Position numbers and translations under genes: made by a program. 54,316 nucleotides of DNA from a virus. Taxonomy: Duplodnaviria > Caudoviricetes. Each line of letters starts with the position of its first letter. Position 1 is the stretch's first letter. The notes under the pieces are model-generated. The model had not been told where the DNA came from. It saw only the letters and a list, made by a program, of their open reading frames with translations, and ran no database searches. Below are positions 1 to 54,316 of this stretch, piece after piece. The stretch lies in the IMG/VR virus record IMGVR_UViG_3300029258_005835, positions 1 through 54,316 of that record; one strand, given 5' to 3'.

Positions 1-486
1 GTCCGTGTAGGTGCGCTTGCCCAGCTCGGAGTTCTCGAAGCAGGTCACAGCACAGGTGAGGACGTTGGTATCCCCGATGCCCATGCGGGTCAGGGTATCC
101 ACTACCTCGTCCGCCATATCCTGTACCTGCTCGAGGGTGGCATCGGGAGCGTACTCAGGGTAGCCGTAAAAGGTTTTCAACCCGAAGTACCGTGTCCAGC
201 CGACTTGGAGCACCCTATCATGCGAGTAGAAGAAGTGGTGTCCCTCGACATCTACAGCAGGGTCGCGCTCCGCTATCCTGTCGAGCAGGGCATGGTCGAT
301 TTTCCGCAGGATAGGGGCGACCGCCTCATCCACGTCCATGAACACACGGATGGTGTCCCTGCTGCTGTACCGGAGAAACGCCAGTATATCCCGCAGATCA
401 GCGGAGACGATGGACTTCCCCTCGCTGGATTGGATGGCGAGGAAGCCGCTCCCGAGGTCGAGCAGCTCATAGGCGGTGATCCTCAT
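1..486 (-). CDS. Partial CDS running off the window start; hypothetical, possibly the N-terminus of a larger enzyme
   Basis: Manual translation MRITAYELLDLGSGFLAIQSSEGK...ELGKRTYTD, 162 open codons. ATGA overlap with the stop of 483..1022. Absent from the ORF track because it has no stop in the window. Confidence 0.7.
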   Translation of the reverse strand, partial: MRITAYELLDLGSGFLAIQSSEGKSIVSADLRDILAFLRYSSRDTIRVFMDVDEAVAPILRKIDHALLDRIAERDPAVDVEGHHFFYSHDRVLQVGWTRYFGLKTFYGYPEYAPDATLEQVQDMADEVVDTLTRMGIGDTNVLTCAVTCFENSELGKRTYTD

Positions 487-1022
487 AATCCCGCCCTTCG
501 CATCGCGACCTCCGGCACTTTGCCGCCGAGCCGTAGTATCTGCGGGACCAGCTGCGGAGCGCGCCTTGGCTCCTTCTTCAACGTCTCTTTGAGTTGGTGT
601 ATCCATCGCATCCGGTGTGCTCTCATCGAGGGGGATTCCTTCTCACCGCCGCGTTTGGTGTCTTTCCGCCTCCCGCCCTTCGTGTACCGCAGTTCCTCTG
701 GTAGGGTGTACGATACGCGGTCTACCCAGTCCCATGGGCTAATAACCCGTCGCATCTTGTAGTCGAATGTGGTCAGGTCTTTGCTCCTGTACCATGCATA
801 GACAGCGCGCGTGAAGCCCTCGTAGAACCCGCGAGTCCCCGGCTCCAAGTCGGGGTTGAATCGGCGGAAGCGGTTATAGAACAGTTGGCGGCTGCCGGTC
901 ATCCGTCTGACCTCGGTGTACCTCAAGGATTTGAACTTGGAGAACTCTCGTGCTTCCTCTGGTAGGAAGTGGCGCCGTATCAGCTCTCGGTAGCGGAGGG
1001 AGCGTTTGGATACTCTAGCCAT
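483..1022 (-). CDS. Basic (Arg-rich) hypothetical protein
   Basis: 179-aa ORF overlapping both neighbours in a leftward operon. Confidence 0.65.
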   Translation of the reverse strand: MARVSKRSLRYRELIRRHFLPEEAREFSKFKSLRYTEVRRMTGSRQLFYNRFRRFNPDLEPGTRGFYEGFTRAVYAWYRSKDLTTFDYKMRRVISPWDWVDRVSYTLPEELRYTKGGRRKDTKRGGEKESPSMRAHRMRWIHQLKETLKKEPRRAPQLVPQILRLGGKVPEVAMRRAGL

Positions 1023-1248
1023 GGTTCTTGCTCCTCGCTTTTCTGGCGACGGTCCTCAACCGCTCGCTCGCCAGCTTGGATGGTCTGCTCTTGCCTGTTT
1101 CCCAACGGCTGACGGTGGAGATGGATACGCCTAGCAGGGTTGCCAGTTCTTGGCCGGTCAGCCCCAGGCGTTTCCTTGCCGACTTGAGTTCAAGCGGGGA
1201 TAGTCCTGCTAGTCCCGCGAAGCCTTCTGGGGTAATGCGGACACCCAC
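1015..1248 (-). CDS. XRE/Cro-like HTH transcriptional regulator
   Basis: RKRLGLTGQELATLLGVSISTVSRWETGKSRP is a canonical HTH_3 pattern; GGAGG RBS upstream. Confidence 0.9.
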   Translation of the reverse strand: MGVRITPEGFAGLAGLSPLELKSARKRLGLTGQELATLLGVSISTVSRWETGKSRPSKLASERLRTVARKARSKNHG

Positions 1249-1268
1249 GGCTTACCTCCTGACGAGGT

Positions 1269-1297
1269 AGTGTATCAGATGATTAACCATTTGTCAA
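1269..1297 (-). promoter_or_regulatory. Leftward sigma70-type promoter
   Basis: Minus strand TTGACA-N17-TACACT with TGn extended -10, just upstream of the HTH gene. Confidence 0.7.
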
Positions 1298-1381
1298 ATC
1301 GACAGCGCCGCTTTTAACACCAGTACACCAGTGTACCAGCGTACCAGTACACAGGCTTTTTTGCGGAACCTGCAACGGGGG

Positions 1382-1410
1382 TTGACAAAGCGGGCTAGAT
1401 GTGGTAGTGT
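1382..1410 (+). promoter_or_regulatory. Rightward sigma70-type promoter (divergent switch region)
   Basis: TTGACA-N17-TAGTGT with TGn; short GTAC(A)CA repeats at 1320-1352 between the two promoters may be operators. Confidence 0.55.
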
Positions 1411-1577
1411 GCCGCCACACGCTCGTATAGGGTGTTATAAAAGGCCACGATGGGCGAGCACGCAGCACGATCAGGAATGACCAGCACGCAACACGAGCAC
1501 GCAACACGGGCACTGGTATAGGCCACGATGGGAGCGCACTAGCGAAGGGCACGACCGGCGAGTGCGACGGAGGGGAA

Positions 1578-1817
1578 ATGGCGGTGATACTGCGATCCGG
1601 CAAGACCAAGCTGATGCGGGCGAAGGAAGCGGAGCTGAAGATGCCGCTGAAACGGGCTATCGGCGAGGCATTCGAGCGCACGCAGTCCCTCCCAGCTGTG
1701 GCCGCAGAGCTGCGCATTAACGAACGCACACTGTACAACTGGATGCCCCGATTGGGCATCACGGTCAAGGTGACGCTGGTTGGTATCGAGGACGATAACG
1801 GTAAGAATGGCCACTAG
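1578..1817 (+). CDS. Small HTH DNA-binding protein
   Basis: SLPAVAAELRINERTLYNWMPRLGI HTH pattern; GGAGG RBS. Confidence 0.75.
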   Translation: MAVILRSGKTKLMRAKEAELKMPLKRAIGEAFERTQSLPAVAAELRINERTLYNWMPRLGITVKVTLVGIEDDNGKNGH

Positions 1818-2027
1818 AACACGGGGGCAGATATGAAGAAGAACCCTGGGCGTAGGGAGCGGCGGATGGAGTCGCGACAGAGTGTGGACCGGAACGGGGT
1901 GTCGCACAGTCGGCACTACCGAGGGTGCCTGCATTTGAGTGAGTACCCTGACCGCGGCTCGCGGCGCAAGATGTTGGGGTTGTCGAAACAACCGTCGTAG
2001 GAGGCGAGAATATAAGGGGGTAGAACC

Positions 2028-2270
2028 ATGTCCCACCAATGCGTACTACCGAGTGAGGCACCCTACTGCACAGCGTGCGGACGCCGCCTGTTTTTGGAGC
2101 GAGAAGTCCAAGATAGGCGGCCTGTTTATTTCTGGTACTGCGCTACGGGGTGCAGCCGCCGCTACCCGTTCATATTGCCGAATGGTAACAACGGGAGCGG
2201 CAACGGGAGCAACGGTAACGGGGGCAACGGGGGAGTGGCCCACCAGCAGTCCCTTGCGGTCGTCGCATAG
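2028..2270 (+). CDS. Small Cys-rich (Zn-finger-like) protein
   Basis: CTAC...CATGC with a GN-repeat tail; AAGGGG RBS. Confidence 0.5.
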   Translation: MSHQCVLPSEAPYCTACGRRLFLEREVQDRRPVYFWYCATGCSRRYPFILPNGNNGSGNGSNGNGGNGGVAHQQSLAVVA

Positions 2271-2295
2271 CCGGAATCTAGGAAGGATCACCGCG

Positions 2296-4413
2296 ATGCT
2301 GGATCGGATTGAGCCGCAGTTCGGGGAGAACGCACAGAAGGTGCTGTGCAAGCGCTATCTTCGTAGATTAGACAGCAACCGCGATCCCTGTCCTCACTGT
2401 GGTGTATACCACGAGACACCAGCGGAGATGATCGACAGGGTCACGTTCGGCAACGACCATTACTACAATCTCTTGGCGAGCCTCGACTTCCTTCCTGGCA
2501 GCCCTACCCTGTTCAATGTTGGTACAGGGACAGGAACGAGCAGTAGCTGCTTCAAATTCGACGTCGCCGACAGCATGGAAAGTATCATGGACGTCGCGCG
2601 CAAGGCAGCGTTCGTGTTGAAGTGGGGAGGCGGCACAGGGTACGTGCTGTCGGCTCTCCGGCCAGAAGGCGCACCGATCGCGACTACTCACGGCAAGGCG
2701 TGTGGCCCGATAGCCGTGTTGCGGTTGTACCACGCTATCGCTCAGATGGTGACTCAGGGCGGCAAGCGGGCTGGAGCGCAGATGGCAGTGTTGCATTGTG
2801 AGCACCCAGACGTGGAGAAGTTTATCCGGTGCAAGGCGGATAGTCAGGACGCGCTTACTACTTTCAACATCTCAGTCGCTTGTACAAACGACTTCATGGA
2901 GGCGGCGGCGCGGTATTACCACAATCGGGAGGCGCCTGTTCCTCGAGAGTACGATCTCCTTGCACAGATGGCTGATAATGCGTGGAAGTATGGTGATCCG
3001 GGCTGCTTTTTCATCGACGCTGCGGAGGCAAGCAACCCAACACCGTGGTTGGGTCAGTTGACGGGCACGAACCCCTGCGGGGAAGTCCCACTGCTCGACA
3101 ACGAGCCGTGCAATCTCGGTAGCATCAATCTCAGCCACATGCTCGAGTACTACACCGACGGGACCGTTAGGGGATTCGATGTGACCAAGCTGGAGGATAC
3201 AGCTAGGTTGGCGGTGCGGTATTTGGACAAGGTATTGGACCTCAACCTGTTCCCTGATCCGGTTATCACTGAGGCGGCGTTGTGCACGCGGAAGCTGGGT
3301 TTGGGCGTCATGGGTTGGGCAGACGCGTTGGCTATGCTCCAGATGAGTTACGCCTCCGAGGATGCGCTGGTGGTCGCCGATGTGGTGATGCAGACTATCC
3401 AGAAAGCTGCTCACGATGAGAGCGTCAAACTCGGGGCGGAGAAGGGCTGCTACCCTGCCTACATAGGCACTAGCGGAGAGGGCCTTCGAGCGGAGCGAAG
3501 GAATGCGGCTTTGACTTGCATTGCTCCCTCTGGGTCTATCAGCGTTCTCGCTGGGTGCAGTAGCGGGATAGAACCTCACTTCACACTCGATGGATACCGT
3601 GCGCTGGGTGATGGGACTCGGCTGGAAGAGAAGCCGCAGGTCGACTTTGGGGAGTATCGTCCTCTGACTGCGCTCGAGATACCGTGGGAGTGGCATATTC
3701 GGCACCAAGCTATGTTTCAGAAGCACACTGATCTTGCTGTCAGCAAGACAGTCAATCTGCCCGAGGACGCAACTGAGGCTGACGTGCTCGGTGCCTACAT
3801 CATGGCGTGGGAGTCAGGGTGCAAGGGAGTCACGGTCTACCGGAACATGAGCCGCGACAGGCAAGTCATTGTGGGCGCGGATGAGTTAGACCACCTCCAC
3901 GGTCACGTCCTGTCTCCTGCCTCTGTCATGGCGTCTAGTGAGATTTCACGAAACGGGCGGCGCAAGATGCCCATTGATGCTACCAGCATCCGGCACAAGT
4001 TCAGTGTCAGTGGGATGGAGGGTTATCTCCATGTGGGTCTCTATCCCGATGGTTCTCCCGGGGAAGTGTTCATTACTGGGACAAAGCAGGGGTCGACTAT
4101 CAACGGTCTCATGGATGCAGTAGCCGTCCTGACGAGTATTGCTCTACAGTACGGTGTTCCTGTTGAGTCTCTTGTCAACAAGATGCGGGGGACTCGGTTT
4201 GAGCCTAGCGGTTTCACTGAGAATCAGGACATACCGAACGCGTCATCGGTGCTGGACTATATCTATAGGTTCTTAGGCAGACGGTTCATCGAGACCGATG
4301 GCAAGCTGGAGCAGCTGAACTCCGGTATGCTCTGCCCCGATTGTGGAGCGGAGGCCGTCTTGCAGGAAGGTTGCCTGACGTGCAGCAGAGGGTGTGGCTG
4401 GTCGAGGTGCTAG
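2296..4413 (+). CDS. nrdJ: Class II (adenosylcobalamin-dependent) ribonucleotide reductase
   Basis: FLPGSPTLFN, SSCF, GGGTG, TNPCGE, CNLGSINL, IAPSGSIS, KGVTVYR motifs; C-terminal TSCPD-like domain and CPDC...CGWSRC tail. Start moved to ATG 2296 (AGGAAGG upstream). Confidence 0.95.
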   Translation: MLDRIEPQFGENAQKVLCKRYLRRLDSNRDPCPHCGVYHETPAEMIDRVTFGNDHYYNLLASLDFLPGSPTLFNVGTGTGTSSSCFKFDVADSMESIMDVARKAAFVLKWGGGTGYVLSALRPEGAPIATTHGKACGPIAVLRLYHAIAQMVTQGGKRAGAQMAVLHCEHPDVEKFIRCKADSQDALTTFNISVACTNDFMEAAARYYHNREAPVPREYDLLAQMADNAWKYGDPGCFFIDAAEASNPTPWLGQLTGTNPCGEVPLLDNEPCNLGSINLSHMLEYYTDGTVRGFDVTKLEDTARLAVRYLDKVLDLNLFPDPVITEAALCTRKLGLGVMGWADALAMLQMSYASEDALVVADVVMQTIQKAAHDESVKLGAEKGCYPAYIGTSGEGLRAERRNAALTCIAPSGSISVLAGCSSGIEPHFTLDGYRALGDGTRLEEKPQVDFGEYRPLTALEIPWEWHIRHQAMFQKHTDLAVSKTVNLPEDATEADVLGAYIMAWESGCKGVTVYRNMSRDRQVIVGADELDHLHGHVLSPASVMASSEISRNGRRKMPIDATSIRHKFSVSGMEGYLHVGLYPDGSPGEVFITGTKQGSTINGLMDAVAVLTSIALQYGVPVESLVNKMRGTRFEPSGFTENQDIPNASSVLDYIYRFLGRRFIETDGKLEQLNSGMLCPDCGAEAVLQEGCLTCSRGCGWSRC

Positions 4414-4437
4414 TTTCACTTGGAAAGGGGCCGCAGT

Positions 4438-4941
4438 ATGCCGTACAAAGCCCCGTATAGTGGCCAGCCGGAGAAGATGAAGCGGTGGCGCCGCGCGTAC
4501 GATCGCACTCGGCGGCATGGTGCGAACTGGAGGCAGATAATCAACGACCAGGACGGGCTGTGCGCGATCTGCCGAGAGAGAATGATCGCGCACTTCCACG
4601 AGCCGTTCGGTGAGGACCACAACGGGAACGGGAACATGCAGCAGCGGATCGGGTTGTGTGTGTCTTGCCACAAGTGGCAGGACGAGGAGCACATGGGGTT
4701 ACTCACGAACTGGCCGGGGAACTCCAGTATGCACGTGGTGGATGTGCTGGCGGAGCAGCGGGAGTGCGGCAGCTACGTGAAGTGGTGCGAGAAGTACGGA
4801 GTCGCCCCGAAGGTCGGGGGCATATTCTCGCAGTTCGTGTGGCCGAATGGCAACGGCGGGACGCAGCTGGAGATGCTGGATGTGATGGTGGTGGAGTGTA
4901 GAGCCAACCCTGAATCGAGAGAGGGGAGTACTAGCCAATGA
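4438..4941 (+). CDS. HNH-like endonuclease
   Basis: CAIC...HFHEP...LCVSCH Zn-binding HNH pattern. Confidence 0.6.
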   Translation: MPYKAPYSGQPEKMKRWRRAYDRTRRHGANWRQIINDQDGLCAICRERMIAHFHEPFGEDHNGNGNMQQRIGLCVSCHKWQDEEHMGLLTNWPGNSSMHVVDVLAEQRECGSYVKWCEKYGVAPKVGGIFSQFVWPNGNGGTQLEMLDVMVVECRANPESREGSTSQ

Positions 4942-5630
4942 CAAAGGCACTAGAGAAGGCAAGCAGCGGCGCTGAGACGGGCGACAAAGTAGCAGAGAGT
5001 AGACCGAGGACCGTATCCATATCCCCAGCCTCAATGACCGACTCAGTAGCCGACTGGCCGCTGCACCGCGTCATTGAGCATCTCCGGCAGAAGGAGAAAG
5101 CGGACAAGGACGCCATCCAGCCCGTCCGTCTCCACTGCCGGTCAACAATCAAGTCCCTAGTGGACGTCATAGACTCACTGGCGAAGCGATACGACACATC
5201 ACGCAACCGCCTGTGCCGCTGGATGTCCTACCACGCTGCCTACTTCGCGCGGGAGGACGCGACTATCACCAAGCTGACGGGGGTACAGTCGCTGGTCCGT
5301 GACCTGTGCCTGATGGATGACGATACGGACACGCTGGACATCATGAACAGCCTTACTCCGTACGCGCCTCGCGTGGTGGATGAGAACACAGCTCACCTCT
5401 ACCTCTACGACGCGTGGGTAGCTTCCGATTTCGACGATATGGCGCGCGTCTGTGGTGTCTACCGCTACCGGATAGTCCAAGTGTATCTTATCAAATCCAT
5501 TCTATCAGGCGACTCCGCGCAGTTCGGCGAGACGGCAAACCGTCTGGTGTCCGAGGCCCACAGGTGGGATACATGGATGCAATTCCGGCTGGGGGCGCTG
5601 GAGACGCTGGTGGAGCGGAAGGAAAAGTAG
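4938..5630 (+). CDS. Hypothetical protein, possibly DNA-binding, next to the repeat cluster
   Basis: 230-aa ORF with RBS and ATGA overlap; IDSLAKRYDTSRNRL resembles a ribbon-helix-helix segment. Confidence 0.6.
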   Translation: MTKALEKASSGAETGDKVAESRPRTVSISPASMTDSVADWPLHRVIEHLRQKEKADKDAIQPVRLHCRSTIKSLVDVIDSLAKRYDTSRNRLCRWMSYHAAYFAREDATITKLTGVQSLVRDLCLMDDDTDTLDIMNSLTPYAPRVVDENTAHLYLYDAWVASDFDDMARVCGVYRYRIVQVYLIKSILSGDSAQFGETANRLVSEAHRWDTWMQFRLGALETLVERKEK

Positions 5631-5638
5631 GGTGCATT

Positions 5639-5910
5639 TTGACCCACAATCCCACGGTGTGTGTTTGTGGGTCAACGGGGGTTGCAGGGGGGGTCTGCTG
5701 GGGGGTCGACGGGGGGTGCAAGGAGGTCAACGCATGGTGAAATCTGACACACAAACACACGGTGCGGGTCTGTGGGTCAGCGGATTTGACACACAATCCC
5801 ACGGTGCGGGTTTGTGTGATGACACACAAACACACGGTGTAACTGACACACAAACACACAGTACTCCTTACGCGTGCGCGCGCGTATAAGTACCTTATAG
5901 ATATTAAGAT
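5639..5910. repeat. Iteron-like repeat cluster followed by an AT-rich stretch; putative replication origin
   Basis: TGAC(A/C)CACAA(A/T)C(A/C)CAC(G/A)GT at about 5640, 5745, 5787, 5820 and 5844, plus inverted copies, then TATAAGTACCTTATAGATATTAAGATTTT. Confidence 0.7.
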
Positions 5911-6441
5911 TTTGTCTGTTGAGACTGGGACGGCCAAAAACAGCGAAAATCAGCGGAAATTGAAGGGGGCCGAAAAATGAGCGAGCAAAAAGAGACATAC
6001 CGGACGGGCAGGGTCGGCGTGCTGGACGCGCCGACGGATGCGGGGGCACCGGAGGACGTGATAACGCCGGAGGAGCACGCAGTGCTGGAGAAGGAGTGGT
6101 TGGCGGCGAAGTCCGCTGGGGAAACCAACCAGCGCTGGAGGTGGCCGTCTGCGGAGCGCCTGCTGGCGGCTCGGGCAACCCGCGGGAATCACGGGTACAG
6201 ATTTGGCCTGTAGGGTTGTAGCGGTGATAGAGGTAGTGAACAACCAGCGCCTAGAAAGCGATTCTTGCTGGGGCAAGGGAGAAAAAGGCGAAGGTGAATC
6301 AATATCGAGTGCTGGATCAGCCAAGGAGTCAGCAAGTGCGGCGCGGGGAAGATCAACGGGTGAGCGCTGGCACCCGCCTCGCGTCTCACGCCTACAGCAA
6401 CCACAGCGGCCACACGGCTTGCTAGAGGAGGGAACCGTCCG

Positions 6442-8034
6442 ATGGTAACGGTGACAACAGAACGACCATCCCCTGCCCAGCTCCTCGGCCTGAGCAGCGG
6501 GTTCGACAGCTTCTACCCGGGGCAGTACGAACTCCTCGAGGAGTCACTGAGCTGGTACGACTCTCCGTCCCGCTTCCTTGGTGTGGCAGCCGCGACGGGA
6601 TCAGGAAAGTCTCTGTCGAGTATCTTGCTGGCCAAACTGTCCGGTGCCCGCACGGTCATCGTCACTGCTACAAAGGGACTCCAAATGCAATATATGCGGG
6701 ATTGCGCTCAACTCGGCGGCGTCCTCGTGAAGGGGCAGAACAATTTTCCCTGCGCCCTCGTCCGCGGCCTCCGCGCCGACGAAGGGCCATGTCACGACGG
6801 AGTCCCCTGTCCGGTTCGGGATCAGTGCCTCTACCGCATCCAGCTCCGAAAGGCACTGGCCTCGCAACTCGTCGTGACCAACTACGCCTACTGGCTCGCG
6901 CAGTCTAATTTCTCAACCGGCCTTGGCGAGGTGGGTCTGCTCATCTTGGACGAAGCCCACCAGGCTTTTGCGGCGATGGAGAACCATCTCACCGTATACC
7001 TCGCACGGCTCGACCTCCAGCCTATCGGCTTGTCCTTCCCCAGCGCCGAGCAGTGGTCCGCATGGCGGACGTGGGCTGGGGCCGCAGTCCCCGTCGCGGA
7101 AGAGCACTTGGCCTCTGTGGAGTGCGATGTACGGCAGTACCGCACCACGGAGCAATCCGTGCCGGGGCACGTCTCTCGAACCTACCGGAGCGCCAAAGCC
7201 ACGCTGGCGAAGCTGCAACGGCTCACGGCGGTCACGGAGGACTGGGTGATCCAGCGGACCGACCGCGGGTATCGGTTCGTACCCAAGTGGGTCTCCGCAT
7301 ACACGCAGCAGCTCTTGCACGACGTGCCCAAGGTGATGTTGATGTCTGCCATCCTGTCGCACCGATCTGCTGACTATCTGGGAATCCCGAGCGACGGGCA
7401 GCGGTCGTGGGTGGAGATGGACTCTTATTTCCCGGCGGCCAACACCCCGATCTGGCACGTCCCGACTGCGCGGATCAACTACCGTACCGATGACTACGGG
7501 GCGGTGATCTGGTCGTCGCGTATCGACCAGATCATCCAGCGGCGGCTCGACCGCAAGGGCATCATATTCACGGTGAGCTACGACCGGGCCAAGCTGCTCC
7601 TGTCCCGCTCACGGTTCAAGAACATCATGTTCGCGCACAGCAAAGGGGATGTGGTGGAGGTCGTGGAGGCGTTCAAGGCTGCGTCTCCTCCCGCCGTGCT
7701 GGTATCCCCGACCGTCACGACCGGCTGGGACTTTCCTATGGGCGATGGGCCACCGCAGTATATTGTGATTGGGAAGCTCCCCTACCCCGATACTCGAGAC
7801 CCCGTAACCAAGGCGCGACATGACGACGACAAGGAGTGGTCGAGCTACCTCGCCATGGAGACCCTTGTCCAGTCCGCTGGTCGGGCGAGTCGCTCGGAGG
7901 CGGACAAGAGCGAGATTCTAGTCGTGGATGACAATTGGCTCTGGTTCTATCCGAAGCACAAGCTCTTCGCGCCGGAGTGGTTCCGGCGACGGGTGTGTGG
8001 GAGCTTGAAGAGGGTTCCCGATCCGCTCCTCTAG
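6442..8034 (+). CDS. DinG/XPD-like superfamily 2 helicase
   Basis: Q motif YPGQ, AATGSGKS, four Cys of an Fe-S-like cluster, DEAH, GWDF, KLPYP, QSAGRASRS. Confidence 0.92.
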   Translation: MVTVTTERPSPAQLLGLSSGFDSFYPGQYELLEESLSWYDSPSRFLGVAAATGSGKSLSSILLAKLSGARTVIVTATKGLQMQYMRDCAQLGGVLVKGQNNFPCALVRGLRADEGPCHDGVPCPVRDQCLYRIQLRKALASQLVVTNYAYWLAQSNFSTGLGEVGLLILDEAHQAFAAMENHLTVYLARLDLQPIGLSFPSAEQWSAWRTWAGAAVPVAEEHLASVECDVRQYRTTEQSVPGHVSRTYRSAKATLAKLQRLTAVTEDWVIQRTDRGYRFVPKWVSAYTQQLLHDVPKVMLMSAILSHRSADYLGIPSDGQRSWVEMDSYFPAANTPIWHVPTARINYRTDDYGAVIWSSRIDQIIQRRLDRKGIIFTVSYDRAKLLLSRSRFKNIMFAHSKGDVVEVVEAFKAASPPAVLVSPTVTTGWDFPMGDGPPQYIVIGKLPYPDTRDPVTKARHDDDKEWSSYLAMETLVQSAGRASRSEADKSEILVVDDNWLWFYPKHKLFAPEWFRRRVCGSLKRVPDPLL

Positions 8035-8038
8035 GGGC

Positions 8039-8068
8039 TTGACAGCAGCCCCAGTTTGGTGATATAAT
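8039..8068 (+). promoter_or_regulatory. Consensus sigma70-type promoter
   Basis: TTGACA-N18-TATAAT with TGn extension. Confidence 0.8.
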
Positions 8069-8167
8069 CATGAGCACCTCGGTAGACTCGTCTACCACGA
8101 CGGATTGGAGTGACAGGACTATCGTGAGCAGAGTGGACAGAAGGGAATAGCGAAGGGGGGACGAGCG

Positions 8168-8587
8168 GTGATAGCACGCAGGGACGGTAAGCTAGTGGTA
8201 TTGCTCATTTGGGCAGTCATGGGCACGGTGATAGCCGCTGTGTTGGGTGTGGTGCTGGCTTCCACGCCTCCCGTAGTGCCGACCGTGTATATTGAGGAGA
8301 TCGACGACTGGTGGGATGGCATGACGCGCTATACCCAGTTCTGTACCCGCGACGGGGAGGATGTGGAGATAGAGCGGATGCAGTTCGAGTGGCGGCGTGC
8401 TCTCACCGTACCAGCCGCGTTGGTTGACGCTATTTTCACCGACTCGTTAGGGTGTGAAATCTTGGCAGTGTGTGATGCTTACCAAGTAGGGAATGTTACG
8501 CTTTTGAGGAATCACCACCCGATGCTCGATGACTGGTGGACAGTAGTCGTAGGTGCCAGTAACTACAGGGTGGATGATAGTGGATGA
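8168..8587 (+). CDS. Hypothetical protein with N-terminal membrane anchor or signal
   Basis: Hydrophobic LVVLLIWAVMGTVIAAVLGVVLA. Confidence 0.55.
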   Translation: MIARRDGKLVVLLIWAVMGTVIAAVLGVVLASTPPVVPTVYIEEIDDWWDGMTRYTQFCTRDGEDVEIERMQFEWRRALTVPAALVDAIFTDSLGCEILAVCDAYQVGNVTLLRNHHPMLDDWWTVVVGASNYRVDDSG

Positions 8588-8797
8588 TAGTTGCTTCAAG
8601 CTTCACGTCGATCTTGGTGTAGGGAATACGACTATTTGGCTCAGGGTGTCCCAAGACTAGGCAAGTGTAAGGTGGAAGGAGGTGGTCTGTAGGGGTGAAG
8701 TAGAGAACAACATCGTAGACCCGCAGAGGTCGAGGAGGTGGGGGGTGTGTCGAGCAGAGGCGCGGAGAAGCGCGGACAGCACCGGAAGGAGGTGGCG

Positions 8798-8986
8798 GTG
8801 ACAGAGTACCACGTCAGTCTGGCTCTCGACGACGAGCAGAAGAAGCAGCTTCGGCAGCTTGCTCTGGCAAGCGACAAGTCGGTACGAGGGCTAATCACAG
8901 ACCTAGTGGTCGAGGCCATAGATCAAGCCGCCCAGGCGGGGCAAATACCACAGAGGAAGAGGAAAACCAAGAAGGAGGGAAACTAG
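8798..8986 (+). CDS. Ribbon-helix-helix DNA-binding protein
   Basis: YHVSLALDDEQKKQLRQLALASDKSVRGLITDLV; GGAGG before GTG 8798. Confidence 0.7.
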   Translation: MTEYHVSLALDDEQKKQLRQLALASDKSVRGLITDLVVEAIDQAAQAGQIPQRKRKTKKEGN

Positions 8987-8989
8987 ATC

Positions 8990-9742
8990 ATGGGTGGAGT
9001 AAGTATCAGACCCTCGGATTTCGTCGAGGGAGGAGTGGTCCCAGTCGATCGGAACCTGATCTGGGAAGAGTGCCGCTTCGAGTTGTTCGAGTACAAGAAG
9101 AAGGACGGGACGGTCGTGGCCACCACGACTGCGGCGCGGATCAGCTACAAGGACGATGAGGGGCGGGACTACGTGCAGCAGTACAGCGCGTCCGACCCCG
9201 AGCGGTTCCTGCCGTCCGACGACGGGAAGACTCTCGTCCCGCAGGGTGACGCGACGACGCTGAACCTGTCGTGCAACTTCTACCTGCTCCTGAACTCGCT
9301 GGTTAGCGCGGGGTTCCCCGAGGACAAGCTGACCGACGACATCTCGGTGTTGGACGGGTTGTACACCCACAACATCGGCGTGCCGGAACCCAAGCGTGCG
9401 GGGCTGGCGAGGGTGGCAGCAGAGGGCGCGCGCGAGCGCATCCTGTCCGTCCCCGACCAGATTCTGAAGCTCCCGTGGGAGGGAAAGAAGGGCGCCAAGC
9501 CAGCCGCGAAGGCCAAGTCAGCCGCGGCAGAGGGCAACGGTGAGGACGCCACGGCGGCTGCGGTGGCTATCGCTGCGGCCCTGCTCGAGGGAAGCGACTC
9601 CGTGACGCTACAGCAGGTGGCGGCGCAGGCCATCAGGGACAAGAAGCAACCGGCAGCGCAGATCGTGTTCAAAGACGAGTTCCAGGTGGCGCTGATCGAG
9701 GCCGGTATGGTTCTCGAGGACAAGGAGATAACCAAGGCGTAG
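8990..9742 (+). CDS. Hypothetical protein (candidate ssDNA-binding or recombination protein)
   Basis: 250 aa, strong RBS and codon bias, beta-rich N-terminus, lies in the replication module; function is inference. Confidence 0.55.
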   Translation: MGGVSIRPSDFVEGGVVPVDRNLIWEECRFELFEYKKKDGTVVATTTAARISYKDDEGRDYVQQYSASDPERFLPSDDGKTLVPQGDATTLNLSCNFYLLLNSLVSAGFPEDKLTDDISVLDGLYTHNIGVPEPKRAGLARVAAEGARERILSVPDQILKLPWEGKKGAKPAAKAKSAAAEGNGEDATAAAVAIAAALLEGSDSVTLQQVAAQAIRDKKQPAAQIVFKDEFQVALIEAGMVLEDKEITKA

Positions 9743-9887
9743 GCTGCCCGATCATAGGGCAACGCTAGGCAAAGGAGAGCAGCCTGCAATGAGCGCGGGG
9801 TCGCCGACCGAATGGTGAGTGAGAGCGGGGAGTGATGTGAGATGTCGGCGAGAGGGGTCTGGAGGTCGGCGACCCCATGCAGCGTAG

Positions 9888-10436
9888 ATGGGAGCAACGG
9901 TGATGACGATAGGGGCGAGGATGAAAGAGGTGCTCAGAGAAGCCGTGAGGACGGAGAGGCGTCTGTTGCTGTTCGCTGTTGTGATGGCTGTCTGTGTGGG
10001 AGTTGGGGTGTGGTGGCACAACTACTACCCTCTGACAGATAAGTACACAGGGCAGTTGCATTTTTCTGAGGAGTCTGCTTGCGGAGAGTATGTATCATCT
10101 GTCGTGTTGGACGAGAACTTGGATGTTGAGCGCCTTGATGTAGAGCGCCTTATCGTTGCTGGTGAAGGTGGTGGTTTCATCGTGCTCGCTGCTGTTTGTA
10201 CGGATGAGGGAGCTGCGTATATGGGTTCTCGGTATGGGTTGAGTCCCTATGAGATTACGGCGGGGATACGAAGTGGGCTTATTCTTGCGTCGGTATTCGC
10301 TTCGCTCGTCGGGTTCGCTATTGTGTTTATGTGGGTGGAAGATAGAGTGAGCCAACGTAAGCAGCGGGGTAGCGAGGGCGAGATGAAGTTGGCGCTGGGT
10401 GATATAAGCAGACAGGTGCGTGATGAGCGACGGTAG
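9888..10436 (+). CDS. Membrane protein with two TM segments
   Basis: Two hydrophobic segments. Confidence 0.55.
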   Translation: MGATVMTIGARMKEVLREAVRTERRLLLFAVVMAVCVGVGVWWHNYYPLTDKYTGQLHFSEESACGEYVSSVVLDENLDVERLDVERLIVAGEGGGFIVLAAVCTDEGAAYMGSRYGLSPYEITAGIRSGLILASVFASLVGFAIVFMWVEDRVSQRKQRGSEGEMKLALGDISRQVRDERR

Positions 10437-10609
10437 TCAGCATCAGGTCGCAGAGCCGGAGCGGGAGCTGACCGCGTACGAGCGGTTCTATATCAACCAG
10501 CTTGCGGAGCTGGTCCTTCTGAGCGTTATCATCGACAGTGTAGACGAGTGCCTTACGGGAGCTGGTCTCGCCGACTTCCGCATTGTGCCTTCGAGAGGGG
10601 AGCGCTAAC

Positions 10610-11239
10610 GTGGAGATTCTGGTACAGGAGCCTATCGACCTCAGTCAGGTCGCCGACCTCGCCGCTGTCGGCATAGAACGCACCACACCGACGCCGCGGG
10701 ACGGCAGCAAGTGGCACGTCACCAGCCTCCTGCGCTCCGGCCACCGGATAGCGAAGGGCGACGTGGGGTACGAGGACAATCGCGCCTTCCCCGATGACAT
10801 CTTGGCGATCATGGCCCTTGGCCGGATATGGGAGACGACGGTTGACTGTTTCCTGACGGACTACGCCGACTGTCGGGGTGGTCTCTACGTGTCGGACGTA
10901 GAATCGGTCACGGACGGAATCATAGCCAGCCTGGACGGCCTCATGTGGCTTCCTGACATGGGCTGGATGGTAGCCGAGACCAAGCTGCGTTACACCTTGA
11001 ACGAGAACATACCGTCCGACCACATCCAGCAGGTTCGGGCGTATTGCCACTGTGCTGACACCAATCTGGTGTGCTACGTGAGTGGCCACATTTCAACGGC
11101 CCCGCCGACCGTGCGTGCCCGTCTGCGGATACTCCGGCTGACGCGGCAGAGCATCGAGGAGTGCTGGCAGGGGATCATCAATACGCGGGATTATCTGGTC
11201 GCGCAAGGGTGCGGCCCGAATGACGGGAGGGGAGAGTAA
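10610..11239 (+). CDS. PD-(D/E)XK nuclease (phage exonuclease-like)
   Basis: GRIWE...ASLDG...VAETK...QVRAYC motif arrangement. Confidence 0.8.
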   Translation: MEILVQEPIDLSQVADLAAVGIERTTPTPRDGSKWHVTSLLRSGHRIAKGDVGYEDNRAFPDDILAIMALGRIWETTVDCFLTDYADCRGGLYVSDVESVTDGIIASLDGLMWLPDMGWMVAETKLRYTLNENIPSDHIQQVRAYCHCADTNLVCYVSGHISTAPPTVRARLRILRLTRQSIEECWQGIINTRDYLVAQGCGPNDGRGE

Positions 11240-11447
11240 GGTGAGCGTGGGGGCGGACGTAAGTTATCACATTCGACACAAGCTCGATTGGAACGTGCAG
11301 GAGGATGAATTGCGCTTGCTCAACCGTCGGTTTGTTGAACTGGCAGACGATATGGGTCTCTGCGTTTCCGTTGCTGAAGCGAAACTGGTAGGCGACGTCA
11401 AGCTGGATACCTCACCGTAGAACGAACTGGGAGAAGGGGGACTGCTC

Positions 11448-11633
11448 ATGGAAAACATAGTGCGCGCCATAGGCGAAGGGTTGGACACCATCTTTGCGAC
11501 CAACGCCAAGAGAGTCGATCTTGAGGTCGCAGACTGGTGTGGAAAGGACGGCGAGAGGATGGACTCTCCGGCACAGATCAGTGTGTATTGGGCAGGTCCC
11601 GTCGCTCGGGTAGGCGTGAAGGGGCTTCGGTGA
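11448..11633 (+). CDS. Hypothetical protein
   Basis: 61-aa ORF with RBS, co-oriented in the operon. Confidence 0.5.
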   Translation: MENIVRAIGEGLDTIFATNAKRVDLEVADWCGKDGERMDSPAQISVYWAGPVARVGVKGLR

Positions 11634-11652
11634 GGAAGGGAGAAAGTAACCG

Positions 11653-12144
11653 ATGACGACGATCGAAGAGGTCAAGAGAGAAGCGCATACTCGGTACAGG
11701 AAGTCGCCCGACGGCAAGCTGTGGTATCGGTTGTGTTTTGCCAGCATGATCGTGTGGGCTGTGTTCGTGATGGCGGTAGCCGTCGCTATGCTCGCAGCCT
11801 ATACGTACGAGGGAGACTACCAGTACGTCGGGGTGGATGGCTCTGGACCTGTCGTAGAGGTGGTCGTGAGCGAAGTCCCACATGGCAAGCTGGTTGTGAA
11901 TGGTGTGAACATTCGGCCTGACTTGGAGATGACGACTCCGGGGCCACGTGTGCCGCGAGGCTTGGTAGTGGGTGAGGCTATCGTCGTCGGGTTGGCTACT
12001 ATCGGCTTGTGGTTTGCTCCGAATGTGATCGACGAGCGCAAGCGCAGACGGTGCACCGACGAGCTGATAGCCGAGTGGGCACGGAACGGCAACGTGATCC
12101 CACCGATAGGGGAAGGCGAAGACGGAGGGGAGAGCAACCAATGA
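11653..12144 (+). CDS. Membrane protein with two TM segments
   Basis: Two hydrophobic segments; RBS. Confidence 0.6.
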   Translation: MTTIEEVKREAHTRYRKSPDGKLWYRLCFASMIVWAVFVMAVAVAMLAAYTYEGDYQYVGVDGSGPVVEVVVSEVPHGKLVVNGVNIRPDLEMTTPGPRVPRGLVVGEAIVVGLATIGLWFAPNVIDERKRRRCTDELIAEWARNGNVIPPIGEGEDGGESNQ

Positions 12145-12374
12145 CAGATGAGCAAGTCGAGATGTTGCTCGATGAGATCAGGAGGCTCTACCAAGAGAAG
12201 TTGGAAAACCTGTTCGGTGAGTTGACGATGCTTTCCAATGAGCCGCAGACGCACCTCTTCAGGAAAACAACGTACAAGGTGGAACTGACCTTTTCGGAGT
12301 GGGCGGCGATGCGAGATAGATATCTAAGCAACGAGAGCGACAAACCGAAGGGGAAGAAGGGGAGGGGAGAATAA
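12141..12374 (+). CDS. Hypothetical protein
   Basis: ATGA overlap, RBS; start MTDEQVEML. Confidence 0.55.
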   Translation: MTDEQVEMLLDEIRRLYQEKLENLFGELTMLSNEPQTHLFRKTTYKVELTFSEWAAMRDRYLSNESDKPKGKKGRGE

Positions 12375-12377
12375 CCA

Positions 12378-13292
12378 ATGACTACAACCAGAACAGCACC
12401 GAGTCAGGCAGTCAACCAGCCGGTTCCCCTGACAGCGCACGATCTATTGGCGACGGGCGTTGGCAGGGAGTTCCTGCTGATCGGGGGGAAGGACGGAGTA
12501 GGCAAGACCAGCGCCCTTGTGTCCATCGCAATGGTCGTCAACGGCAAGGTGGACGATCTGGAGGAGGGGTGTGTCAGATACATCGACCCCAGCGCCAAAG
12601 TCTACGTGCTGGACACGGAGCACAAGTACGCCTCCGTGTTCCGCCAGTTCGGGCGCAACACCCCCGAGAACGTGGTCTACTACTACTGCCAGAACATGGA
12701 GTCGTTCCTAGCAGCATTCGACCGCGTGATGCGGGACGTCCGCCCCGGGGACTGGGTGCACGTCGAGAGTGCGGCCCGTCTGTGGGAACACTCCCAGGAC
12801 TTGGCCTACCGCGAGGTGTCGGGCTTGTCCAAGGCCGAATACTTGGCGAGGCGGAGGGCTGAGAGAGCAGCGGACAAAAACAAAGCGACGAGTCCGATAC
12901 CGCAGCCGGACGACTTCTGGAAGATCGCTAAGAACGCACACGACGGGATGTTCCTGAGTGCGCTGGTAGCCAGAGATGATATCAACGTGGCTATGACTAC
13001 GATAATCGTCAAGCCGCCGCGGGACGCACCGAACCGCAAGGAGAACGTCGACCGCAAGGAAATCAGGCTAGAGTACGGCCTGGACGCGGGTCTGGGCGGC
13101 ACTCCTACCCTCCCGTACCAACCGGAGACTCTGGTGCTGTTGGATCGGGATCATGGGGTAGTGCGGGCGAAAGTACTGCGGGACAACAACTCGGCTCTGG
13201 ACGATGGCAGGGTGGACTTCGTGGTGGAGGACAAGAAGGACTTCGGTCCCGCGTGGATGCGGAACTGCCGCGTCCCTGAGGATGAGGAGTAG
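12378..13292 (+). CDS. P-loop ATPase (AAA_24/Sak4-like recombination NTPase)
   Basis: LLIGGKDGVGKT Walker A, VLDTE, WVHVES Walker B-like. Confidence 0.8.
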   Translation: MTTTRTAPSQAVNQPVPLTAHDLLATGVGREFLLIGGKDGVGKTSALVSIAMVVNGKVDDLEEGCVRYIDPSAKVYVLDTEHKYASVFRQFGRNTPENVVYYYCQNMESFLAAFDRVMRDVRPGDWVHVESAARLWEHSQDLAYREVSGLSKAEYLARRRAERAADKNKATSPIPQPDDFWKIAKNAHDGMFLSALVARDDINVAMTTIIVKPPRDAPNRKENVDRKEIRLEYGLDAGLGGTPTLPYQPETLVLLDRDHGVVRAKVLRDNNSALDDGRVDFVVEDKKDFGPAWMRNCRVPEDEE

Positions 13293-13297
13293 CCGTC

Positions 13298-13630
13298 GTG
13301 GCCCTCAGAATATCAAGCATCGTCCTCTACGGAGATTCTCAACCGGACTTCGACAGGTTGATTGCCAAGGGCTGGCAACACCCGTTCGGTCTACGGAGTG
13401 AAGTACTCGAACGCAGCTTGGGGAAGTCATTTGGCAACCTAAACTTCCAGATCGTCAGGCATGGTTTCACAAGCAGTCACCGAGCGGAGTACGAAACCTA
13501 CACCGAAATCTACGTCCATCGCGCGAGTGACGATGAGGACAAGCCTATCTTGAAGGGTCACGGCGAGTCGTTCACGACCGAGGAAATGCTCGCTGGTGTT
13601 CTGTGGTTGGAGAGCGAACTGAGTGAATGA
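13298..13630 (+). CDS. Hypothetical protein
   Basis: 110-aa ORF packed in the operon. Confidence 0.5.
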   Translation: MALRISSIVLYGDSQPDFDRLIAKGWQHPFGLRSEVLERSLGKSFGNLNFQIVRHGFTSSHRAEYETYTEIYVHRASDDEDKPILKGHGESFTTEEMLAGVLWLESELSE

Positions 13631-14496
13631 AGACATCTACGGTTCTACGTGAGGAGAACAAGTGGCCCAAGTCGTATTTGGAGTGGGCTGATGATGACGG
13701 TGTCCACTTATCCGTTGTATTCTCGTGGCTTTTAGGGGAAGCAATAGATAGGGCTGCTGAACTCATGGCAGAGGGTCGCGCGGTTGACCTCGGTGGGCCT
13801 GCTGCTGAGTACGCTGGTGTGGCCTACGGCAACGGTGTAGAGAACGCACTTCGTCTGCATAATCCCAATGCGTGTAAGACGTCAGTCGGGTGCGTAAATC
13901 ACTGTCCGTTCTGCATCGTTCCTGTGGTCGAAGGTGAACTACGGGAGTTGCCAACGTGGGAGCCAAAGCCGATAGTCTGCGACAACAATCTTCTTGCCTG
14001 TTCACGAGCGCACTTTGACAAGGTGATTGACTCCCTCAAAGGCGTGAAAGATGTGGATTTCAACCAAGGGCTAGACGCTCGTATTCTGACGAATCATCAC
14101 GCAGAACGGCTGCGGGAATTGGACTTGAGGTACATTCGTATCGCGTGGGATTCCATCGGGTATGAGTCGAAGTTCATGCAAGGATGGGATGTATTGCGTC
14201 GCGCGGGGTTCCCTCGATCAAAGATTGCGGTCTATGTGCTCATTGGGTTTCATGATACGCCGGAGGACGCGCTCTATCGCCTACAGATGGTGAGGCGGCT
14301 AGGTGGTTGGCCATTCCCTATGCGGTATCAACCGCTGGACGCAGTAAGCCGCAACTCCTACGCGGGAGATGGCTGGACGAATAGGGAACTGGTGCGGTAT
14401 TGCCACTATTGGTCGATGCTTCGTGTGACATCTAGGATTCCGTTCGCTGAGTTCCAGTATGGCGGGCAGTGCGGAGAGAGTGAGTTGCGGGAGTAG
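13627..14496 (+). CDS. Radical SAM protein
   Basis: GCVNHCPFC (CxxxCxxC), DNN, DFNQGLDAR, YVLIGF. Confidence 0.88.
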   Translation: MKTSTVLREENKWPKSYLEWADDDGVHLSVVFSWLLGEAIDRAAELMAEGRAVDLGGPAAEYAGVAYGNGVENALRLHNPNACKTSVGCVNHCPFCIVPVVEGELRELPTWEPKPIVCDNNLLACSRAHFDKVIDSLKGVKDVDFNQGLDARILTNHHAERLRELDLRYIRIAWDSIGYESKFMQGWDVLRRAGFPRSKIAVYVLIGFHDTPEDALYRLQMVRRLGGWPFPMRYQPLDAVSRNSYAGDGWTNRELVRYCHYWSMLRVTSRIPFAEFQYGGQCGESELRE

Positions 14497-14499
14497 GGT

Positions 14500-15276
14500 G
14501 TGGACATCTTCACGTCGGCCATCTTCACATCGAATCTCCCCAACGACCAAGACATCATCCGAGAACTGCGCACGCTCGGCTCCACCGCCGTCGTCCCGAT
14601 CCCGCTGTTCACCGACGTGAGCTTCGCGGGACAGGGTGATAATGGGGAGTCGCTGCTGATCGCCGTCGAGCGCAAGAAAATTGGAGATATGGCTTCTTGT
14701 ATCAGCAGTGGGCGCCTTCTCGCACAGCTTCAGGCCAGCGTGGTAGTCGGAGTGGACGTGCTCGTGGTCCTCGTGGAAGGCCGTGTCCGCCGCAGTCCCG
14801 AGGACGGTCTGCTGGAGATACCGACTTGGGGCGTCAACCCCCGAACGATGAAGCGATGTGAGATGTGGCAACCTGTGAAGCCGACTACGACCTACAGTCG
14901 CTACTGCCAGTACCTGTTTGAACTAGAGCGTCTAGCTGGAGTGTACGTCTTGCGCTCGGAGGGTGTGCAGGAGACGGCGGCGGTCATCGTGAGCCTGTGG
15001 TCGTGGTTCCAGAGTCCCGCCGACGGTCATCAGTCCTTGCGCAAGTTCTACAAGCGGCCCCCCCCGACCGTTCAGCTTGTGCGCCCGTCGTTTACGAGGC
15101 GGGTGGCAGCGGAACTGGACGGCATCGGTTGGACCCTGTCTGCTCCGGTAGCCCAGCACCTCCCCTCGGTGGAGAGGATGGTAGCCGCTTCCGAGGAAGA
15201 CTGGAGGACGATACCCGGTATCGGGAAGAAGCTGGCAAAGAGCGCCATCGCCGAGCTGTGCGGCGGTAAGGTTTGA
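14500..15276 (+). CDS. ERCC4 (XPF/Mus81-like) nuclease with C-terminal HhH
   Basis: TDVSF...VERKKIGDMASCISSGRL..Q...VEG; IPGIGKKLA. Confidence 0.88.
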   Translation: MDIFTSAIFTSNLPNDQDIIRELRTLGSTAVVPIPLFTDVSFAGQGDNGESLLIAVERKKIGDMASCISSGRLLAQLQASVVVGVDVLVVLVEGRVRRSPEDGLLEIPTWGVNPRTMKRCEMWQPVKPTTTYSRYCQYLFELERLAGVYVLRSEGVQETAAVIVSLWSWFQSPADGHQSLRKFYKRPPPTVQLVRPSFTRRVAAELDGIGWTLSAPVAQHLPSVERMVAASEEDWRTIPGIGKKLAKSAIAELCGGKV

Positions 15277-15279
15277 GAG

Positions 15280-15813
15280 GTGATTACTCCTATGAATCAA
15301 CACGCGGTGTCCCTCGGCGAACTACGTGGTGAGATAGACCTCATAGCGGCTCTCGAGCTGCGTGATTGCGTTCACAAGGCGGTGCACGCTATCGGTGTCC
15401 GGGCGTGGCAGATGCCCAGCAGCGTATACCACCACCTGCCGGACGAGCGCGTGGAGTGGGGGAACTTGGTTCATACGCTCCGCGTCGTCAGGGTGTGCGC
15501 CGTATTGTCGGACATCCTGCTGCTGGTTCAGCGGGAGCGTGACATCCTGCGGTCGGCGGCGGTTCTTCACGATATCTGCAAGTACGGCATCGACGCGGAT
15601 GCCGAGCGCATCCTGACGATACACCCGCTGCTGGTGCGGCAGTTCCTTGACCGAGAGGGGATCGTCTGTGATCCCTTGGTGCTCACTTGTATCGAGTCCC
15701 ACATGGGACGGTGGGGCAGCGAGCGGTGCGACTGGATGGCGAGCCGCCAGATCACGCTGCCTTTCTTGCTGCACATTGCGGACTGTATCGTGGCGCGGCT
15801 GGGGAACCTGTGA
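15280..15813 (+). CDS. HD-domain phosphohydrolase
   Basis: YHH...HTLRV...LHDICK...HP...SHMG...HIAD. Confidence 0.88.
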   Translation: MITPMNQHAVSLGELRGEIDLIAALELRDCVHKAVHAIGVRAWQMPSSVYHHLPDERVEWGNLVHTLRVVRVCAVLSDILLLVQRERDILRSAAVLHDICKYGIDADAERILTIHPLLVRQFLDREGIVCDPLVLTCIESHMGRWGSERCDWMASRQITLPFLLHIADCIVARLGNL

Positions 15814-15834
15814 GATAACGAAAGGAGAGCAAAG

Positions 15835-16332
15835 ATGGCAGCAAGGACGGAGATGGATTTGAGTCAGGAGGACTTGAGCGAGGTGATGACTAGTCATCTT
15901 CCGCGTCAGTCTGAATATGCATCTATAATCTACAAGGCTCAGGACGCGGGTAGGCTCCTCGGCAGCGACCCTGTTAAAGCAACTGCGGAGAATAACGCAG
16001 TGTGGGCCAGCCTAACCGATCTGATGGCCCGTTGTGTGGCTAGGGGGATGAGGTTGGCGAAGGAGAACGGGAAGGCCGAGGGCGAGGTCAGGTCGCACAG
16101 CGCATTGAACCTCTTGTGCCAAGACAGCACGCAGCCGTTAATGCTGGGTGTTGAACTGGCAAGTTACAGGAGTGGGGCTGTGAAATGGGAGTTTTCCCTG
16201 CGTGGTCGCAACACCAACGAACACGTACTCCAGTGTGATTTCAACGAGCTGGTGTCCCTGATCCTGCTCGGGAAGACGCAGCGGGACGCGATGCCCAAGG
16301 CGACAGCCCATCGGGAAGGAGAGGCTGACTGA
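15835..16332 (+). CDS. Hypothetical protein
   Basis: 165 aa, AGGAG RBS. Confidence 0.6.
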   Translation: MAARTEMDLSQEDLSEVMTSHLPRQSEYASIIYKAQDAGRLLGSDPVKATAENNAVWASLTDLMARCVARGMRLAKENGKAEGEVRSHSALNLLCQDSTQPLMLGVELASYRSGAVKWEFSLRGRNTNEHVLQCDFNELVSLILLGKTQRDAMPKATAHREGEAD

Positions 16333-16760
16333 TGAGTGATCTGCGAAACCTATTGGGAGAGGTAGTGGCGAAGGAAGTGAATAGGCGGGTGAACGCGCAC
16401 TTCAAAGCCAGCAACCTATACAACACCGAGGCGGGCAAAGCCTTCCTGCAAACAATCAACAGCAAAGAGATAGCCAAAGATGCTGTGGTAGGGATCGTGG
16501 AGCTGCTCGAGTGCTATCTCTATCTGCCTTGCTGCCACGTGACGGGAATGCATGATCCAGAGCACTACCGTGACGGGAAATACATTTGCGATGGGCAGAA
16601 GGCGGGAGCGTTCGAGCGATTCTGTACCGACTTGGGGGTGAACCCCGTGGTGAGAATGAAGCCGGGGTGTTTCTGGTGCACTGAGCACCCAGAGTATCGA
16701 CGAGGTGAGGGTATCAAGTTGTTCAAACCGGAAGAGCCTGTGGAGGAGTCGGAGTCATGA
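16332..16760 (+). CDS. Hypothetical Cys-containing protein
   Basis: Coupled start and stop in the operon. Confidence 0.55.
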   Translation: MSDLRNLLGEVVAKEVNRRVNAHFKASNLYNTEAGKAFLQTINSKEIAKDAVVGIVELLECYLYLPCCHVTGMHDPEHYRDGKYICDGQKAGAFERFCTDLGVNPVVRMKPGCFWCTEHPEYRRGEGIKLFKPEEPVEESES

Positions 16761-17008
16761 ATATCGTCACAGGGAACGGCGGTTACAGCCGGATACTCCT
16801 GACCAAGGAGGACGCTCTGAGCGTATGTAAGATGGGGCAGGGTGCTGATTGTTGCGCCTGTTTATGCGTGGGTGCAGACGGGTTCGAGTGCCTGTACCGT
16901 CGCCTTCCGGCGTCGTACGAGGAGAGGGTACGAGCTGGAGAGACTACGGCGCAGCGACTTGAGTGCGATCAGGTCAAAAAGCTGATTAGGGGGGAGTTGA
17001 AGCCATGA
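16757..17008 (+). CDS. Small Cys-rich hypothetical protein
   Basis: CKMGQGADCCACL; ATGA overlap. Confidence 0.6.
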   Translation: MNIVTGNGGYSRILLTKEDALSVCKMGQGADCCACLCVGADGFECLYRRLPASYEERVRAGETTAQRLECDQVKKLIRGELKP

Positions 17009-17101
17009 TACGTGTTCTGGGCAGTAGGAAGACGAAGATCGGTCTGGGGTTCAGCGCGATTATCGCGGGGCTGCTGTACTGGCTGGTGAGGAAGTGAAGG
17101 C

Positions 17102-17617
17102 ATGAAGGCTCCAAGAGCGTGGGATAGGGTCAACAAGTTTATGTTCGGTGTCGATACCCTTTCCTGGCAGGCTGGAGGCTTGTATGTCTCTGGCCCCGGT
17201 ATCGGTGATGGCTATGCTCAAGTCAATGAAGCTTTCAAGGGTAGCTGCGACGTAACAATCGAACTCCTCTGGCCGACTGGCCTTGATGCCAAGGTTGGAG
17301 GCGAAGCCTACGGGCACGATGTCGTCAGTCTCCCGCGCAGCGAAGTACTGTGGGAGGTCTACTGGCAGGGGGATTTAGGCGAGTGGCTTCTGGCGCCCAG
17401 TGGGAATAAGCGCGAACCCGACAAGGCCAAGAAGGGCGTGTTCATCAGGATGGGCACTATCCTCGGCTCTGCGCTGGAGCATCCCGAATTGCTGGAGAGC
17501 CGGATCAAGAAGTGCGCGCGGTGCGACAGCGAGTTCATGTATTCTGGGCGAGAGCCGGATGTCTGCGGTAGCTGTGACGACGATCTCAGGGAACAAGGGA
17601 AGGAGGCGCAGGGGTGA
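17102..17617 (+). CDS. YopX-like protein with C-terminal Zn finger
   Basis: MKAPRAWD...TGLDAK.G.EAYGHDVV...ILGSALEHPELL resembles YopX; CARC..CGSC tail. Confidence 0.6.
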   Translation: MKAPRAWDRVNKFMFGVDTLSWQAGGLYVSGPGIGDGYAQVNEAFKGSCDVTIELLWPTGLDAKVGGEAYGHDVVSLPRSEVLWEVYWQGDLGEWLLAPSGNKREPDKAKKGVFIRMGTILGSALEHPELLESRIKKCARCDSEFMYSGREPDVCGSCDDDLREQGKEAQG

Positions 17618-17874
17618 GCACAAAGACGCCCAAGGGTGATTTCAAGTTCGCGTCGCACAAGGAACCTCCGAGGTGGAAGCGCTGGCTGCGCTGCCTGATT
17701 GGCCGACACGCGTGGCGGTCGAACCAGAGCGGGTACTCGGACTACGAGTACGAGACGTGTGAATGGTGCGGGAAGAACCGAGACTACCCACTGGACTGGT
17801 GGAAGAAGCGCTGCTACCGAGCGCTGGAAAGAGCACGGAGTGCCGAGAACAAGCTGCACTGGTACGGCAAGTAG
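17614..17874 (+). CDS. Hypothetical protein
   Basis: LRCLIGRHAW...CEWCG pattern common in phage small proteins. Confidence 0.55.
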   Translation: MSTKTPKGDFKFASHKEPPRWKRWLRCLIGRHAWRSNQSGYSDYEYETCEWCGKNRDYPLDWWKKRCYRALERARSAENKLHWYGK

Positions 17875-17880
17875 GGTTCG

Positions 17881-20604
17881 ATGCCGTACCCGCACGGTCA
17901 ACGTTACCACAGAACTCCGCCGCCTCTCCCCGACCCGTCCACCCTGCCCTTCCCCGGGAACCTGATACGGTTGTGCACGGACTGCGGCCTGCGAGCCAAG
18001 TGCAAAGCTCCCGTCCCTGGCGACGGGGCTGTTCCTGCCGAGGTCGCACTTGTCGGTGAAGGGCCGGGGCGCCAAGAGGATGAGTGGGGGTACAAACCGT
18101 TCGTAGGTCAGGCAGGGCAGTACCTCAACTCCCTGCTGTTCCAAGTCGGCTTACCCCGTGAATCCGTCTACGCCACGAACGTCGTCCATTGTCACCCTCC
18201 GGGAAACCGCACCCCGAAGCCCGACGAGGTGCGAGCGTGTGCTCACTGGCTGGACCTAGAGCTATCCCTCGTCCAGCCCCGTATTATCATGGCCCTCGGA
18301 GCAACCGCTATCGCTCGTTTCCTCGGTAACAACGCGGGGACGGTCGAGCACCTCCACGGTAAACCCATTGAGAAGGACGGCGTGATTATCCTTCCCGCCT
18401 ACCATCCCGCCTTCGCCCTCCATGACACCAGCAAGACGCGCCAAGTGAGCGAGGACTTCCAAGTCCTCCGTGGATTGGTCAAGGGCGCAGACTGGCGGAG
18501 CTACCACGTAGTCGACGAGTACCCGAACCCCGACTACCGCGTAGCCGACACACCCGCCAAGCTCCGGCAGATGCGGGACGAGATAAGCGACAGCGGCGAG
18601 TTCGCCGTCGATACCGAGCAGTGCCGAGGCAAGCTGTGGAGTGTCCAGATTTCAGCGCGACCGGGGACCGCGTGGTTCATCCCGATCCCCGACGATTTCC
18701 GAGGGAGGTACGATCTCACTGACCTGCCGGGGACGGCTATCGTCCATTACTGGCTCCACGATATTCAGTACGTGGTGCTGCGGGAGGATGATTTCATAGA
18801 CACGATGGTGGAGGCGTATCTTCTTCACCTCCCGCAGGGCCTGAAGGAACTAGCGTCGCGCCTATGTGGCGTCCAAATGAAGACCTACCGCGAGGTCGTC
18901 CGTCCCGGCCAGCAGGAACTGTCTCTGGAGTACCTGCTGCGTGCGTCCGGTCGCGAGTGGCCCGACCCGCCGCTGATCGAGGAGACCAAGTGGAACAACA
19001 AGAAGGGCGAACTGGTCACGCGGAACAAGAAGCCGTGGCATATCTCCCGCAAGATCAACGGCATCATAAACGACTTTTCCGCTGACGAGAACACCGACCT
19101 GTGGGATCGGTGGCGGAACATCCCCGCCGAGGAGCGTGCCGTGGTCGAGGACGTGCTCTCTCTCATGCCCGAGTCGTCGCTGGCCGACATCGACTTCGAC
19201 CAAGCGGTGCAGTACAGCGCGCGTGACCCCGACGTCACGCTCAGGGTCCACCACAAAATGCGGAAGATGATCGCCGACCTCGACCTCAACTTCGTGGAGT
19301 ACACGGACCTCGGCATCCTCCCGATGGTGGACAGCATGATGGCGAACGGGATGGCCGTGGATATCGAGCACTGCCGTCGCCTGTCCGAGGACTACGACGT
19401 CCGCATGAGGGTGCAGGCCGCCGAGCTTGCCGGAATGGTCGGCCATGCGTTCAACCCGAACAGTTCGCAGCAGGTCGCGGCGGTTATCTACGGTGAACTC
19501 GGGTTCAAGCCGACCAAGACCACAGCGACGGGGCTGATCTCCACCGACGATGCTGAACTGAAGAAAACGGGGCATCCGGTCGCCGAGGGGGTTATTCGCT
19601 ACCGTGGCCTGATGAAGCTGAAAAGCACCTACGCGGACAACATGATCCGGTCGGCCCATCCTGACGAGAGCGGCACCCCGAGGATGCACACGGTCATCAA
19701 GACGACGCGAGTGGAGACGGGGCGGCTCTCCTCGTCCAAGAATGACGAGGGGGAAGGTGCCAACCTCCAGAACATCCCGACACGCAACAAGGAGTCCAAG
19801 GCGATCAAGAACGGGTTTATCGCGCCTCCGGGCTGGCTGCTGGCTGAGTTGGACTACGGTCAGATCGAAATGCGCACCCAAGCTCACCTCGCGCAATGCA
19901 AGGGGCTGATAGAGTTGTTCAACAGAGGCGGCGACCCTCATACCGAGACCGCCGCACGCCTGTTCGGGGTCTCGCTCGATCAGGCCAAGCTGACCAAGTA
20001 CCGCTACCCGACCAAGCGTGCCGGATTCGGGATCATCTACCTGATCGGTCCACACGGGCTGTCCACGCAGATCAACGAGTACATCGCTGATCTCGCGATG
20101 GACGGTGAGTCCGTGGATATCGAGCCGTGGGACGAGTTGACCTGCGAGAAGTTCATCGCCGAGTACTATCGTCTCTACCCCGAGATTCGCAGCTACCAGT
20201 ACGCGCAGGTGGCTCACGCGCGGCGGTACGGGTACGTGAAAGACCTGTTCGGGAGGATCAGGTATATCCCCGAGGTTCACTGCCCGATACGGGCTATCAA
20301 AGAGGCCGGTGCTCGGCAGGCTGCGAACATGCCCGTGACCGCTACAGCCCAAGAAATTATCAAAGCAGCTATGGGCGAACTATGGAGGAGTCTGCCGCAG
20401 ACGGAGTGGGCGGACAGTCTGCGATGGGAAATGCAAGTCCACGACAGTTTGATAGTAGAAGTAGTCGAGGACGAGGAGGTTCACAAGCCGTGTCTGCGGT
20501 GGGTAGAAGACAACATGACGAACGTGGTGAGTCTGTTGGTACCCGTGGTGGTGGATACCAAGGTGGGAAAGCGGTGGGGGAGTCTGGAGAAGGTGGTGTT
20601 ATGA
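17881..20604 (+). CDS. polA: Family A DNA polymerase fused to an N-terminal family-4 uracil-DNA glycosylase domain
   Basis: UDG: CTDC, GEGPG, PFVG, HPA. Exo: AVDTE, DTM, YSARD. Pol: TGRLSS, NLQNIP, LDYGQIEMR, RYPTKRAGFGIIY, QVHDSL. Confidence 0.95.
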   Translation: MPYPHGQRYHRTPPPLPDPSTLPFPGNLIRLCTDCGLRAKCKAPVPGDGAVPAEVALVGEGPGRQEDEWGYKPFVGQAGQYLNSLLFQVGLPRESVYATNVVHCHPPGNRTPKPDEVRACAHWLDLELSLVQPRIIMALGATAIARFLGNNAGTVEHLHGKPIEKDGVIILPAYHPAFALHDTSKTRQVSEDFQVLRGLVKGADWRSYHVVDEYPNPDYRVADTPAKLRQMRDEISDSGEFAVDTEQCRGKLWSVQISARPGTAWFIPIPDDFRGRYDLTDLPGTAIVHYWLHDIQYVVLREDDFIDTMVEAYLLHLPQGLKELASRLCGVQMKTYREVVRPGQQELSLEYLLRASGREWPDPPLIEETKWNNKKGELVTRNKKPWHISRKINGIINDFSADENTDLWDRWRNIPAEERAVVEDVLSLMPESSLADIDFDQAVQYSARDPDVTLRVHHKMRKMIADLDLNFVEYTDLGILPMVDSMMANGMAVDIEHCRRLSEDYDVRMRVQAAELAGMVGHAFNPNSSQQVAAVIYGELGFKPTKTTATGLISTDDAELKKTGHPVAEGVIRYRGLMKLKSTYADNMIRSAHPDESGTPRMHTVIKTTRVETGRLSSSKNDEGEGANLQNIPTRNKESKAIKNGFIAPPGWLLAELDYGQIEMRTQAHLAQCKGLIELFNRGGDPHTETAARLFGVSLDQAKLTKYRYPTKRAGFGIIYLIGPHGLSTQINEYIADLAMDGESVDIEPWDELTCEKFIAEYYRLYPEIRSYQYAQVAHARRYGYVKDLFGRIRYIPEVHCPIRAIKEAGARQAANMPVTATAQEIIKAAMGELWRSLPQTEWADSLRWEMQVHDSLIVEVVEDEEVHKPCLRWVEDNMTNVVSLLVPVVVDTKVGKRWGSLEKVVL

Positions 20605-20663
20605 AGATCATATGCTACGTTCTTGGATACCTATGACGAGATAGAGGCGATCAGGAGGTCGGT

Positions 20664-20900
20664 ATGTGGGTAGTTGTAGGGGTGGTGTCGTACATTGTCG
20701 TAGGGGTCTTGGCCGTCTGGCTCATAGCCCTTGCGGACAGGGTGACAGGCCAACGGGTGGAGACTGAGATAGAGAGCTTTACCGTCGGGCTTGCCGTGCT
20801 GCTCTGGCCGCTGTGCCTCGTATTCCTCATCATCATGTACGGACTCGACGCGGTCACGTTCGTCGCCAAATGGCTGCGTGGAGAGGGCGTGAAGTCGTGA
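20664..20900 (+). CDS. Small membrane protein
   Basis: Two hydrophobic helices with LLWP; GGAGG RBS. Confidence 0.6.
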   Translation: MWVVVGVVSYIVVGVLAVWLIALADRVTGQRVETEIESFTVGLAVLLWPLCLVFLIIMYGLDAVTFVAKWLRGEGVKS

Positions 20901-20928
20901 GTAGCGCGATCAACGAACTGGGGGTGCT

Positions 20929-21141
20929 GTGATGATCTGTCCGAACTGCGGCCACGAGATCAGTGACGAACTGGTGCGGGATGCAGCACTGGCTCTGGAG
21001 CCGGATCGGTATGTGCAGGCGCGGAATCCTATGTCGAAGCGGTGGGTGAAGATAGACCGCTGGTCGGGTCGTATCGTTGGTACGTCACCGGAGCCGTGGC
21101 CTAGTGTTCCAGTGAAGGGGAGCGCATCCTCTAAAAAGTGA
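20929..21141 (+). CDS. Small Zn-ribbon-like protein
   Basis: CPNCGHE; QARNPMSKRWVKID. Confidence 0.55.
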   Translation: MMICPNCGHEISDELVRDAALALEPDRYVQARNPMSKRWVKIDRWSGRIVGTSPEPWPSVPVKGSASSKK

Positions 21142-21156
21142 GGAGGGTTTAGAGCC

Positions 21157-21471
21157 ATGACAACTATTGAAGCAGACGGCAACTTGGAGACGCTGCTGTC
21201 CAGTCTCTACGACGTACGGCGACAGAAAAAGGAACTGGGCGAGACGGAGGAGAAGCTGCTCGCGGAGATCAAGCCGCTGGTAGACTCGCAGTTCGACGTG
21301 CTGCCCAAAGCACCTATCACCGCTGGTGGTATCGTGCTGACCCGTGTTTCCGGTGTGAACCGGACGATCTCTGCGGACAAGCTGCTCGAGCGTGGCGTGT
21401 CGCCGGAGATCGTCGCCTTTGCGACGAAGACGAGAGAGTACTTCCAGTACCGTACCAGCACAGGACAGTAG
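21157..21471 (+). CDS. Hypothetical coiled-coil protein
   Basis: 104 aa, GGAGG RBS. Confidence 0.65.
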   Translation: MTTIEADGNLETLLSSLYDVRRQKKELGETEEKLLAEIKPLVDSQFDVLPKAPITAGGIVLTRVSGVNRTISADKLLERGVSPEIVAFATKTREYFQYRTSTGQ

Positions 21472-21473
21472 TG

Positions 21474-21638
21474 GAGGAGTGTTGGTACGCTCTTGACAAG
21501 ATTGTATGGATAGGTGTATAGTGACTACGAGGAGTGTTGGTACGCTCTTGACAAGATTGTATGGATAGGTGTATAGTGACTACGAGGGGTGTTGGTACGC
21601 TCTTGACAAGATTGTATGGATAGGTGTATAGTGACTAC
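21474..21638 (+). repeat. Three tandem 55-bp repeats, each containing a sigma70-type promoter
   Basis: Unit GAGGAGTGTTGGTACGCTCTTGACAAGATTGTATGGATAGGTGTATAGTGACTAC at 21474, 21529 and 21584 (one mismatch); TTGACA-N18-TATAGT in each. Confidence 0.95.
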
Positions 21639-21797
21639 TCTGTCAGCTAAAGCAGACAGCTTCTGCCGGAACGCACGGCCTACTGGCCCACGTTGGCTCG
21701 GCAAGGCTCAGTCCGAGCCTCAGAATATTCAAGGCAGCGTTGACATCGCGGTCAAGCACCAACCCGCAGGAAGGACAGGAGTGAACACGGTCAGCGT
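21631..21797 (-). mobile_element. tnpB: IS200/IS605 remnant: 3' end of tnpB plus right end (omegaRNA scaffold)
   Basis: DRVHSCPSCGLVLDRDVNAALNILRLG is the TnpB Zn finger/RuvC-III; followed by the RE hairpin GAAGCTGTCTGCTTTAGCTGACAG and the end GTAGTCAC. Confidence 0.88.
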
Positions 21798-21830
21798 GCG
21801 TGGATGCAGGGTAAGCAGGAGGCACAAGCA

Positions 21831-21980
21831 ATGGCAGACGTGAGGTGTCCGGCGGGTCACACAAAGACGTGGAAAAAGGGCCGTGTGCCAACGCGCCAAG
21901 GGCCGAAGACGCGGTACATCTGCTCCGTGTGTGGGAGGACGTTCTACGCGCCTGCCGACCGGAAGAAAGTCAGGAGGTAG
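21831..21980 (+). CDS. IS1/InsA-like Zn-ribbon mini-protein (49 aa)
   Basis: Manual translation MADVRCPAGHTKTWKKGRVPTRQGPKTRYICSVCGRTFY...; AGGAGG RBS. Confidence 0.7.
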   Translation: MADVRCPAGHTKTWKKGRVPTRQGPKTRYICSVCGRTFYAPADRKKVRR

Positions 21981-21985
21981 TCGAG

Positions 21986-22321
21986 ATGCCGATATTCGAC
22001 GCCGATACCCAGACGCTTCGGAGCAAGATCGACAAGTATGTCGAGGGCAAGGTCAAGGCATCGTACGTGCACTCCCAAGTGTCAACCCTCGGGGGAGTCA
22101 GCCGTGCCGCGATCATTGTGAGGGTGTCTCTCGACCCGAAGTCCAAGTGGTCGAACGGTATCTACCAGAACTCGCGTTACGCGATGTTTCGTCTGGACAG
22201 GAACGGCACGCTGGAACAGTTCGCGCAGTCGTACCTGCTCAAGAAGATGCGGAAGCAGAAGGCGACCAGTGTGCCAGATGCGATAGCGCGGATCAACAAG
22301 TACCTGAGTTCGGTTCGATAG
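21986..22321 (+). CDS. Hypothetical protein
   Basis: AGGAGG RBS before MPIFDAD. Confidence 0.65.
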   Translation: MPIFDADTQTLRSKIDKYVEGKVKASYVHSQVSTLGGVSRAAIIVRVSLDPKSKWSNGIYQNSRYAMFRLDRNGTLEQFAQSYLLKKMRKQKATSVPDAIARINKYLSSVR

Positions 22322-22341
22322 GCTGGGAAGGGAGGATCGAG

Positions 22342-22551
22342 ATGGCAAGACGAGTGACGATGACGAGGGGAGATGCTAGGAAACTGCTCGCCGATGCGGG
22401 TGTTGATTGGAGGGAGGACTACCACACGCTCCGTTCCAGCGAGGTAGACAAGGTGCTCGCCGTCGCCAAGCTGTATGGGTATCGTCGGTCACGGGGGGCT
22501 TCGGGGTCCAAGGCACGAATGTTCTTCCAGATGCTACAGAGAATGAGGTAG
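22342..22551 (+). CDS. Small basic hypothetical protein
   Basis: GGAGG RBS before MARRVTMT. Confidence 0.65.
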   Translation: MARRVTMTRGDARKLLADAGVDWREDYHTLRSSEVDKVLAVAKLYGYRRSRGASGSKARMFFQMLQRMR

Positions 22552-22583
22552 GAGGCCGACGATGGGAACACAGGAGGTGAATC

Positions 22584-22970
22584 ATGCCATCTAGGGTGCG
22601 GATATACGACAATGGAGGAAAGACCGTTGACCGCTACACGCTGGTGGTGCCCAGCGTAGATGAGCCAAGAAAGCTGGATATGTACGGTTTCAACGCAGCG
22701 CCGTACCACCCGCAGGGGTTTGGTCAGTATGCTGGCTCGTACGACCAGATGGGGTCGTACTCACATCTCGGTAAGCTGGTTCCTCTATCTGCTCTGCCGG
22801 AGCAGGCGCAGCGGTTTGTGCGTGAGACGCTGACTACACCGTTACCGGACGGGTATGGGATGCCTCTGCCGACGTCTTGGCCGGGGAAGACGAAGCCCAA
22901 GTCTCCAGCCAAGCGGAAGCCTGCTAAGAGGTCACGGAACTCACCGTCTGGTATCCAGAGGATGAGGTAG
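22584..22970 (+). CDS. Hypothetical protein with basic C-terminal tail
   Basis: RIYDNGGKTVDRYT N-terminal domain; tail KRSRNSPSGIQRMR. Confidence 0.75.
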   Translation: MPSRVRIYDNGGKTVDRYTLVVPSVDEPRKLDMYGFNAAPYHPQGFGQYAGSYDQMGSYSHLGKLVPLSALPEQAQRFVRETLTTPLPDGYGMPLPTSWPGKTKPKSPAKRKPAKRSRNSPSGIQRMR

Positions 22971-22975
22971 AGCCG

Positions 22976-23161
22976 ATGGCGAAGCGAAAGCCAGCCTCTC
23001 GAACCAAGAGCAAGCGCAAGACGGACAAGCGCCGGAAGAGCACGACCGCGCAGAGTGCCGCTGGTGGGCACGATACCAAGTCTCGCAAGAAGTACGACCG
23101 AGGCGGCAGGGTGGAAGCCTACACCTTCGGGGAAGCACTCGGCGGTAAGAGTTGGCCGTAG
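22976..23161 (+). CDS. Small very basic protein
   Basis: K/R-rich 61 aa; GAGG RBS. Confidence 0.6.
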   Translation: MAKRKPASRTKSKRKTDKRRKSTTAQSAAGGHDTKSRKKYDRGGRVEAYTFGEALGGKSWP

Positions 23162-23414
23162 GGCCGCAGGACGCGAGGAGGTAGACAAGATGGCGAGGAA
23201 AATGACGTACGCAGTTCGATTGGCCGGAGGTGAGTGGGGACGTACCAACAACGCCCTACAGTTCTGGTGCCGATGTGATAGACTGGCCTACATTTGCCGC
23301 CACAGGGCGGAGGATATACCCCGCATTCACTAGTGATGTTAGGAAGACGGCAGGGCGGAAACGGTCGAGGAGGTAATCGAGATGGGCGGACCACACAGAT
23401 AGGAGGACAGGACC

Positions 23415-23630
23415 ATGGCAGCAGGAACGCTGATGACGAGTACTCTCCCCACGATTATCGGGGCTGGGGTCGTGTCCCGCACCACGGACACCATGTTCGG
23501 GCGGCACGAACGGGGCACCAAGCGTCGGTCGCGGAGGGCCGCTGGGCAGCGAGTCGGGAACCGGAAGGTCCACATCGGGCCGCGCGGTGGGCAGTACATC
23601 ATGAAGAGTGGCCGGAGGGTCTACATCTAG
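23415..23630 (+). CDS. Small basic protein with PBCV basic adaptor-like motif
   Basis: RKVHIGPRGGQYIMKSGRRVYI; strong RBS. Confidence 0.7.
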   Translation: MAAGTLMTSTLPTIIGAGVVSRTTDTMFGRHERGTKRRSRRAAGQRVGNRKVHIGPRGGQYIMKSGRRVYI

Positions 23631-23741
23631 GAGGGTTCCCTCCACCTCAACCAGCACTACTATTATCCCCTAACTACACACTCCGCACCCTCCCACACCG
23701 CCATCCCCAGCTACTATTCCCAGAAGATTATTGGGATACCG

Positions 23742-23771
23742 TTGACAAACTATTGCCTCCGGTAGTATAAT
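23742..23771 (+). promoter_or_regulatory. Consensus sigma70-type promoter of the structural operon
   Basis: TTGACA-N18-TATAAT. Confidence 0.8.
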
Positions 23772-23814
23772 ACCAAGCAACAATCCAGCAACCTGCCGCA
23801 GGAGGTATGGAGCG

Positions 23815-23997
23815 ATGAGAAAGCAAACCAAACCCCGATGCCCGCACTGCAAGCGGACGATCCCCGTCACTCGCCACAGCATCCACAGGCGTCCAGACGG
23901 GACGACCTACTCCCGCTGGATGTGCCGCGACTGCGGGGCCACGTTCCTCCAGCGCGCGGACAGGCGGCGCACGGGGAACTACAGGAGCAAGTACTAG
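23815..23997 (+). CDS. IS1/InsA-like Zn-ribbon mini-protein
   Basis: CPHC...RWMCRDCGATF; RBS. Confidence 0.7.
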   Translation: MRKQTKPRCPHCKRTIPVTRHSIHRRPDGTTYSRWMCRDCGATFLQRADRRRTGNYRSKY

Positions 23998-24021
23998 GTA
24001 GCCGAAAGGGAGGACAGCGCT

Positions 24022-27000
24022 ATGGCGACGAACAAGGAACGTCAGGCTGAACTCCGAGCGCGGTCGGCGGCACGGAAGGCCGCGGGAGCGGTTGCGCCAC
24101 CGACCGCCGATCCAGCACCGACGCCCAAGCTCGACCCAGGCGCCCCGATGTCTCCGTCGACGATACCGACATCTGCGCCCGAACCCAAGGTCGACCTAGG
24201 CGCTCCAATGTCCCCATCGACCATACCGACGACCGTGTCTGAGCCGACGCAGCCGGAACCCACACCGACTGTCGTAGGTGTTGTAGGCGCCCCGCCGACC
24301 GTCCCTGCCCCCTTCGCACCAACCCCAGAGGGCGTGAAGGCCGCCGAGGAGCACTACGGTTCACCGGAGGCTGTTCAGGAGGCTGCCGCCCAGCAGGTGA
24401 AGGCAGTAGAAGAAGCACAGGCACCGACGATAACGCCTTCCCCAACAGGCCCAGTACCCGGAAGCATCGAGTGGTACCGACAGCGGGGGATCAACGTCAT
24501 CATGCCTCGCCCTTCCACAGCCGAGGAGATAGTCGAGTCCGAAGCAGAGCGCGCAGAGCAGGGGCTGGAGCCGTCCCTGCCACCCGAGGTTGTAGAGCAG
24601 GCACGAGCGGCTGTGGAAGCAGGAGAAGGCGCGTCCCCGCAGGTCGCCATCCAACACCTACTGGAGACGACGGGCAAGCTGCCGGAACTGCACCCCGACC
24701 AGATAGCTGCTGCCTTGGGCGAGAAAGCGACCGCCGAATACCTTGAACTTGCTGGAGTGGAGAACGCCGCAGCCGTCGCCGCCGCAGCCGCTTCTCGGGC
24801 GGAGGCAGAGTTGAAGCTGCGTGCCGCAGCCGGACTGGGTGTGTCCGACCCCATAACCGCCTCCGACATCCTCAAGGTGATCGGGAGCGTGGGATCAGGA
24901 GAAGCGACGGCGCTGATGGAGCAGGCGGGATACGCGAACCCGCAGGAGTTCGTTTCCTCGGCGGAACAGGCGGCACAGATGCAGGAGGCCATCACGGGGA
25001 GCGCGTCCTACATCGACGCCGAGGGGAACATAGACCTTATCGCAATGACTCGCGACCGAGGTGTTGAGCAGGCGGCGGCTGACCTCGCTGCCATGGGCGC
25101 GGTCGGTTATGAGGCGCAACTGAAAGCGGTAGGAGCAGCCCTTCCGTACATCGACGACGAGGGCTATATCAATGTCGATGAGTTCTCCAAGTTCTACGGC
25201 ACCGAGGAGGCCGTGAAGATGCTCGGTGACTTGGGCGTGGGAGGTGCCGCGGAGCTGGAGGAGAAGATACGCCACCAGTCGAACCCCTACAGAGGGCAGG
25301 CGTGGTGGGATGCTTGGTACGAGCAGAGGGCGCAGGATGAGGCTACAGCCAAGGCCGAGATAGCCCAGATGATCGACGACAAGACCGAGCGGGGTCTTAT
25401 CGCGAGTTGGTACGACCAGAAGAGGGCGCAGGACGAGGCGAAAGACCTGTTGCAGCAGCAGGGAATCATCATGTATCAGGAACCGCCTAAGCAGGCGTTC
25501 GTGGCCCCCGCTCTTGCCCTCCCTGCTGGGGCTGTACTTCCGGCCTTGGGTGGTCCTATAGGGGTAGCCCTCGGTGCTGTCGTCTTGGCTGGGATGCTTG
25601 CGTACCAGTACCGGGACGAGATAGCGGGTCTGTTCGACAGCAAGGCATCGTCCGGTGAACCTATCACAACAGCAGATGTCATGGCCGCTACCGGAGTCAG
25701 TCAAGCGCAACTTGCGAATATAAACTCCCGCGTTGCGGCGTTTGTCACGAAGCCAGAGGCGAATACGGTCGTGCCCGTAGCAATATCCGCGACCTCGACG
25801 GTAAGCCCGACGGTTGTGGTGCAGGAACCTCCTATACCAGCGACTGAGACGGTTCCGCTGGAGGATGCCGTAGCCGCTGCTGAGACGTTTGTGCCGCCGA
25901 TGGTACAAGAGGTCGAGACATCACCGTTCCCGTCAGCCCCCGCCATCGAGCCAGAGCCGGAGACCTTCACCCACGTTCTACCGAAGACGTTCGGTCTGCG
26001 TGATCCGGCGACGGGTGAACCGCTCCCCGAGGGGCTGATGGTCAGCCCTCAATGGGAAGAAGCTGTTGTCAAGCTGGCGAGGGATATGTACAACATACCC
26101 CGACACGTGCCGCTCGATAGCGAGACGTTCCACAAGCTGAATCCACTCATCATGCGGAGCGCCGCCGGGGAAGCTGTCACCATGCCGGATATCACGCTCA
26201 GTGGCACAACATACACGGTCCCCGAGGTTGCCCCAGTCGGGCACCTTACGCAGACTTTCATCGGTAGTCTTTCCGGTGAGGAGGCTAGGGACTTTGCTAT
26301 GGCTGTTGCCGTGACATCTGTGAGTGATGGCCTCGTGGGCGACGTGGAACCTGGTCTCTCTGCCGCCGAACTTCGTGATGTGTTATACATACGAGCTGCG
26401 GAGACATTGCACAATATGGCTGGGGACTTGTCTCCCGATACTGCGGCCGCCCTCCAGCCTTTTATCCTCTCGTTGGCGCTGAAGGCTACGGATACCGGCT
26501 TGGCGTCCGGTGCGTACGATATTTATGCGAGTCGTATGCCGACAGAGCCGACGACGCAAGAGTTGTTCGAGGAGGCTATGGCGACCCCCGTCGCTCCTGC
26601 GGATGAATCGTCTGTCGCGCCCGAACCGACGGTTCTCGAGCCGGAGATTGTTGAGCCTGTGTCTACTGTGGTCGAACCCGCGTCCGTGGTAGTTGAGCCT
26701 GCGGATGCGGTTGGGCCGGTAGAGGCTGAGTCGACGGAATCGGTAGAAGCCGTTGAGCCTACAGTTCCTAGTGAAACGGTTGTTCCGGCAGAGGCTGCAC
26801 CCGCTACCGTTCCGGCTGCAACGACTACACCAGCAGTCGCGGTACTGGAGCCGGTGGAAGAGCTGGAGCAGCTTGTGCAGGAGGCGCAACTCGCTTCATT
26901 TGCTGACTTGTACAACAGCGCTGCTGCGTCGGAAGCAGCTGTCTCAGCTGGGGTGACAGCCGCGCAGGCACAGGCTGCTCTTCTCGACGCTATGGTCGTG

Positions 27001-28056
27001 GCAACGGACGCCGCAGTCGAGCAGGCGAGCACGCTGGAGAACAAGCCGTACTACCCGTCCGAGTTTCAAGAGAGCATCGCCCATGCTGTCAACGCCGCGC
27101 TGCTGGCGCACACCAGCACCATAGAGGACTCGAACGTGGCTGATTTCGTCAACTCAATCACGAAGCCTATCGTGAACACTACGGTCGATTCTGTTGCGGA
27201 TGCTCGGACGCGGTTGGGTGATCAAGCACAGACCCAAACACAAACTGAAGCACAAACGCAGACTCAAGCGCAGACTCAAACACAGGCCCAGACGCGGGTC
27301 GCGGTGCGGCCAAGGGTGAGAGCCATGCCTCGCGTGGCGGTACGGACAGCAGTGCAGACGCAGACGAGGACGCGGACGAGACCGATCCTTCCGCTGCCGC
27401 CCCCTGACGGGACTTCCCCTAAGCGGAAGACGGCCGTCGTGTCTCCCGGGTCGCTCGCGTGGGCGCAGGGCATCTTCTGGAAGTATATCCCGTGGCCGTG
27501 GACGGACAGGAAACCGAGGTCCACGCGGTACGCCCCCGAGGGAGCGCGTAATCCCGACGGGACGCGACCTGCGGACACGATACAGATTATCGGTCAACCG
27601 CCGGGGATCGTCCCCGAGAAGGTCAGCATCGACCTCGGGATTTCGGATATCTTCATAACCGACTACGGGAAGCGGATTGAGTTCGCGGGTCACGGGCAGC
27701 GAACGGATGTGGGGAAGCGGATAGACAGCACCACGAAGGGTATGTCCATCCCGTCCGTGGAGTCGAGGAGCACCGCTGAGGTCGCACCAGAGCCGCTCAG
27801 TCCGCGAATAGAAGGGTCGGAGCGTCCGGCGCGACCCGTGGCACCCTCCGAGCCGCCTGCGCCCGCCAAGAGGCGCACAGGGGAGGACAGCCCATATTTC
27901 GATGAGAAGCCGGACTGGCTGGGCGTCCCGACGGATCACCTCGACAAGCCGTGGGCACGGGAGCCATTCGAGAAGAAGACCAAGCCGCGAGGAGCGAAGA
28001 AGAGAAGCAGGACGCGGAAGGCGGATCAGACGGCGCTAGGAGGAATGCGAAGATGA
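24022..28056 (+). CDS. Large Ala/Pro/Glu-rich protein with a central hydrophobic segment and basic tail (putative virion protein)
   Basis: 1344 aa; internal repeats PK(L/V)DxGAPMSPSTIPT x2, WY(E/D)Qx(x)AQDEA x2 and a QT run; TM-like GPIGVALGAVVLAGMLAY. Confidence 0.75.
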   Translation: MATNKERQAELRARSAARKAAGAVAPPTADPAPTPKLDPGAPMSPSTIPTSAPEPKVDLGAPMSPSTIPTTVSEPTQPEPTPTVVGVVGAPPTVPAPFAPTPEGVKAAEEHYGSPEAVQEAAAQQVKAVEEAQAPTITPSPTGPVPGSIEWYRQRGINVIMPRPSTAEEIVESEAERAEQGLEPSLPPEVVEQARAAVEAGEGASPQVAIQHLLETTGKLPELHPDQIAAALGEKATAEYLELAGVENAAAVAAAAASRAEAELKLRAAAGLGVSDPITASDILKVIGSVGSGEATALMEQAGYANPQEFVSSAEQAAQMQEAITGSASYIDAEGNIDLIAMTRDRGVEQAAADLAAMGAVGYEAQLKAVGAALPYIDDEGYINVDEFSKFYGTEEAVKMLGDLGVGGAAELEEKIRHQSNPYRGQAWWDAWYEQRAQDEATAKAEIAQMIDDKTERGLIASWYDQKRAQDEAKDLLQQQGIIMYQEPPKQAFVAPALALPAGAVLPALGGPIGVALGAVVLAGMLAYQYRDEIAGLFDSKASSGEPITTADVMAATGVSQAQLANINSRVAAFVTKPEANTVVPVAISATSTVSPTVVVQEPPIPATETVPLEDAVAAAETFVPPMVQEVETSPFPSAPAIEPEPETFTHVLPKTFGLRDPATGEPLPEGLMVSPQWEEAVVKLARDMYNIPRHVPLDSETFHKLNPLIMRSAAGEAVTMPDITLSGTTYTVPEVAPVGHLTQTFIGSLSGEEARDFAMAVAVTSVSDGLVGDVEPGLSAAELRDVLYIRAAETLHNMAGDLSPDTAAALQPFILSLALKATDTGLASGAYDIYASRMPTEPTTQELFEEAMATPVAPADESSVAPEPTVLEPEIVEPVSTVVEPASVVVEPADAVGPVEAESTESVEAVEPTVPSETVVPAEAAPATVPAATTTPAVAVLEPVEELEQLVQEAQLASFADLYNSAAASEAAVSAGVTAAQAQAALLDAMVVATDAAVEQASTLENKPYYPSEFQESIAHAVNAALLAHTSTIEDSNVADFVNSITKPIVNTTVDSVADARTRLGDQAQTQTQTEAQTQTQAQTQTQAQTRVAVRPRVRAMPRVAVRTAVQTQTRTRTRPILPLPPPDGTSPKRKTAVVSPGSLAWAQGIFWKYIPWPWTDRKPRSTRYAPEGARNPDGTRPADTIQIIGQPPGIVPEKVSIDLGISDIFITDYGKRIEFAGHGQRTDVGKRIDSTTKGMSIPSVESRSTAEVAPEPLSPRIEGSERPARPVAPSEPPAPAKRRTGEDSPYFDEKPDWLGVPTDHLDKPWAREPFEKKTKPRGAKKRSRTRKADQTALGGMRR

Positions 28057-28535
28057 ACGACGACGAGGAACGCTACGAGGGCGAGGACAACGAGCAGGAT
28101 ATGGAGGACCAAGCAGCGGAGGAGGAACTGGAGAACGAGAGCGCCGCAGCTAGGCTGGCACCCGTGCGCCCCAGCGTAGCGACGCAGGCGGGGCGATTCA
28201 CAGGCGGTGCGATACGGTCTACGGGGAGCGCCCTGTACGGCCTCGGTCGGGCGATGGTCCCTGCTCCCTCACCTGACGGGGAATCCCCCAAGAGCGACGA
28301 CCCCGCAGCGGATGATCTGGACGACCTGTTCGAGGGTCCGCAGCCGGAGGACAACGATATGGCCATTGACCACCTTGTCGATGTGCCAGAAGAGGAGGAA
28401 CTTGACGATCTGCTGGATGTGGAGCCGGAGGACATCATGGGCGAGGCACCACCTCCCAGAGTCCGCAGGACGGGCAAGCCGTACGTCCCCAGCAGACAGT
28501 ACCCCTTGGCAGGAATGGGAGGGATGCAGGGGTAG
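28053..28535 (+). CDS. Acidic hypothetical protein
   Basis: D/E-rich, ATGA overlap. Confidence 0.7.
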   Translation: MNDDEERYEGEDNEQDMEDQAAEEELENESAAARLAPVRPSVATQAGRFTGGAIRSTGSALYGLGRAMVPAPSPDGESPKSDDPAADDLDDLFEGPQPEDNDMAIDHLVDVPEEEELDDLLDVEPEDIMGEAPPPRVRRTGKPYVPSRQYPLAGMGGMQG

Positions 28536-28546
28536 GCGGTGAGGTT

Positions 28547-30007
28547 GTGAACACCAACACCAAGTTGACTCTCACGAGGCTACTGCTGGCTGTCGTCGTA
28601 CTGGCGACAGTTCTCGCTTTTGTCGCCTCGGGCGCCGTCGCTCATGCAGCCGACGACCCACCCGAGTTGTATGAGCATATCAACACAGGCGGCGATGGAA
28701 ACAGCCCGCGCATCGCCGTCGGCAACTATACGGCGCAGAAGTTCACATCCGATGACGAGGCTCACTCCGTCACCAACATCCGGTTGCCCCTGATGAGAGT
28801 CGGAGACCCCGAGTACGTGACGCTGGAACTGACCACCGCCACCTCCGGCAACGTCTCGACTGGGGTCGTGATCGCTGATGTAACGATAACGACCGTTCTG
28901 ATCCCGACCGACGACTATGCATGGATCGACTTCGATGTGAGTGATTCCGGCGCGTCGCTGGACGGCAACACGAGCTACGTCATTGTACTCAGCGCTCCGT
29001 ACGGCAACCTCACGAATGACTACATCCTCTGGCAATCGGACGTGGGAGGCGACGGTGACGATGACACAGTGGGGTCTCACTCCACGAATGCAGGGGTCAC
29101 GTGGACTCTCGACACACCGACCGACTACCTGTTCGAGATATGGGGCAGCGGGTCTCTGATTCTCTACGGTGCAAACGTCTTCTCTGACTACATCGAGGAC
29201 GACGACTGGATCATCGTCATTGAGTACGAGAACACGTACCCGCCCTACTACCCGTCCGAGACCGTGGCGTCGTACTTCTTTTTCCAGCTGCTCGATCTCG
29301 ACGGCAACATCACAGCGGAGACCAACGTCCGTATGTGGGAGCACCGACCGGGAAGCATCTACCTGAACGCCGATGAGACGTCCATCTTGGAGTGGGGGTC
29401 CGCATACACCGTGCGGATGATCGGGAACTTTGGCACCGAGCCGTACGTTGACTACGTACTGACCCCGCCCGACTGGCGCGGGCAGGAGCTGACTCTGCTG
29501 GACGACTGGGTCATCGCGCTAGCCCACGAGATAGCAGACGAAGAGGATGAACTCCTGACCGAGTTCGTCGCCGACTCGGGGGAGGTCCTGAACAGTCGTG
29601 GGCAGACCATATTCGCTATCGGCATCCCCTATCTGGGCACGGTGCGGCCCGACCTGATGGAGATGGCCGTGCTGTCCCCGATGCCAACTGATAAGCCCAG
29701 CTTCTCCGTCACGGAGACAGATATCGAGACCGAGCTGGGTACGGAGCTTACGGGTGTGCTTGACGACGGTCGGACGTACATCGGGGTCGAGGACACCGAG
29801 ACTATGGGTGGGATCGTGGTCATGGGAGTGTGCGGCGCAGCACTGGCCGTATCCGCCGTGTTCGGCCATCTGCTCGTCGGCGTCGCACTCAGCTACGTCG
29901 CGTTGATTGCGGCGACTGTCGTAGGGGCCGTGGACTGGGTGTACCTCGGCATCGTGACGTTCGCGATAGCCGTCGTGTGGGTCTATATTCATTTCAGTAA
30001 TAGGTAG
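28547..30007 (+). CDS. Exported beta-rich protein with C-terminal multi-TM anchor
   Basis: Signal peptide ending AHA|ADD; YTAQKFT...DYLFEIW jelly-roll-like domain; about 3 C-terminal TMs. Confidence 0.8.
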   Translation: MNTNTKLTLTRLLLAVVVLATVLAFVASGAVAHAADDPPELYEHINTGGDGNSPRIAVGNYTAQKFTSDDEAHSVTNIRLPLMRVGDPEYVTLELTTATSGNVSTGVVIADVTITTVLIPTDDYAWIDFDVSDSGASLDGNTSYVIVLSAPYGNLTNDYILWQSDVGGDGDDDTVGSHSTNAGVTWTLDTPTDYLFEIWGSGSLILYGANVFSDYIEDDDWIIVIEYENTYPPYYPSETVASYFFFQLLDLDGNITAETNVRMWEHRPGSIYLNADETSILEWGSAYTVRMIGNFGTEPYVDYVLTPPDWRGQELTLLDDWVIALAHEIADEEDELLTEFVADSGEVLNSRGQTIFAIGIPYLGTVRPDLMEMAVLSPMPTDKPSFSVTETDIETELGTELTGVLDDGRTYIGVEDTETMGGIVVMGVCGAALAVSAVFGHLLVGVALSYVALIAATVVGAVDWVYLGIVTFAIAVVWVYIHFSNR

Positions 30008-30011
30008 TGGT

Positions 30012-30374
30012 ATGAGCGAGCGGATAGTTGGGAGAAAGGACAACGGGCTGCTGTGGGTGGCGATGCTGCTGACGCTCCTCGTCGCGGCTGATTTCATCAC
30101 GACGTATCTTTGCCTGACCGCTGGCAAGGGTCTCGTCGAGACGGGGATCGTGGCTCGTCATGTTGTTGACTGGGGTGGGTTGTCCGGCCTCGCCTTGCTC
30201 GATATGGTGGTGGTGTTGCTTCTGGTAGGTGCTGCGTCTCATGCGAAGGGTGTGTGCAGTCGGAGGGGAGAGCATGGCAAGGGTGAATGGGCCGCGCGGT
30301 TGACGTTGTACCCCTACATGATCGCCGTCGGTTACGCTGTCTTCAATAACGCCGGGTGGTTGCTGGTCGGATGA
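30012..30374 (+). CDS. DUF5658-like membrane protein
   Basis: ADFITTYLCLTAGKGLVETG...VFNN pattern, 3 TMs. Confidence 0.65.
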   Translation: MSERIVGRKDNGLLWVAMLLTLLVAADFITTYLCLTAGKGLVETGIVARHVVDWGGLSGLALLDMVVVLLLVGAASHAKGVCSRRGEHGKGEWAARLTLYPYMIAVGYAVFNNAGWLLVG

Positions 30375-32788
30375 AGAAGTTTATTCTAGTGCTGTTGCTC
30401 ACTGTTCTGGCGTCTGTTCTGCTGCCGGTGAGCGCGTGGGCGCAGACATCCACGATAGACACCGATGTGGGGGATATAGACACAGCACTAGACGATACAT
30501 ACCAGACTCGATCGTTCTATGCTTCTGGCCTTCATTGGTTCTTCTGGGTGGATACTGACGACGACCAAGCTAGATATAGCACATCTGCCGATCTTACGGC
30601 AGGATCGTGGGCTGCTGCTGTGAATCTAATTGATGTCGAATATGGGAATCGGCTCTCAGTATGGTATGACGAAGGCACTAACACAGTCCACCTTGCCGCT
30701 GGTGATAAATCTGAATCGGATGCCTACTATCGTATGGGCACACCGGAGGTAGATGGGGCAATTACTTGGGCAGATAACTGGGATTACGTGTGTGAAGCAT
30801 ATTACCCTATCCATATCATTACAGACTCAAATGGCTATCCGTTTCTCTCTGCTGGCAAAACTGTTTACCGATCAACGACACGGGACGGGACATTTACATC
30901 AGACGGAGCACCATATGTATTTACGGGTGATAGTGGGGCTGGGTATCCTGTTTTGGTGCCCCTGACGAGTGGCAAAGTCGCAGCGGTTACCACTGATGGC
31001 GCCATCTATGATCTTTTCATAACTCGTTGGGATGGGTTTAACTGGAGTGCTGAGAAGGAACTTGATGATACCTATCCTCTCAGTGACGTGGCGGCGATCA
31101 ATGTGGACGACGATGTCTATATTGTGCTTAAACGAACCACTGGTGGCGGTGCTGCTGACCGCATTGCGATGGTCAAATACACGTACGGCAGCAATTCGTT
31201 TGGCAGTATCTTCTACGTCTACAATAACGATATCGGTAGTCATAACGACCCCACAGTCACCAAAGACACCAATGATGACATCTACATCCTCTGGCCTAAT
31301 TACAATGCGCCAGCAGCGCAGAGCGACATCATCTACTACCGTGTCTACGACGTGTCTGAGGATGATGGCGAGAACTCCCTCAGTGATACGGTTGAGTTTG
31401 TGGACGAATCTGTGCTCGATGGACTCCCCGCGGCGTGCCAGGGAATTCACTGTGACTACGATAGTGATGGATTCCTCAAAGTGTACTACCCGGCTGATGC
31501 AGCGAGAGCAAAGGTCAAGGGTGAATCGCTGCTGGATGTTGACACCCTGATTCCAGCTACTGTAACCGAGACTTCTGCACGGCTTCGCGGCGAAATAGTA
31601 ATGCTTGGCCTCGGGAGCGCTTCCGCTCAGGGATTCGAGTACCGCGAAGAGGGTGGTGCTACGTCCACCGAGACGGATAACGGCAGCTTCGGGCCGGGAG
31701 TATTCAACTACGACCTCTCCGGCCTCTCCGAGGGAATAACTTATCAGTACCGCGCGTTCGCCACGGATGCTACGGGAACCGTGTATGGTGAGTGGGTTGA
31801 GTTCCAGACGTCCGGCGAGGCTGAAGGCGGCGAGGGCGGCGACGCACCGGGAGCAAACGCCACCGCCCCTCCCGAGGTGACTACGCTTCCCGCGACGTAC
31901 GTGGCCGTCCACACAGCCCAAGTGCACGGTCGCCTAGACGACGACGGAGACGGCATCACAGCCATGCGATTCCGCTACACCGACGGCGTCACGACCAGCT
32001 ACACCCCATGGGTCTCGAACTACGCTACGGGGGACACCCACTCCGCCACCCTCACCGGACTCGACCTCGGCACAGCCTACCAGTTCCGCGTGGAAGGCCA
32101 GAACACCGAGGGCACGGACGAGGGTGCCTACCTGAACTTCACAACCTTGTCCAGTATCCAGCCACCAGGGAACGTCACAGCCTATGCGGAGGAGACCAGC
32201 ATCGTCCTGTCGTGGACGATGGGAGCAGGGTCCACCAAAACCCTGATCCGGTACAAGAAGGGCGGCTACCCGACCAGCACGACCGACGGTTCCCTCATGG
32301 GGAACGTCACGGGAGGTTCAGCCGAGCATACCGGACTGGAGAGTGGCGCGACGTACTACTATTCCCTATGGGGCGTCAGCGGCAACCTGACGTCCGCGAC
32401 GTACGCGACGGTGATGTCGACGACGATATCCGGCGTCGAAGATGAGGACCGCGACGCGCCCGACACACCAGGGCTGTGGTTCATCTCCACCGACTACACA
32501 CGCTTCAGCAACATGCCGCTGTACGACCAGATCAACGATTTCATCGCTTCGCTGGGGATGCCTCTGGGGACGGGCTGGTTCTTCGGCGCGCTGCTGATCT
32601 GTGTCGCCGTATCCCTCGCGGTGTTAGCGAAATCCAGAAACGGGACGGCGGCCCTGATCGTCTTCGCGGTAGCGCTCGCAATCAGCTGCGTCCTGCAGCT
32701 CCTCCCTATGTGGATGGTCGCGTTCGTTATTCTCGCGTTCGTAGGAGTAGGCAAGATGGCGTCTGACCAACAGAGGAGGGCATACTAG
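30371..32788 (+). CDS. Exported protein: propeller-like head, FN3 repeats, C-terminal multi-TM anchor (putative adhesin)
   Basis: Signal peptide AWA|Q; LSGLSEGITYQYRA, LTGLDLGTAYQFRV, HTGLESGATYYYSL FN3 signatures; C-terminal TMs. Confidence 0.85.
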   Translation: MKKFILVLLLTVLASVLLPVSAWAQTSTIDTDVGDIDTALDDTYQTRSFYASGLHWFFWVDTDDDQARYSTSADLTAGSWAAAVNLIDVEYGNRLSVWYDEGTNTVHLAAGDKSESDAYYRMGTPEVDGAITWADNWDYVCEAYYPIHIITDSNGYPFLSAGKTVYRSTTRDGTFTSDGAPYVFTGDSGAGYPVLVPLTSGKVAAVTTDGAIYDLFITRWDGFNWSAEKELDDTYPLSDVAAINVDDDVYIVLKRTTGGGAADRIAMVKYTYGSNSFGSIFYVYNNDIGSHNDPTVTKDTNDDIYILWPNYNAPAAQSDIIYYRVYDVSEDDGENSLSDTVEFVDESVLDGLPAACQGIHCDYDSDGFLKVYYPADAARAKVKGESLLDVDTLIPATVTETSARLRGEIVMLGLGSASAQGFEYREEGGATSTETDNGSFGPGVFNYDLSGLSEGITYQYRAFATDATGTVYGEWVEFQTSGEAEGGEGGDAPGANATAPPEVTTLPATYVAVHTAQVHGRLDDDGDGITAMRFRYTDGVTTSYTPWVSNYATGDTHSATLTGLDLGTAYQFRVEGQNTEGTDEGAYLNFTTLSSIQPPGNVTAYAEETSIVLSWTMGAGSTKTLIRYKKGGYPTSTTDGSLMGNVTGGSAEHTGLESGATYYYSLWGVSGNLTSATYATVMSTTISGVEDEDRDAPDTPGLWFISTDYTRFSNMPLYDQINDFIASLGMPLGTGWFFGALLICVAVSLAVLAKSRNGTAALIVFAVALAISCVLQLLPMWMVAFVILAFVGVGKMASDQQRRAY

Positions 32789-33123
32789 TGCGCATCGCGT
32801 GGATGACGGGGCTCGTACTGCTCTACGTGATCGGTATGGTTATATCCCTGACTTTGGAAGGAGAGTTCCTCGGGTCGTCAGAGACCACCGTGCTCTACCG
32901 GCTCATGAATCCCGAGTTCGGGAGCTTCACGAACCCGCTCAGTGCGATCGGCGGGTTTTTCATCATGATCTGGAACTGGATACAGGCTGTCTGGGATATT
33001 CTCACGTGGGACTACTCCTTCTTCCGCGGATCACTGGAAACCTTCCGCTACGTCGGGTGGGCTGGATCAATAGCCATGGTCGTCTCGCTCGTCTTGGCAG
33101 TCAGAGGGACAGGGAGCAGCTGA
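32788..33123 (+). CDS. Membrane protein
   Basis: Hydrophobic N- and C-terminal helices. Confidence 0.7.
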   Translation: MRIAWMTGLVLLYVIGMVISLTLEGEFLGSSETTVLYRLMNPEFGSFTNPLSAIGGFFIMIWNWIQAVWDILTWDYSFFRGSLETFRYVGWAGSIAMVVSLVLAVRGTGSS

Positions 33124-33368
33124 TGCGCAACAGCAGGGCAGGCAGCATCGTTCTCGGTCTGGCGTGGCTCGCCATGATCGTAATTGTCTACCCCACGTTG
33201 AAGCCTGTCATCGAGTCGTTCGTATCGGACATGCTCGGCGTGACAGGGATCACGACTGGGTTCGCGTTCTTCATTCTCGACACGATGCCCTACTGGGGAC
33301 TGCTGGTGGGGATAGCTGGCGCCTTGTTTATCATCGCGTACGGTGGTAGGAGCAGCGAGAGCCGCTGA
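33123..33368 (+). CDS. 81-aa two-helix hydrophobic protein (candidate minor capsid protein)
   Basis: MRNSRAGSIVLGLAWLAMIVIVYPTL...GVTGITTG...DTMPYWGLLVGIAGALFIIAYGGR; TGATG coupling. Confidence 0.7.
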   Translation: MRNSRAGSIVLGLAWLAMIVIVYPTLKPVIESFVSDMLGVTGITTGFAFFILDTMPYWGLLVGIAGALFIIAYGGRSSESR

Positions 33369-33404
33369 TATTTTTGTCCCAATACAAAGAGGAGGTAATC
33401 AATC

Positions 33405-34094
33405 ATGCAAGACCGGAAGGGAGAAGCCCAAGCGAAAACCCATAGAGGAGTTGAGTTAGGAACCGACAAAGGGAGCTTCGATGATTACTACTGGCGCTGG
33501 CCCTTTGCTGTCGAAGCTGTCATCAACGGCGTTCATTATTCGTCGGTGCACGACGAAGCCATGATGCGAAAAGTAAGTGCTGCGATCTTGAGGCCCAAGT
33601 TGATTGCCGATGTTGCGCTCGTCATGGGGAACTATCCCAGAAGCCCATTATACAAACAATATCCCACGGAAGCGCGCGGCAAGAAGCTATTCTCTAAGGT
33701 ATACGAAGACCTCGTAGCACAGGGTTGGTTGTTCAACAAGACAGATGCCCCAAGCAGAATAGAAGTAGGTGTATACAAAGATGTCAGAGTATGGCACCCA
33801 GAACTCAAGGGGTACGAGATAGTCCTAACTGTAGGTAAGGACCACACCGTAGGGACGTGGGGAATCCGCTACATAGATGCGGCGAGCTTGGCTGATGAGC
33901 GTTGGGACGACACACCGCGAGCGAGAAAGGCGATAATTGACAAACAGCGAGACCAACGCAAACAATACGTCGAGGAAGAGCGGGAAGACTTACGGCGGAT
34001 ATTCACCAAAACTCACAAGAGAACCAAAAGCAAGAACCGAAAGCGGAGTACAACATCCGGAATAGGTGCTTGGTTCGGCGGTATCAGGCGGTGA
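33405..34094 (+). CDS. Inserted (moron-like) hypothetical protein with basic tail
   Basis: Visibly lower GC, own GGAGG RBS, flanked by 40-bp diverged direct repeats. Confidence 0.7.
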   Translation: MQDRKGEAQAKTHRGVELGTDKGSFDDYYWRWPFAVEAVINGVHYSSVHDEAMMRKVSAAILRPKLIADVALVMGNYPRSPLYKQYPTEARGKKLFSKVYEDLVAQGWLFNKTDAPSRIEVGVYKDVRVWHPELKGYEIVLTVGKDHTVGTWGIRYIDAASLADERWDDTPRARKAIIDKQRDQRKQYVEEEREDLRRIFTKTHKRTKSKNRKRSTTSGIGAWFGGIRR

Positions 34095-34158
34095 CGTGGT
34101 ATCGCCGTTCGCCTGAGCCTATTATCACCTACGGCGGCAGGAGCAGCGAGGGCCGCTG

Positions 34159-34287
34159 ATGCCATATTGCCCGTACTGTGGAACTGAGAAGTTGAAGAGG
34201 TTTGGCTTTTACCACTACCGAGGGGAAGCGAAGCGGCGCTACCAGTGTAAGTGCTGTGGGGGTACTACTGCTCGTCCGTTGAGGTGA
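34159..34287 (+). CDS. IS1/InsA-like Zn-ribbon mini-protein (42 aa)
   Basis: Manual translation MPYCPYCGTEKLKRFGFYHYRGEAKRRYQCKCCGGTTARPLR. Confidence 0.65.
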   Translation: MPYCPYCGTEKLKRFGFYHYRGEAKRRYQCKCCGGTTARPLR

Positions 34288-34320
34288 AAGCCCAAGCGCG
34301 ATCACAAGAGGAGGAGTCCG

Positions 34321-34758
34321 ATGGCACTGAACGGCGGGAAACTGATGGCGGCAGTCAAGAAGGGCGCGGCCAGCATCCAGAAGACGTACAGGGACATGCA
34401 GCGGGAGGCCGAGGAGAGGGCCAAGCGCAAGATCGCCAATGCCAAAACCAAGCACGAGAAGGAGCTGGCCCGTATCAATCTCGAGAGGGAGAAGATCGCG
34501 CTCCAGCGCCAGATGTGTGAGGCGCAGTCTGCGCTCGCGAGGGAGAAGGAGGCGGCGGACAAGGCACGGAAGGCCGCTGGCAGGCTGACGCTCGGGGAGC
34601 GGTTGCAGGAGCAGGCCGGTCAGTTCTCCCGTGGGCTTCAGGATGCCCAGAGGAGCATCCAGAAGGCGCAGAGAGGGTCCGCGCGGAGCGGGACGAGTAA
34701 GAAGACTAGCGCGAGGAAGAGCATGGCTGGGAAGGCTACCAGAGCCGCGAAGAAGTGA
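34321..34758 (+). CDS. Basic coiled-coil protein with H1-like K/A/R tail
   Basis: Heptad-like E/K/R/A composition; GAGGAG RBS. Confidence 0.7.
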   Translation: MALNGGKLMAAVKKGAASIQKTYRDMQREAEERAKRKIANAKTKHEKELARINLEREKIALQRQMCEAQSALAREKEAADKARKAAGRLTLGERLQEQAGQFSRGLQDAQRSIQKAQRGSARSGTSKKTSARKSMAGKATRAAKK

Positions 34759-34809
34759 GAAGGCCGACGGGAGCACAGACGGCTCTAAGCTAGCCTTCTC
34801 ACCTCGTCA

Positions 34810-35229
34810 CTACTCGGGGTCTTTGATCCATTCCTCACCGTTCCACACCTCGCCGTACTTCGTCTTCATGACGAAGTCGAACCACAGTTCCTCGCCGGAA
34901 GCGTGGACGTCTCCATACTCAAGACACCACTGCCCGAAGTGCACCATCATCTTGCGAGCGGAGACATACTCTTCACGCACCATGTTCTGCAACTGATCTT
35001 GGCGGGGGAGCCACGTGAAACGGTCGTAGAAGCCCCGCTGGAATCTCCTCTCCTCGATGCGGAGACCGTTGAAGGGATCGTCGATAAACTGCCACTCCTT
35101 CTCGGTGAACAAAGCGGCTTGGTTCCAAGCTACCGACCACCAGACGTCGCCGCGCTTGGGCGATGGTCGGCTGCCTTGTATCTTCACAGCTTCTCTGCAC
35201 TTCTCAACATACCGTTCTGACTTGTCCAT
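34810..35229 (-). CDS. Hypothetical protein
   Basis: YVEKC...WLPRQDQLQ...WNGEEW; GGAGG RBS. Confidence 0.7.
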   Translation of the reverse strand: MDKSERYVEKCREAVKIQGSRPSPKRGDVWWSVAWNQAALFTEKEWQFIDDPFNGLRIEERRFQRGFYDRFTWLPRQDQLQNMVREEYVSARKMMVHFGQWCLEYGDVHASGEELWFDFVMKTKYGEVWNGEEWIKDPE

Positions 35230-35263
35230 TTTCGCTAACCTCCCTCGTACCCCATCTCGCAGT

Positions 35264-35422
35264 CTACTCCTTCTCCCTGCTGACTTCTCTCCATTCCGGC
35301 TCCGACGATACCTTGCCGCATCTGCGGCACACTACTGACCCTGATGACCGCATGTAGACGTACCCAGAGCCGCACTCCGGGCAGTATGGTTTCCTGCCTG
35401 TCTTTGCTTTCTGCTGCGTCAT
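35264..35422 (-). CDS. Zn-ribbon mini-protein (52 aa)
   Basis: Manual translation ...YCPECGSGYVYMRSSGSVVCRRCG...; RBS inside a 15-bp tandem duplication (35422-35451). Confidence 0.65.
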   Translation of the reverse strand: MTQQKAKTGRKPYCPECGSGYVYMRSSGSVVCRRCGKVSSEPEWREVSREKE

Positions 35423-35957
35423 TACTGTGATCCTCCTTACTGTGATCCTCCTTACTCTACCAGCCGTATTGCGCTGATGTGCTCGACTCCGGCGGACCTC
35501 ATCGTCGCTTCCACTTGGGCTTGGTTGTTACCGAAGATGTGTGTCGTCGCCGGACCTACGTCGCTTGTGTAGTCTACTTCGTAGGTGTAGACGACCGCCA
35601 TCATCTCTGTCGCGATAGCCGCCGCTCGGGTCACGGCGTTCGCGAAGGCGCGCGCCTCTTCGATGCCGACGGAGCCTATCGCAGAGTAGTCTCGCTGTCG
35701 TTTGGACGCTTTTGTTCAAGCTTCTCAGCCATCGCCCAAACCCGCGGCAGCAACCCAGCCCCAACCAACACAAACGTAACCGCTAGCCCCAGTATCACTT
35801 TCAACACCAACAACTCCATCAGCTTCACCCCTTTGGTCATCCTTACGAACGATCCAGTTTTTGTACCCGCATTCAGGGCATGGGTCCATACTGCCCACAA
35901 AGCCCTTGAATGTGTGTCCACACTTCTCGCACTTGTGCGCGACTTCCGCTAGCCAGA

Positions 35958-36212
35958 TCATGCTTCCCCCTTTGCGATAGCGGCCCTTATCTCAACCAAC
36001 AGCAACTCCTCGATAAACTCATGTTTGACAGATGCAAGAATAGCCAAGCTATGCTTACACGCCTCCAGCAGGTCGGGAGCTGCGGCGATCAGGCGGGCAT
36101 TGGCTTCGCGCCGTACATTATCAGCCACGACATTTAGTATGGGTCCACTATGAACAATGGCGTATCCGATATTAGCTGTTCCCTCGATTCCCCATGGTCC
36201 TGGTGTATGCAT
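35958..36212 (-). CDS. Phage hypothetical protein
   Basis: HTPGPW...EANARLIAAAPDLLEAC, a widespread phage motif. Confidence 0.8.
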   Translation of the reverse strand: MHTPGPWGIEGTANIGYAIVHSGPILNVVADNVRREANARLIAAAPDLLEACKHSLAILASVKHEFIEELLLVEIRAAIAKGEA

Positions 36213-36249
36213 CCTGTACTCCTTTCTCCCGGCTCATGGCCGGGGCTGG

Positions 36250-36447
36250 CTAGTGTTGGTTGGCAAGCCATTCGTCACGCTGGCGTCGCGCCTCTGCTAG
36301 GCTTCGGGCGACACAGCCAAACAGCTTGCCGTTGATATGGCGATAGTCATACTGGACTCGCATCCCACGAGCGAGAGGACTGTAATACTCCTCGTAAGAC
36401 TCTTGCCCCATTGGGCAGGTCGAGCATCCGTCGATGTCGCTTTTCAT
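36250..36447 (-). CDS. Hypothetical protein
   Basis: 65 aa, GGAGG RBS. Confidence 0.65.
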   Translation of the reverse strand: MKSDIDGCSTCPMGQESYEEYYSPLARGMRVQYDYRHINGKLFGCVARSLAEARRQRDEWLANQH

Positions 36448-36490
36448 CCTGTACCCTCCTTTTTCGTTTCAGTCCGGCTACTCAGAGAGG

Positions 36491-36688
36491 CTAGAGGCTT
36501 TGGCACGACTTCCCGACGATAGACCGTATGCGGTCGTCCCTAACATCGGCGCTGAATTCATCATCGACTATGATACCCTCGCCGTGACGCTGGAGTTCAT
36601 CTAGGAGTTCCGACCAAGTGAATCCCGTTGGGCGCTTGCGGACAATGGTTTGACCGGGAAGCGTCTGATAAGTGTACCGTGTCTCCAT
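36491..36688 (-). CDS. Hypothetical protein
   Basis: 65 aa, AGGAGG RBS. Confidence 0.6.
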   Translation of the reverse strand: METRYTYQTLPGQTIVRKRPTGFTWSELLDELQRHGEGIIVDDEFSADVRDDRIRSIVGKSCQSL

Positions 36689-36811
36689 TGTGGTTCCTCC
36701 TTTCTCTAGCTACTCGCTAAACTTGAGTGGGATTGACCCACCTGGTCCCTAGAATCTCATACTGGCCGACACCCCCGACCGGAGGGTCAGGGGCGGGAGT
36801 CAGAGGAGATT

Positions 36812-36967
36812 CTAGGGCTTTGTGGCTGCCTTAGACTCGCGGATACACTGCACACACTGTAAACTGATGACGAACTGGGGATCATCGCTCTTCGCAAGCG
36901 GGCAAGTCATCTGCGGGTGGTTGTGTATTGGGCAGACCTTTGGCTTGACCTTTGGCTCGAGTGTCAT
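36812..36967 (-). CDS. Small Cys/His protein (51 aa)
   Basis: Manual translation MTLEPKVKPKVCPIH...CVQC...; GGAGG RBS. Confidence 0.5.
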   Translation of the reverse strand: MTLEPKVKPKVCPIHNHPQMTCPLAKSDDPQFVISLQCVQCIRESKAATKP

Positions 36968-37069
36968 TTCGGCCCTCCTATTCTCACTTCAGCATCTCTG
37001 CTGACCGATGCCCCGAACTGAGTTCGGAACGCTAAGTCAGGAGTTTGAGGTACTGAGGTCAAGAGAGAT

Positions 37070-37396
37070 TCACTTCCGATATTTCCTGAGCATTCGTTTC
37101 CTAGCCGCCTCGACTCTCTTGGCGACGACTGCTTTCCTGCTCTCTTCGGTCTTGAAGTACTGAGTTGTCGACATGGCGCCGTACTCCTCGCCGTTTCTTG
37201 TAATCATGATCCAAGCGGTGAAGAGACGTCCACACGGGATATCCAGCTGATGATAGGAGCCTTCCGTCGTACGCTCCTTCGACTTGGCTGTGCCCAGCAC
37301 AACCTTGATGCCGACTGCGCGCTCCTTCTCGTCCTTGACGCCAAAGTCGATCTGCCGCCTTGATGTAGTCTCCCTGTTTGTGATGACGTGCTTCAT
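37070..37396 (-). CDS. Hypothetical protein
   Basis: 108 aa, GAGGAGG RBS. Confidence 0.7.
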   Translation of the reverse strand: MKHVITNRETTSRRQIDFGVKDEKERAVGIKVVLGTAKSKERTTEGSYHQLDIPCGRLFTAWIMITRNGEEYGAMSTTQYFKTEESRKAVVAKRVEAARKRMLRKYRK

Positions 37397-37492
37397 TGCC
37401 TTGTTTCCTCCTCGTGTACTTCAGCGCATCCCCGCTGACTGGCTCCCCCAAAGTTGCCCTTGGGGGAGATGGGTCAGGAGAGATTCAGTATG

Positions 37493-37678
37493 TTAGGTTG
37501 GCCGACGAAACTCGATTAGTGCCAGGATGCCAACTACGATAAGGGCTACGGTGATCACGCCGACGGCCCACCACTTCGGCAGAAACACTAGGGACAGTAT
37601 GCTGACAGTCCCAGCGGCTACCACGAGTCCAAGACCCTGTAGGAAATACTTGTCCATACCTTTCCTAGGTGCCTTCAT
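37493..37678 (-). CDS. Small two-TM membrane protein
   Basis: Two hydrophobic helices. Confidence 0.65.
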   Translation of the reverse strand: MKAPRKGMDKYFLQGLGLVVAAGTVSILSLVFLPKWWAVGVITVALIVVGILALIEFRRPT

Positions 37679-37693
37679 CGTCCCATTCTCCTT

Positions 37694-37879
37694 TCACTCC
37701 TTTTGGTTTCTCTTAGCTCGAACAAATCCCACAACAACGCCTACGATCAACGCAGCAACAACAGCTGGTGCGGCATACCACAGACCACTTACAACCAATA
37801 CCCAAGATGCAACTCCAACCACAACTATACCCGGAAGCGCGATACCGACTACATCAAGTATGGATTTGCTGCTTCTCAT
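37694..37879 (-). CDS. Small two-TM membrane protein
   Basis: Two hydrophobic helices. Confidence 0.65.
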   Translation of the reverse strand: MRSSKSILDVVGIALPGIVVVGVASWVLVVSGLWYAAPAVVAALIVGVVVGFVRAKRNQKE

Positions 37880-37882
37880 TTC

Positions 37883-37993
37883 CTATTCTCCCTTCTCTCT
37901 CTTATCTTTCTTGTTGAGGATGATGGTAAGGATAAACCCTATGATCCCCACGACAGGGGCAATGCCGATCAGAATCTCTGGTGTACTCATCAT
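37883..37993 (-). CDS. 36-aa single-TM peptide
   Basis: MMSTPEILIGIAPVVGIIGFILTIILNKKDKREKGE; GAGGAGG RBS. Confidence 0.55.
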   Translation of the reverse strand: MMSTPEILIGIAPVVGIIGFILTIILNKKDKREKGE

Positions 37994-38207
37994 TTTCCTC
38001 CTCGTATCAGGTTGAGCGCCGCCCTATACGGCGGCCTAGCCCTGCTCCCGCAGCACCCTTCTGCGGCCCGCTTACTACCTCACGTCGATCGGTCGTCAGG
38101 TGGGGTTCGGTGCTGTGGGGCTTGCTGCCTGCCGCCCCTGTCTTGGCTTGTCTACCGTTTCATCCAACCTCCCGTTTCTCTATCTGCTGTAGTGTCTGCG
38201 TGTGGAT

Positions 38208-38423
38208 TCAGCAGAAGAGATGTGCGAACTTGGCTACAAGCGTGCTCCAACAGACTCCTAGCACTACTGGGGCCACAACCAAGAGTGTTATCAGTACGGG
38301 GTTCGGACCCCATGCATCCCACAGAGGGGAAGCGATTGCTCCTGTTGTCACAAGCAGCATTGCCCATCCTGCCGTCTCTACCATCGTCTGCCTCGACTCA
38401 TCTGCTGTCACTTTCTCTTTCAC
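38208..38423 (-). CDS. Small two-TM membrane protein
   Basis: First ORF after the leftward promoter; GGAGG RBS. Confidence 0.6.
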   Translation of the reverse strand: MKEKVTADESRQTMVETAGWAMLLVTTGAIASPLWDAWGPNPVLITLLVVAPVVLGVCWSTLVAKFAHLFC

Positions 38424-38456
38424 TGTCTTTACCCTCCTGTTTCTCTATCTGCCACA

Positions 38457-38486
38457 ACTATAGCACACACACGCACACAATGTCAA
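38457..38486 (-). promoter_or_regulatory. Leftward sigma70-type promoter
   Basis: Minus strand TTGACA-N18-TATAGT with TGn. Confidence 0.75.
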
Positions 38487-38724
38487 CCCCCCTGTCACCA
38501 AAATCATGAAAATCGTCAAAATCGTACGTAAAATCGAACCCATGTTCTAGGGATTTCCGAGGATTTCTGAGGGTTTCCGAGGGGTATAACCTCCTCCGGC
38601 ACCCCCCGAGCGCGACCCTCGGGCACCAGCGTCGAGCGCCAGCGTCGGGCACCCGCATCGGTCGCCACGCGCGTCCGCGCCGGACCAGCACGAGCGTCGG
38701 AATCCCCGTTCCGTACGGATGTTC

Positions 38725-38754
38725 TTGACAGATGTTCTATTGTCGTGATAGAAT
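38725..38754 (+). promoter_or_regulatory. Sigma70-type promoter of the intron-containing gene
   Basis: TTGACA-N18-TAGAAT with TGn. Confidence 0.8.
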
Positions 38755-38801
38755 ATACAACCGTATAGGGCTGTCTTGCCCGAGAAAGTGGGTGCAGGTA
38801 A

Positions 38802-39974
38802 ATGTCAGTCAGAGGATTGGTAACGGTGGTAAGTAACGATTGCCACCTAACCCAGCTCATATCGGTGAAACCCTACTGCTCGCGGCAACGGAGCAAGGGC
38901 AATACCGAGGGAAGTCGGGGAGATCGTTTTCTCCCTTGACCCCGTAGAGACTGACGACCGACTGCAAATGCCGAATCTAGGCGACATCGCGAAGGCATCG
39001 GAGATAGGCTATAGCGGGCGTGCGTTGTTCGTCTGGATAGCTTGCCCCGACTGCGGTACGCAACGGTGGCGTCCTCTCCACAACGAGATCACACGCTGCT
39101 GGAAGTGTTCGGCCAACAAGCGCGAACGCGACTTAAAGCCGATCACCTTCCTTGGCACGGGTGCGCCGATAGTCGGAGACACGACCACAGCGGCTGCGAT
39201 AGGGAAAGCCGGAAGAGGAATCTATGCCTACACTGCTTGCCCCAAGTGTGGAAAAACACGTTGGGTTCGGTGGCGACAGATGGATTCGCTGTGCACAGCT
39301 TGCACGGCGCTATCGAACAGCGTGCGATCCGGCAGCGAACACCCCAAGTGGAAAGGCGGAGTCAAGAAAACACGAGGCTACGTCTACGTGCTGATTCCGC
39401 GAACAGACCCGCTTTTCCCAATGGCTGTTAAGCGCTACAAGAATCAAGGTGTTGTTGCCGAGCACAGGCTTGTCGTGGCACGGTCTATCGGTAGGCCGTT
39501 GCGCCCCGACGAGGTCGTCCATCACATCAACGGCACCAAGGACGACAATCGCAGGGAAAACCTTCGGCTGCTTACTAAGCAAAGCCACCACTCAGCCCTA
39601 GTGATGCAGGAGACACAGGATAGGGTGCGAAACCTTGAGGTTAGAGTGACGATGCTTGAGGCAGAGAACACGGCATTAAAAGCTAGTTTGCAGGAGGTCG
39701 GAGATAGCGACACCTCTCCAGAACTGAATTTGCGTCGCTATAATACGCTGGGCGACCTGCCTGACAAGCAGGTTGAAGGTATAGTCCATGCCCCCTAGTA
39801 ATAGGAGGACAAACACGGATCGGCGTAGTTGCCTTTGTGGTCATCGACAGCCTAATCACGAACATCATCACGGGAACAGATACTGGGAGCGTTATACTAC
39901 AGAATTTGCTCCGGGTGATCGTGGCAGCGGCCATCCTGATCGGTGTGGTCATGTCGATTGGTCGGAAGGGCTAG
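38802..39974 (+). CDS. Intron-split 61-aa two-helix hydrophobic protein, join(38802..38830,39818..39974); candidate major capsid protein
   Basis: Spliced product MSVRGLVTVVIGVVAFVVIDSLITNIITGTDTGSVILQNLLRVIVAAAILIGVVMSIGRKG; the exons sum to 186 nt in frame. Confidence 0.85.
38831..39817 (+). ncRNA. Group I self-splicing intron (IA-like, with P7.1/P7.2)
   Basis: P1 GGUGGU/GCCACC with U.G at the splice site; P3 CCCAGC/GCUGGG; P4 UCGGUG/UACCGA; P7 GACUG/UAGUC; P8 ACCUGC/GCAGGU; J8/7 GAAGGUA; P9 CCUA-GUAA-UAGG; omega-G 39817; P10 CGAUU/GAUCG. Confidence 0.93.
38968..39798 (+). CDS. Intron-encoded HNH homing endonuclease with two Zn-ribbon repeats
   Basis: CPDCG..RW..CWKC and CPKCG..RW..CTAC; HPKWKGG; EHRLV...VHHINGTKDDNRRENL. 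Confidence 0.92.
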   Translation: MPNLGDIAKASEIGYSGRALFVWIACPDCGTQRWRPLHNEITRCWKCSANKRERDLKPITFLGTGAPIVGDTTTAAAIGKAGRGIYAYTACPKCGKTRWVRWRQMDSLCTACTALSNSVRSGSEHPKWKGGVKKTRGYVYVLIPRTDPLFPMAVKRYKNQGVVAEHRLVVARSIGRPLRPDEVVHHINGTKDDNRRENLRLLTKQSHHSALVMQETQDRVRNLEVRVTMLEAENTALKASLQEVGDSDTSPELNLRRYNTLGDLPDKQVEGIVHAP

Positions 39975-40034
39975 GCCCGACCCGGCCTCTCGGCTCTCCG
40001 CCCTTTGGGAGATCGCCGGAAGGAAGAGGAGAAC

Positions 40035-40075
40035 AAGAGGGGCATCGCTGGTGGGGCGGTGCCCCTTCCTCTTAT
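40035..40075 (+). terminator. Hairpin, probable terminator after the spliced gene
   Basis: AGGGGCATCGC-N7-GCGGTGCCCCT followed by the pyrimidine-rich TCCTCTTATCT. Confidence 0.45.
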
Positions 40076-40115
40076 CTGGAACGAATAGTGGTAGTAGAGG
40101 AGGAGGTGGTAGCAG

Positions 40116-40382
40116 ATGGCTGGTGTTCTCTTTGCCGGTAAGGTAGTCAACCTCGTACTAGCAAACATTACGGATGTCACGGAGAACCGCGAGGAGTACC
40201 GTGGAGCGTGCTTCGTGGTATCTGCCCCTCGGAAGCGGCACAACTCACCATTCAACGTAGCAGTAGCGCAACTGGTACGCACGTGGTGGCTCATGGACTG
40301 GTCGTTCGTGTTCTGCGAACCGAAGGAGGAGCTGGACAGCGCGATCCGATCTTACCTACGGGAGCAAGAGAATGGCTCGTGA
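40116..40382 (+). CDS. Hypothetical protein
   Basis: Strong RBS GGAGGAGG. Confidence 0.65.
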   Translation: MAGVLFAGKVVNLVLANITDVTENREEYRGACFVVSAPRKRHNSPFNVAVAQLVRTWWLMDWSFVFCEPKEELDSAIRSYLREQENGS

Positions 40383-40677
40383 GTCGCAATACTGGTACTG
40401 GCTCGTGTGTGCCGATCCTGAAACGGGTAAACATTTTCTTGTCGCGGGCGGCAGGACTGAGGACGAAGCCCGTCAGAAGGGAATGGAAGTTCTGGGTGGT
40501 GTCGACTTCCAGATCAAGAGGCTGCCGACGCGGAACCTAGCCCGGGCGTCCAGTCTGCTGAAGGGCAACAGGCTTGAAAGCACCCACTCACTGAAACAGG
40601 CATCGGAGCGCCTGGGGCACGACCGGTCATTGCGGCGCAGACGGAGAAAACAAGACCCGCTGGCGGGGTGGCCATAA
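40372..40677 (+). CDS. Hypothetical protein
   Basis: 101 aa, overlaps the previous stop. Confidence 0.65.
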   Translation: MARESQYWYWLVCADPETGKHFLVAGGRTEDEARQKGMEVLGGVDFQIKRLPTRNLARASSLLKGNRLESTHSLKQASERLGHDRSLRRRRRKQDPLAGWP

Positions 40678-40732
40678 TGCTTGCCCTGCGGCGGCTTACA
40701 TATACGGTGGTGACTGAAGGGAGGGAGGTCTT

Positions 40733-41527
40733 GTGACTGGAGCAGAAGTTGAGGCAAATTACTTCGGATGGCACATTATCACGTATCTGGTAATCATCTT
40801 CGCGGTGATGATCGGAGTCTACCAGCTGATCTGGTCTCGGAAGTGTTCCAAGTACGTGAAAGTGCTGGTCGTGAAATCGGACGGCAGCACCGAGACTGAG
40901 TACGCGCCCAAGTCCAAGGGGTATGTTGCGCTAACGTCACCTAACGACAACACGACGCGGTTGTGGCCGATCAGCAAGCTGTCAGCGGTAGAGGAGGACT
41001 ACCCGGGCGACGGGTTCATCCCCAAGTTCCTCCAGAAGAAGATCAAGATGGTGATAGTGGACGAGGTGGACTGGGAGCCGTTGCTTAACAGGGGGTCGTA
41101 CTCGCACGGCGTGGCCAGTCCCGACGTTGTTCGCGATCTCAGGGACGTGGTAGCTGATATACAAGAGGGGCAGCCGGAGATCGCGCAATCCCTGACCGAG
41201 TACATCAACAGCTTGGCGACGGCGCCGACACGCGAGATGGTAGCGAGTCCTGCCGTGCTGGGGAATATCGTCAAGGAGAAGGTCTCGGAGATGGCCGTGA
41301 CAATCTCCAAGGACACGTTCGATCGGTTGGACAGTGTAATCAAGAAGCTGGACAAGATACCCAACGCCATGATCGTGTACATCGGGCTTGGGGTTATCGC
41401 CATCTTGGTCGTAGTCTCGTTCATGCAGTCCGGTGGATTCGGTGGCGAGACGGAACTGACCGGCATCCGGGCCGACCTACAGGCGATTAAGGACGCGCTC
41501 GGTGCGGCGGGAACGGTGGTGCCGTAA
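40733..41527 (+). CDS. Membrane protein with N- and C-terminal TMs (putative assembly factor)
   Basis: IITYLVIIFAVMIGVY and IVYIGLGVIAILVVV TMs; upstream of the ATPase. Confidence 0.75.
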   Translation: MTGAEVEANYFGWHIITYLVIIFAVMIGVYQLIWSRKCSKYVKVLVVKSDGSTETEYAPKSKGYVALTSPNDNTTRLWPISKLSAVEEDYPGDGFIPKFLQKKIKMVIVDEVDWEPLLNRGSYSHGVASPDVVRDLRDVVADIQEGQPEIAQSLTEYINSLATAPTREMVASPAVLGNIVKEKVSEMAVTISKDTFDRLDSVIKKLDKIPNAMIVYIGLGVIAILVVVSFMQSGGFGGETELTGIRADLQAIKDALGAAGTVVP

Positions 41528-42096
41528 TGGTGAGACGAAGCAGCGAGAAGAAGGATGGAGAGAAGACCAAGAGCAAGGTAGCCGCCAAGTCCGACGGAGA
41601 TGGGGATGGCGCTGGACAGATCGGGATTGATACGGCACGGCTCAAGAGAGTAAAGCCGTCGAAGAGTGTTGCGGAAGAGGAGGAGGAAGTTGTAGAGCGG
41701 ACCACACCAGCATCCGTGTCCGCCGGTCCTGTCGATAAGGTCATCGAACTGGCGTTCAACCCGAGCCGCGACAAGATCAGGGAAGTCACGATCATCGACC
41801 GGATGCAGGGCAGGTTGTTCCCGATCATGGATGCGATGAACACGCTGTTCGGCAACTGCCTCGAGATCGCGATGTACCGCCAGTCCAGAGCAGACTACAG
41901 GGCAGCGTACGGCAGGATCAAGCCGAAGCCGCTGGATATCATGGACGAACTGATGTTCCGAACGGCACAGTGGCAGAAGTCGGTCGCTGGGAAGAACTTG
42001 GAGAGGGCGACGGACATCGCGTTGGCGGAGACGGAGACGAGGGAACCCGAGAACGAGGATTACAGCAGCAGTGGCGGACGGGGGTTTGACGACTAG
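41527..42096 (+). CDS. Hypothetical protein
   Basis: TAATG coupling. Confidence 0.7.
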   Translation: MVRRSSEKKDGEKTKSKVAAKSDGDGDGAGQIGIDTARLKRVKPSKSVAEEEEEVVERTTPASVSAGPVDKVIELAFNPSRDKIREVTIIDRMQGRLFPIMDAMNTLFGNCLEIAMYRQSRADYRAAYGRIKPKPLDIMDELMFRTAQWQKSVAGKNLERATDIALAETETREPENEDYSSSGGRGFDD

Positions 42097-42204
42097 ATGA
42101 TCGACGTCGCTGGTATGGACATGATCGGAATGCTCTGGGCGGCGGCTTGGGTCGTCGTCGTAGTGTATTGGATGCTGGTCAAGACTGAACGGACGGAGTC
42201 CTGA
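42097..42204 (+). CDS. 35-aa single-TM peptide
   Basis: MIDVAGMDMIGMLWAAAWVVVVVYWMLVKTERTES fills the gap exactly. Confidence 0.5.
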   Translation: MIDVAGMDMIGMLWAAAWVVVVVYWMLVKTERTES

Positions 42205-42207
42205 TAG

Positions 42208-43308
42208 ATGACGACGAAGGAAAGAGCGATCGAGGACTGGGAAGAGAAGCTGCCGGACAGGACGACGACACGCGTGTCCAGTATGTCTGACGACCTGTTC
42301 GATACCTCCATGGGGTACGACGACGAGGTCGGCGTCCGGCTGGCAAGCGGCCTGAGTCCTGACGATGTAGAGCGCGCGAAGCTGCTTTACAGGTTGTTCA
42401 ATGGCCTGTGGGGCGTCGCGATCGTGGTTGGAGACCCGGGGACAGGGAAAGACCTGCTCGGCAACTATCTCACCTACCGTATGAAGAGGTATTTTCCATG
42501 GAAGCGCATTCTGCGGGACGAGAAGCCGAGGCCGCTGTACGGACCCTACGCCGGATTGTTCAATGAGACTGTGTTGGCCGAGGAACTGGGGCGGATGAAA
42601 GAGGTGGCCGCTGGTGTCGGTGCCACGAAGGTTGACGCCATCATGGAGAAGGCAGCCGACGACTGGGTATCAAAGAAAGGCGCGGTGCTGCTGAAGAACT
42701 CCATCCTGTATCTCACGGAGTACTGGCGGTACTGCTACAACCGCGAGCCGCACAACCCGATGAACAAGACGATGGGTGGCATCCACAAGATGAAAAGACA
42801 CTTGGACTGCCTGATATTGGGAACGGTGCAGCTTGCGACGGAACTGGATAAGAAAACGTGCCTGCCGTGGGTGGATTGGAGAGTGACGTGCACGCGGTCC
42901 CGGACCAATGTCACGCGGTTCAGCTACTTCGTCGAGCGCGTCAAGTACGACAGGCGATTGGACCTCCTGATCTCGACCAGCAAGCCGTTCCGTATATCGT
43001 TTGACGCCGGGAAGCCCCGAAGCGACATGGGCGACGGCAGGATCGTCGTCAGGAAGCACGGGTACAGGCCGGAGAACGAGGACGAGCGGGTCGTGCTGGA
43101 CGCGCTCGCTGCCGGAGCCGAGACCTACGAGGACTTGGTGGCGCTGCTGGAGACGCACGGTGATATGTCGGAGTGGGAGACCCTAGCGACGCTGAAAGAG
43201 TTGAAGTTCCGACGCAGCAAGCGGGTGATTGACTACCCGTGCGACTTCGGGCTGTACAACTCGAAATCCGCCCCGCAAATCAAATCGAGCATCAAGATCG
43301 GGGATTAG
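42208..43308 (+). CDS. P-loop ATPase (Zot/assembly-ATPase-like) with C-terminal wHTH-like segment
   Basis: AIVVGDPGTGKD Walker A; ILYLTE degenerate Walker B; KRHLDCLILGTVQ...LDK resembles the Zot-like RH..hhhhTQ...LDK motif. Confidence 0.75.
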   Translation: MTTKERAIEDWEEKLPDRTTTRVSSMSDDLFDTSMGYDDEVGVRLASGLSPDDVERAKLLYRLFNGLWGVAIVVGDPGTGKDLLGNYLTYRMKRYFPWKRILRDEKPRPLYGPYAGLFNETVLAEELGRMKEVAAGVGATKVDAIMEKAADDWVSKKGAVLLKNSILYLTEYWRYCYNREPHNPMNKTMGGIHKMKRHLDCLILGTVQLATELDKKTCLPWVDWRVTCTRSRTNVTRFSYFVERVKYDRRLDLLISTSKPFRISFDAGKPRSDMGDGRIVVRKHGYRPENEDERVVLDALAAGAETYEDLVALLETHGDMSEWETLATLKELKFRRSKRVIDYPCDFGLYNSKSAPQIKSSIKIGD

Positions 43309-43329
43309 GAGCAAGACAAGGAGGTTCAG

Positions 43330-43440
43330 GTGGGAAAGCCAAAAGGGTGCGACGGGAAGAGCAAGATCAGGTCCAAAGGCAAAGGGAAAGGTCTCGGGCG
43401 TGGGAAGGGACAAGGCCCGATAGGGAGACCGAGTTCTTGA
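43330..43440 (+). CDS. 36-aa Lys/Gly-rich peptide
   Basis: MGKPKGCDGKSKIRSKGKGKGLGRGKGQGPIGRPSS; AAGGAGG RBS. Confidence 0.55.
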   Translation: MGKPKGCDGKSKIRSKGKGKGLGRGKGQGPIGRPSS

Positions 43441-43473
43441 GCAGAAAGAAATGAAACCGTGAGACGATGATAT

Positions 43474-43641
43474 ATGGCTGAATTGACTAGAATCTGCCCA
43501 CGCTGCCTCGGTTCCGCGTTGGATTATTATGACCTCTACCGCTATCGCGGTGTATCTAGGCCGCGGTATAGGTGCGAAAGTTGTGGTCGTATCACAGCGT
43601 ATCCGCTGCTTCGCCCCAAGCGCGTACGTCGGAAGAGGTAG
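43474..43641 (+). CDS. IS1/InsA-like Zn-ribbon mini-protein (55 aa)
   Basis: Manual translation ...ICPRCLGSALDYYDLYRYRGVSRPRYRCESCGRITAYPL... Confidence 0.65.
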   Translation: MAELTRICPRCLGSALDYYDLYRYRGVSRPRYRCESCGRITAYPLLRPKRVRRKR

Positions 43642-43652
43642 GAGAACTAGGC

Positions 43653-43847
43653 ATGAGGCTACCATCGGGGTCGTACCACAGGATCAAGACGTACGCCGAC
43701 GGGCGTCGTGAGCGGCTGACTATCTCTCCCAGCGGGAGGATTCTCGAGTCCGCCCCGATGCGGCGAGTTGGCACGACGAAGACGAGCAAGAGCCTGTCGA
43801 AGCGACGTGCGCAGAGAGCACGGAGAAGGAGGATGGTAGGGAGATGA
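43653..43847 (+). CDS. Small Arg-rich protein
   Basis: AGGAG RBS; R-rich tail. Confidence 0.6.
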   Translation: MRLPSGSYHRIKTYADGRRERLTISPSGRILESAPMRRVGTTKTSKSLSKRRAQRARRRRMVGR

Positions 43848-44260
43848 CGGAGAAAGTAGAGAGTCAACAGAGCAGGCCGTTGACGGGGACCGATATCCGA
43901 GTGCTGGCGAAGGGGTACTGGGGACGCTACTTCTCGTGGCGGTTATACCCGAGAGTCAAGTGGCTGATGGTCGGAGGAGCCGCTGTGTTCGCTCTGCTCC
44001 TTGTCCTAGTGTTGGTAGCCAGTGCCGCAGATATAACCTCGGCAGGATACCGCGTTCTCTTGATACTACTTGCGGCAGTCGGTGTCGGTTGTGTCGTCGG
44101 CGCGTTCGGTGTTTACCTCATGGACAGAGATCACTACGTGGACCGTTGCGTCGATAAGTGGGAGCACGGCGACCCGACCTTACCGGACGAGGAGTCGGTC
44201 GTGCAATTCGCCAACGGGATGAAGAAAGCGGCAGGAGGCGACGATGGCTTACCTGTTTGA
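43844..44260 (+). CDS. Two-TM membrane protein
   Basis: Two hydrophobic helices. Confidence 0.7.
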   Translation: MTEKVESQQSRPLTGTDIRVLAKGYWGRYFSWRLYPRVKWLMVGGAAVFALLLVLVLVASAADITSAGYRVLLILLAAVGVGCVVGAFGVYLMDRDHYVDRCVDKWEHGDPTLPDEESVVQFANGMKKAAGGDDGLPV

Positions 44261-44528
44261 CCGGATGCGGAGAGGAAGCAAGGCGATACCGGCTAATGCT
44301 ACGTTCCGGCTCACGGAGTCGGGGCGCGACAAGCTACAGGAGTTCTCCGGCGATCCCCAGAGCAGGATACTGGTCGCTCTGGAGACGCGGGGGTCCACCA
44401 ATATCAGTGAGATCGCACAGGCGAGTGGCTTGAGCCGCGGGCAAGTAGAGAGGCTCGTGCCGACCATGGTGCGTGGGGGGTACGTGGTGTACATAAGCGC
44501 GGCTATGGGCGGCGGGGACGATATCTAG
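44244..44528 (+). CDS. Winged-helix DNA-binding protein
   Basis: RILVALETRGSTNISEIAQASGLSRGQVERLVPTMVRGGYV. Confidence 0.8.
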   Translation: MAYLFDRMRRGSKAIPANATFRLTESGRDKLQEFSGDPQSRILVALETRGSTNISEIAQASGLSRGQVERLVPTMVRGGYVVYISAAMGGGDDI

Positions 44529-44644
44529 CAATGGAGTACGATGCGCGGACTGCTGGGCTACAGGGTTAGTTGGTTCCGGCTGGCCTGGTGCGCCTTCTGG
44601 CTGTCTTTGCCGGCAGCCATTTTTGTAGTTGCGCAGAGGGTAGT

Positions 44645-47600
44645 ATGACTCAAGCAGAGCACAACGCACGAGAGCAAGAGGCACGGCACAAACTAGGTAT
44701 CCTTGGCCGTATTATCCTCGCTCTCGTTGTTTTTGTTGTCACTCTTCCTATCTCTATCTCGCTCGAAACGCATGTTATCCCCTATTTGCCGTGGTTGGGG
44801 AGTGGAGAGCAGAATGTCGCTCGTGCAGAACCCGACGTATCTGATTTCACGTACTCGCATATCGTCACGGTCAAGAACAACTCAGGAGCAGCAGTCACAA
44901 ATCCCATACTGCGAATCCCTGTAATCCCCTACGAGGCTATTGATGTATCGACGTGGACAGTCACACTCGCTGATTCTAATTCTCATACCTACAACACCTG
45001 TATCCCTATCCGTGTGGCAGAGATGGCGAATGAGACCCTGACGAATCATGAAGTCAAGGTCGGGCCAATTGATACTGAGTGGCTCATAAATAACAGTTGG
45101 GCCTCGGCAGATGGGAATGAGTGCGTTTTTGCTACAACCAATGATAGCACGATAGCTGCCTCAGACCTGATGCGCTGGTATTGGGACGGGCAATCCGATG
45201 GCCCTTATGGATGGGATGAGCCTGATACCTACTTCTGGGTTGAAGGCAACCTGACTGCATGGGGTAATGACACATGGTACATGCTGATTGACCCTGACCT
45301 TGGCTCCATCGTACCAGGAGCAGGGACGACGAAGTGCACAAGTGGCATTTTTGATTTCCACGACCCTATGGACGATGGGGATAACTGGGATACAGACGAT
45401 GGCTCCGAGTCATACGCTGCGGGTATCTGCACAATCAGGGATGGCACAGACCCGGAGCAGATTACCTCCAAATCAACCTTTGGTGAAGATCATGGGCTAC
45501 GAGCCAGGGTCAATGTCCCAAATGCAGACGGGAATGATATTCTTGAGGGTTCACAATTCGGGTTCTCGAATGATGGTCGCACTCTTGATCTTGCTTTTAT
45601 CAACCTGCAATTCGCTAATTATGACGAGGCCATAGAGTGTGACGACGCGGCTGTTACCGTGGAAGACGACCAATACCCCTATGTAGAGGGCTCCTATGCG
45701 GTCTATGACATCCAGCGGCGCGACGACCATAGTGCAGATAACAGATCGGTATGGGGCCAATTCCACTGCAATAATGTTCAATTGACCGACGCGCCAATAT
45801 GGACAAATGTACCCGACGACGCCCTTGAAGTCCTATTCTGGTCAGACGATGAGAATTTACTTATTGATTGGGTGTTTGTCTACGACTATGTTTCGCCCGA
45901 GCCGATAGTCAATATTCCCTTCATACACCACGACCCTGATACCGTCTTCCTGGCCGAAAGGTGCGAGCACTGGCCCTACGATATAGAGTTCACCAAGACG
46001 GGGAACACCTCTGAACTCTACAATCATGCTGACCGGACAACGCTCTCCTCGGAGTACGCGACTGAGTTCTATGTTGAGTACATCGGCACGATCAATAACG
46101 GGGCTTCAGCCAACGTAACCATTCACTACGGCAACGCTGCCCAGTCGAGTGCATCAGCCTATCGGGATGCCTCCAAAGTCTTCGACGGCACAGGCGCGTT
46201 CTGGGATGACTTTGAAGGCGTCATACTATGGGCCAATACATCAGGGACGTGGGGGCTGTCAGACCAGCAGAGAGCAGAGGTTTTCGACTATCACCTGATG
46301 AACCAGGACGATGACTTATCATCTATCTGGGCGGGTAGCCCTACATGGACTTATGACGGAGATGAGTGGATGCTGCCGTTCGTAGGCTCGTGGGCGGGGA
46401 CAACCAGTAACAATCAAGGGGACCCCCAGTGGATGATACCGTGGGAGAATGTCCTATATAAGAAAATTGGGAGCCAGTGGTATAGGTGGGGATATGTTCT
46501 GACAGGCGAATATGACGAGTTCAACCATGCGTCTTCGCTGGGTAGGTTTGCATGGTATGGCGACGACTCACACATGGGCAACTCTAGTTGGCTTTACTTC
46601 CTCCTTGGGGTTACTACTGTCGAAGATGGAGATGGTGCCTCATTCCTTTTCTATTCAGAGGACGGTGGTAAACACTGGAAAGTCCTGAACGGAGGTGCGC
46701 CCTACGTTGATCTCACCTGTACTGATGCTGTTGATGTGCGGGGCCGTTTTGCCAGCTTGGTCTACGACAATGGCTATTGGTTCCAAGGCTACACAAATGC
46801 TGTGGATAGTTGGGACCCGAGTTATCTCTATGCAAACGATACGGCTTTTGAGGATATGCTGTACGACCGAGGCACGATCGTTCCCGCTGACGTATGGACA
46901 GACGGAGGGGAGATAATAAACACAGGCGTGGGTGAGGGGATAGAGGAGTTTTACTGGTATCAAAAAGCAGGCGGGAACTGGACACTCCAAGCCGAAGTGA
47001 TAATAGATGACGATTTGGTTTATTCAGATTGTGATGGCGATGACTTTGGAATAACCATGGACTCAACCGACTGGTCGGCGCTGGCAAATATGAAAGACCA
47101 TGACGACATCTATCAATGGTCTGCCGTTGACAGAAATACCCCCCACTCCGTTGTAGGTGGGGATAGCCCCAATATGGTCTTTGGTGGGGCGCAGTCACCT
47201 ATGGAAAGGACCACACAGCTTGCCTTTGCACACAGTAGCAGTTTTGCTGGCGATGATTGGACTCTCCAGAACATTGACAAGGAACGATGTCAGGCTGCCG
47301 ATGCAGCAGCGTGGCAAACTTCAACTGTCACAGGAGGGAACTACTCAGCAGGGGAGATCATTGCTGAGTGCACAGTCCACACAACTGGCGGAGATGGCTA
47401 CGCAGGCATCGTGTGGCGCTACGAGGACGACGATAATTTCTGCGCGTGGGTTGTGAATTCCATAAACGACACGATGTCTTATGGTATTCAGTCAGGCGGT
47501 GTCTGGAGTGGGTTGACCAGCTATGACCCCGGCGAGGAGATATGGCTTGGCGAGAACTACCGCCTCGCAGTGGAGTTTGATGGGGCCACAACGACGCTCA

Positions 47601-50600
47601 AATACTCAAAGATCGGCTGGGAGTGGACAACAGCGTACAGTGACATTGACCTATCAGATGGCAACGTGGCGAACTATGGCAGCGCGGGAACGATCACCTA
47701 TGGCACGTATGGCCTGTTTGACGACTTCCGCATATCACCGAATGCGCTTGGTGATTTGGAGATCACCGACCAGGGAATGCTCACCGTCACGACTGAGGCA
47801 GCGACAGGAGTAGGTACAACATCGGCCACCCTCGTTGGCAACATCACAGCAGGGACAGCGGCAGCGATAGGCTTCGCGTGGGGTACAGCCTCATGCGGTG
47901 ATCCCGGCGATACAGCACCGGGAGATTCGTCCTACAACCTTGATAGCCGGACCAACGTAGATGAGTGTGCCACAGGGCAATACACCCACGGTGCAACTGG
48001 GTTACCACAAGGATCAACAATCTACTACCGCTTCGCTGCACAGTCAGAGGCGTTCCCCGGCACATGGTACTGGGGAGATGAGGAATCGTTCAGCACTGCT
48101 GGAACACCAACCTGTGTAACGGACACCGCGACAAATGTAGACGAGACATCGGCTACCTTGCGAGGAAACATCACCGCAGATGAGACAGTTGCCGAGATGC
48201 AAGCGCTCGGCTACACCGTCGTCAGCACCGGCCCCAGTAATTATGGTGTTGGTGATTACTCCGACGCAATCAGTGGACTCAACGAGGGCACCTGTTATTA
48301 TGCCAGATTTGGTGCCAACAATACGGTCGGCTTTGGTTGGGGCAGTGAAGTTACTCTTGTCACATTGCCCCGTCCACCAAACACCTGCACCGTTTCGAGC
48401 TATGACGAAGACTCAATCTCTCTGACGTGGAATGCTGGTAACGGCTCAGGCGATACCGTTATCCGCTATGGAACATCATGCCCAGCCAATTATACAGACG
48501 GTTCCAGCGGCTATGTCGGCAACGGAACATCCTGCACTATCAGCGGTCTCTCGGAAGGGACTCAATACTGCTTCCGAGAGTGGAGCAACACTACATCTTG
48601 TAGCGAGACGGTATGGTCGAGCACCTACTGCGAAATCACGCAGTATACTTTGCCGGGGAATATCACCAATCTCGATGCCGATAATCCAAGTGCGACGACG
48701 ATTGACTTAGAGTGGACTGTTGGCAGCGGAGCCAATAGCACTGTTGTGCGTGGAAAGCAGGGTTCATACCCTACCGATAGAACCGATGGTGTTGAAGTCT
48801 ACAATAGCACCGGGAACTCGACAACCCACACCGGGCTTGGCTGCGGAGAGTCATGGTACTACCGCGCGTGGTCGTATGATGCCGAGTCAGGATACTACAG
48901 CGCCGGATACAGCGAGGATGCCAACGCGACTTCAGCCTGCAACGCTCCTGCCGTTGTCACGACTTCTGCGACGTCAGTCAATGTAACCTCAGCGACGCTG
49001 AACGGGAATATCACCGACACCGGGAACAGCGACGTCACGAACTACGCATTCGTGTGGGGGAACTCGTCGCAAGCCGCACCTGTGGGAGCGCCGCCGGGAA
49101 ACTATGATGATTCGTGGACCTCCGACGCTGGTAACTATACCGTCGGTGACTACAACCATGGGGCACCGGGACTCAACGAGGGTGACTGCTATCATTTCAG
49201 GATTGGCGCCAACAACTCCGGCGGCTGGACGTGGGGCGACGAACTCACGTTCGTGACGCTGCCGTACCCGCCACACACTTGCTCGGCTACTCTCGCTGAC
49301 CTCACCGACACCTTCATGCCGTTCACGTGGGTCAAAGGATCAGGAGCCAACGAAACCGTGTGGCGATATGATACCGTAGCCAACGGCTGCCCAGCCAACG
49401 TCACTGATGGACTGGATGCTGGGACGTACAGCGGGACGAGCGGGAACATCAGCGGCTTGGCTCCGTCTACCGAGTACTGCGTGTGGGGACAGTGCAACAC
49501 TACTGCCTGCAACGAGACGGTGTGGAGCGACGGGCATTGCGACTTCAACCAGTATACACGCCCGGGGAACTGCACCAATTTCGACGCAGACAACCCGTCC
49601 GATACCACGCTTGACATCGAGTGGACAGTAGGGTTGGGATCGGACTACACGATGGTCAGGTATCGCACCGACACCTACCCGACGGACGAGGCGGACGGGA
49701 CGCAAGCGTACTACGACACGGGGAACTCGACGACGCTGACGTTGGACTGTAATACGACCTACTATTTCCGCGCGTGGGCGTACTATACCGTGTCAGGGTT
49801 ATACGCGGCTGGCTACTGCCAAGATGGGAATGCAACACTGACCTGCCAGAACTGCACGGTCGTCACCAATCCCGCGACCGACGTCGAGGAAACGAGCGCG
49901 ACGCTCAACGGCAATCTCACCGATGTCGGCTCGGGGAACGCTACCGACTGGGGATTCGTATGGTCCACGTCGAGCCATGGCGCGCCCGGTAACGTCGCTC
50001 CCGGTGCGTCAGGGTACGAGCAGTCCAGCATTGCCAGCGGCAACCATGGAGTCGGGACGTTCAGCGGCGCTACTGGTGATGTTCTGAGTGAAGGGGACTG
50101 CTACTACTTCAGGGCGTGGGCGAACAACACTGGGGGGTACTCGTACGGCGAGGAGAGACAGCTGTTCACGAAACCGGACGAACCGAGCGGGTGCTCCGCG
50201 ACCGACCACACCTATGACTCAGTGACGCTCTCGTGGACGAACGGGGACGGGTACGGGAACGTCACGGTGCGGTATGACACGACGTTGAACGGGTGCCCTG
50301 CCGACGAGACGGACGGGTCTCTGGGGTACTGGGGGACGGCGGCGACGACTACGGTGAGTGGGCTAGACCCGAACACGGAGTACTGCTTCCGCATCTGGAG
50401 CCATGCGGACGGATGCAACAGCACGAGCTGGTACTCCGACCTGTACTGCGAAGTCACGGAGTACACGTCACCGGGGAATGTCACTAACTGCGATGCACAC
50501 GGCCCGACGTACACCACCATCGACCTTGACTGGACGGTGGGCAACAACAGCGACATGACCCTCGTGCTGGGACGGAATGACGGGTCGTACCCCACGGGAC

Positions 50601-51856
50601 CGACAGACGGGGCAGCGACTACCGTGTACTACGGTGCGGGGAACACGACGACGCACACCGACCTGACGTGTGGTGACACGTGGCACTATGGGTTCTACGG
50701 ATACGCTGTCAATAGTGGCTATTACTCGGACGACCCGTGCCAAGATACGGAGACGGTGGTGGCGTGCATCGCTCCGACCGTGCTCAATGTGAGCGGGAAC
50801 TATACGTCCTGCTCGACTGCCAGCATTGTCGGCAATGTTACCGGACTCGGGGGCACCAACGTCGTCCGGCGCGGCGTCACGTACGACACGATTTGCAGGG
50901 CTGATCCGGGGAACGGGACGGCTCCAGCGGCGAGTGCGTGGACGTGGAACGAGATGGCGACAGGAGACTGGGGCGTCGGTACGTACACTACGTCCCTGAC
51001 TGGACTGACAGAGAGTACGACCTACTACTGGATGGCTGTTGTTTATAACGGGTTCTACTGGGACTACTCGGGGGTATGCGGCAACTTCACGACTCCGGCG
51101 TGCCCTGAGTGTGTTGAGCCGGGGAACCTGACGGCCACGGCGATCAACGATACCAAGATCGAGCTGGAGTGGTCGGGCGACACGATCAACAACAGCATCA
51201 TACGGATGGGGCTGGACGAGGCGCCCAGTGGGCCTACTCAGGGTAATCCGGTGTTCGATGACGTCGGCAATTCGACAGCTTACTACTACGATATGGACTG
51301 CTGCTTCGATGGTGATATCTACTTCTCACTCTGGACGGACTGTGGAAACGGGACGTACAAGGGGCCATCGACAGCTTCAGTCACAGGAGGTGCGGGAGTG
51401 ACTGCAATAGGGATAGGGCTGAACAGCCTCGGTATGATTCTGCTAGCGGTGCTGCTGACCGTCGCGATGTTCCATACACGGAACAAGCTGCTCGGATTCC
51501 CGTGCCTAATCTTCTGGGCGATCCTCGGCGGGTACTTCTACCAGCAGTCGGAGGCCACGTGGGATATCAACTACCTGCTCTTTTTCGCCTCGATGGGCAT
51601 GGCGATCTTCACAGGGTACGCGGCGTACGCGCTGCGGAAGTCTGACCTGTCCGGCCCGAATGCGGACGAGGGTGCGTTCATCGACGAGGGCGGAGGTAGT
51701 GGTGGTAAGCGGTACGTGGAGGACAAAGAGTCGGATGAGTACATTGACGAGGGAGAATCGAAGCCGAGTGCACGCACGAGAGACCTGCGGGCGCGTGCTG
51801 CACGGAGGCGGTCGGGGAACGTGAGCAGGAAGCCGTCGTGGGACGAGTTCAAGTAG
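44645..51856 (+). CDS. Giant membrane-anchored surface or adhesin protein (DUF2341-like, ConA-like, propeller, Cys-rich FN3 stalk, C-terminal TMs)
   Basis: About 2400 aa; N-terminal TM/signal; repeated SATLxGNIT, SGLxxxTxYC and GSYPT..TDG units; three C-terminal TMs. Confidence 0.88.
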   Translation: MTQAEHNAREQEARHKLGILGRIILALVVFVVTLPISISLETHVIPYLPWLGSGEQNVARAEPDVSDFTYSHIVTVKNNSGAAVTNPILRIPVIPYEAIDVSTWTVTLADSNSHTYNTCIPIRVAEMANETLTNHEVKVGPIDTEWLINNSWASADGNECVFATTNDSTIAASDLMRWYWDGQSDGPYGWDEPDTYFWVEGNLTAWGNDTWYMLIDPDLGSIVPGAGTTKCTSGIFDFHDPMDDGDNWDTDDGSESYAAGICTIRDGTDPEQITSKSTFGEDHGLRARVNVPNADGNDILEGSQFGFSNDGRTLDLAFINLQFANYDEAIECDDAAVTVEDDQYPYVEGSYAVYDIQRRDDHSADNRSVWGQFHCNNVQLTDAPIWTNVPDDALEVLFWSDDENLLIDWVFVYDYVSPEPIVNIPFIHHDPDTVFLAERCEHWPYDIEFTKTGNTSELYNHADRTTLSSEYATEFYVEYIGTINNGASANVTIHYGNAAQSSASAYRDASKVFDGTGAFWDDFEGVILWANTSGTWGLSDQQRAEVFDYHLMNQDDDLSSIWAGSPTWTYDGDEWMLPFVGSWAGTTSNNQGDPQWMIPWENVLYKKIGSQWYRWGYVLTGEYDEFNHASSLGRFAWYGDDSHMGNSSWLYFLLGVTTVEDGDGASFLFYSEDGGKHWKVLNGGAPYVDLTCTDAVDVRGRFASLVYDNGYWFQGYTNAVDSWDPSYLYANDTAFEDMLYDRGTIVPADVWTDGGEIINTGVGEGIEEFYWYQKAGGNWTLQAEVIIDDDLVYSDCDGDDFGITMDSTDWSALANMKDHDDIYQWSAVDRNTPHSVVGGDSPNMVFGGAQSPMERTTQLAFAHSSSFAGDDWTLQNIDKERCQAADAAAWQTSTVTGGNYSAGEIIAECTVHTTGGDGYAGIVWRYEDDDNFCAWVVNSINDTMSYGIQSGGVWSGLTSYDPGEEIWLGENYRLAVEFDGATTTLKYSKIGWEWTTAYSDIDLSDGNVANYGSAGTITYGTYGLFDDFRISPNALGDLEITDQGMLTVTTEAATGVGTTSATLVGNITAGTAAAIGFAWGTASCGDPGDTAPGDSSYNLDSRTNVDECATGQYTHGATGLPQGSTIYYRFAAQSEAFPGTWYWGDEESFSTAGTPTCVTDTATNVDETSATLRGNITADETVAEMQALGYTVVSTGPSNYGVGDYSDAISGLNEGTCYYARFGANNTVGFGWGSEVTLVTLPRPPNTCTVSSYDEDSISLTWNAGNGSGDTVIRYGTSCPANYTDGSSGYVGNGTSCTISGLSEGTQYCFREWSNTTSCSETVWSSTYCEITQYTLPGNITNLDADNPSATTIDLEWTVGSGANSTVVRGKQGSYPTDRTDGVEVYNSTGNSTTHTGLGCGESWYYRAWSYDAESGYYSAGYSEDANATSACNAPAVVTTSATSVNVTSATLNGNITDTGNSDVTNYAFVWGNSSQAAPVGAPPGNYDDSWTSDAGNYTVGDYNHGAPGLNEGDCYHFRIGANNSGGWTWGDELTFVTLPYPPHTCSATLADLTDTFMPFTWVKGSGANETVWRYDTVANGCPANVTDGLDAGTYSGTSGNISGLAPSTEYCVWGQCNTTACNETVWSDGHCDFNQYTRPGNCTNFDADNPSDTTLDIEWTVGLGSDYTMVRYRTDTYPTDEADGTQAYYDTGNSTTLTLDCNTTYYFRAWAYYTVSGLYAAGYCQDGNATLTCQNCTVVTNPATDVEETSATLNGNLTDVGSGNATDWGFVWSTSSHGAPGNVAPGASGYEQSSIASGNHGVGTFSGATGDVLSEGDCYYFRAWANNTGGYSYGEERQLFTKPDEPSGCSATDHTYDSVTLSWTNGDGYGNVTVRYDTTLNGCPADETDGSLGYWGTAATTTVSGLDPNTEYCFRIWSHADGCNSTSWYSDLYCEVTEYTSPGNVTNCDAHGPTYTTIDLDWTVGNNSDMTLVLGRNDGSYPTGPTDGAATTVYYGAGNTTTHTDLTCGDTWHYGFYGYAVNSGYYSDDPCQDTETVVACIAPTVLNVSGNYTSCSTASIVGNVTGLGGTNVVRRGVTYDTICRADPGNGTAPAASAWTWNEMATGDWGVGTYTTSLTGLTESTTYYWMAVVYNGFYWDYSGVCGNFTTPACPECVEPGNLTATAINDTKIELEWSGDTINNSIIRMGLDEAPSGPTQGNPVFDDVGNSTAYYYDMDCCFDGDIYFSLWTDCGNGTYKGPSTASVTGGAGVTAIGIGLNSLGMILLAVLLTVAMFHTRNKLLGFPCLIFWAILGGYFYQQSEATWDINYLLFFASMGMAIFTGYAAYALRKSDLSGPNADEGAFIDEGGGSGGKRYVEDKESDEYIDEGESKPSARTRDLRARAARRRSGNVSRKPSWDEFK

Positions 51857-51875
51857 CGGGGGAGGTGCGAGCAGA

Positions 51876-52157
51876 ATGAGCACGGGTGTTCTGGTACTGA
51901 TCGGGTATTTCCTCTGTGGGGCTGCTGCACTGGCCTTGTTTGACTTGGCGACCAAGCGGCTGCGGACGAACTGGGACAAGTCCGTCGTGGAGACGCTGTC
52001 ACGGATGTCGGAGGCCAATGTCGGACTAAGCGTTCGAGCGTGTGCCATGCTGTTCGGTGCTGTGCTGTGGTTATTTTGGCCTGTGGTGCTGTACGGCGCA
52101 CTTCGGGATGCCGTCGGCGACATTATCAACAGGGGAAGGGGGATCGGAAGTGGGTAG
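51876..52157 (+). CDS. Small membrane protein
   Basis: Two hydrophobic helices with LFWP; similar pattern to 20664..20900. Confidence 0.65.
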   Translation: MSTGVLVLIGYFLCGAAALALFDLATKRLRTNWDKSVVETLSRMSEANVGLSVRACAMLFGAVLWLFWPVVLYGALRDAVGDIINRGRGIGSG

Positions 52158-52602
52158 GTTGAAGAGGCTGCGAAGGGAACGGGTGGCCGCAGGACTGGAG
52201 GAGCCGATGCGGGAGAAGGTGGCCAAGGTCGCGGGTAGTCGCGTTGGGCGGAAAGCACTGGGAATGGTCAGCCGCAAGGGAGTGGTGGACCAGTTGACTA
52301 GCGGTACTACTGAGGAGGTAGTCAGGAACGCGGACGAACTGGTCACGACGGGCACGGTCGGTGATCGCGCAATGAAGGACGCGATCATGAAGAAGGCTCC
52401 CCGTGAGATGGACAAGGGGATCAGGAAGTTCCAGAAGGGAGGGAAGGAGATCACGGTGGACGCTCTGTGCCACGAGGTGAAGACCACACCGGGATTTCTG
52501 GAGATGTGCGAGAGGGTCGGGTTGCCCTTGGAGTGGTTCGAGAATCTGGCGCGAGAGCGGATGGCCGCGAAGGGGATAGAGGAGCAGCAACAGGAGGGGT
52601 GA
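52150..52602 (+). CDS. Hypothetical protein
   Basis: GTG start after a GGGG RBS. Confidence 0.65.
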   Translation: MGRLKRLRRERVAAGLEEPMREKVAKVAGSRVGRKALGMVSRKGVVDQLTSGTTEEVVRNADELVTTGTVGDRAMKDAIMKKAPREMDKGIRKFQKGGKEITVDALCHEVKTTPGFLEMCERVGLPLEWFENLARERMAAKGIEEQQQEG

Positions 52603-53202
52603 GTGATGAAAGCCGAGTACAAGGGGGACATACTGTCGGTGCGAGCAGTCGAGGATTGCATTCGTGCAACGCGGAAGTACACGAAGGGTGTGTTTTCCCG
52701 CAAGGTCAAGCACCCGATACAGGGTGAGGACTTCCCGAGCAGGTTGCTGACGGAATACTACGAGGTGTACCCAGACACGGAAGTGAGTTGGGATATGCCT
52801 GCGGCGAAAGCGTGGGCGTGGGTCTGGGGAGACGTCACGCGCATCGACGTGCGGTTCTCGTATGACTATCGCGAGGACAAAGCACGAGTAGTCGTGTACG
52901 GTGGCGAGGAAGCTGTGCGCGAGTTGGCGTCTGGGATACCGGGGTTCGCAACTGCGTTGGTCGCGGTGGGAGCACAAGCTCCCGTTGTCGCTGCTCCGGC
53001 TGCGGATATATCTACGGTAGGCGAGGTGGAAGGGGATGGACGACCTGTCAGCGGATCGCGGAAACGCACCAGAGCCACCGGATCAGGAGCAGGTGCACGG
53101 TCAGGAGCAAACACAGGCGGCAGGAGACGGACCCAGAAAGGCCAGCCGGTGGTGGATAGCCCTGATCGGGTCGGGGCTAGCGCTGTCTCCTATCCACAAT
53201 AG
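52603..53202 (+). CDS. Hypothetical protein
   Basis: GGAGG RBS; low-complexity C-terminus overlaps the next gene. Confidence 0.6.
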   Translation: MMKAEYKGDILSVRAVEDCIRATRKYTKGVFSRKVKHPIQGEDFPSRLLTEYYEVYPDTEVSWDMPAAKAWAWVWGDVTRIDVRFSYDYREDKARVVVYGGEEAVRELASGIPGFATALVAVGAQAPVVAAPAADISTVGEVEGDGRPVSGSRKRTRATGSGAGARSGANTGGRRRTQKGQPVVDSPDRVGASAVSYPQ

Positions 53203-54316
53203 CGTTATTACCGACTGGACGACGAATGAGAAGGGGGAAACCCTCTTCTTTTTACCCGCTTTTGCCTATCTGCTGCTCCTGATGGGGTCGTGGATGTTCC
53301 TGTTGTGGAACTGGGAGCGGGTCAAAGAGGTCGGCTGGGGGAGCAGGATGATTACTGTTCCCCTTCTTGTTATCTGCGCCGCTATCGCCCTCTCCGGTAT
53401 TGCCGTCGAGGGAGGAATAGGCGACAAGATTGCTCCCTTGGGCATGGGGGCGGCGCTGTTCTCGCTGTACCTTACCGCGAGGGTCTTGGGTCGCGACCTG
53501 TTCCTTCCGCTGGCTGTCGGGGCTGCTGTTGCGTCTGGTGGGATTCTGGTGTACCAGCTGCTGTACTTCGGCGGGCCGACCGGCGGGTTCATCTTCGAGG
53601 ACAACTACGACATCGCTACGGGGTACATCCTCCTCGGTGCGGCGCTGTTGGTCGGGAGGAAGTCGTGGCAGCAGGGGCTGGCGTTCTTGGCGCTGATCGC
53701 CCTGTTCCTCTCCGGGTCCGCGGAGGCTGTGTTCGCCGTCGGTGTCGTAGGACTGGCGATGCTTGTGCGGCGCGACTGGTCGCGGAGGGCGGTTGTGCTG
53801 CTGGCTGTGTTCGCAGTCGTAGCAGTGGCTGTGTTCGCGTCTGGGTACGGGAGCGGGCTGCACAGCCTTACGGCTGGTGGGCTGACTGGAGACACGGAGC
53901 AGGCGAGCCGGACGGGGAGTGATGGTGAGGAGCTGACCCTTGCAGAGGACCGCTGGGAGCTTATCACGAACGCTATGGCCGATATCAAGCCGCTGGGAGA
54001 AGGGTACATCGTCACTGAGTTCCAGAAGGTGGACATGGTCCACAACGTGCCGCTGGTGATCGTCCAGCAGCTGGGATGGCCGGGAGTGCTGGCTGCGGCG
54101 GCATGGCTATGGGTGTCGCTCTGGTGCCTGGTGCGGTCGCGCTGGAAGTACGTCTGGATTCTGGTGCTGGCACTCAGCGTCTGGGACCACTACGTTTTCA
54201 CCCAACTGGCGCCGCTCTGGCCGATGATCGTCGGAGCGTGCTTGGTGGATACTGTGGATTCCGACCTGATATTTCGTGGGCGAGGGCTTGACAAAGGTAG
54301 TACCTTAGTAGTATAA
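53036..54316 (+). CDS. O-antigen ligase/Wzy_C-like multi-TM protein
   Basis: About 11 TMs; GGFIFEDNYD, ALFLSGS, R-W...PLGEG...HNVPLVIVQQLGWPG signature. Confidence 0.8.
   Translation: MDDLSADRGNAPEPPDQEQVHGQEQTQAAGDGPRKASRWWIALIGSGLALSPIHNSVITDWTTNEKGETLFFLPAFAYLLLLMGSWMFLLWNWERVKEVGWGSRMITVPLLVICAAIALSGIAVEGGIGDKIAPLGMGAALFSLYLTARVLGRDLFLPLAVGAAVASGGILVYQLLYFGGPTGGFIFEDNYDIATGYILLGAALLVGRKSWQQGLAFLALIALFLSGSAEAVFAVGVVGLAMLVRRDWSRRAVVLLAVFAVVAVAVFASGYGSGLHSLTAGGLTGDTEQASRTGSDGEELTLAEDRWELITNAMADIKPLGEGYIVTEFQKVDMVHNVPLVIVQQLGWPGVLAAAAWLWVSLWCLVRSRWKYVWILVLALSVWDHYVFTQLAPLWPMIVGACLVDTVDSDLIFRGRGLDKGSTLVV
54288..54316 (+). promoter_or_regulatory. Sigma70-type promoter at the window edge
   Basis: TTGACA-N18-TATAA, truncated by the window end. 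Confidence 0.6.

Follow-up and report, generated by a model that had tools for sequence, protein, structure and literature searches.

The DNA analysed here (the window) is a complete IMG/VR provirus record of 54,316 nt, with a CheckV completeness of 100%. Its plus strand carries nearly all long ORFs, and those in the left part encode ribonucleotide reductase, a helicase, an ERCC4-type nuclease, an HD protein, and a family-A DNA polymerase. The polymerase (17881-20604) has a uracil-DNA-glycosylase-superfamily (UDG) domain fused at its N terminus, and a 3'-5' exonuclease domain too. Roughly 0.9 kb downstream of the polymerase gene, between genes for proteins of 104 and 49 aa, lie a tandem array and the right-end remnant of an IS200/IS605-family insertion sequence (IS) (Table 1). 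The Shine-Dalgarno sequence of the 49-aa gene, AGGAGG at 21817-21822, stands about 15 nt past the inner break of the remnant. Two small zinc-ribbon genes, 21831-21980 and 23815-23997, each have a consensus promoter ahead of them, the triplicated one described below and TTGACA-18-TATAAT at 23742, respectively, and the protein of the former gave two tblastn matches apiece in three related phages (L122, L123, and L124). Two much longer ORFs, one of 2428 aa with fibronectin-III repeats (44570-51856) and one of 1344 aa with a visible TQ-repeat stretch and no Pfam match at E ≤ 1e-5 (24022-28056), presumably encode virion or tail proteins. A tRNA scan of the window for clues to the host found none, and no cultured phage matched region 21100-22300 at the DNA level (megablast, near-identity mode).

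Table 1. Features of the array, the IS remnant, and the adjoining phage genes, in window coordinates
Feature	Position	Strand	Details
Upstream phage gene, 104 aa	21157..21471	+	Stop codon ends 2 nt upstream of the array
Tandem array, 3.0 x 55 nt, head to tail	21474..21638	+	Two tools agree; junctions also in Logan contigs of runs X1-X4
Array copies	21474-21528, 21529-21583, 21584-21638	+	Identity 100/100/98%
Promoter-like site P1, TTGACA-N18-TATAGT	21493..21522	+	11/12 consensus positions
Promoter-like site P2, identical to P1	21548..21577	+	11/12 consensus positions
Promoter-like site P3	21603..21632	+	-10 hexamer 21627-21632 = TATA (phage flank) + GT (first two IS-end bases)
Would-be guide, TATACACCTATCCATACAAT	21611..21630	-	Directly 3' of scaffold; identical copies at 21556-21575 and 21501-21520
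IS200/IS605-family right-end remnant	21631..21801	-	Homology to full-length relatives from 21801-21795 to 21631
Complete omegaRNA-type scaffold	21631..21772	-	Model R1: 140.8 bits, E 5.8e-37, positions 1-142 of 142
Right-end (RE) subterminal hairpin, CTGTCTGC-TTTA-GCTGACAG	21640..21659	-	Then nine nt, AGTAGTCAC, to IS end
Last ~50 tnpB codons and stop	21643..21795	-	Second half of zinc ribbon and C-terminal tail; TAG at 21645-21643; frame intact
First gene downstream of promoters, 49-aa zinc-ribbon protein	21831..21980	+	AGGAGG at 21817-21822

A minus-strand ORF (21643-21891) matched the TnpB/Cas12f TNB zinc-ribbon profile (PF07282; E 5.6e-9, 36.5 bits, cut-off 26.3) in part, with ORF residues 32-56 aligned to profile positions 36-60 of 60 (window 21724-21798, minus strand). 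When longer proteins were searched with a 52-aa query, 79 of 131 candidates scored at E ≤ 1e-3, and the best matches were TnpBs of 381-382 aa that were 88% identical over the query, P0001 being the top one. Alignment to eight such TnpBs placed the window opposite their C-terminal ~50 residues only, from ADRVHSCPSCG onward. DNA of relatives was fetched from genomes, metagenomes, and viral contigs (119 loci), 33 of which gave blastn matches to the minus strand of the window. Among the 12 best, homology ran from window position 21801-21795 to 21631-21628, a length of ~165-171 nt, in agreement with an earlier note on this DNA, made from the letters alone, which had tnpB reduced to about 165 bp, its last codons together with the RE hairpin. 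All 14 relatives aligned across the terminus (12 distinct sequences) end in [A/G]GAGTAGTCAC and are unrelated from the next base on, and hence the octamer GTAGTCAC (21638-21631, minus strand), already named as the RE terminus in that note, is the true IS end. A pattern search returned 22 distinct right ends with unrelated flanks; since the pattern contained the terminus, the independent evidence from this search is the divergence of the flanks alone. The right end found here is that of an intact IS, with a subterminal hairpin, a conserved terminal motif, and a sharp end of homology.

One relative, L044, is a full element comprising a left end (LE), a Y1_Tnp TnpA (PF01797, E 1.6e-40), a 382-aa TnpB (PF12323, PF01385, and PF07282), and the RE; other relatives are tnpB-only. 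The nearest full-length relatives are uncultured and share 72-81% amino acid identity with P0001, and named TnpBs, from Thermus plasmids and phages, are 44-48% identical to it. TnpB genes were present in 617 of 50,697 cultured-phage records. Another viral contig from IMG/VR (L118, 2880-4170) carries an intact member of the IS family that has tnpB only, with a left end, a CCATAA flank, a right end, and a TnpB 76% identical in amino acid sequence to P0001.

Within the window, TnpB is represented by the remnant only, to which a profile of the full-length relatives matched at just positions 326-382. Neither the RuvC domain (PF01385, E ≤ 1) nor the Y1 transposase TnpA (PF01797) had a match in the window, and no tldR gene or other TnpB-like ORF was found there. 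The LE motif had no match in the window with up to three mismatches, and CCATA[A/G], the sequence that borders the left end in relatives, is absent from the inner break of the remnant. As it has no left end, the remnant is a truncation and not a mini-transposon. Comparison with relatives had been suggested in the earlier note. None of four related phages (polymerase 61-66% identical; gene order here differs) carries the remnant or the repeat, and model R1 (below) found no match in them. The DNA polymerase match of one related phage, L124, is split by ~830 nt (8598-9430; residues 26-854, then 822-907), pointing to an intein, an intron, or the insertion of a homing endonuclease.

The retained DNA had been proposed to encode the omegaRNA, and structural analyses uphold this. 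A covariance model (R1) built from 19 relatives, with the window left out, gave a single match in the window, at full length (Table 1). RNAalifold on 23 sequences predicted 33 pairs, 21 of them with compensatory changes, in a fold with three local stems plus a long-range helix that joins GGUUG to the terminal GUAGUC and, in the window, pairs 21764-21760 with 21637-21633. The window keeps 32 of the 33 consensus pairs, the exception being an A-C at 21698/21669, much like the intact elements of the 10 closest relatives, which keep 31-33. Folded as a single sequence, the minus strand was unremarkable (z -1.18), and the evidence for structure therefore comes from covariation, not folding energy. 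Rfam contributed no omegaRNA family across region 20500-23000 at E up to 10, returning one chance snoRNA match only. A conserved structure that lies over the 3' end of tnpB and ends at the RE has the features of a TnpB omegaRNA scaffold, and we designate it as such by sequence and predicted fold. The remnant holds the whole structured scaffold and about 30 nt more.

The IS end, fixed at 21631 by the 14 aligned relatives, divides each 55-nt unit of the array into 47 nt of phage intergenic DNA and 8 nt of IS right end (GTAGTCAC). Because the 8 terminal IS bases are present in every unit, duplication occurred later than insertion. The sole difference among the three copies is A->G at 21588. Such repetition of the flank was seen at none of the RE ends of the fetched loci (0/33).

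An assembly artefact behind the triplication had been named as one finding that would undo the earlier reading, and public sequencing runs speak to this in part. The region is present in four DNA runs (X1-X4) from three studies; they appear to form two near-duplicate pairs, and one of them may represent the source sample. None of the runs listed for the region is recorded as RNA. Their Logan contigs (k=31) break at the repeat. An 85-nt contig identical to 21554-21638, spanning a unit junction and the G variant, is present in X1 and X2, and one identical to 21474-21558, with a unit junction and the A variant, in X3 and X4. The two junction types of the window are thus each represented, though not in the same runs. 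Hence, the head-to-tail junction exists in DNA and at least two copies are real, whereas the third lies beyond the reach of k=31 contigs, and three is the count in the assembled record. The depth of the 85-nt cycle contigs (8.3-9.7) relative to the flanks (6.9-10.3) is closer to two copies than three, but such depths are too crude to count by. Other contigs in all four runs share window 21627-21664 with one mismatch, next to another flank and with a diverging interior. Their summed depth was 160-197, compared to 7-10 for the phage, which makes related IS right ends common in these communities and leaves room for a trans-acting TnpB in the host.

On the plus strand, each unit carries a promoter-like site antisense to the scaffold whose -10, TATA/GT, spans the IS junction (slash), as had been read from the letters alone. 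The window has three occurrences of the 30-nt promoter core, where 100 shuffles gave an expectation of 0.00, and the looser pattern TTGACA-N16-19-TANNNT was found 10 times in the window against 0.63 expected, with 3 of the 10 being the array. In two related phages, intergenic DNA contains single TTGACA-17-TATACT/TATAAT sites. Given their -35/-10 consensus, their intergenic position, and a genome that uses such sites, those of the array would be promoters of the sigma-70 type. The predicted start of P3 is ~7 nt after 21632, at the foot of the RE hairpin, and all three sites are convergent on the scaffold, with predicted activity antisense to the omegaRNA. The minus strand between 20600 and 22600 has no promoter-like site, hence none facing the scaffold. 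Elsewhere, back-to-back divergent consensus promoters, TTGACA-18-TATAGT (minus) and TTGACA-18-TAGAAT (plus), were noted just upstream of an HNH endonuclease gene (window 38457-38754 and 38968-39798).

The flank in the guide position is indeed repeated three times in the record, with GTAGTCAC before each copy, as described previously. For the TAM of the IS family, 14 distinct left ends with upstream sequence were recovered from relatives. CCATA[A/G] lies immediately 5' of the conserved left-end sequence in 12 of the 14, its place being taken in the other two by CCATCA or CCGTAG, and the flanks show no relation to one another farther upstream. This TAM, inferred from LE flanks, leaves the exact cleavage point uncertain by 1-2 nt. 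It differs from the RE terminus that precedes all three guide copies, so no copy is a TAM-flanked target. No TAM+guide site was found in the window. Apart from the array copies, a 16-nt guide matched the window at one further site, 30800, with three mismatches and no TAM, which was taken as chance and rejected as a real target. Scans of IMG/VR, from which the window's own record may have been excluded, gave 0 matches each for the 30-mer promoter, the 28-mer minus IS bases, and TAM+guide, and found neither an empty-site allele nor a close relative. Following the logic published in the available part of PMC10055086, we infer a pre-insertion site ...GGTGTATA/[C/T]TATGG... on the plus strand (slash, IS junction), and the original -10 would therefore have been TATA[C/T]T. 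A sequence resembling the inferred TAM, CCATAC, lies inside the would-be guide itself (window 21614-21619, minus strand) and recurs at the equivalent position of the other two units.

Taken together, the locus is probably the scar of an IS insertion into a -10, followed by internal deletion and tandem duplication with promoter amplification, rather than a working RNA-guided system. A neutral scar with promoter amplification was one of three inferences in the earlier note and fits the data best. Under this scenario, an IS200/IS605-family element of the tnpB (382 aa) type, perhaps also carrying a Y1 tnpA, would have entered the -10 of a sigma-70-type phage promoter heading the operon that starts at 21831, in an orientation antisense to phage transcription, and the IS end would by chance have restored a usable -10. 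A later deletion would have taken the left end, the first ~330 tnpB codons, and tnpA if there was one, leaving 171 nt that happened to include the whole omegaRNA scaffold. The 55-nt hybrid-promoter segment (~-54 to +6, including the 8 nt of IS end) may then have been duplicated in tandem by unequal recombination or slippage. Amplification may have been favored because it would send more transcription into the downstream operon. The scaffold would today be a passive part of an mRNA leader, read antisense, and not a working guide RNA. Duplication by TnpA or TnpB was considered and rejected, the unit borders being unlike both the TAM and the terminal motif.

Several observations count against a scar with amplification. 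The unit borders match one complete promoter and no microhomology was seen at the duplication junction, which leaves the mechanism of duplication unexplained. The deletion spared ~30 nt beyond the whole scaffold, through chance or selection. The abundance of related IS right ends in the four runs, with the host TnpB that it would allow, also weighs on this side. An intact scaffold and an open tnpB frame are expected of a recent event and equally of a maintained RNA; they suggest that the events were recent and would also be compatible with maintenance.

Use of the remnant as a stand-alone omegaRNA in trans appears unlikely. A host IS TnpB would load the RNA and cleave the 'empty' allele (CCATA[A/G] then TATACACCTATCC...) of co-infecting or competing phage relatives, with the consequence, equally unlikely, that the remnant-plus-promoter allele is driven by homing or rivals are excluded. 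Consistent with this, the scaffold is complete with the guide directly after it, the four runs are rich in right ends with the same terminal 28-34 nt (1 mismatch), and stand-alone omegaRNAs active in trans with compatible effectors are reported in the available parts of PMC10691335 and PMC10055086. However, the scaffold has no promoter-like site of its own on the minus strand and three strong predicted promoters run convergently into it, the missing left end means that the remnant is not a mobilizable PATE, and TAM+guide sites were found in neither the window nor IMG/VR. If such relics were used in trans by host TnpBs, phages would carry cheap, protein-free targeting modules; as it stands, the main value of the locus is as a defined substrate for testing, with a complete scaffold, a known guide, and a predicted TAM.

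Hairpins at the 5' end can stabilize mRNA, and the remnant could in principle have been exapted in cis on the plus strand, which we regard as distinctly unlikely. The inverted RE hairpin at the 5' end of P3 transcripts, or the antisense scaffold, would stabilize or tune the operon mRNA, and the array would set the dose. The expected P3 start at the hairpin foot and the end of the remnant just short of the Shine-Dalgarno sequence accord with such a role, but the predicted fold of the plus-strand leader is no more stable than that of shuffled sequences (z +0.25) and the relatives manage without the remnant.

There is a slim chance that the locus is a live effector-less guide module, that is, a TnpB-dependent homing or exclusion device whose RNA, loaded by host TnpB, targets the promoter allele without an interruption (CCATA[A/G]+TATACACC...) for cutting in relatives that compete or co-infect, and whose repeats are a snapshot of serial omegaRNA-segment duplication toward CRISPR arrays. 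Highly improbable, too, is an antisense decoy, in which an abundant plus-strand leader would pair with the omegaRNAs of host IS copies and disable host TnpB. Although the leader is the exact complement of the omegaRNA scaffold and related RE ends abound in the same samples, the match to the abundant copies is confined to the terminal ~34 nt, beyond which they diverge (loose end at 21664), the phage has no known benefit because TnpB targets donor joints, and the remnant is not conserved in related phages. Self-regulation, in which a TnpB or TldR guided by the remnant RNA would bind and repress the three promoter copies, and which takes up the earlier note's idea that a trans-acting TnpB/TldR is recruited to the element's own promoters, is scarcely credible: the guide overlaps the spacer and -10 of every copy and TldRs do repress via promoter binding, but TldR and TnpB both require a TAM (available text of PMC10705468), all three targets have GTAGTCAC in place of the inferred CCATA[A/G], and the window has no tldR, tnpB, RuvC domain, or TnpA, nor a minus-strand promoter-like site facing the scaffold.

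The remnant resembles the omegaRNA (reRNA) of ISDra2-type OMEGA systems in that the scaffold lies over the tnpB 3' end, terminates at the RE, and is followed by a flank in the guide position, with covarying conserved stems and a long-range helix closing the scaffold. Unlike OMEGA systems, the phage locus lacks tnpB, tnpA, and the left end. Gene-less omegaRNAs and PATE-like IS200/IS605 derivatives are described in the available parts of PMC10691335 and PMC10055086, and by those accounts gene-less omegaRNA relics are an already known kind. In common with them, the phage remnant is an effector-less omegaRNA module that could act only with a TnpB in trans. In contrast, PATEs, in the same sources, keep both ends and are mobilized, whereas the phage remnant lacks a left end and any evident promoter of its own, and R1 matched the window at a single site rather than at multiple copies.

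TldR repressors of prophages provide a second comparison (available text of PMC10705468), as there too a TnpB-type guide is complementary to a promoter -10 region in a phage genome. Here, however, the match is merely the flank of the insertion site, and the window has no nuclease-dead TnpB (tldR) gene adjacent and no TAM-flanked promoter target. Serial duplication of omegaRNA segments is the proposed origin of type V CRISPR arrays in the available part of PMC10691335, and the phage array likewise repeats the scaffold 3' end and guide head to tail. The likeness to CRISPR arrays suggested earlier is nevertheless weak, given that just 8 nt of scaffold are repeated where repeats of ~20 nt or more and differing spacers are expected, the three 47-nt 'spacers' differ by a single base, there is no effector, and the unit is a promoter on the other strand.

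Hybrid promoters generated by ISs and tandem amplification of promoters are both familiar, and the locus shares features with these. As in IS hybrid promoters, the end of a mobile element supplies part of the promoter and a short tandem duplication multiplies it; unlike them, the flank here gives the -35 and four -10 bases, and the IS gives the last two -10 bases and the start region. What is new at the locus is that the RE-flank junction is repeated in tandem, and promoter amplification is the best reading of this on present evidence. These data suggest the locus is a base-level example of how IS200/IS605 insertion, truncation, and short tandem duplication can rebuild and multiply a phage promoter.

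Follow-up and report, generated by a model that had tools for sequence, protein, structure and literature searches.

Candidate membrane-based assembly genes in an undescribed, widespread family of linear DNA bacterial viruses

The DNA analysed here, a stretch of 54,316 nucleotides that we call the window, is a piece of an approximately 80-kb linear DNA genome from an undescribed bacterial virus family found widely in metagenomes of sediment and water. Judged by its sequence, the family appears to carry assembly genes of the kind known from archaeal spindle-shaped and filamentous viruses, here in viruses of bacteria. The window is probably a trimmed piece, 54 of ~82 kb, of the genome of a linear double-stranded DNA virus, and its part from 28,547 to 54,316 probably the half devoted to virion morphogenesis. 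Labelled a provirus by IMG/VR, it covers only part of the genome: the RNR protein encoded in it sits on an 82,297-nt contig, and public contigs extend at least 10.3 kb beyond its right end.

Four IMG/VR records (G001 to G004) are relatives and have the module in common with the window, along with PolA at 61-66% identity and the ATPase at 54-68%. The contigs of G003 and G004 overlap at 99.98%, both stop within 10 nt of each other, and joining them gives a linear genome of 79,453 bp with inverted terminal repeats: over 117 bp, one end is the inverted copy of the other. A polymerase-B-like gene is carried by a relative. The module begins with a 61-aa two-helix gene, followed by genes for 101-aa, 264-aa and 189-aa proteins and a P-loop ATPase, then variable giant adhesins with conserved membrane anchors and a Wzy_C-like gene, downstream of which the relatives have a glycan-synthesis cluster. 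Of 23 metagenomic loci of at least 3 kb each, 19 have the 101-aa gene, 18 the 264-aa gene and 14 the ATPase, and the order never varies.

Table. Features of the window, with positions, strands and supporting evidence
Feature	Position	Strand	Evidence or remark
Giant 1344-aa Ala/Glu/Pro/Thr-rich protein	24022..28056	+	One central hydrophobic segment; hydropathy
194-aa acidic protein	27951..28535	+	Conserved C-terminal part and shared C-terminal tail
486-aa exported protein	28547..30007	+	N-terminal signal-like segment 5-36, C-terminal multi-TM anchor 419-485; hydropathy
810-aa exported protein, candidate adhesin	30356..32788	+	Pfam fn3, Pur_ac_phosph_N
111-aa hydrophobic ORF	32788-33123	+	Lineage-specific membrane protein; hydropathy
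81-aa hydrophobic ORF	33123-33368	+	Lineage-specific membrane protein; hydropathy
Small-gene block: zinc-ribbon proteins and three 61-71-aa membrane proteins	34810..38423	-	ORF list, hydropathy
Sigma-70-type promoter-like site of minus-strand block	38457..38486	-	TTGACA, 18 nt, TATAGT; TG before second hexamer
Sigma-70-type promoter-like site of 61-aa gene	38725..38754	+	TTGACA, 18 nt, TAGAAT; TG before second hexamer
Exon 1, 61-aa gene	38802..38830	+	Codons 1-9 and two bases of codon 10; comparison with intronless G003 gene
Group I intron, 987 nt	38831..39817	+	Rfam RF00028 at 39679-39808
HNH_3 homing-endonuclease ORF in intron	38968-39798	+	Pfam HNH_3, E 9e-11
Exon 2, 61-aa gene	39818..39974	+	Stop codon included
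GC-rich terminator-like hairpin after 61-aa gene	40037..40067	+	13-pair stem
Conserved 101-aa protein, basic C-terminal tail	40372..40677	+	Homologue in 4/4 relatives and 19/23 metagenomic loci
Conserved 264-aa protein, one TM helix per end	40733..41527	+	Alignment A2 of 20 sequences; hydropathy
Conserved 189-aa protein	41527..42096	+	Start overlaps stop of preceding gene; alignment A3 of 16 sequences
P-loop ATPase, 366 aa, pI/Zot/His1-ORF16-like	42208..43308	+	No TM segment; C-terminal three-helix domain
138-aa protein, two TM segments	43844..44260	+	Hydropathy; weak homologue in G002
Conserved 94-aa protein, weakly HTH-like	44244..44528	+	phrog_142, E 4.7e-4
2428-aa surface protein, candidate receptor-binding adhesin	44570..51856	+	N-terminal TM, repeated fn3-like domains (Pfam fn3)
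Three conserved small genes: 93 aa (TM), 186 aa, 199 aa	51876..53202	+	tblastn G002, G003; 3-5 metagenomic loci
426-aa polytopic membrane protein, Wzy_C-like, candidate glycan ligase/oligosaccharyltransferase	53036..54316	+	Pfam Wzy_C

The 61-aa gene had been recognised as spliced from the sequence alone, and it is real: the joined exons encode a protein identical at 61 of 61 positions to the product of the uninterrupted G003 gene, with 57% of codons differing. The junction originally proposed also yields 61 aa, but only 17 of the first 20 residues match. At the junction adopted here, exon 1 ends in U, GGUGGU pairs with GCCACC at intron nucleotides 12-17, the intron ends in G, and joining the exons recovers the conserved protein; the Rfam match (25.6 bits, E 6.9e-4) is under the gathering score. 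Constraint on this protein is extreme. The 51 residues of exon 2 are 98-100% identical in all four relatives, yet 30-41 of 156 nucleotides differ, and nine other genes shared with G003 show 47-62% identity at comparable synonymous change. Group I introns interrupt the gene once in the window and up to three times in relatives, 7 of 52 loci have at least two tandem uninterrupted copies, and the family comprises 206 clusters in 5.8 billion proteins.

Two promoter-like sites, each matching 11 of 12 consensus positions, lie in opposite directions within one intergenic region, one serving the 61-aa gene and the other the minus-strand block. Of 54 distinct orthologous regions upstream of the 61-aa gene, 38 contain the pattern TTGACA-N16-18-TAnnnT (shuffles: mean 0.045, at most 1) and 48 a Shine-Dalgarno-like sequence. 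A hairpin plus T-run is present at orthologous positions in relatives (strict test: 15 of 59 regions; shuffles: 0.6). The bacterial expression signals reported earlier are thus strongly supported for this gene. Size, hydrophobicity, expression signals and constraint together suggest a role for the 61-aa protein as major virion protein. Homology to spindle-virus capsid proteins, which the sequence-only reading had led us to look for, was not found: the capsid profiles phrog_11172 and PF25665 matched none of five records, hhalign gave 0.3% for His1 ORF21 and 1.1% for SSV1 VP3, and a search of the PDB returned no hits.

For the ATPase, kinship to known proteins is supported at profile level. We collected 411 homologues from 7223 candidates, including one sourced to a 'viral metagenome', and these form 159 clusters (50% identity, E<=1e-3). 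In the PDB the family profile matches 2r2a_A best (E 3e-4), and the alignment pairs Walker A, Walker B and the motif after them. Compared by hhalign, the family matches M13 pI (84.2% probability, E 7.3e-6, 72 columns) and His1 ORF16 (86.8%, E 4.2e-6, 79 columns), versus 6.8% for the control PRD1 P9, aligned at Walker A only, and just 6.4% for SSV1 B251. The description 'Zot-like' holds for the family profile but not by Pfam for the window protein, which has no Zot hit itself; 8 of 92 distant family members match Pfam Zot. Because all four reference ATPases fall on long branches outside the family in a quick tree, no sister group can be named. An AlphaFold2 model of the protein has pLDDT 76.2 and pTM 0.70. 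ATPases of wyrdviruses and fuselloviruses likewise lack a TM segment (Medvedeva et al.). Membrane proteins adjoin the ATPase as had been described, namely the 264-aa and 138-aa proteins. The 264-aa protein has no PDB, Pfam or PHROG match; in the 189-aa protein, which has no match in the PDB, the basic/acidic N-terminus varies while a core of ~110 aa is conserved. The 94-aa protein is 51-59% identical in G001-G003 and was found in 13 metagenomic loci.

Genes for a conventional head and tail were sought throughout. In a Pfam hmmscan of 50 translated window ORFs (E<=0.01), no family for a terminase, portal, capsid, tail, holin or endolysin came up, and ten proteins from the 24-43 kb region matched no PHROG family. 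Six-frame searches of the window and four relatives placed Terminase_6N, TerL_ATPase and Phage_portal in none of the five records, and the one Phage_capsid match, within the 2428-aa ORF, was sub-threshold at 14.3 bits. The claim that the window has no head-tail or lysis genes is borne out for the ORFs and families searched, and terminase, portal and HK97 genes did not turn up beyond it either, in the merged 79,453-bp relative (20 large ORFs by Pfam, 10 by PHROGs, plus the six-frame searches). Replication and nucleotide genes are of phage type (UDG-exonuclease-PolA, RNR, helicase, a Sak4-like protein and a DNA methyltransferase), a UDG domain fused to PolA being a phage-type arrangement; an ERCC4-HhH nuclease and an XPD-like helicase were also found.

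The surface genes vary more. As described previously, three exported proteins (486, 810 and 2428 aa) have C-terminal hydrophobic anchors, two of them with fn3 domains. In the 2428-aa protein the membrane anchor is conserved, only the last ~125 residues being shared with relatives, and N-x-S/T sequons number 61 versus 27.4 +/- 4.3 in shuffles (z = 7.8). The 810-aa protein has hydropathy segments at 1-19, 733-761 and 763-803, the latter two a C-terminal double TM anchor, and 26% identity to a 1651-aa G002 protein. The 486-aa protein has no Pfam or PHROG family and is not conserved in G001-G004. The 1344-aa protein, also outside Pfam and PHROG families, has a conserved domain of ~110-165 aa near its C-terminus (aa 1136-1300), then a basic tail; in G001-G003 the ends of proteins of 1809-2722 aa match this domain at 39-43% identity. 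The 194-aa protein has 36-42% identity in all four relatives (tblastn). The anticipated glycan-ligase-like gene is present, its Wzy_C match (28.4 bits, E 1.6e-6) lying below the Pfam cut-off of 31.7, and its product is 52-55% identical in G002 and G003. Downstream of it in G003 are dehydratases/epimerases, a DegT aminotransferase, GT4 transferases and methyltransferases. The 81-aa ORF, proposed as a paralogue of the 61-aa protein, exists and is hydrophobic, but is not supported as such (hhalign probability 0.9%, no detectable likeness to the 61-aa family); neither it nor the 111-aa ORF has a homologue in the four relatives. The gene set first described holds up in the main, this paralogue excepted, and the reading as a bacterial, membrane-extruded virus is largely supported apart from the capsid homology.

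In gene repertoire the family parallels His1 and wyrdviruses. The His1 genome (AF191796) carries terminal repeats of 126 bp and a single capsid gene, with 2 TMs; it also encodes a protein-primed polymerase, a glycosyltransferase, exported proteins with anchors and an ORF product with a TM at either terminus. We propose that the 61-aa protein would be produced in large amounts from its own strong promoter and form a helical hairpin in the cytoplasmic membrane, with its two ends on the inner side and the invariant loop ITGTDTGS exposed on the outer, and so provide the particle with its main shell or membrane protein. The ATPase, soluble and pI/His1-ORF16-like, would act with the co-transcribed 264-aa and 189-aa proteins to bring the genome to this membrane patch and power extrusion or budding; no preformed head would be filled. 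The fn3 giants with their membrane anchors would serve as receptor-binding spikes, possibly glycosylated by the Wzy_C-like protein with sugars from the virus's own glycan cluster. The particle, known here from genes alone, could be a spindle, a filament or pleomorphic.

We consider it unlikely that the virus is icosahedral with an internal membrane, like PRD1, PM2 or the sphaerolipoviruses, or a highly divergent head-tail virus, with a capsid protein that simply escapes sequence profiles. Under this reading the ATPase, acting through a membrane-anchored vertex, would load a preformed shell with DNA and the small hydrophobic proteins would be internal-membrane components, consistent with the numerous small TM proteins close to the ATPase, the several conserved proteins lacking a fold assignment, and the linear genome, terminal repeats and polymerase-B-like gene of a relative, as in tectiviruses. 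The narrow ATPase profile A1 pointed at first to a HerA-type NTPase (8j4u_M, E 0.056), and a very divergent capsid fold may exist among the 264-aa protein, the 189-aa protein and the giant C-terminal domain. However, the P9 control scores 6.8% versus 84-87% for pI and His1 ORF16, the tested ORFs matched no capsid, portal or terminase family in Pfam or PHROGs, and no conserved soluble protein of capsid size was found in the shared core, whose largest unknown (264 aa) has a TM at each end. Moreover, one would not expect the gene with the greatest constraint and the strongest expression signals to encode an internal-membrane protein.

It is improbable that the window belongs to a non-viral element, linear and plasmid-like, whose genes serve to remodel the host surface or to transfer it via a pilus- or secretion-like apparatus, with the 61-aa protein as a pilin-like subunit, the ATPase as assembly motor and the giants as host adhesins. 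Conjugative pilins are also small two-helix hydrophobic proteins, lysis genes are absent, large adhesins and a glycan cluster are on the element, and the provirus label would fit. Yet the 50 ORFs contain no relaxase, VirB4, VirD4 or secretin family by Pfam, and the 61-aa N-terminus (alignment A5) is without the bacterial prepilin motif, marked by Glu at +5. The phage-type replication genes, the homing introns with their HNH endonuclease, the viral-metagenome ATPase homologue and the absence of any copy among 185,579 species-representative genomes (GTDB) further disfavor such an element.

Finally, an archaeal host, making the family a large relative of halspivirus, thaspivirus or wyrdvirus spindle viruses, is very improbable: the His1- and wyrdvirus-like repertoire, the ERCC4-HhH nuclease and XPD-like helicase, the sequon-rich 2428-aa protein, which recalls archaeal N-glycoproteins, and a 61-aa N-terminus of basic residue, Gly and hydrophobic stretch, similar to the start of archaeal pilin signals, are countered by the perfectly conserved -35 TTGACA, the second, opposed sigma-70-type promoter, the hairpin-plus-T terminators, the phage-type UDG-PolA fusion and a bacterial label, the only one seen for the family, on an Ignavibacteria MAG (a single 1,961-nt contig). 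Bacterial viruses thus remain our preferred reading, and the earlier statement that no bacterial member is known has been overtaken by the IME1 elements of Dehalococcoides, which pair a pI-like ATPase with SSV1-VP1-like small TM proteins (2026 preprint, bioRxiv 10.64898/2026.09.15.751708) and are analogous to the window family, but smaller. Dehalococcoidia would be a guess at the host, its whole support being this analogy and one ESM Atlas cluster.

On the minus strand, the predicted zinc-finger mini-proteins are CxxC zinc-ribbon ORFs at 35264-36967, in a block with weak PHROG hits only that is probably an early or regulatory operon. Its three small membrane proteins (37493-37678, 37694-37879 and 38208-38423) could be holins.

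The spliced 61-aa hydrophobic protein of the window is identical at 61 of 61 residues to that of G003, one of four related IMG/VR virus records, yet 57% of the codons differ between the two genes. Nine other genes common to both genomes have 47-62% identity, and 37-64% of their conserved codons differ. Gene conversion by intron homing was rejected as the cause of the identity, since synonymous sites are as diverged here as elsewhere. Judged from these comparisons, the 61-aa gene is the most constrained of the family. An alignment of 26 uninterrupted copies has 21 invariant columns, among them the polar loop GTDTGS, which is flanked by two hydrophobic stretches. The protein forms 206 clusters in a 5.8-billion-protein collection, and 7 of the 52 metagenomic loci fetched with it as a probe carry two or three uninterrupted tandem copies. 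These properties make it an unusually constrained candidate shell protein. The homology to spindle-virus capsids that had been proposed for it was not borne out: PF25665 and phrog_11172 each matched none of five records, hhalign gave 0.3% with His1 ORF21 and 1.1% with SSV1 VP3, a PHROGs hmmscan of the protein returned no spindle-capsid match, and a PDB profile search with its alignment gave nothing meaningful. The sole capsid lead is an ESM Atlas neighbour at 0.89 with His1_capsid in 11% of its members. An 81-aa ORF that had been read as a paralogue shows no detectable likeness to the 61-aa protein and lacks conservation in the relatives.

The gene is interrupted in the window by a group I intron (see table), whose 3' part at 39679-39808 matches Rfam RF00028 at a relaxed threshold (25.6 bits, E 6.9e-4; gathering score 50); at gathering scores Rfam finds zero matches in the window. 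Intron nucleotides 12-17 (GCCACC) can pair with exon GGUGGU, a U-G pair ending P1, and the ligated frame of 61 aa is the G003 product. The splice junction is fixed because G003 has an uninterrupted gene. Relatives have the gene split after residues 13, 23, 26 and 35, with both flanking exons seen each time, and additional exons begin near residues 11, 19 and 34-37. In 19 loci Rfam reported 13 matches to group I introns; 10 exceeded the gathering score (51.7-82 bits), all in this same gene. L078 and L079, two of the metagenomic loci, have three introns each. Many introns carry HNH ORFs, and homologues of the HNH ORF occur in 11 loci. The 186-nt gene (38802-39974) is a group I intron hot spot with about six split positions, a striking case in which one short gene has taken up to three invasions per copy.

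Expression signals around the 61-aa gene are bacterial in kind, as had been noted at first from the window. In the window, the two sites closest to a sigma-70 promoter (11 of 12 positions matched, plus a TG extension) are divergent and lie in the intergenic region 5' of this gene. Among 54 distinct orthologous upstream regions, TTGACA is present in 41, TTGACA-N16-18-TAnnnT in 38 (shuffle mean 0.045, maximum 1), and a Shine-Dalgarno-like sequence in 48; in 33 the leader holds a hairpin, GGGS...SCCC, located after the promoter and before the ribosome-binding site. Downstream of the gene, a strict hairpin-plus-T test was positive in 15 of 59 regions versus 0.6 in shuffles. We take these promoter, Shine-Dalgarno and terminator signals as strong evidence for a bacterial host. 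The only taxon label seen was an Ignavibacteria MAG, on a 1,961-nt contig; no relative of the ATPase or of the 61-aa protein was found in the contigs of species-representative genomes.

To our knowledge, nearly all of the double-stranded DNA viruses described from bacteria have head-tail or icosahedral particles. The sequence-only reading had reported no terminase, portal, capsid, tail, holin or lysin gene in the window, and Pfam searches of 50 window ORFs found zero such families, nor did PHROGs searches of 10 right-half proteins. Six-frame searches of the window and its four relatives with Terminase_6N, TerL_ATPase and Phage_portal were negative in all five records, and Phage_capsid gave a single sub-threshold match (14.3 bits) within the 2428-aa ORF. 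The other large ORFs of the merged G003/G004 genome, described below, have no structural family by Pfam and PHROGs. The hallmarks of Caudoviricetes (terminase large subunit, portal, HK97-fold capsid) were thus not found by sequence-profile searches, from which very divergent head-tail forms may escape. Exported proteins of 486, 810 and 2428 aa do have the C-terminal hydrophobic anchors first ascribed to them (by hydropathy), with fn3 domains in two of the three. Most of the earlier observation is confirmed, as is, for the greater part, the central point of its interpretation, a tailless virus of a bacterium that is assembled at the membrane; the spindle-like shape and the Dehalococcoidia host suggested along with it are conjectural.

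Positions of features in the window, and occurrence of module genes in 23 metagenomic loci of at least 3 kb
Feature	Position	Loci with homologue	Remarks
RNR with TSCPD domain			left half, replication and nucleotide module; Pfam
XPD/DinG-like helicase	6442-8034		left half; Pfam
ERCC4-HhH (XPF-type) nuclease	14500-15276		left half; Pfam
HD hydrolase			left half; Pfam
UDG-exonuclease-PolA fusion			left half; Pfam
Tail-bearing proteins	21883-22551, 22584-22970, 24022-28056, 27951-28535, 33405-34094		basic C-terminal tails
Leader hairpin	about 38766-38781		about 35-20 nt upstream of the 61-aa start codon
Exon 1	38802-38830		ends in U
Group I intron	38831-39817		987 nt; ends in G; HNH_3 ORF inside
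Exon 2	39818-39974		
ATPase	42208-43308	14/23	366 aa
2428-aa protein, C-terminal anchor	44570-51856	9/23	
101-aa gene		19/23	
264-aa gene		18/23	
189-aa gene		14/23	
94-aa gene		13/23	
199-aa gene		5/23	
Wzy_C-like gene		4/23	
Intron hot-spot loci			L062-L065, L068-L071, L074-L079 and the window

Genes around the 61-aa gene form a module whose order is constant wherever homologues occur in the 23 loci in which synteny was counted; loci on 85-kb and 62-kb metagenomic contigs were read over up to 20 kb. PDB profile searches with alignments of the 264-aa and 189-aa proteins gave nothing meaningful. In the giant proteins conservation is confined to the last ~125 residues and the bodies are variable, the pattern expected of receptor-binding proteins. 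A variant present in two of four runs has 66 extra bases (22 codons) at 48179/48180, inside the giant adhesin gene. Sequons of the N-x-S/T type number 61 in the 2428-aa protein versus 27.4 +/- 4.3 in 500 shuffles, an excess that is somewhat inflated by repeated domains and that hints at N-linked glycosylation, which would be unusual for a bacterial host. The gene first described as glycan-ligase-like does match Wzy_C, but weakly (28.4 bits versus a cut-off of 31.7). In the merged genome a glycan cluster lies 3' of it, with epimerases/dehydratases, a DegT aminotransferase, two GT4 transferases, methyltransferases and an asparagine-synthase-like gene.

The ATPase of this module has 411 homologues at E<=0.001 among 7223 candidates; the best 120 of the 411 have 61-81% identity, and none carries a functional name. 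Searches of 1.84 billion cluster representatives found 159 clusters at E<=1e-3, most of them ~300 aa and without the C-terminal domain, and GenBank phages yielded no match. The P-loop core has Walker A and Walker B motifs, with G75, P77, G78, G80, K81 and E171 invariant in 42 sequences. In an AlphaFold2 model (pLDDT 76.2, pTM 0.70) the N-terminus is disordered, the core is alpha/beta, and the C-terminal three-helix domain reaches a pLDDT above 90.

The Zot-like identity first suggested for this protein holds in its profile likeness to pI, which extends beyond Walker A, but not in Pfam: Zot (PF05707) matches neither the window protein nor, in six-frame searches, any of the five records, and Pfam gives the protein no name. 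Among 92 aligned distant members, Pfam assigns Zot to 8 (best E 9.2e-5), AAA to 9 and nSTAND3 to 8. The best PDB match of the family profile is 2r2a_A (E 3e-4), labelled 'Uncharacterized protein' by the tool and presumably a Zot N-terminal domain; the alignment takes in Walker A, Walker B and the motif after it. Comparison of the family by hhalign gave 86.8% with His1 ORF16 (E 4.2e-6) and 84.2% with M13 pI (E 7.3e-6, 72 columns, including Walker B and the following motif), versus 6.8% with the control PRD1 P9, at Walker A only, and 6.4% with SSV1 B251, which is not detectably close. ESM Atlas neighbours (0.93-0.96) include clusters with Zot in 22-29% of members, a lead only. Hydropathy reveals no TM segment in the protein, and the pI-type segment after the ATPase domain is absent. 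An affiliation with HerA, seen as a weak match with a narrow profile, was set aside in favour of the broader profile. In a quick tree each of the four reference ATPases falls outside the family on a long branch, and because of these branches the tree is uninformative at depth.

PolA, the ATPase and much else are common to the window and all four IMG/VR records. Two of these, G003 (68,001 nt) and G004 (39,369 nt), are one virus, with a 27,917-nt overlap at 99.98% identity. G003 1-117 equals G004 11-127 in the same orientation, the contigs stopping within 10 nt of each other, which gives the merged 79,453-nt sequence an inverted repeat at its two ends; we take this sequence to be a complete linear genome. 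Its inverted terminal repeat of 117 bp holds five copies of a GTGTAATCA-type motif, which are probably replication-origin sites. A 529-aa protein of this genome carries a polymerase-B motif A common to PRD1 P1 and His1 PolB; DNA_pol_B_2 matches G003 and G001, another of the four records, at 13-16 bits, below cut-off, and a match to phrog_11768 has E 6e-7. A candidate family-B protein-primed polymerase was seen in these two relatives only, with none found in the window. The merged genome also encodes a DNA methyltransferase and a Sak4-like protein. In G001, the PolA open frame (22606-26427) is 1277 aa versus 907 aa and the helicase (39874-42603) is 909 aa versus 530 aa, each through a large in-frame insertion that is probably an intein. 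The RNR has 2059 homologues, and several among the matches listed have intein/Hint domains.

The window is a trimmed piece: its own RNR protein is on record on an 82,297-nt contig, at least 10.3 kb lie beyond its right end in public contigs of two runs (records 8 and 16), and its trimmed ends lack terminal repeats. IMG/VR labels the window, G001 and G002 (another relative) 'provirus', with CheckV completeness of 38-100%, and the cuts adjoin host-like genes. These labels look wrong because a relative has true linear ends; for the window, we read the label as a by-product of glycan genes that resemble those of a host. A genuine provirus was considered for the window and rejected on the same two grounds, the cut at host-like glycan genes and the physical ends of the relative. 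Automatic pipelines evidently mislabel such genomes as proviruses and then cut them. A tRNA search of the window found none. The ERCC4-HhH nuclease and XPD-like helicase of the left half are both kept across the family; XPF-type nucleases and XPD-like helicases are uncommon in bacterial viruses.

Of the known systems, His1 (Halspiviridae) has a closely parallel plan on a smaller scale. Features that the family has in common with it and with related archaeal spindle-shaped viruses are a linear genome that ends in short inverted repeats and carries a polymerase-B-like gene (here seen in a relative); a lone small gene, encoding two hydrophobic helices, that follows a divergent promoter region and has tandem paralogues in some members; an ORF with TM segments at both termini; exported proteins anchored at the C-terminus; numerous zinc-ribbon mini-proteins along with glycosyltransferase genes; and, for His1 itself, a soluble ATPase related to ORF16. 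Archaeal spindle viruses (Halspiviridae, Thaspiviridae, wyrdviruses, Fuselloviridae) differ in having genomes of 14-30 kb versus ~80 kb here, where bacterial host signals, PolA, RNR, a large glycan cluster and group I introns are found; no sequence likeness was detected between the 61-aa protein and the capsid proteins of His1 or SSV1, nor is B251 of SSV1 detectably close to the ATPase family. A study of wyrdviruses describes a pI-like ATPase in which the TM domain is absent, an adhesin, and one or two capsid paralogues, the capsid proteins being ~80 aa long and having two hydrophobic segments, and states that spindle-shaped viruses were so far unobserved in bacteria (Medvedeva et al., bioRxiv 10.1101/2021.07.29.453957).

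The only bacterial parallel found in literature searches was the IME1 preprint of October 2026, whose supplementary tables of related contigs lay outside those searches. As described in the preprint, IME1 of Dehalococcoides is 21-28 kb and encodes a pI-like ATPase together with small TM proteins, two of which are structurally like SSV1 VP1 according to the authors; filamentous particles are associated with it, and non-lytic budding or filamentous release was proposed (Nesbo et al., bioRxiv 10.64898/2026.09.15.751708). On that description, both are bacterial dsDNA elements without head-tail hallmarks; in both, several small TM proteins accompany a pI-like ATPase, anchored adhesin-like proteins and HNH endonucleases are present, and a non-lytic release, by budding or as filaments, is proposed. 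IME1 is described as circular or integrated and as encoding a tyrosine recombinase, a serine resolvase and a primase-helicase, whereas the present family has ~80-kb linear genomes that end in repeats (as seen in a relative), with PolA and, in the 50 window ORFs scanned with Pfam, no integrase.

Tubulavirales resemble the family in having a pI/Zot-like ATPase and small hydrophobic structural proteins, but their genomes are single-stranded circles of 4-11 kb and their pI has a TM segment, which the ATPase here does not; no secretin, pIII or rolling-circle gene was seen here. Tectiviridae (PRD1) likewise have a linear genome with terminal repeats and small membrane proteins near an ATPase, and motif A of PRD1 P1, YDVNSMYP, is also in the 529-aa protein of the relative. 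In contrast to PRD1, no double-jelly-roll capsid candidate was found here, and P9 is alike in its Walker A alone.

We advance only tentatively, and ourselves consider rather doubtful, the full picture of a large bacterial counterpart of archaeal spindle-shaped or budding viruses: a globally distributed family with ~80-kb linear DNA, a capsid-less, lipid-associated particle of the 61-aa hairpin protein, loading by a pI/His1-type ATPase and a self-made glycan coat. If true, this would be the first large such counterpart in bacteria, and the virion architecture would not be archaea-specific; it would either predate the split of the two domains or have crossed between them. The family would add a lineage much larger than IME1, linear and apparently lytic-free, with metagenomic members in the hundreds by the counts of ATPase homologues and 61-aa clusters. 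It would tie virion assembly to a virus-encoded glycosylation pathway, and it supplies a concrete shell candidate, under unusual constraint, for testing.

At the C-terminus of five otherwise unrelated window proteins, a short Gly-hydrophobic-basic tail (GGMRR, GGIRR or QRMR, among others) comes after a basic stretch, and a G003 protein at 56157-56516 ends in RGIRR. As a recurrent sequence feature, this common tail may be a packaging or DNA-binding signal.

Follow-up and report, generated by a model that had tools for sequence, protein, structure and literature searches.

A probable mobile group I intron with an HNH endonuclease gene in a highly conserved 186-nt virus gene

A single gene can offer several insertion sites to group I introns, as Twort orf142 does. 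Another example is nrdE of the Bacillus cereus group, with three described group I insertion sites (PMC2248736). Phage introns of subgroup IA2 that encode HNH endonucleases have been reported from the DNA polymerase genes of T7-like PhiI, W31 and Pf-WMP3 (I-PfoP3I) (PMC3428280). In the available part of that account, these introns lack P2, possess P7.1 and P7.2, and carry a G-U-A linker between the two (PMC3428280). In a separate line of work, a preprint available in part proposes that Chloroflexota have budding or filamentous dsDNA viruses, which encode a pI-like ATPase and small hydrophobic proteins resembling SSV1 VP1 in structure (10.64898/2026.09.15.751708).

The locus described here lies in a virus-derived stretch of 54,316 nucleotides, analysed as a whole and called the window below (positions 1 to 54,316 of IMG/VR record IMGVR_UViG_3300029258_005835). 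Judged from its letters, it very probably holds a mobile IA2-type group I intron with an HNH homing endonuclease gene, which splits the first gene of a rightward operon of an uncultivated bacterial virus. Like the IA2 phage introns, as far as the source describes them, it has P1 to P10 without P2, P7.1 and P7.2, a U.G pair, an omega-G and a short P10; its HNH ORF overlaps core helices, and its host is a conserved phage gene (PMC3428280). The placement of the ORF differs, in the P7.1 loop here versus a start in P6a in Pf-WMP3 (PMC3428280). We class the predicted fold as IA2-like, a wording chosen because the G-U-A linker described for those introns (PMC3428280) was not seen here. The intron is ordinary in kind. 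The host gene differs: unlike the hosts in the available account of the IA2 phage introns, it is 186 nt long, of unknown family and not a DNA metabolism gene (PMC3428280). As in Twort orf142 and in nrdE as far as described (PMC2248736), more than one group I intron occurs in one conserved gene, and intron-plus and intron-minus alleles coexist. Unlike in those genes (for nrdE, PMC2248736), the sites in the window's lineage are only 9 nt apart in a gene of 61 codons, and the two ribozyme backbones differ, yet the same HNH family is possible on both. The parts of the locus, in window coordinates, are listed here.

38486-38457, minus strand: mirror promoter-like site, 11/12 match
38725..38754, plus strand: sigma-70-type promoter-like site, TTGACA-18-TAGAAT with TG, 11/12 match, upstream of the split gene
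38802..38830, plus strand: exon 1, 29 nt; start codon and 9 2/3 codons; its final U forms the U.G of P1
38831..39817, plus strand: predicted group I intron, 987 nt, IA2-like (without P2; P7.1 and P7.2 present), ending in omega-G
38968..39798, plus strand: HNH endonuclease ORF, 276 aa, with zinc-ribbon-like N-terminal repeats, in the P7.1 loop
39818..39974, plus strand: exon 2, 157 nt with stop; last base of codon 10, 51 codons and the stop
40037..40067, plus strand: GC-rich hairpin, 63 nt past the stop codon; terminator-like with a poor U tail; z -2.15

The insertion at 38831-39817 spans 987 nt, has G as its last base and interrupts the 186-nt gene. The original prediction placed splice sites after 38830 and 39817 and joined a 29-nt and a 157-nt exon into a 61-aa ORF. 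Its coordinates were exact: the joined frame of 61 codons is that of an uninterrupted allele in a related virus (L006:2971-3153), with 61 of 61 residues the same. Exon 2 alone, used as a query, found 153 protein relatives at E<=0.01 among 169 candidates. When 25 relatives were fetched, 20 proved to be 61-66 aa long and to open with the exon-1 peptide fused in frame to the exon-2 peptide. These proteins, like the L006 gene, represent intron-less alleles, a check proposed with the original prediction. The expectation that ORF callers would miss the gene also held, as the window would yield a 45-aa fragment or nothing.

The protein is conserved as strongly as had been anticipated. Over the first 58 codons, the window and L006 genes differ at 36 of 174 bases, all of the differences being silent, and the two exons together diverge from L006 by 21% at the base level. 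Compared with relatives that show only 45-72% identity in their neighbouring proteins, the 61-aa product is 100% identical along the aligned stretch. It consists of two hydrophobic helices with a short polar turn between them, placed at residues 3-26 and 32-58 in an AlphaFold model (pLDDT 80). As none of 58 residues is changed while 36 of 174 bases are, we regard it as an extremely conserved protein, predicted to sit in the membrane with two helices. A motif search found one copy of the small gene in the window.

By its predicted structure, the insertion is a group I intron. Its elements are given below; where two segments are separated by a slash, they are the two strands of a helix.

38825-38830 / 38842-38847, plus strand: P1, with the terminal U.G at the 5' splice site
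38837..38847, plus strand: internal guide sequence, forming P1 with the exon-1 end and P10 with the exon-2 start
38837-38841 / 39818-39822, plus strand: P10, guide against the first 5 nt of exon 2
38851..38952, plus strand: 5' half of the core, P3 5' strand through P7 5' strand
38851-56 / 39747-52, plus strand: P3, pseudoknot with P7
38863-67 / 38903-07, plus strand: P4, 5' half of the core, followed by J4/5 AAA
38871-73 / 38897-99, plus strand: P5, 5' half of the core
38877-81 / 38891-95, plus strand: P5a, 5' half of the core
38909-16 / 38938-43, plus strand: P6, 5' half of the core
38918-23 / 38930-35, plus strand: P6a, hairpin of varying length among relatives
38947-52 / 39783-87, plus strand: P7, with a bulged A in the 5' strand
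38955..38967 / 39688-39700, plus strand: P7.1, closing the loop that holds the endonuclease ORF; its 5' strand stops one base before the ORF AUG
39704-11 / 39734-41 (39704..39741), plus strand: P7.2 hairpin, 8 pairs
39747..39808, plus strand: 3' half of the core, P3' through P9; Rfam alignment of J8/7, P7' and P9
39756-60 / 39768-72, plus strand: P8, 3' half of the core
39773-82, plus strand: J8/7, 3' half of the core
39792-97 / 39802-08, plus strand: P9 with GUAA loop, 3' half of the core

The complete core originally proposed, with the P1 U.G, P10 and omega-G, is borne out: covariation supports P3 to P9 with the P3/P7 pseudoknot. Across the MAFFT columns of five related introns, one of them partial, the 77-pair structure has 91.3% of cells paired, against 33-44% in slid controls whose partners were moved by 1-3 columns, a comparison that favours the structure since it was drawn on the window. 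An earlier version of this test used 58 pairs. Pairs changed on both sides number 22 of 77, a level reached by 0 of 500 shuffles, and covariation is seen in P3, P7.1, P7.2, P8 and P9. P1 is 100% paired in four sequences, with an invariant U.G and one compensated pair, which is G-C in the window and C-G in three relatives. Pairing reaches 95% in P10, 95.8% in P3 (three compensated pairs), 87.5% in P8 (three) and 90% in P9 (four); in P4, P5, P6 and P7 it is 100%, and these helices are mostly invariant. The 8 pairs of P7.2 are 100% paired in five sequences, four of them changed on both sides. Upon co-folding, the long-range helix P7.1 formed in 4 of 4 introns from different sequences, as did P7.2.

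Peripheral elements vary more. P6a has 6, 4, 2 or 0 pairs among relatives, as read from the sequences, and P5a is paired in only 50% of cells, the relatives forming, by eye, a different P5a that the alignment misplaces. P1 and P3 are separated by only 3 nt, and P2 is absent. In P7, the A at 38948 is bulged and a G-C pair comes after it, which we take to be the guanosine-binding site. The omega-G is kept in four of five distinct related introns. The fifth, L046, may have lost splicing, because A replaces the omega-G and J8/7 is altered.

Covariance models gave a fainter signal. No Rfam family matched at its gathering score over the whole window, and the Infernal scan proposed originally returned a partial RF00028 match at 39679-39808 (25.6 bits, E 4.4e-4; gathering score 50), a group I signal weaker than the prediction implied. 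Within it, the alignment of 39745-39808 fits the consensus in J8/7 and P7', with P9 also aligned. We put the low score down to the HNH ORF in the P7.1 loop: the model aligns only the 3' part and cannot span the 0.74-kb loop. None of the relatives reached the RF00028 gathering threshold, the best being the ORF-less second-site intron of L009 at 42.3 bits. An intein was rejected as a reading of the insertion, which has host-frame stops and its own ORF.

The 276-aa ORF matches Pfam HNH_3 over residues 166-208 (E 9.1e-11, 41.7 bits versus a cut-off of 24.8), and its 3' end overlaps P7.1', P7.2, P3', P8, J8/7 and P7' and extends into P9. The original prediction made no mention of an ORF within the intron. 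Four distinct full-length introns occupy the window's site. Their HNH ORF is intact in two (the window and L008/L027) and broken in two (L030 and L046), and the core is kept in all. Among 79 metagenome loci, 68 have uninterrupted copies only; the split lies at the window's site in 4 and 9 nt downstream in 7. An additional locus carries an extra split copy. The second-site intron, found in other relatives, is a different group I intron, with P2 present, with a GAAA loop on the helix placed as P9 in the Rfam alignment, and with an ORF near its 5' end. Some copies at the two sites share the HNH family (48% and 39% identity).

In viral contigs, a 19-nt core pattern occurred only in the L008 contig and in one chance match in a coding region, and four other viral loci with HNH relatives (L002-L005) had no Rfam group I match at E<=0.01. 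No RNA run was found to contain 38700-40100. In contigs from four DNA runs the intron form recurs with no difference or joint; these are possibly the source of the window DNA and so do not count as independent support. A blastn search of the locus against deposited phages matched only a 77-nt HNH stretch.

We propose that these parts would work as follows. In the folded pre-mRNA, the guide sequence would pair with the six bases that end exon 1, forming P1 with the U.G at the cut. A free guanosine held in P7 would attack at the U.G, P10 would bring in exon 2, and the omega-G (39817) would be swapped for the guanosine. Position 38830 would then be joined to 39818 inside codon 10, giving an mRNA for the 61-aa protein. 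The endonuclease would be expected to cut intron-less alleles in co-infecting relatives, with the intron copied in during repair. Such homing is suggested by presence/absence polymorphism at one site together with decayed ORF copies among relatives.

The flanks of the gene carry putative expression signals. The consensus promoter originally claimed is present as TTGACA-18-TAGAAT at 38725-38754, an 11/12 match with TG. Promoter-like sites in the 10-kb region number four, no more than in shuffles (mean 4.4), and the case for a promoter would therefore lie in match quality and divergent placement. The downstream hairpin originally noted is likewise present (40037-40067), with a poor U tail. All 4 of the 4 relatives folded have a strong hairpin after the gene; in L006, a 14-pair stem precedes six U (z -5.08). 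An archaeal host appears unlikely from two 11/12 sigma-70-type sites with TG, Shine-Dalgarno sequences and PolA.

Deposited phages share no more than 31% identity with the window PolA, and tblastn of exon 2 and of the window's NTPase against deposited phages returned nothing. Pattern scans of the species-genome collection found no relative of the small protein or the NTPase, Foldseek gave no match to a low-confidence model of the NTPase at E<=0.001, and a tRNA gene was not found in the window. In a limited library, the literature search found no paper on the 61-aa family or on an intron in such a gene.

What might a near-invariant membrane hairpin do? As a tentative best guess, it could take part in virion assembly or belong to the particle itself, as an abundant component embedded in the membrane; we prefer this to a lysis protein, which we think unlikely. 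A structural role is possible; a capsid role is not established, and the 'probable major capsid gene' of the original prediction was supported by none of the tests run. In its specific form, this idea sees in the hairpin the major protein of the coat or envelope of a particle without a tail, like fusellovirus VP1 or the coat protein of filamentous phages, and there it becomes rather doubtful. In its favour are conservation that is extreme compared with neighbouring genes and tandem full copies, two or three, in 29 of 79 related loci. The gene also comes first after the 11/12 promoter and has a hairpin behind it in 4 of 4 cases, which fits separate, high expression. The conserved downstream module comprises membrane proteins and a Walker-A NTPase, whose language-model look-alikes include clusters with Zot in 12-29% or AAA in 20-25% of members. 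The proposed Chloroflexota dsDNA viruses, as far as the preprint is available, offer a precedent (10.64898/2026.09.15.751708). Like fusellovirus VP1 (7xdi_A) and the VP1-like proteins of Dehalococcoides IME1 described there, the protein is short (61 versus 69 aa) with two hydrophobic helices, and its gene lies close to those of a P-loop NTPase and other small membrane proteins, in an element without the hallmark genes of tailed phages (10.64898/2026.09.15.751708). Unlike IME1 as described in that source, the window piece is twice the size and encodes its own PolA, ribonucleotide reductase and helicase (10.64898/2026.09.15.751708).

Comparisons with known coat proteins speak against the coat reading. 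Neither the PDB profile search nor PHROGs linked the sequence to VP1 or another coat protein, and the originally claimed likeness to fusellovirus VP1 gained no support. A 29-member family profile hit no PDB chain at E<=10, though SSV19 7xdi was in the bank. The family's best PHROGs match had E 0.12, and the VP1 family named in the available part of the preprint (10.64898/2026.09.15.751708) was not among the 11 matches listed. Neither Pfam (best E 0.12, DUF1385) nor NCBIfam (best E 0.02, NuoN) gave anything meaningful, and a BFVD fold search with the model had no match at E<=0.001. Against SSV19 7xdi_A, the model aligned at Z 6.0 (rmsd 3.4, 61 residues, rank 11 of 14; Foldseek E 6.4, TM 0.61/0.56), below unrelated hairpins such as the ATP-synthase c subunit (Z 8.1) and MscS (Z 7.4). 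The predicted fold is a generic helical hairpin, matching VP1 no better than it matches unrelated ones. Its C-terminus has only two basic residues. Pfam Zot was not found in the window, and the NTPase model is poor (pLDDT 61.5), with only a C-terminal winged helix recognisable. Terminase, portal, capsid, tail and lysin families were not found in 50 ORFs of the window, and Terminase_6N, TerL_ATPase, Terminase_6C and Phage_portal were found in 0 of 4 related records, as the coat reading would have it. However, the window is a trimmed fragment, so this absence proves little: a relative extends past its end, and ordinary capsid genes may lie outside. CheckV puts the completeness of three relatives at 38-42%.

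A small lysis or membrane-acting protein, such as a class II holin of the pinholin type or an exclusion protein, is an unlikely alternative role. It would suit a small phage-encoded protein whose charged C-terminus is short and which has two predicted transmembrane helices. The opposite strand encodes further small two-helix membrane proteins nearby, with weak sub-threshold Phage_holin_3_6 matches (E 0.037 and 1.1). Two 61-aa membrane ORFs on the minus strand were rejected as relatives, the one tested giving an hhalign probability of 1.3%. Few phage proteins are as poorly conserved as holins, whereas the 61-aa protein is nearly invariant. Tandem copies and first place in a morphogenesis-like module are atypical of holins, the family matches no holin model, and the scan of 50 ORFs of this incomplete genome revealed no endolysin. 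That the insertion is instead a dead, non-splicing element and the small gene a pseudogene in the window's virus is highly improbable: the sub-threshold Rfam scores and the lack of an omega-G in L046 would fit, but the window keeps its core helices (preserved by compensation), U.G, omega-G, P10 and J8/7 consensus, its exons hold an invariant protein at 21% base divergence from L006, unlike a pseudogene, and the motif search found no second copy in the window.

Returning to the reading of a mobile, self-splicing intron in a gene for a membrane protein, its most far-reaching extension is speculative and, in our view, improbable as a whole. In it, a new lineage of large bacterial dsDNA viruses without tails (related contigs of 50-96 kb), budding, filamentous or spindle-like, would use the 61-aa hairpin as its main membrane-embedded coat or envelope protein. 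Assembly would involve the P-loop NTPase, membrane-anchored spike-like proteins and perhaps the viruses' own glycosylation genes. Two different group I ribozymes, exchanging a single endonuclease family, would have come to insert in the hairpin's gene because none in the lineage is more invariant.

Gene callers break the split gene, which partly hides the protein that is best conserved in a widespread virus lineage of sediment and water; hybrids miscalled from the second-site intron are already in the database (P0064, P0066 and P0067). The locus is a compact natural case of apparent homing, with two sites 9 nt apart, two ribozyme scaffolds and one endonuclease family, and it holds both intact and decayed copies. 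Its host gene is so short that guide sequence, target site and protein constraints overlap. Since an ordinary capsid gene was not seen in the four related records examined, the 61-aa protein is also a good first target for learning what type of particle this lineage makes.

Comparative sequence analysis confirmed, and sharpened, the prediction that a group I intron hides a 61-aa gene in this record (54,316 bases, labelled 'provirus' in IMG/VR): the intron is IA2-like and carries a predicted HNH homing endonuclease. The split gene is laid out as follows.

38802-38830, plus strand: exon 1, an ATG-opened frame of 29 bases
38831-39817, plus strand: insertion, 987 bases between the exons
38968-39798, plus strand: HNH endonuclease ORF, 276 aa (Pfam HNH_3, E 9.1e-11, 41.7 bits against a cut-off of 24.8)
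39818-39974, plus strand: exon 2, where the frame resumes and then stops

ORF callers do miss this gene. The ORF listing reports only pieces: two 45-aa frames, one crossing from exon 1 into the insertion and one opening with GTG within exon 2, plus the 276-aa ORF. A protein-collection search with just the 51 exon-2 residues retrieved 153 proteins at E<=0.01 (169 candidates); lengths were mostly 60-64 aa and identities 80-98%. The exon-1 peptide leads directly and unbroken into the exon-2 peptide in 20 of 25 fetched proteins; one has a longer N-terminus, one a later start, and three (P0064, P0066 and P0067) are second-intron miscalls. The gene is also uninterrupted in viral contigs L006 and L007. 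Joined, the window exons give a translation identical to that of the L006 gene (61/61 residues), while 36 of 174 bases differ over the first 58 codons, every change silent. Identity despite this silent divergence rules out chance and shows the junction to be real. The L006 allele and the 20 fused proteins thus bear out the predicted splice sites after 38830 and 39817 and the 61-aa joined ORF.

By its sequence, the insertion belongs to the group I introns. An Infernal-type scan with group I models, proposed as a check, stayed below threshold: at the gathering score (50 bits) Rfam gave no match, and in E-value mode only 39679-39808 aligned to RF00028 (25.6 bits, E 4.4e-4), a stretch that takes in P8, the J8/7 consensus, P7' and P9. 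We attribute the low score to the ~0.74-kb ORF that splits the core. Related introns occupy the same site in L008 (979 nt, identical to L027), L030 (878 nt), L046 (980 nt) and L019 (3′ part only). The five distinct introns were aligned with MAFFT (alignment A2), and the structure was drawn on the window sequence.

38825-30 with 38842-47, plus strand: P1, terminal U.G
38837-41 with 39818-22, plus strand: P10
38851-56 with 39747-52, plus strand: P3
all within 38863-38943, plus strand: P4, P5, P5a, P6 and P6a
38947-52 with 39783-87, plus strand: P7, bulged A
38955-67 with 39688-39700, plus strand: P7.1
39704-11 with 39734-41, plus strand: P7.2
39756-60 with 39768-72, plus strand: P8
39792-97 with 39802-08, plus strand: P9, GUAA loop
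39817, plus strand: omega-G

The drawn structure and its covariation support the complete core, with P1 and its U.G, P10 and omega-G, that had been proposed. Standard pairs fill 91.3% of 312 alignment cells, and sliding the 3′ partners by 1 to 3 columns leaves 33-44%, a comparison in which drawing the structure on one of the five aligned sequences confers an advantage over the slid controls. Both sides change in 22 of 77 pairs, and none of 500 shuffles reached either figure, in a test that covers only five sequences. An earlier 58-pair version was also scored on the alignment. P5a reaches only 50% paired cells, as the relatives build this helix differently and MAFFT puts theirs in the wrong columns. 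Co-folding both sides of the ORF loop gave the same long-range P7.1 helix and a local P7.2 hairpin in 4/4 introns, with differing sequences. P2 is absent, since only three bases separate P1 and P3. IA2 phage introns are described in PMC3428280 as having every helix from P1 to P10 apart from P2, with P7.1 and P7.2 in addition. The window's intron likewise lacks P2 and has P7.1 and P7.2, whereas the G-U-A linker described there was not seen in it; hence the name 'IA2-like'.

A second insertion, likewise a group I intron, interrupts the same gene in L009 (2704-3000), L051, L054, L088, L056, L012, L065, L077 and L084. It splits codon 13 behind its second base, as the window's intron splits codon 10. 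In each copy where the respective end can be read, exon 1 closes with U and the intron with G, and the guide covaries with the exon (...GGCGU with GCGCU; ...GGGGU with GCCCU). ORF-less copies span 297-310 nt, with RF00028 scores of 42.3, 39.1 and 33.7 bits. These introns possess P2, and a GAAA loop caps the helix assigned to P9 in the Rfam alignment, so the ribozyme differs from the window's. Two copies, in L056 (949 nt) and L012, bear ORFs that match the window's HNH protein over the full length (39% and 48% identity; E 6e-66 and 5e-86), which places one endonuclease family on two ribozyme scaffolds at neighbouring sites. A single cut site may serve both introns.

The HNH ORF did not figure in the original prediction. 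Scanning metagenomes turned up 194 relatives of the 61-aa protein, and 79 loci were kept and classed by tblastn. Only uninterrupted copies occur in 68, while four are split at the window's site (L019, L027, L030 and L046) and seven are split 9 nt further downstream (L051, L054, L056, L065, L077, L084 and L088); these counts are not frequencies, as retention by score disfavours split genes and some loci represent contigs already among the viral loci. L012, among the 68, has an extra split copy adjoining an intact one. Intron-less alleles, which had been proposed as a check, thus exist in L006, L007 and these 68 loci. The HNH ORF is intact in two of four distinct full-length same-site introns (the window's and L008/L027, 60% identical) and broken in L030 and L046, with the ribozyme core retained, a pattern usual for elements that invade and later decay. 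Besides the broken HNH ORF, the L046 intron (193-1173 of a single 1.9-kb contig) has A instead of omega-G and an altered J8/7; the copy may be defective and decaying, or these features may reflect sequencing error.

An AlphaFold model of the 61-aa protein (29 relatives; pLDDT 80) predicts helices at 3-26 and 32-58 joined by an invariant polar turn, in keeping with the two hydrophobic helices first proposed. Over the aligned stretch (45 residues) it is 100% identical to L006 and L009, against 49-58%, 45-72%, 54% and 49-67% for neighbouring proteins of the same loci. By these alignments the protein is invariant or nearly so, as the presence of an intron had been taken to imply. Family searches gave best E-values of 0.12 (Pfam), 0.02 (NCBIfam) and 0.12 (PHROGs, 29 family members scanned), and the family matched no PDB sequence at E<=10. 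Foldseek of the model against PDB and BFVD gave no match at E<=0.001, only generic hairpins. The suggested parallel to the fusellovirus coat protein VP1 gained no support: the SSV19 chain 7xdi_A (Foldseek E 6.4; Z 6.0 on closer comparison) ranked 11 of 14, below the ATP-synthase c subunit (Z 8.1) and MscS (Z 7.4). Because it falls below unrelated hairpins, the modelled likeness extends only to 'small two-helix membrane protein'. A motif search found a single copy of the gene in the window; L015, L023, L025, L072 and 25 other loci of L012-L090 carry tandem copies.

Nearby, three small membrane ORFs (61, 61 and 36 aa; 37493-37993, minus strand) follow a second promoter-like site (11/12; 38486-38457, minus strand). 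They were considered as relatives of the split gene, and the one tested proved unrelated. Some 700 nt between the divergent promoters (38000-38700) hold CT-rich and C-rich runs without a convincing gene. Elsewhere, a 486-aa protein (28547-30007) combines an N-terminal signal-like helix and three C-terminal membrane helices with a choice-of-anchor R-like domain that stays below the cut-off (E 3.6e-6); it resembles a surface or spike protein anchored in the membrane.

The original prediction called the split gene the probable major capsid gene. Its context is compatible with a coat or envelope protein, but no family or specific fold match was found, and we hold this role to be possible yet doubtful. 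The gene stands first after a sigma-70-type site (11/12 with TG), the consensus promoter originally described, with a mirror site in the opposite direction. The hairpin noted downstream is present, and a strong one lies 3′ of the gene in 4/4 relatives folded (z -2.15, -5.08, -2.46 and -4.69), with six U next in L006. Two or three tandem full copies occur in 29 of the 79 loci. Among the conserved genes further downstream, one encodes a 264-aa protein with two membrane helices, another an NTPase.

42208-43308: Walker-A NTPase, 366 aa, C-terminal winged helix

None of the NTPase's 411 metagenome relatives has a Pfam domain. Some clusters of its language-model look-alikes have Zot in 12-29% and AAA in 20-25% of members, a lead only; however, Pfam Zot has no match in the window, and the NTPase model is poor (pLDDT 61.5), with only the C-terminal winged helix (Z 6-7) confidently modelled. 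A PHROGs scan of 50 window ORFs found no terminase, portal, capsid, tail, lysin or holin family, which also favours the coat reading; the matches were to ribonucleotide reductase, helicase, PolA, endonuclease VII, a radical SAM protein and a few unknowns. Terminase_6N, TerL_ATPase, Terminase_6C and Phage_portal were found in 0/4 related records (236 kb total). Phage_capsid gave only a sub-threshold match (14.3 bits, E 4.9e-4; 46982-47158) inside a 2428-aa ORF with fibronectin type III domains (44570-51856). As precedent we count a 2026 preprint (10.64898/2026.09.15.751708), which proposes budding or filamentous dsDNA viruses of Chloroflexota from a pI-like ATPase and small hydrophobic proteins structurally matching SSV1 VP1.

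Against a coat role, ordinary capsid genes may lie outside the pieces seen, since the window is trimmed, CheckV puts three relatives at 38-42% completeness, and related contigs reach 95.7 kb. An attempt to assign a host yielded none, which also weighs against this role. The window's last ORF (53036-54316), a weakly Wzy_C-like membrane protein, has its stop codon at the exact window end, and the related record G001 extends past its homologue of this gene (55% identical), which marks the window as a fragment. The G001 genes 3′ of the homologue (three glycosyltransferases, a radical SAM protein, an aminotransferase and two methyltransferases; region L092:1242-16244) represent a glycosylation cluster carried by the virus or, alternatively, host DNA. 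A role for the 61-aa protein in lysis or another membrane function seems improbable.

An intron with an HNH gene hiding a host gene belongs, in kind, to a well-known class; its splicing and homing, like the protein's role, are predictions here. What is unusual is the very small host gene, a second, different intron only 9 nt away, and one endonuclease family common to both. In a lineage whose available pieces hold no recognisable particle genes, the hidden 61-aa protein is the product of the most conserved gene seen.
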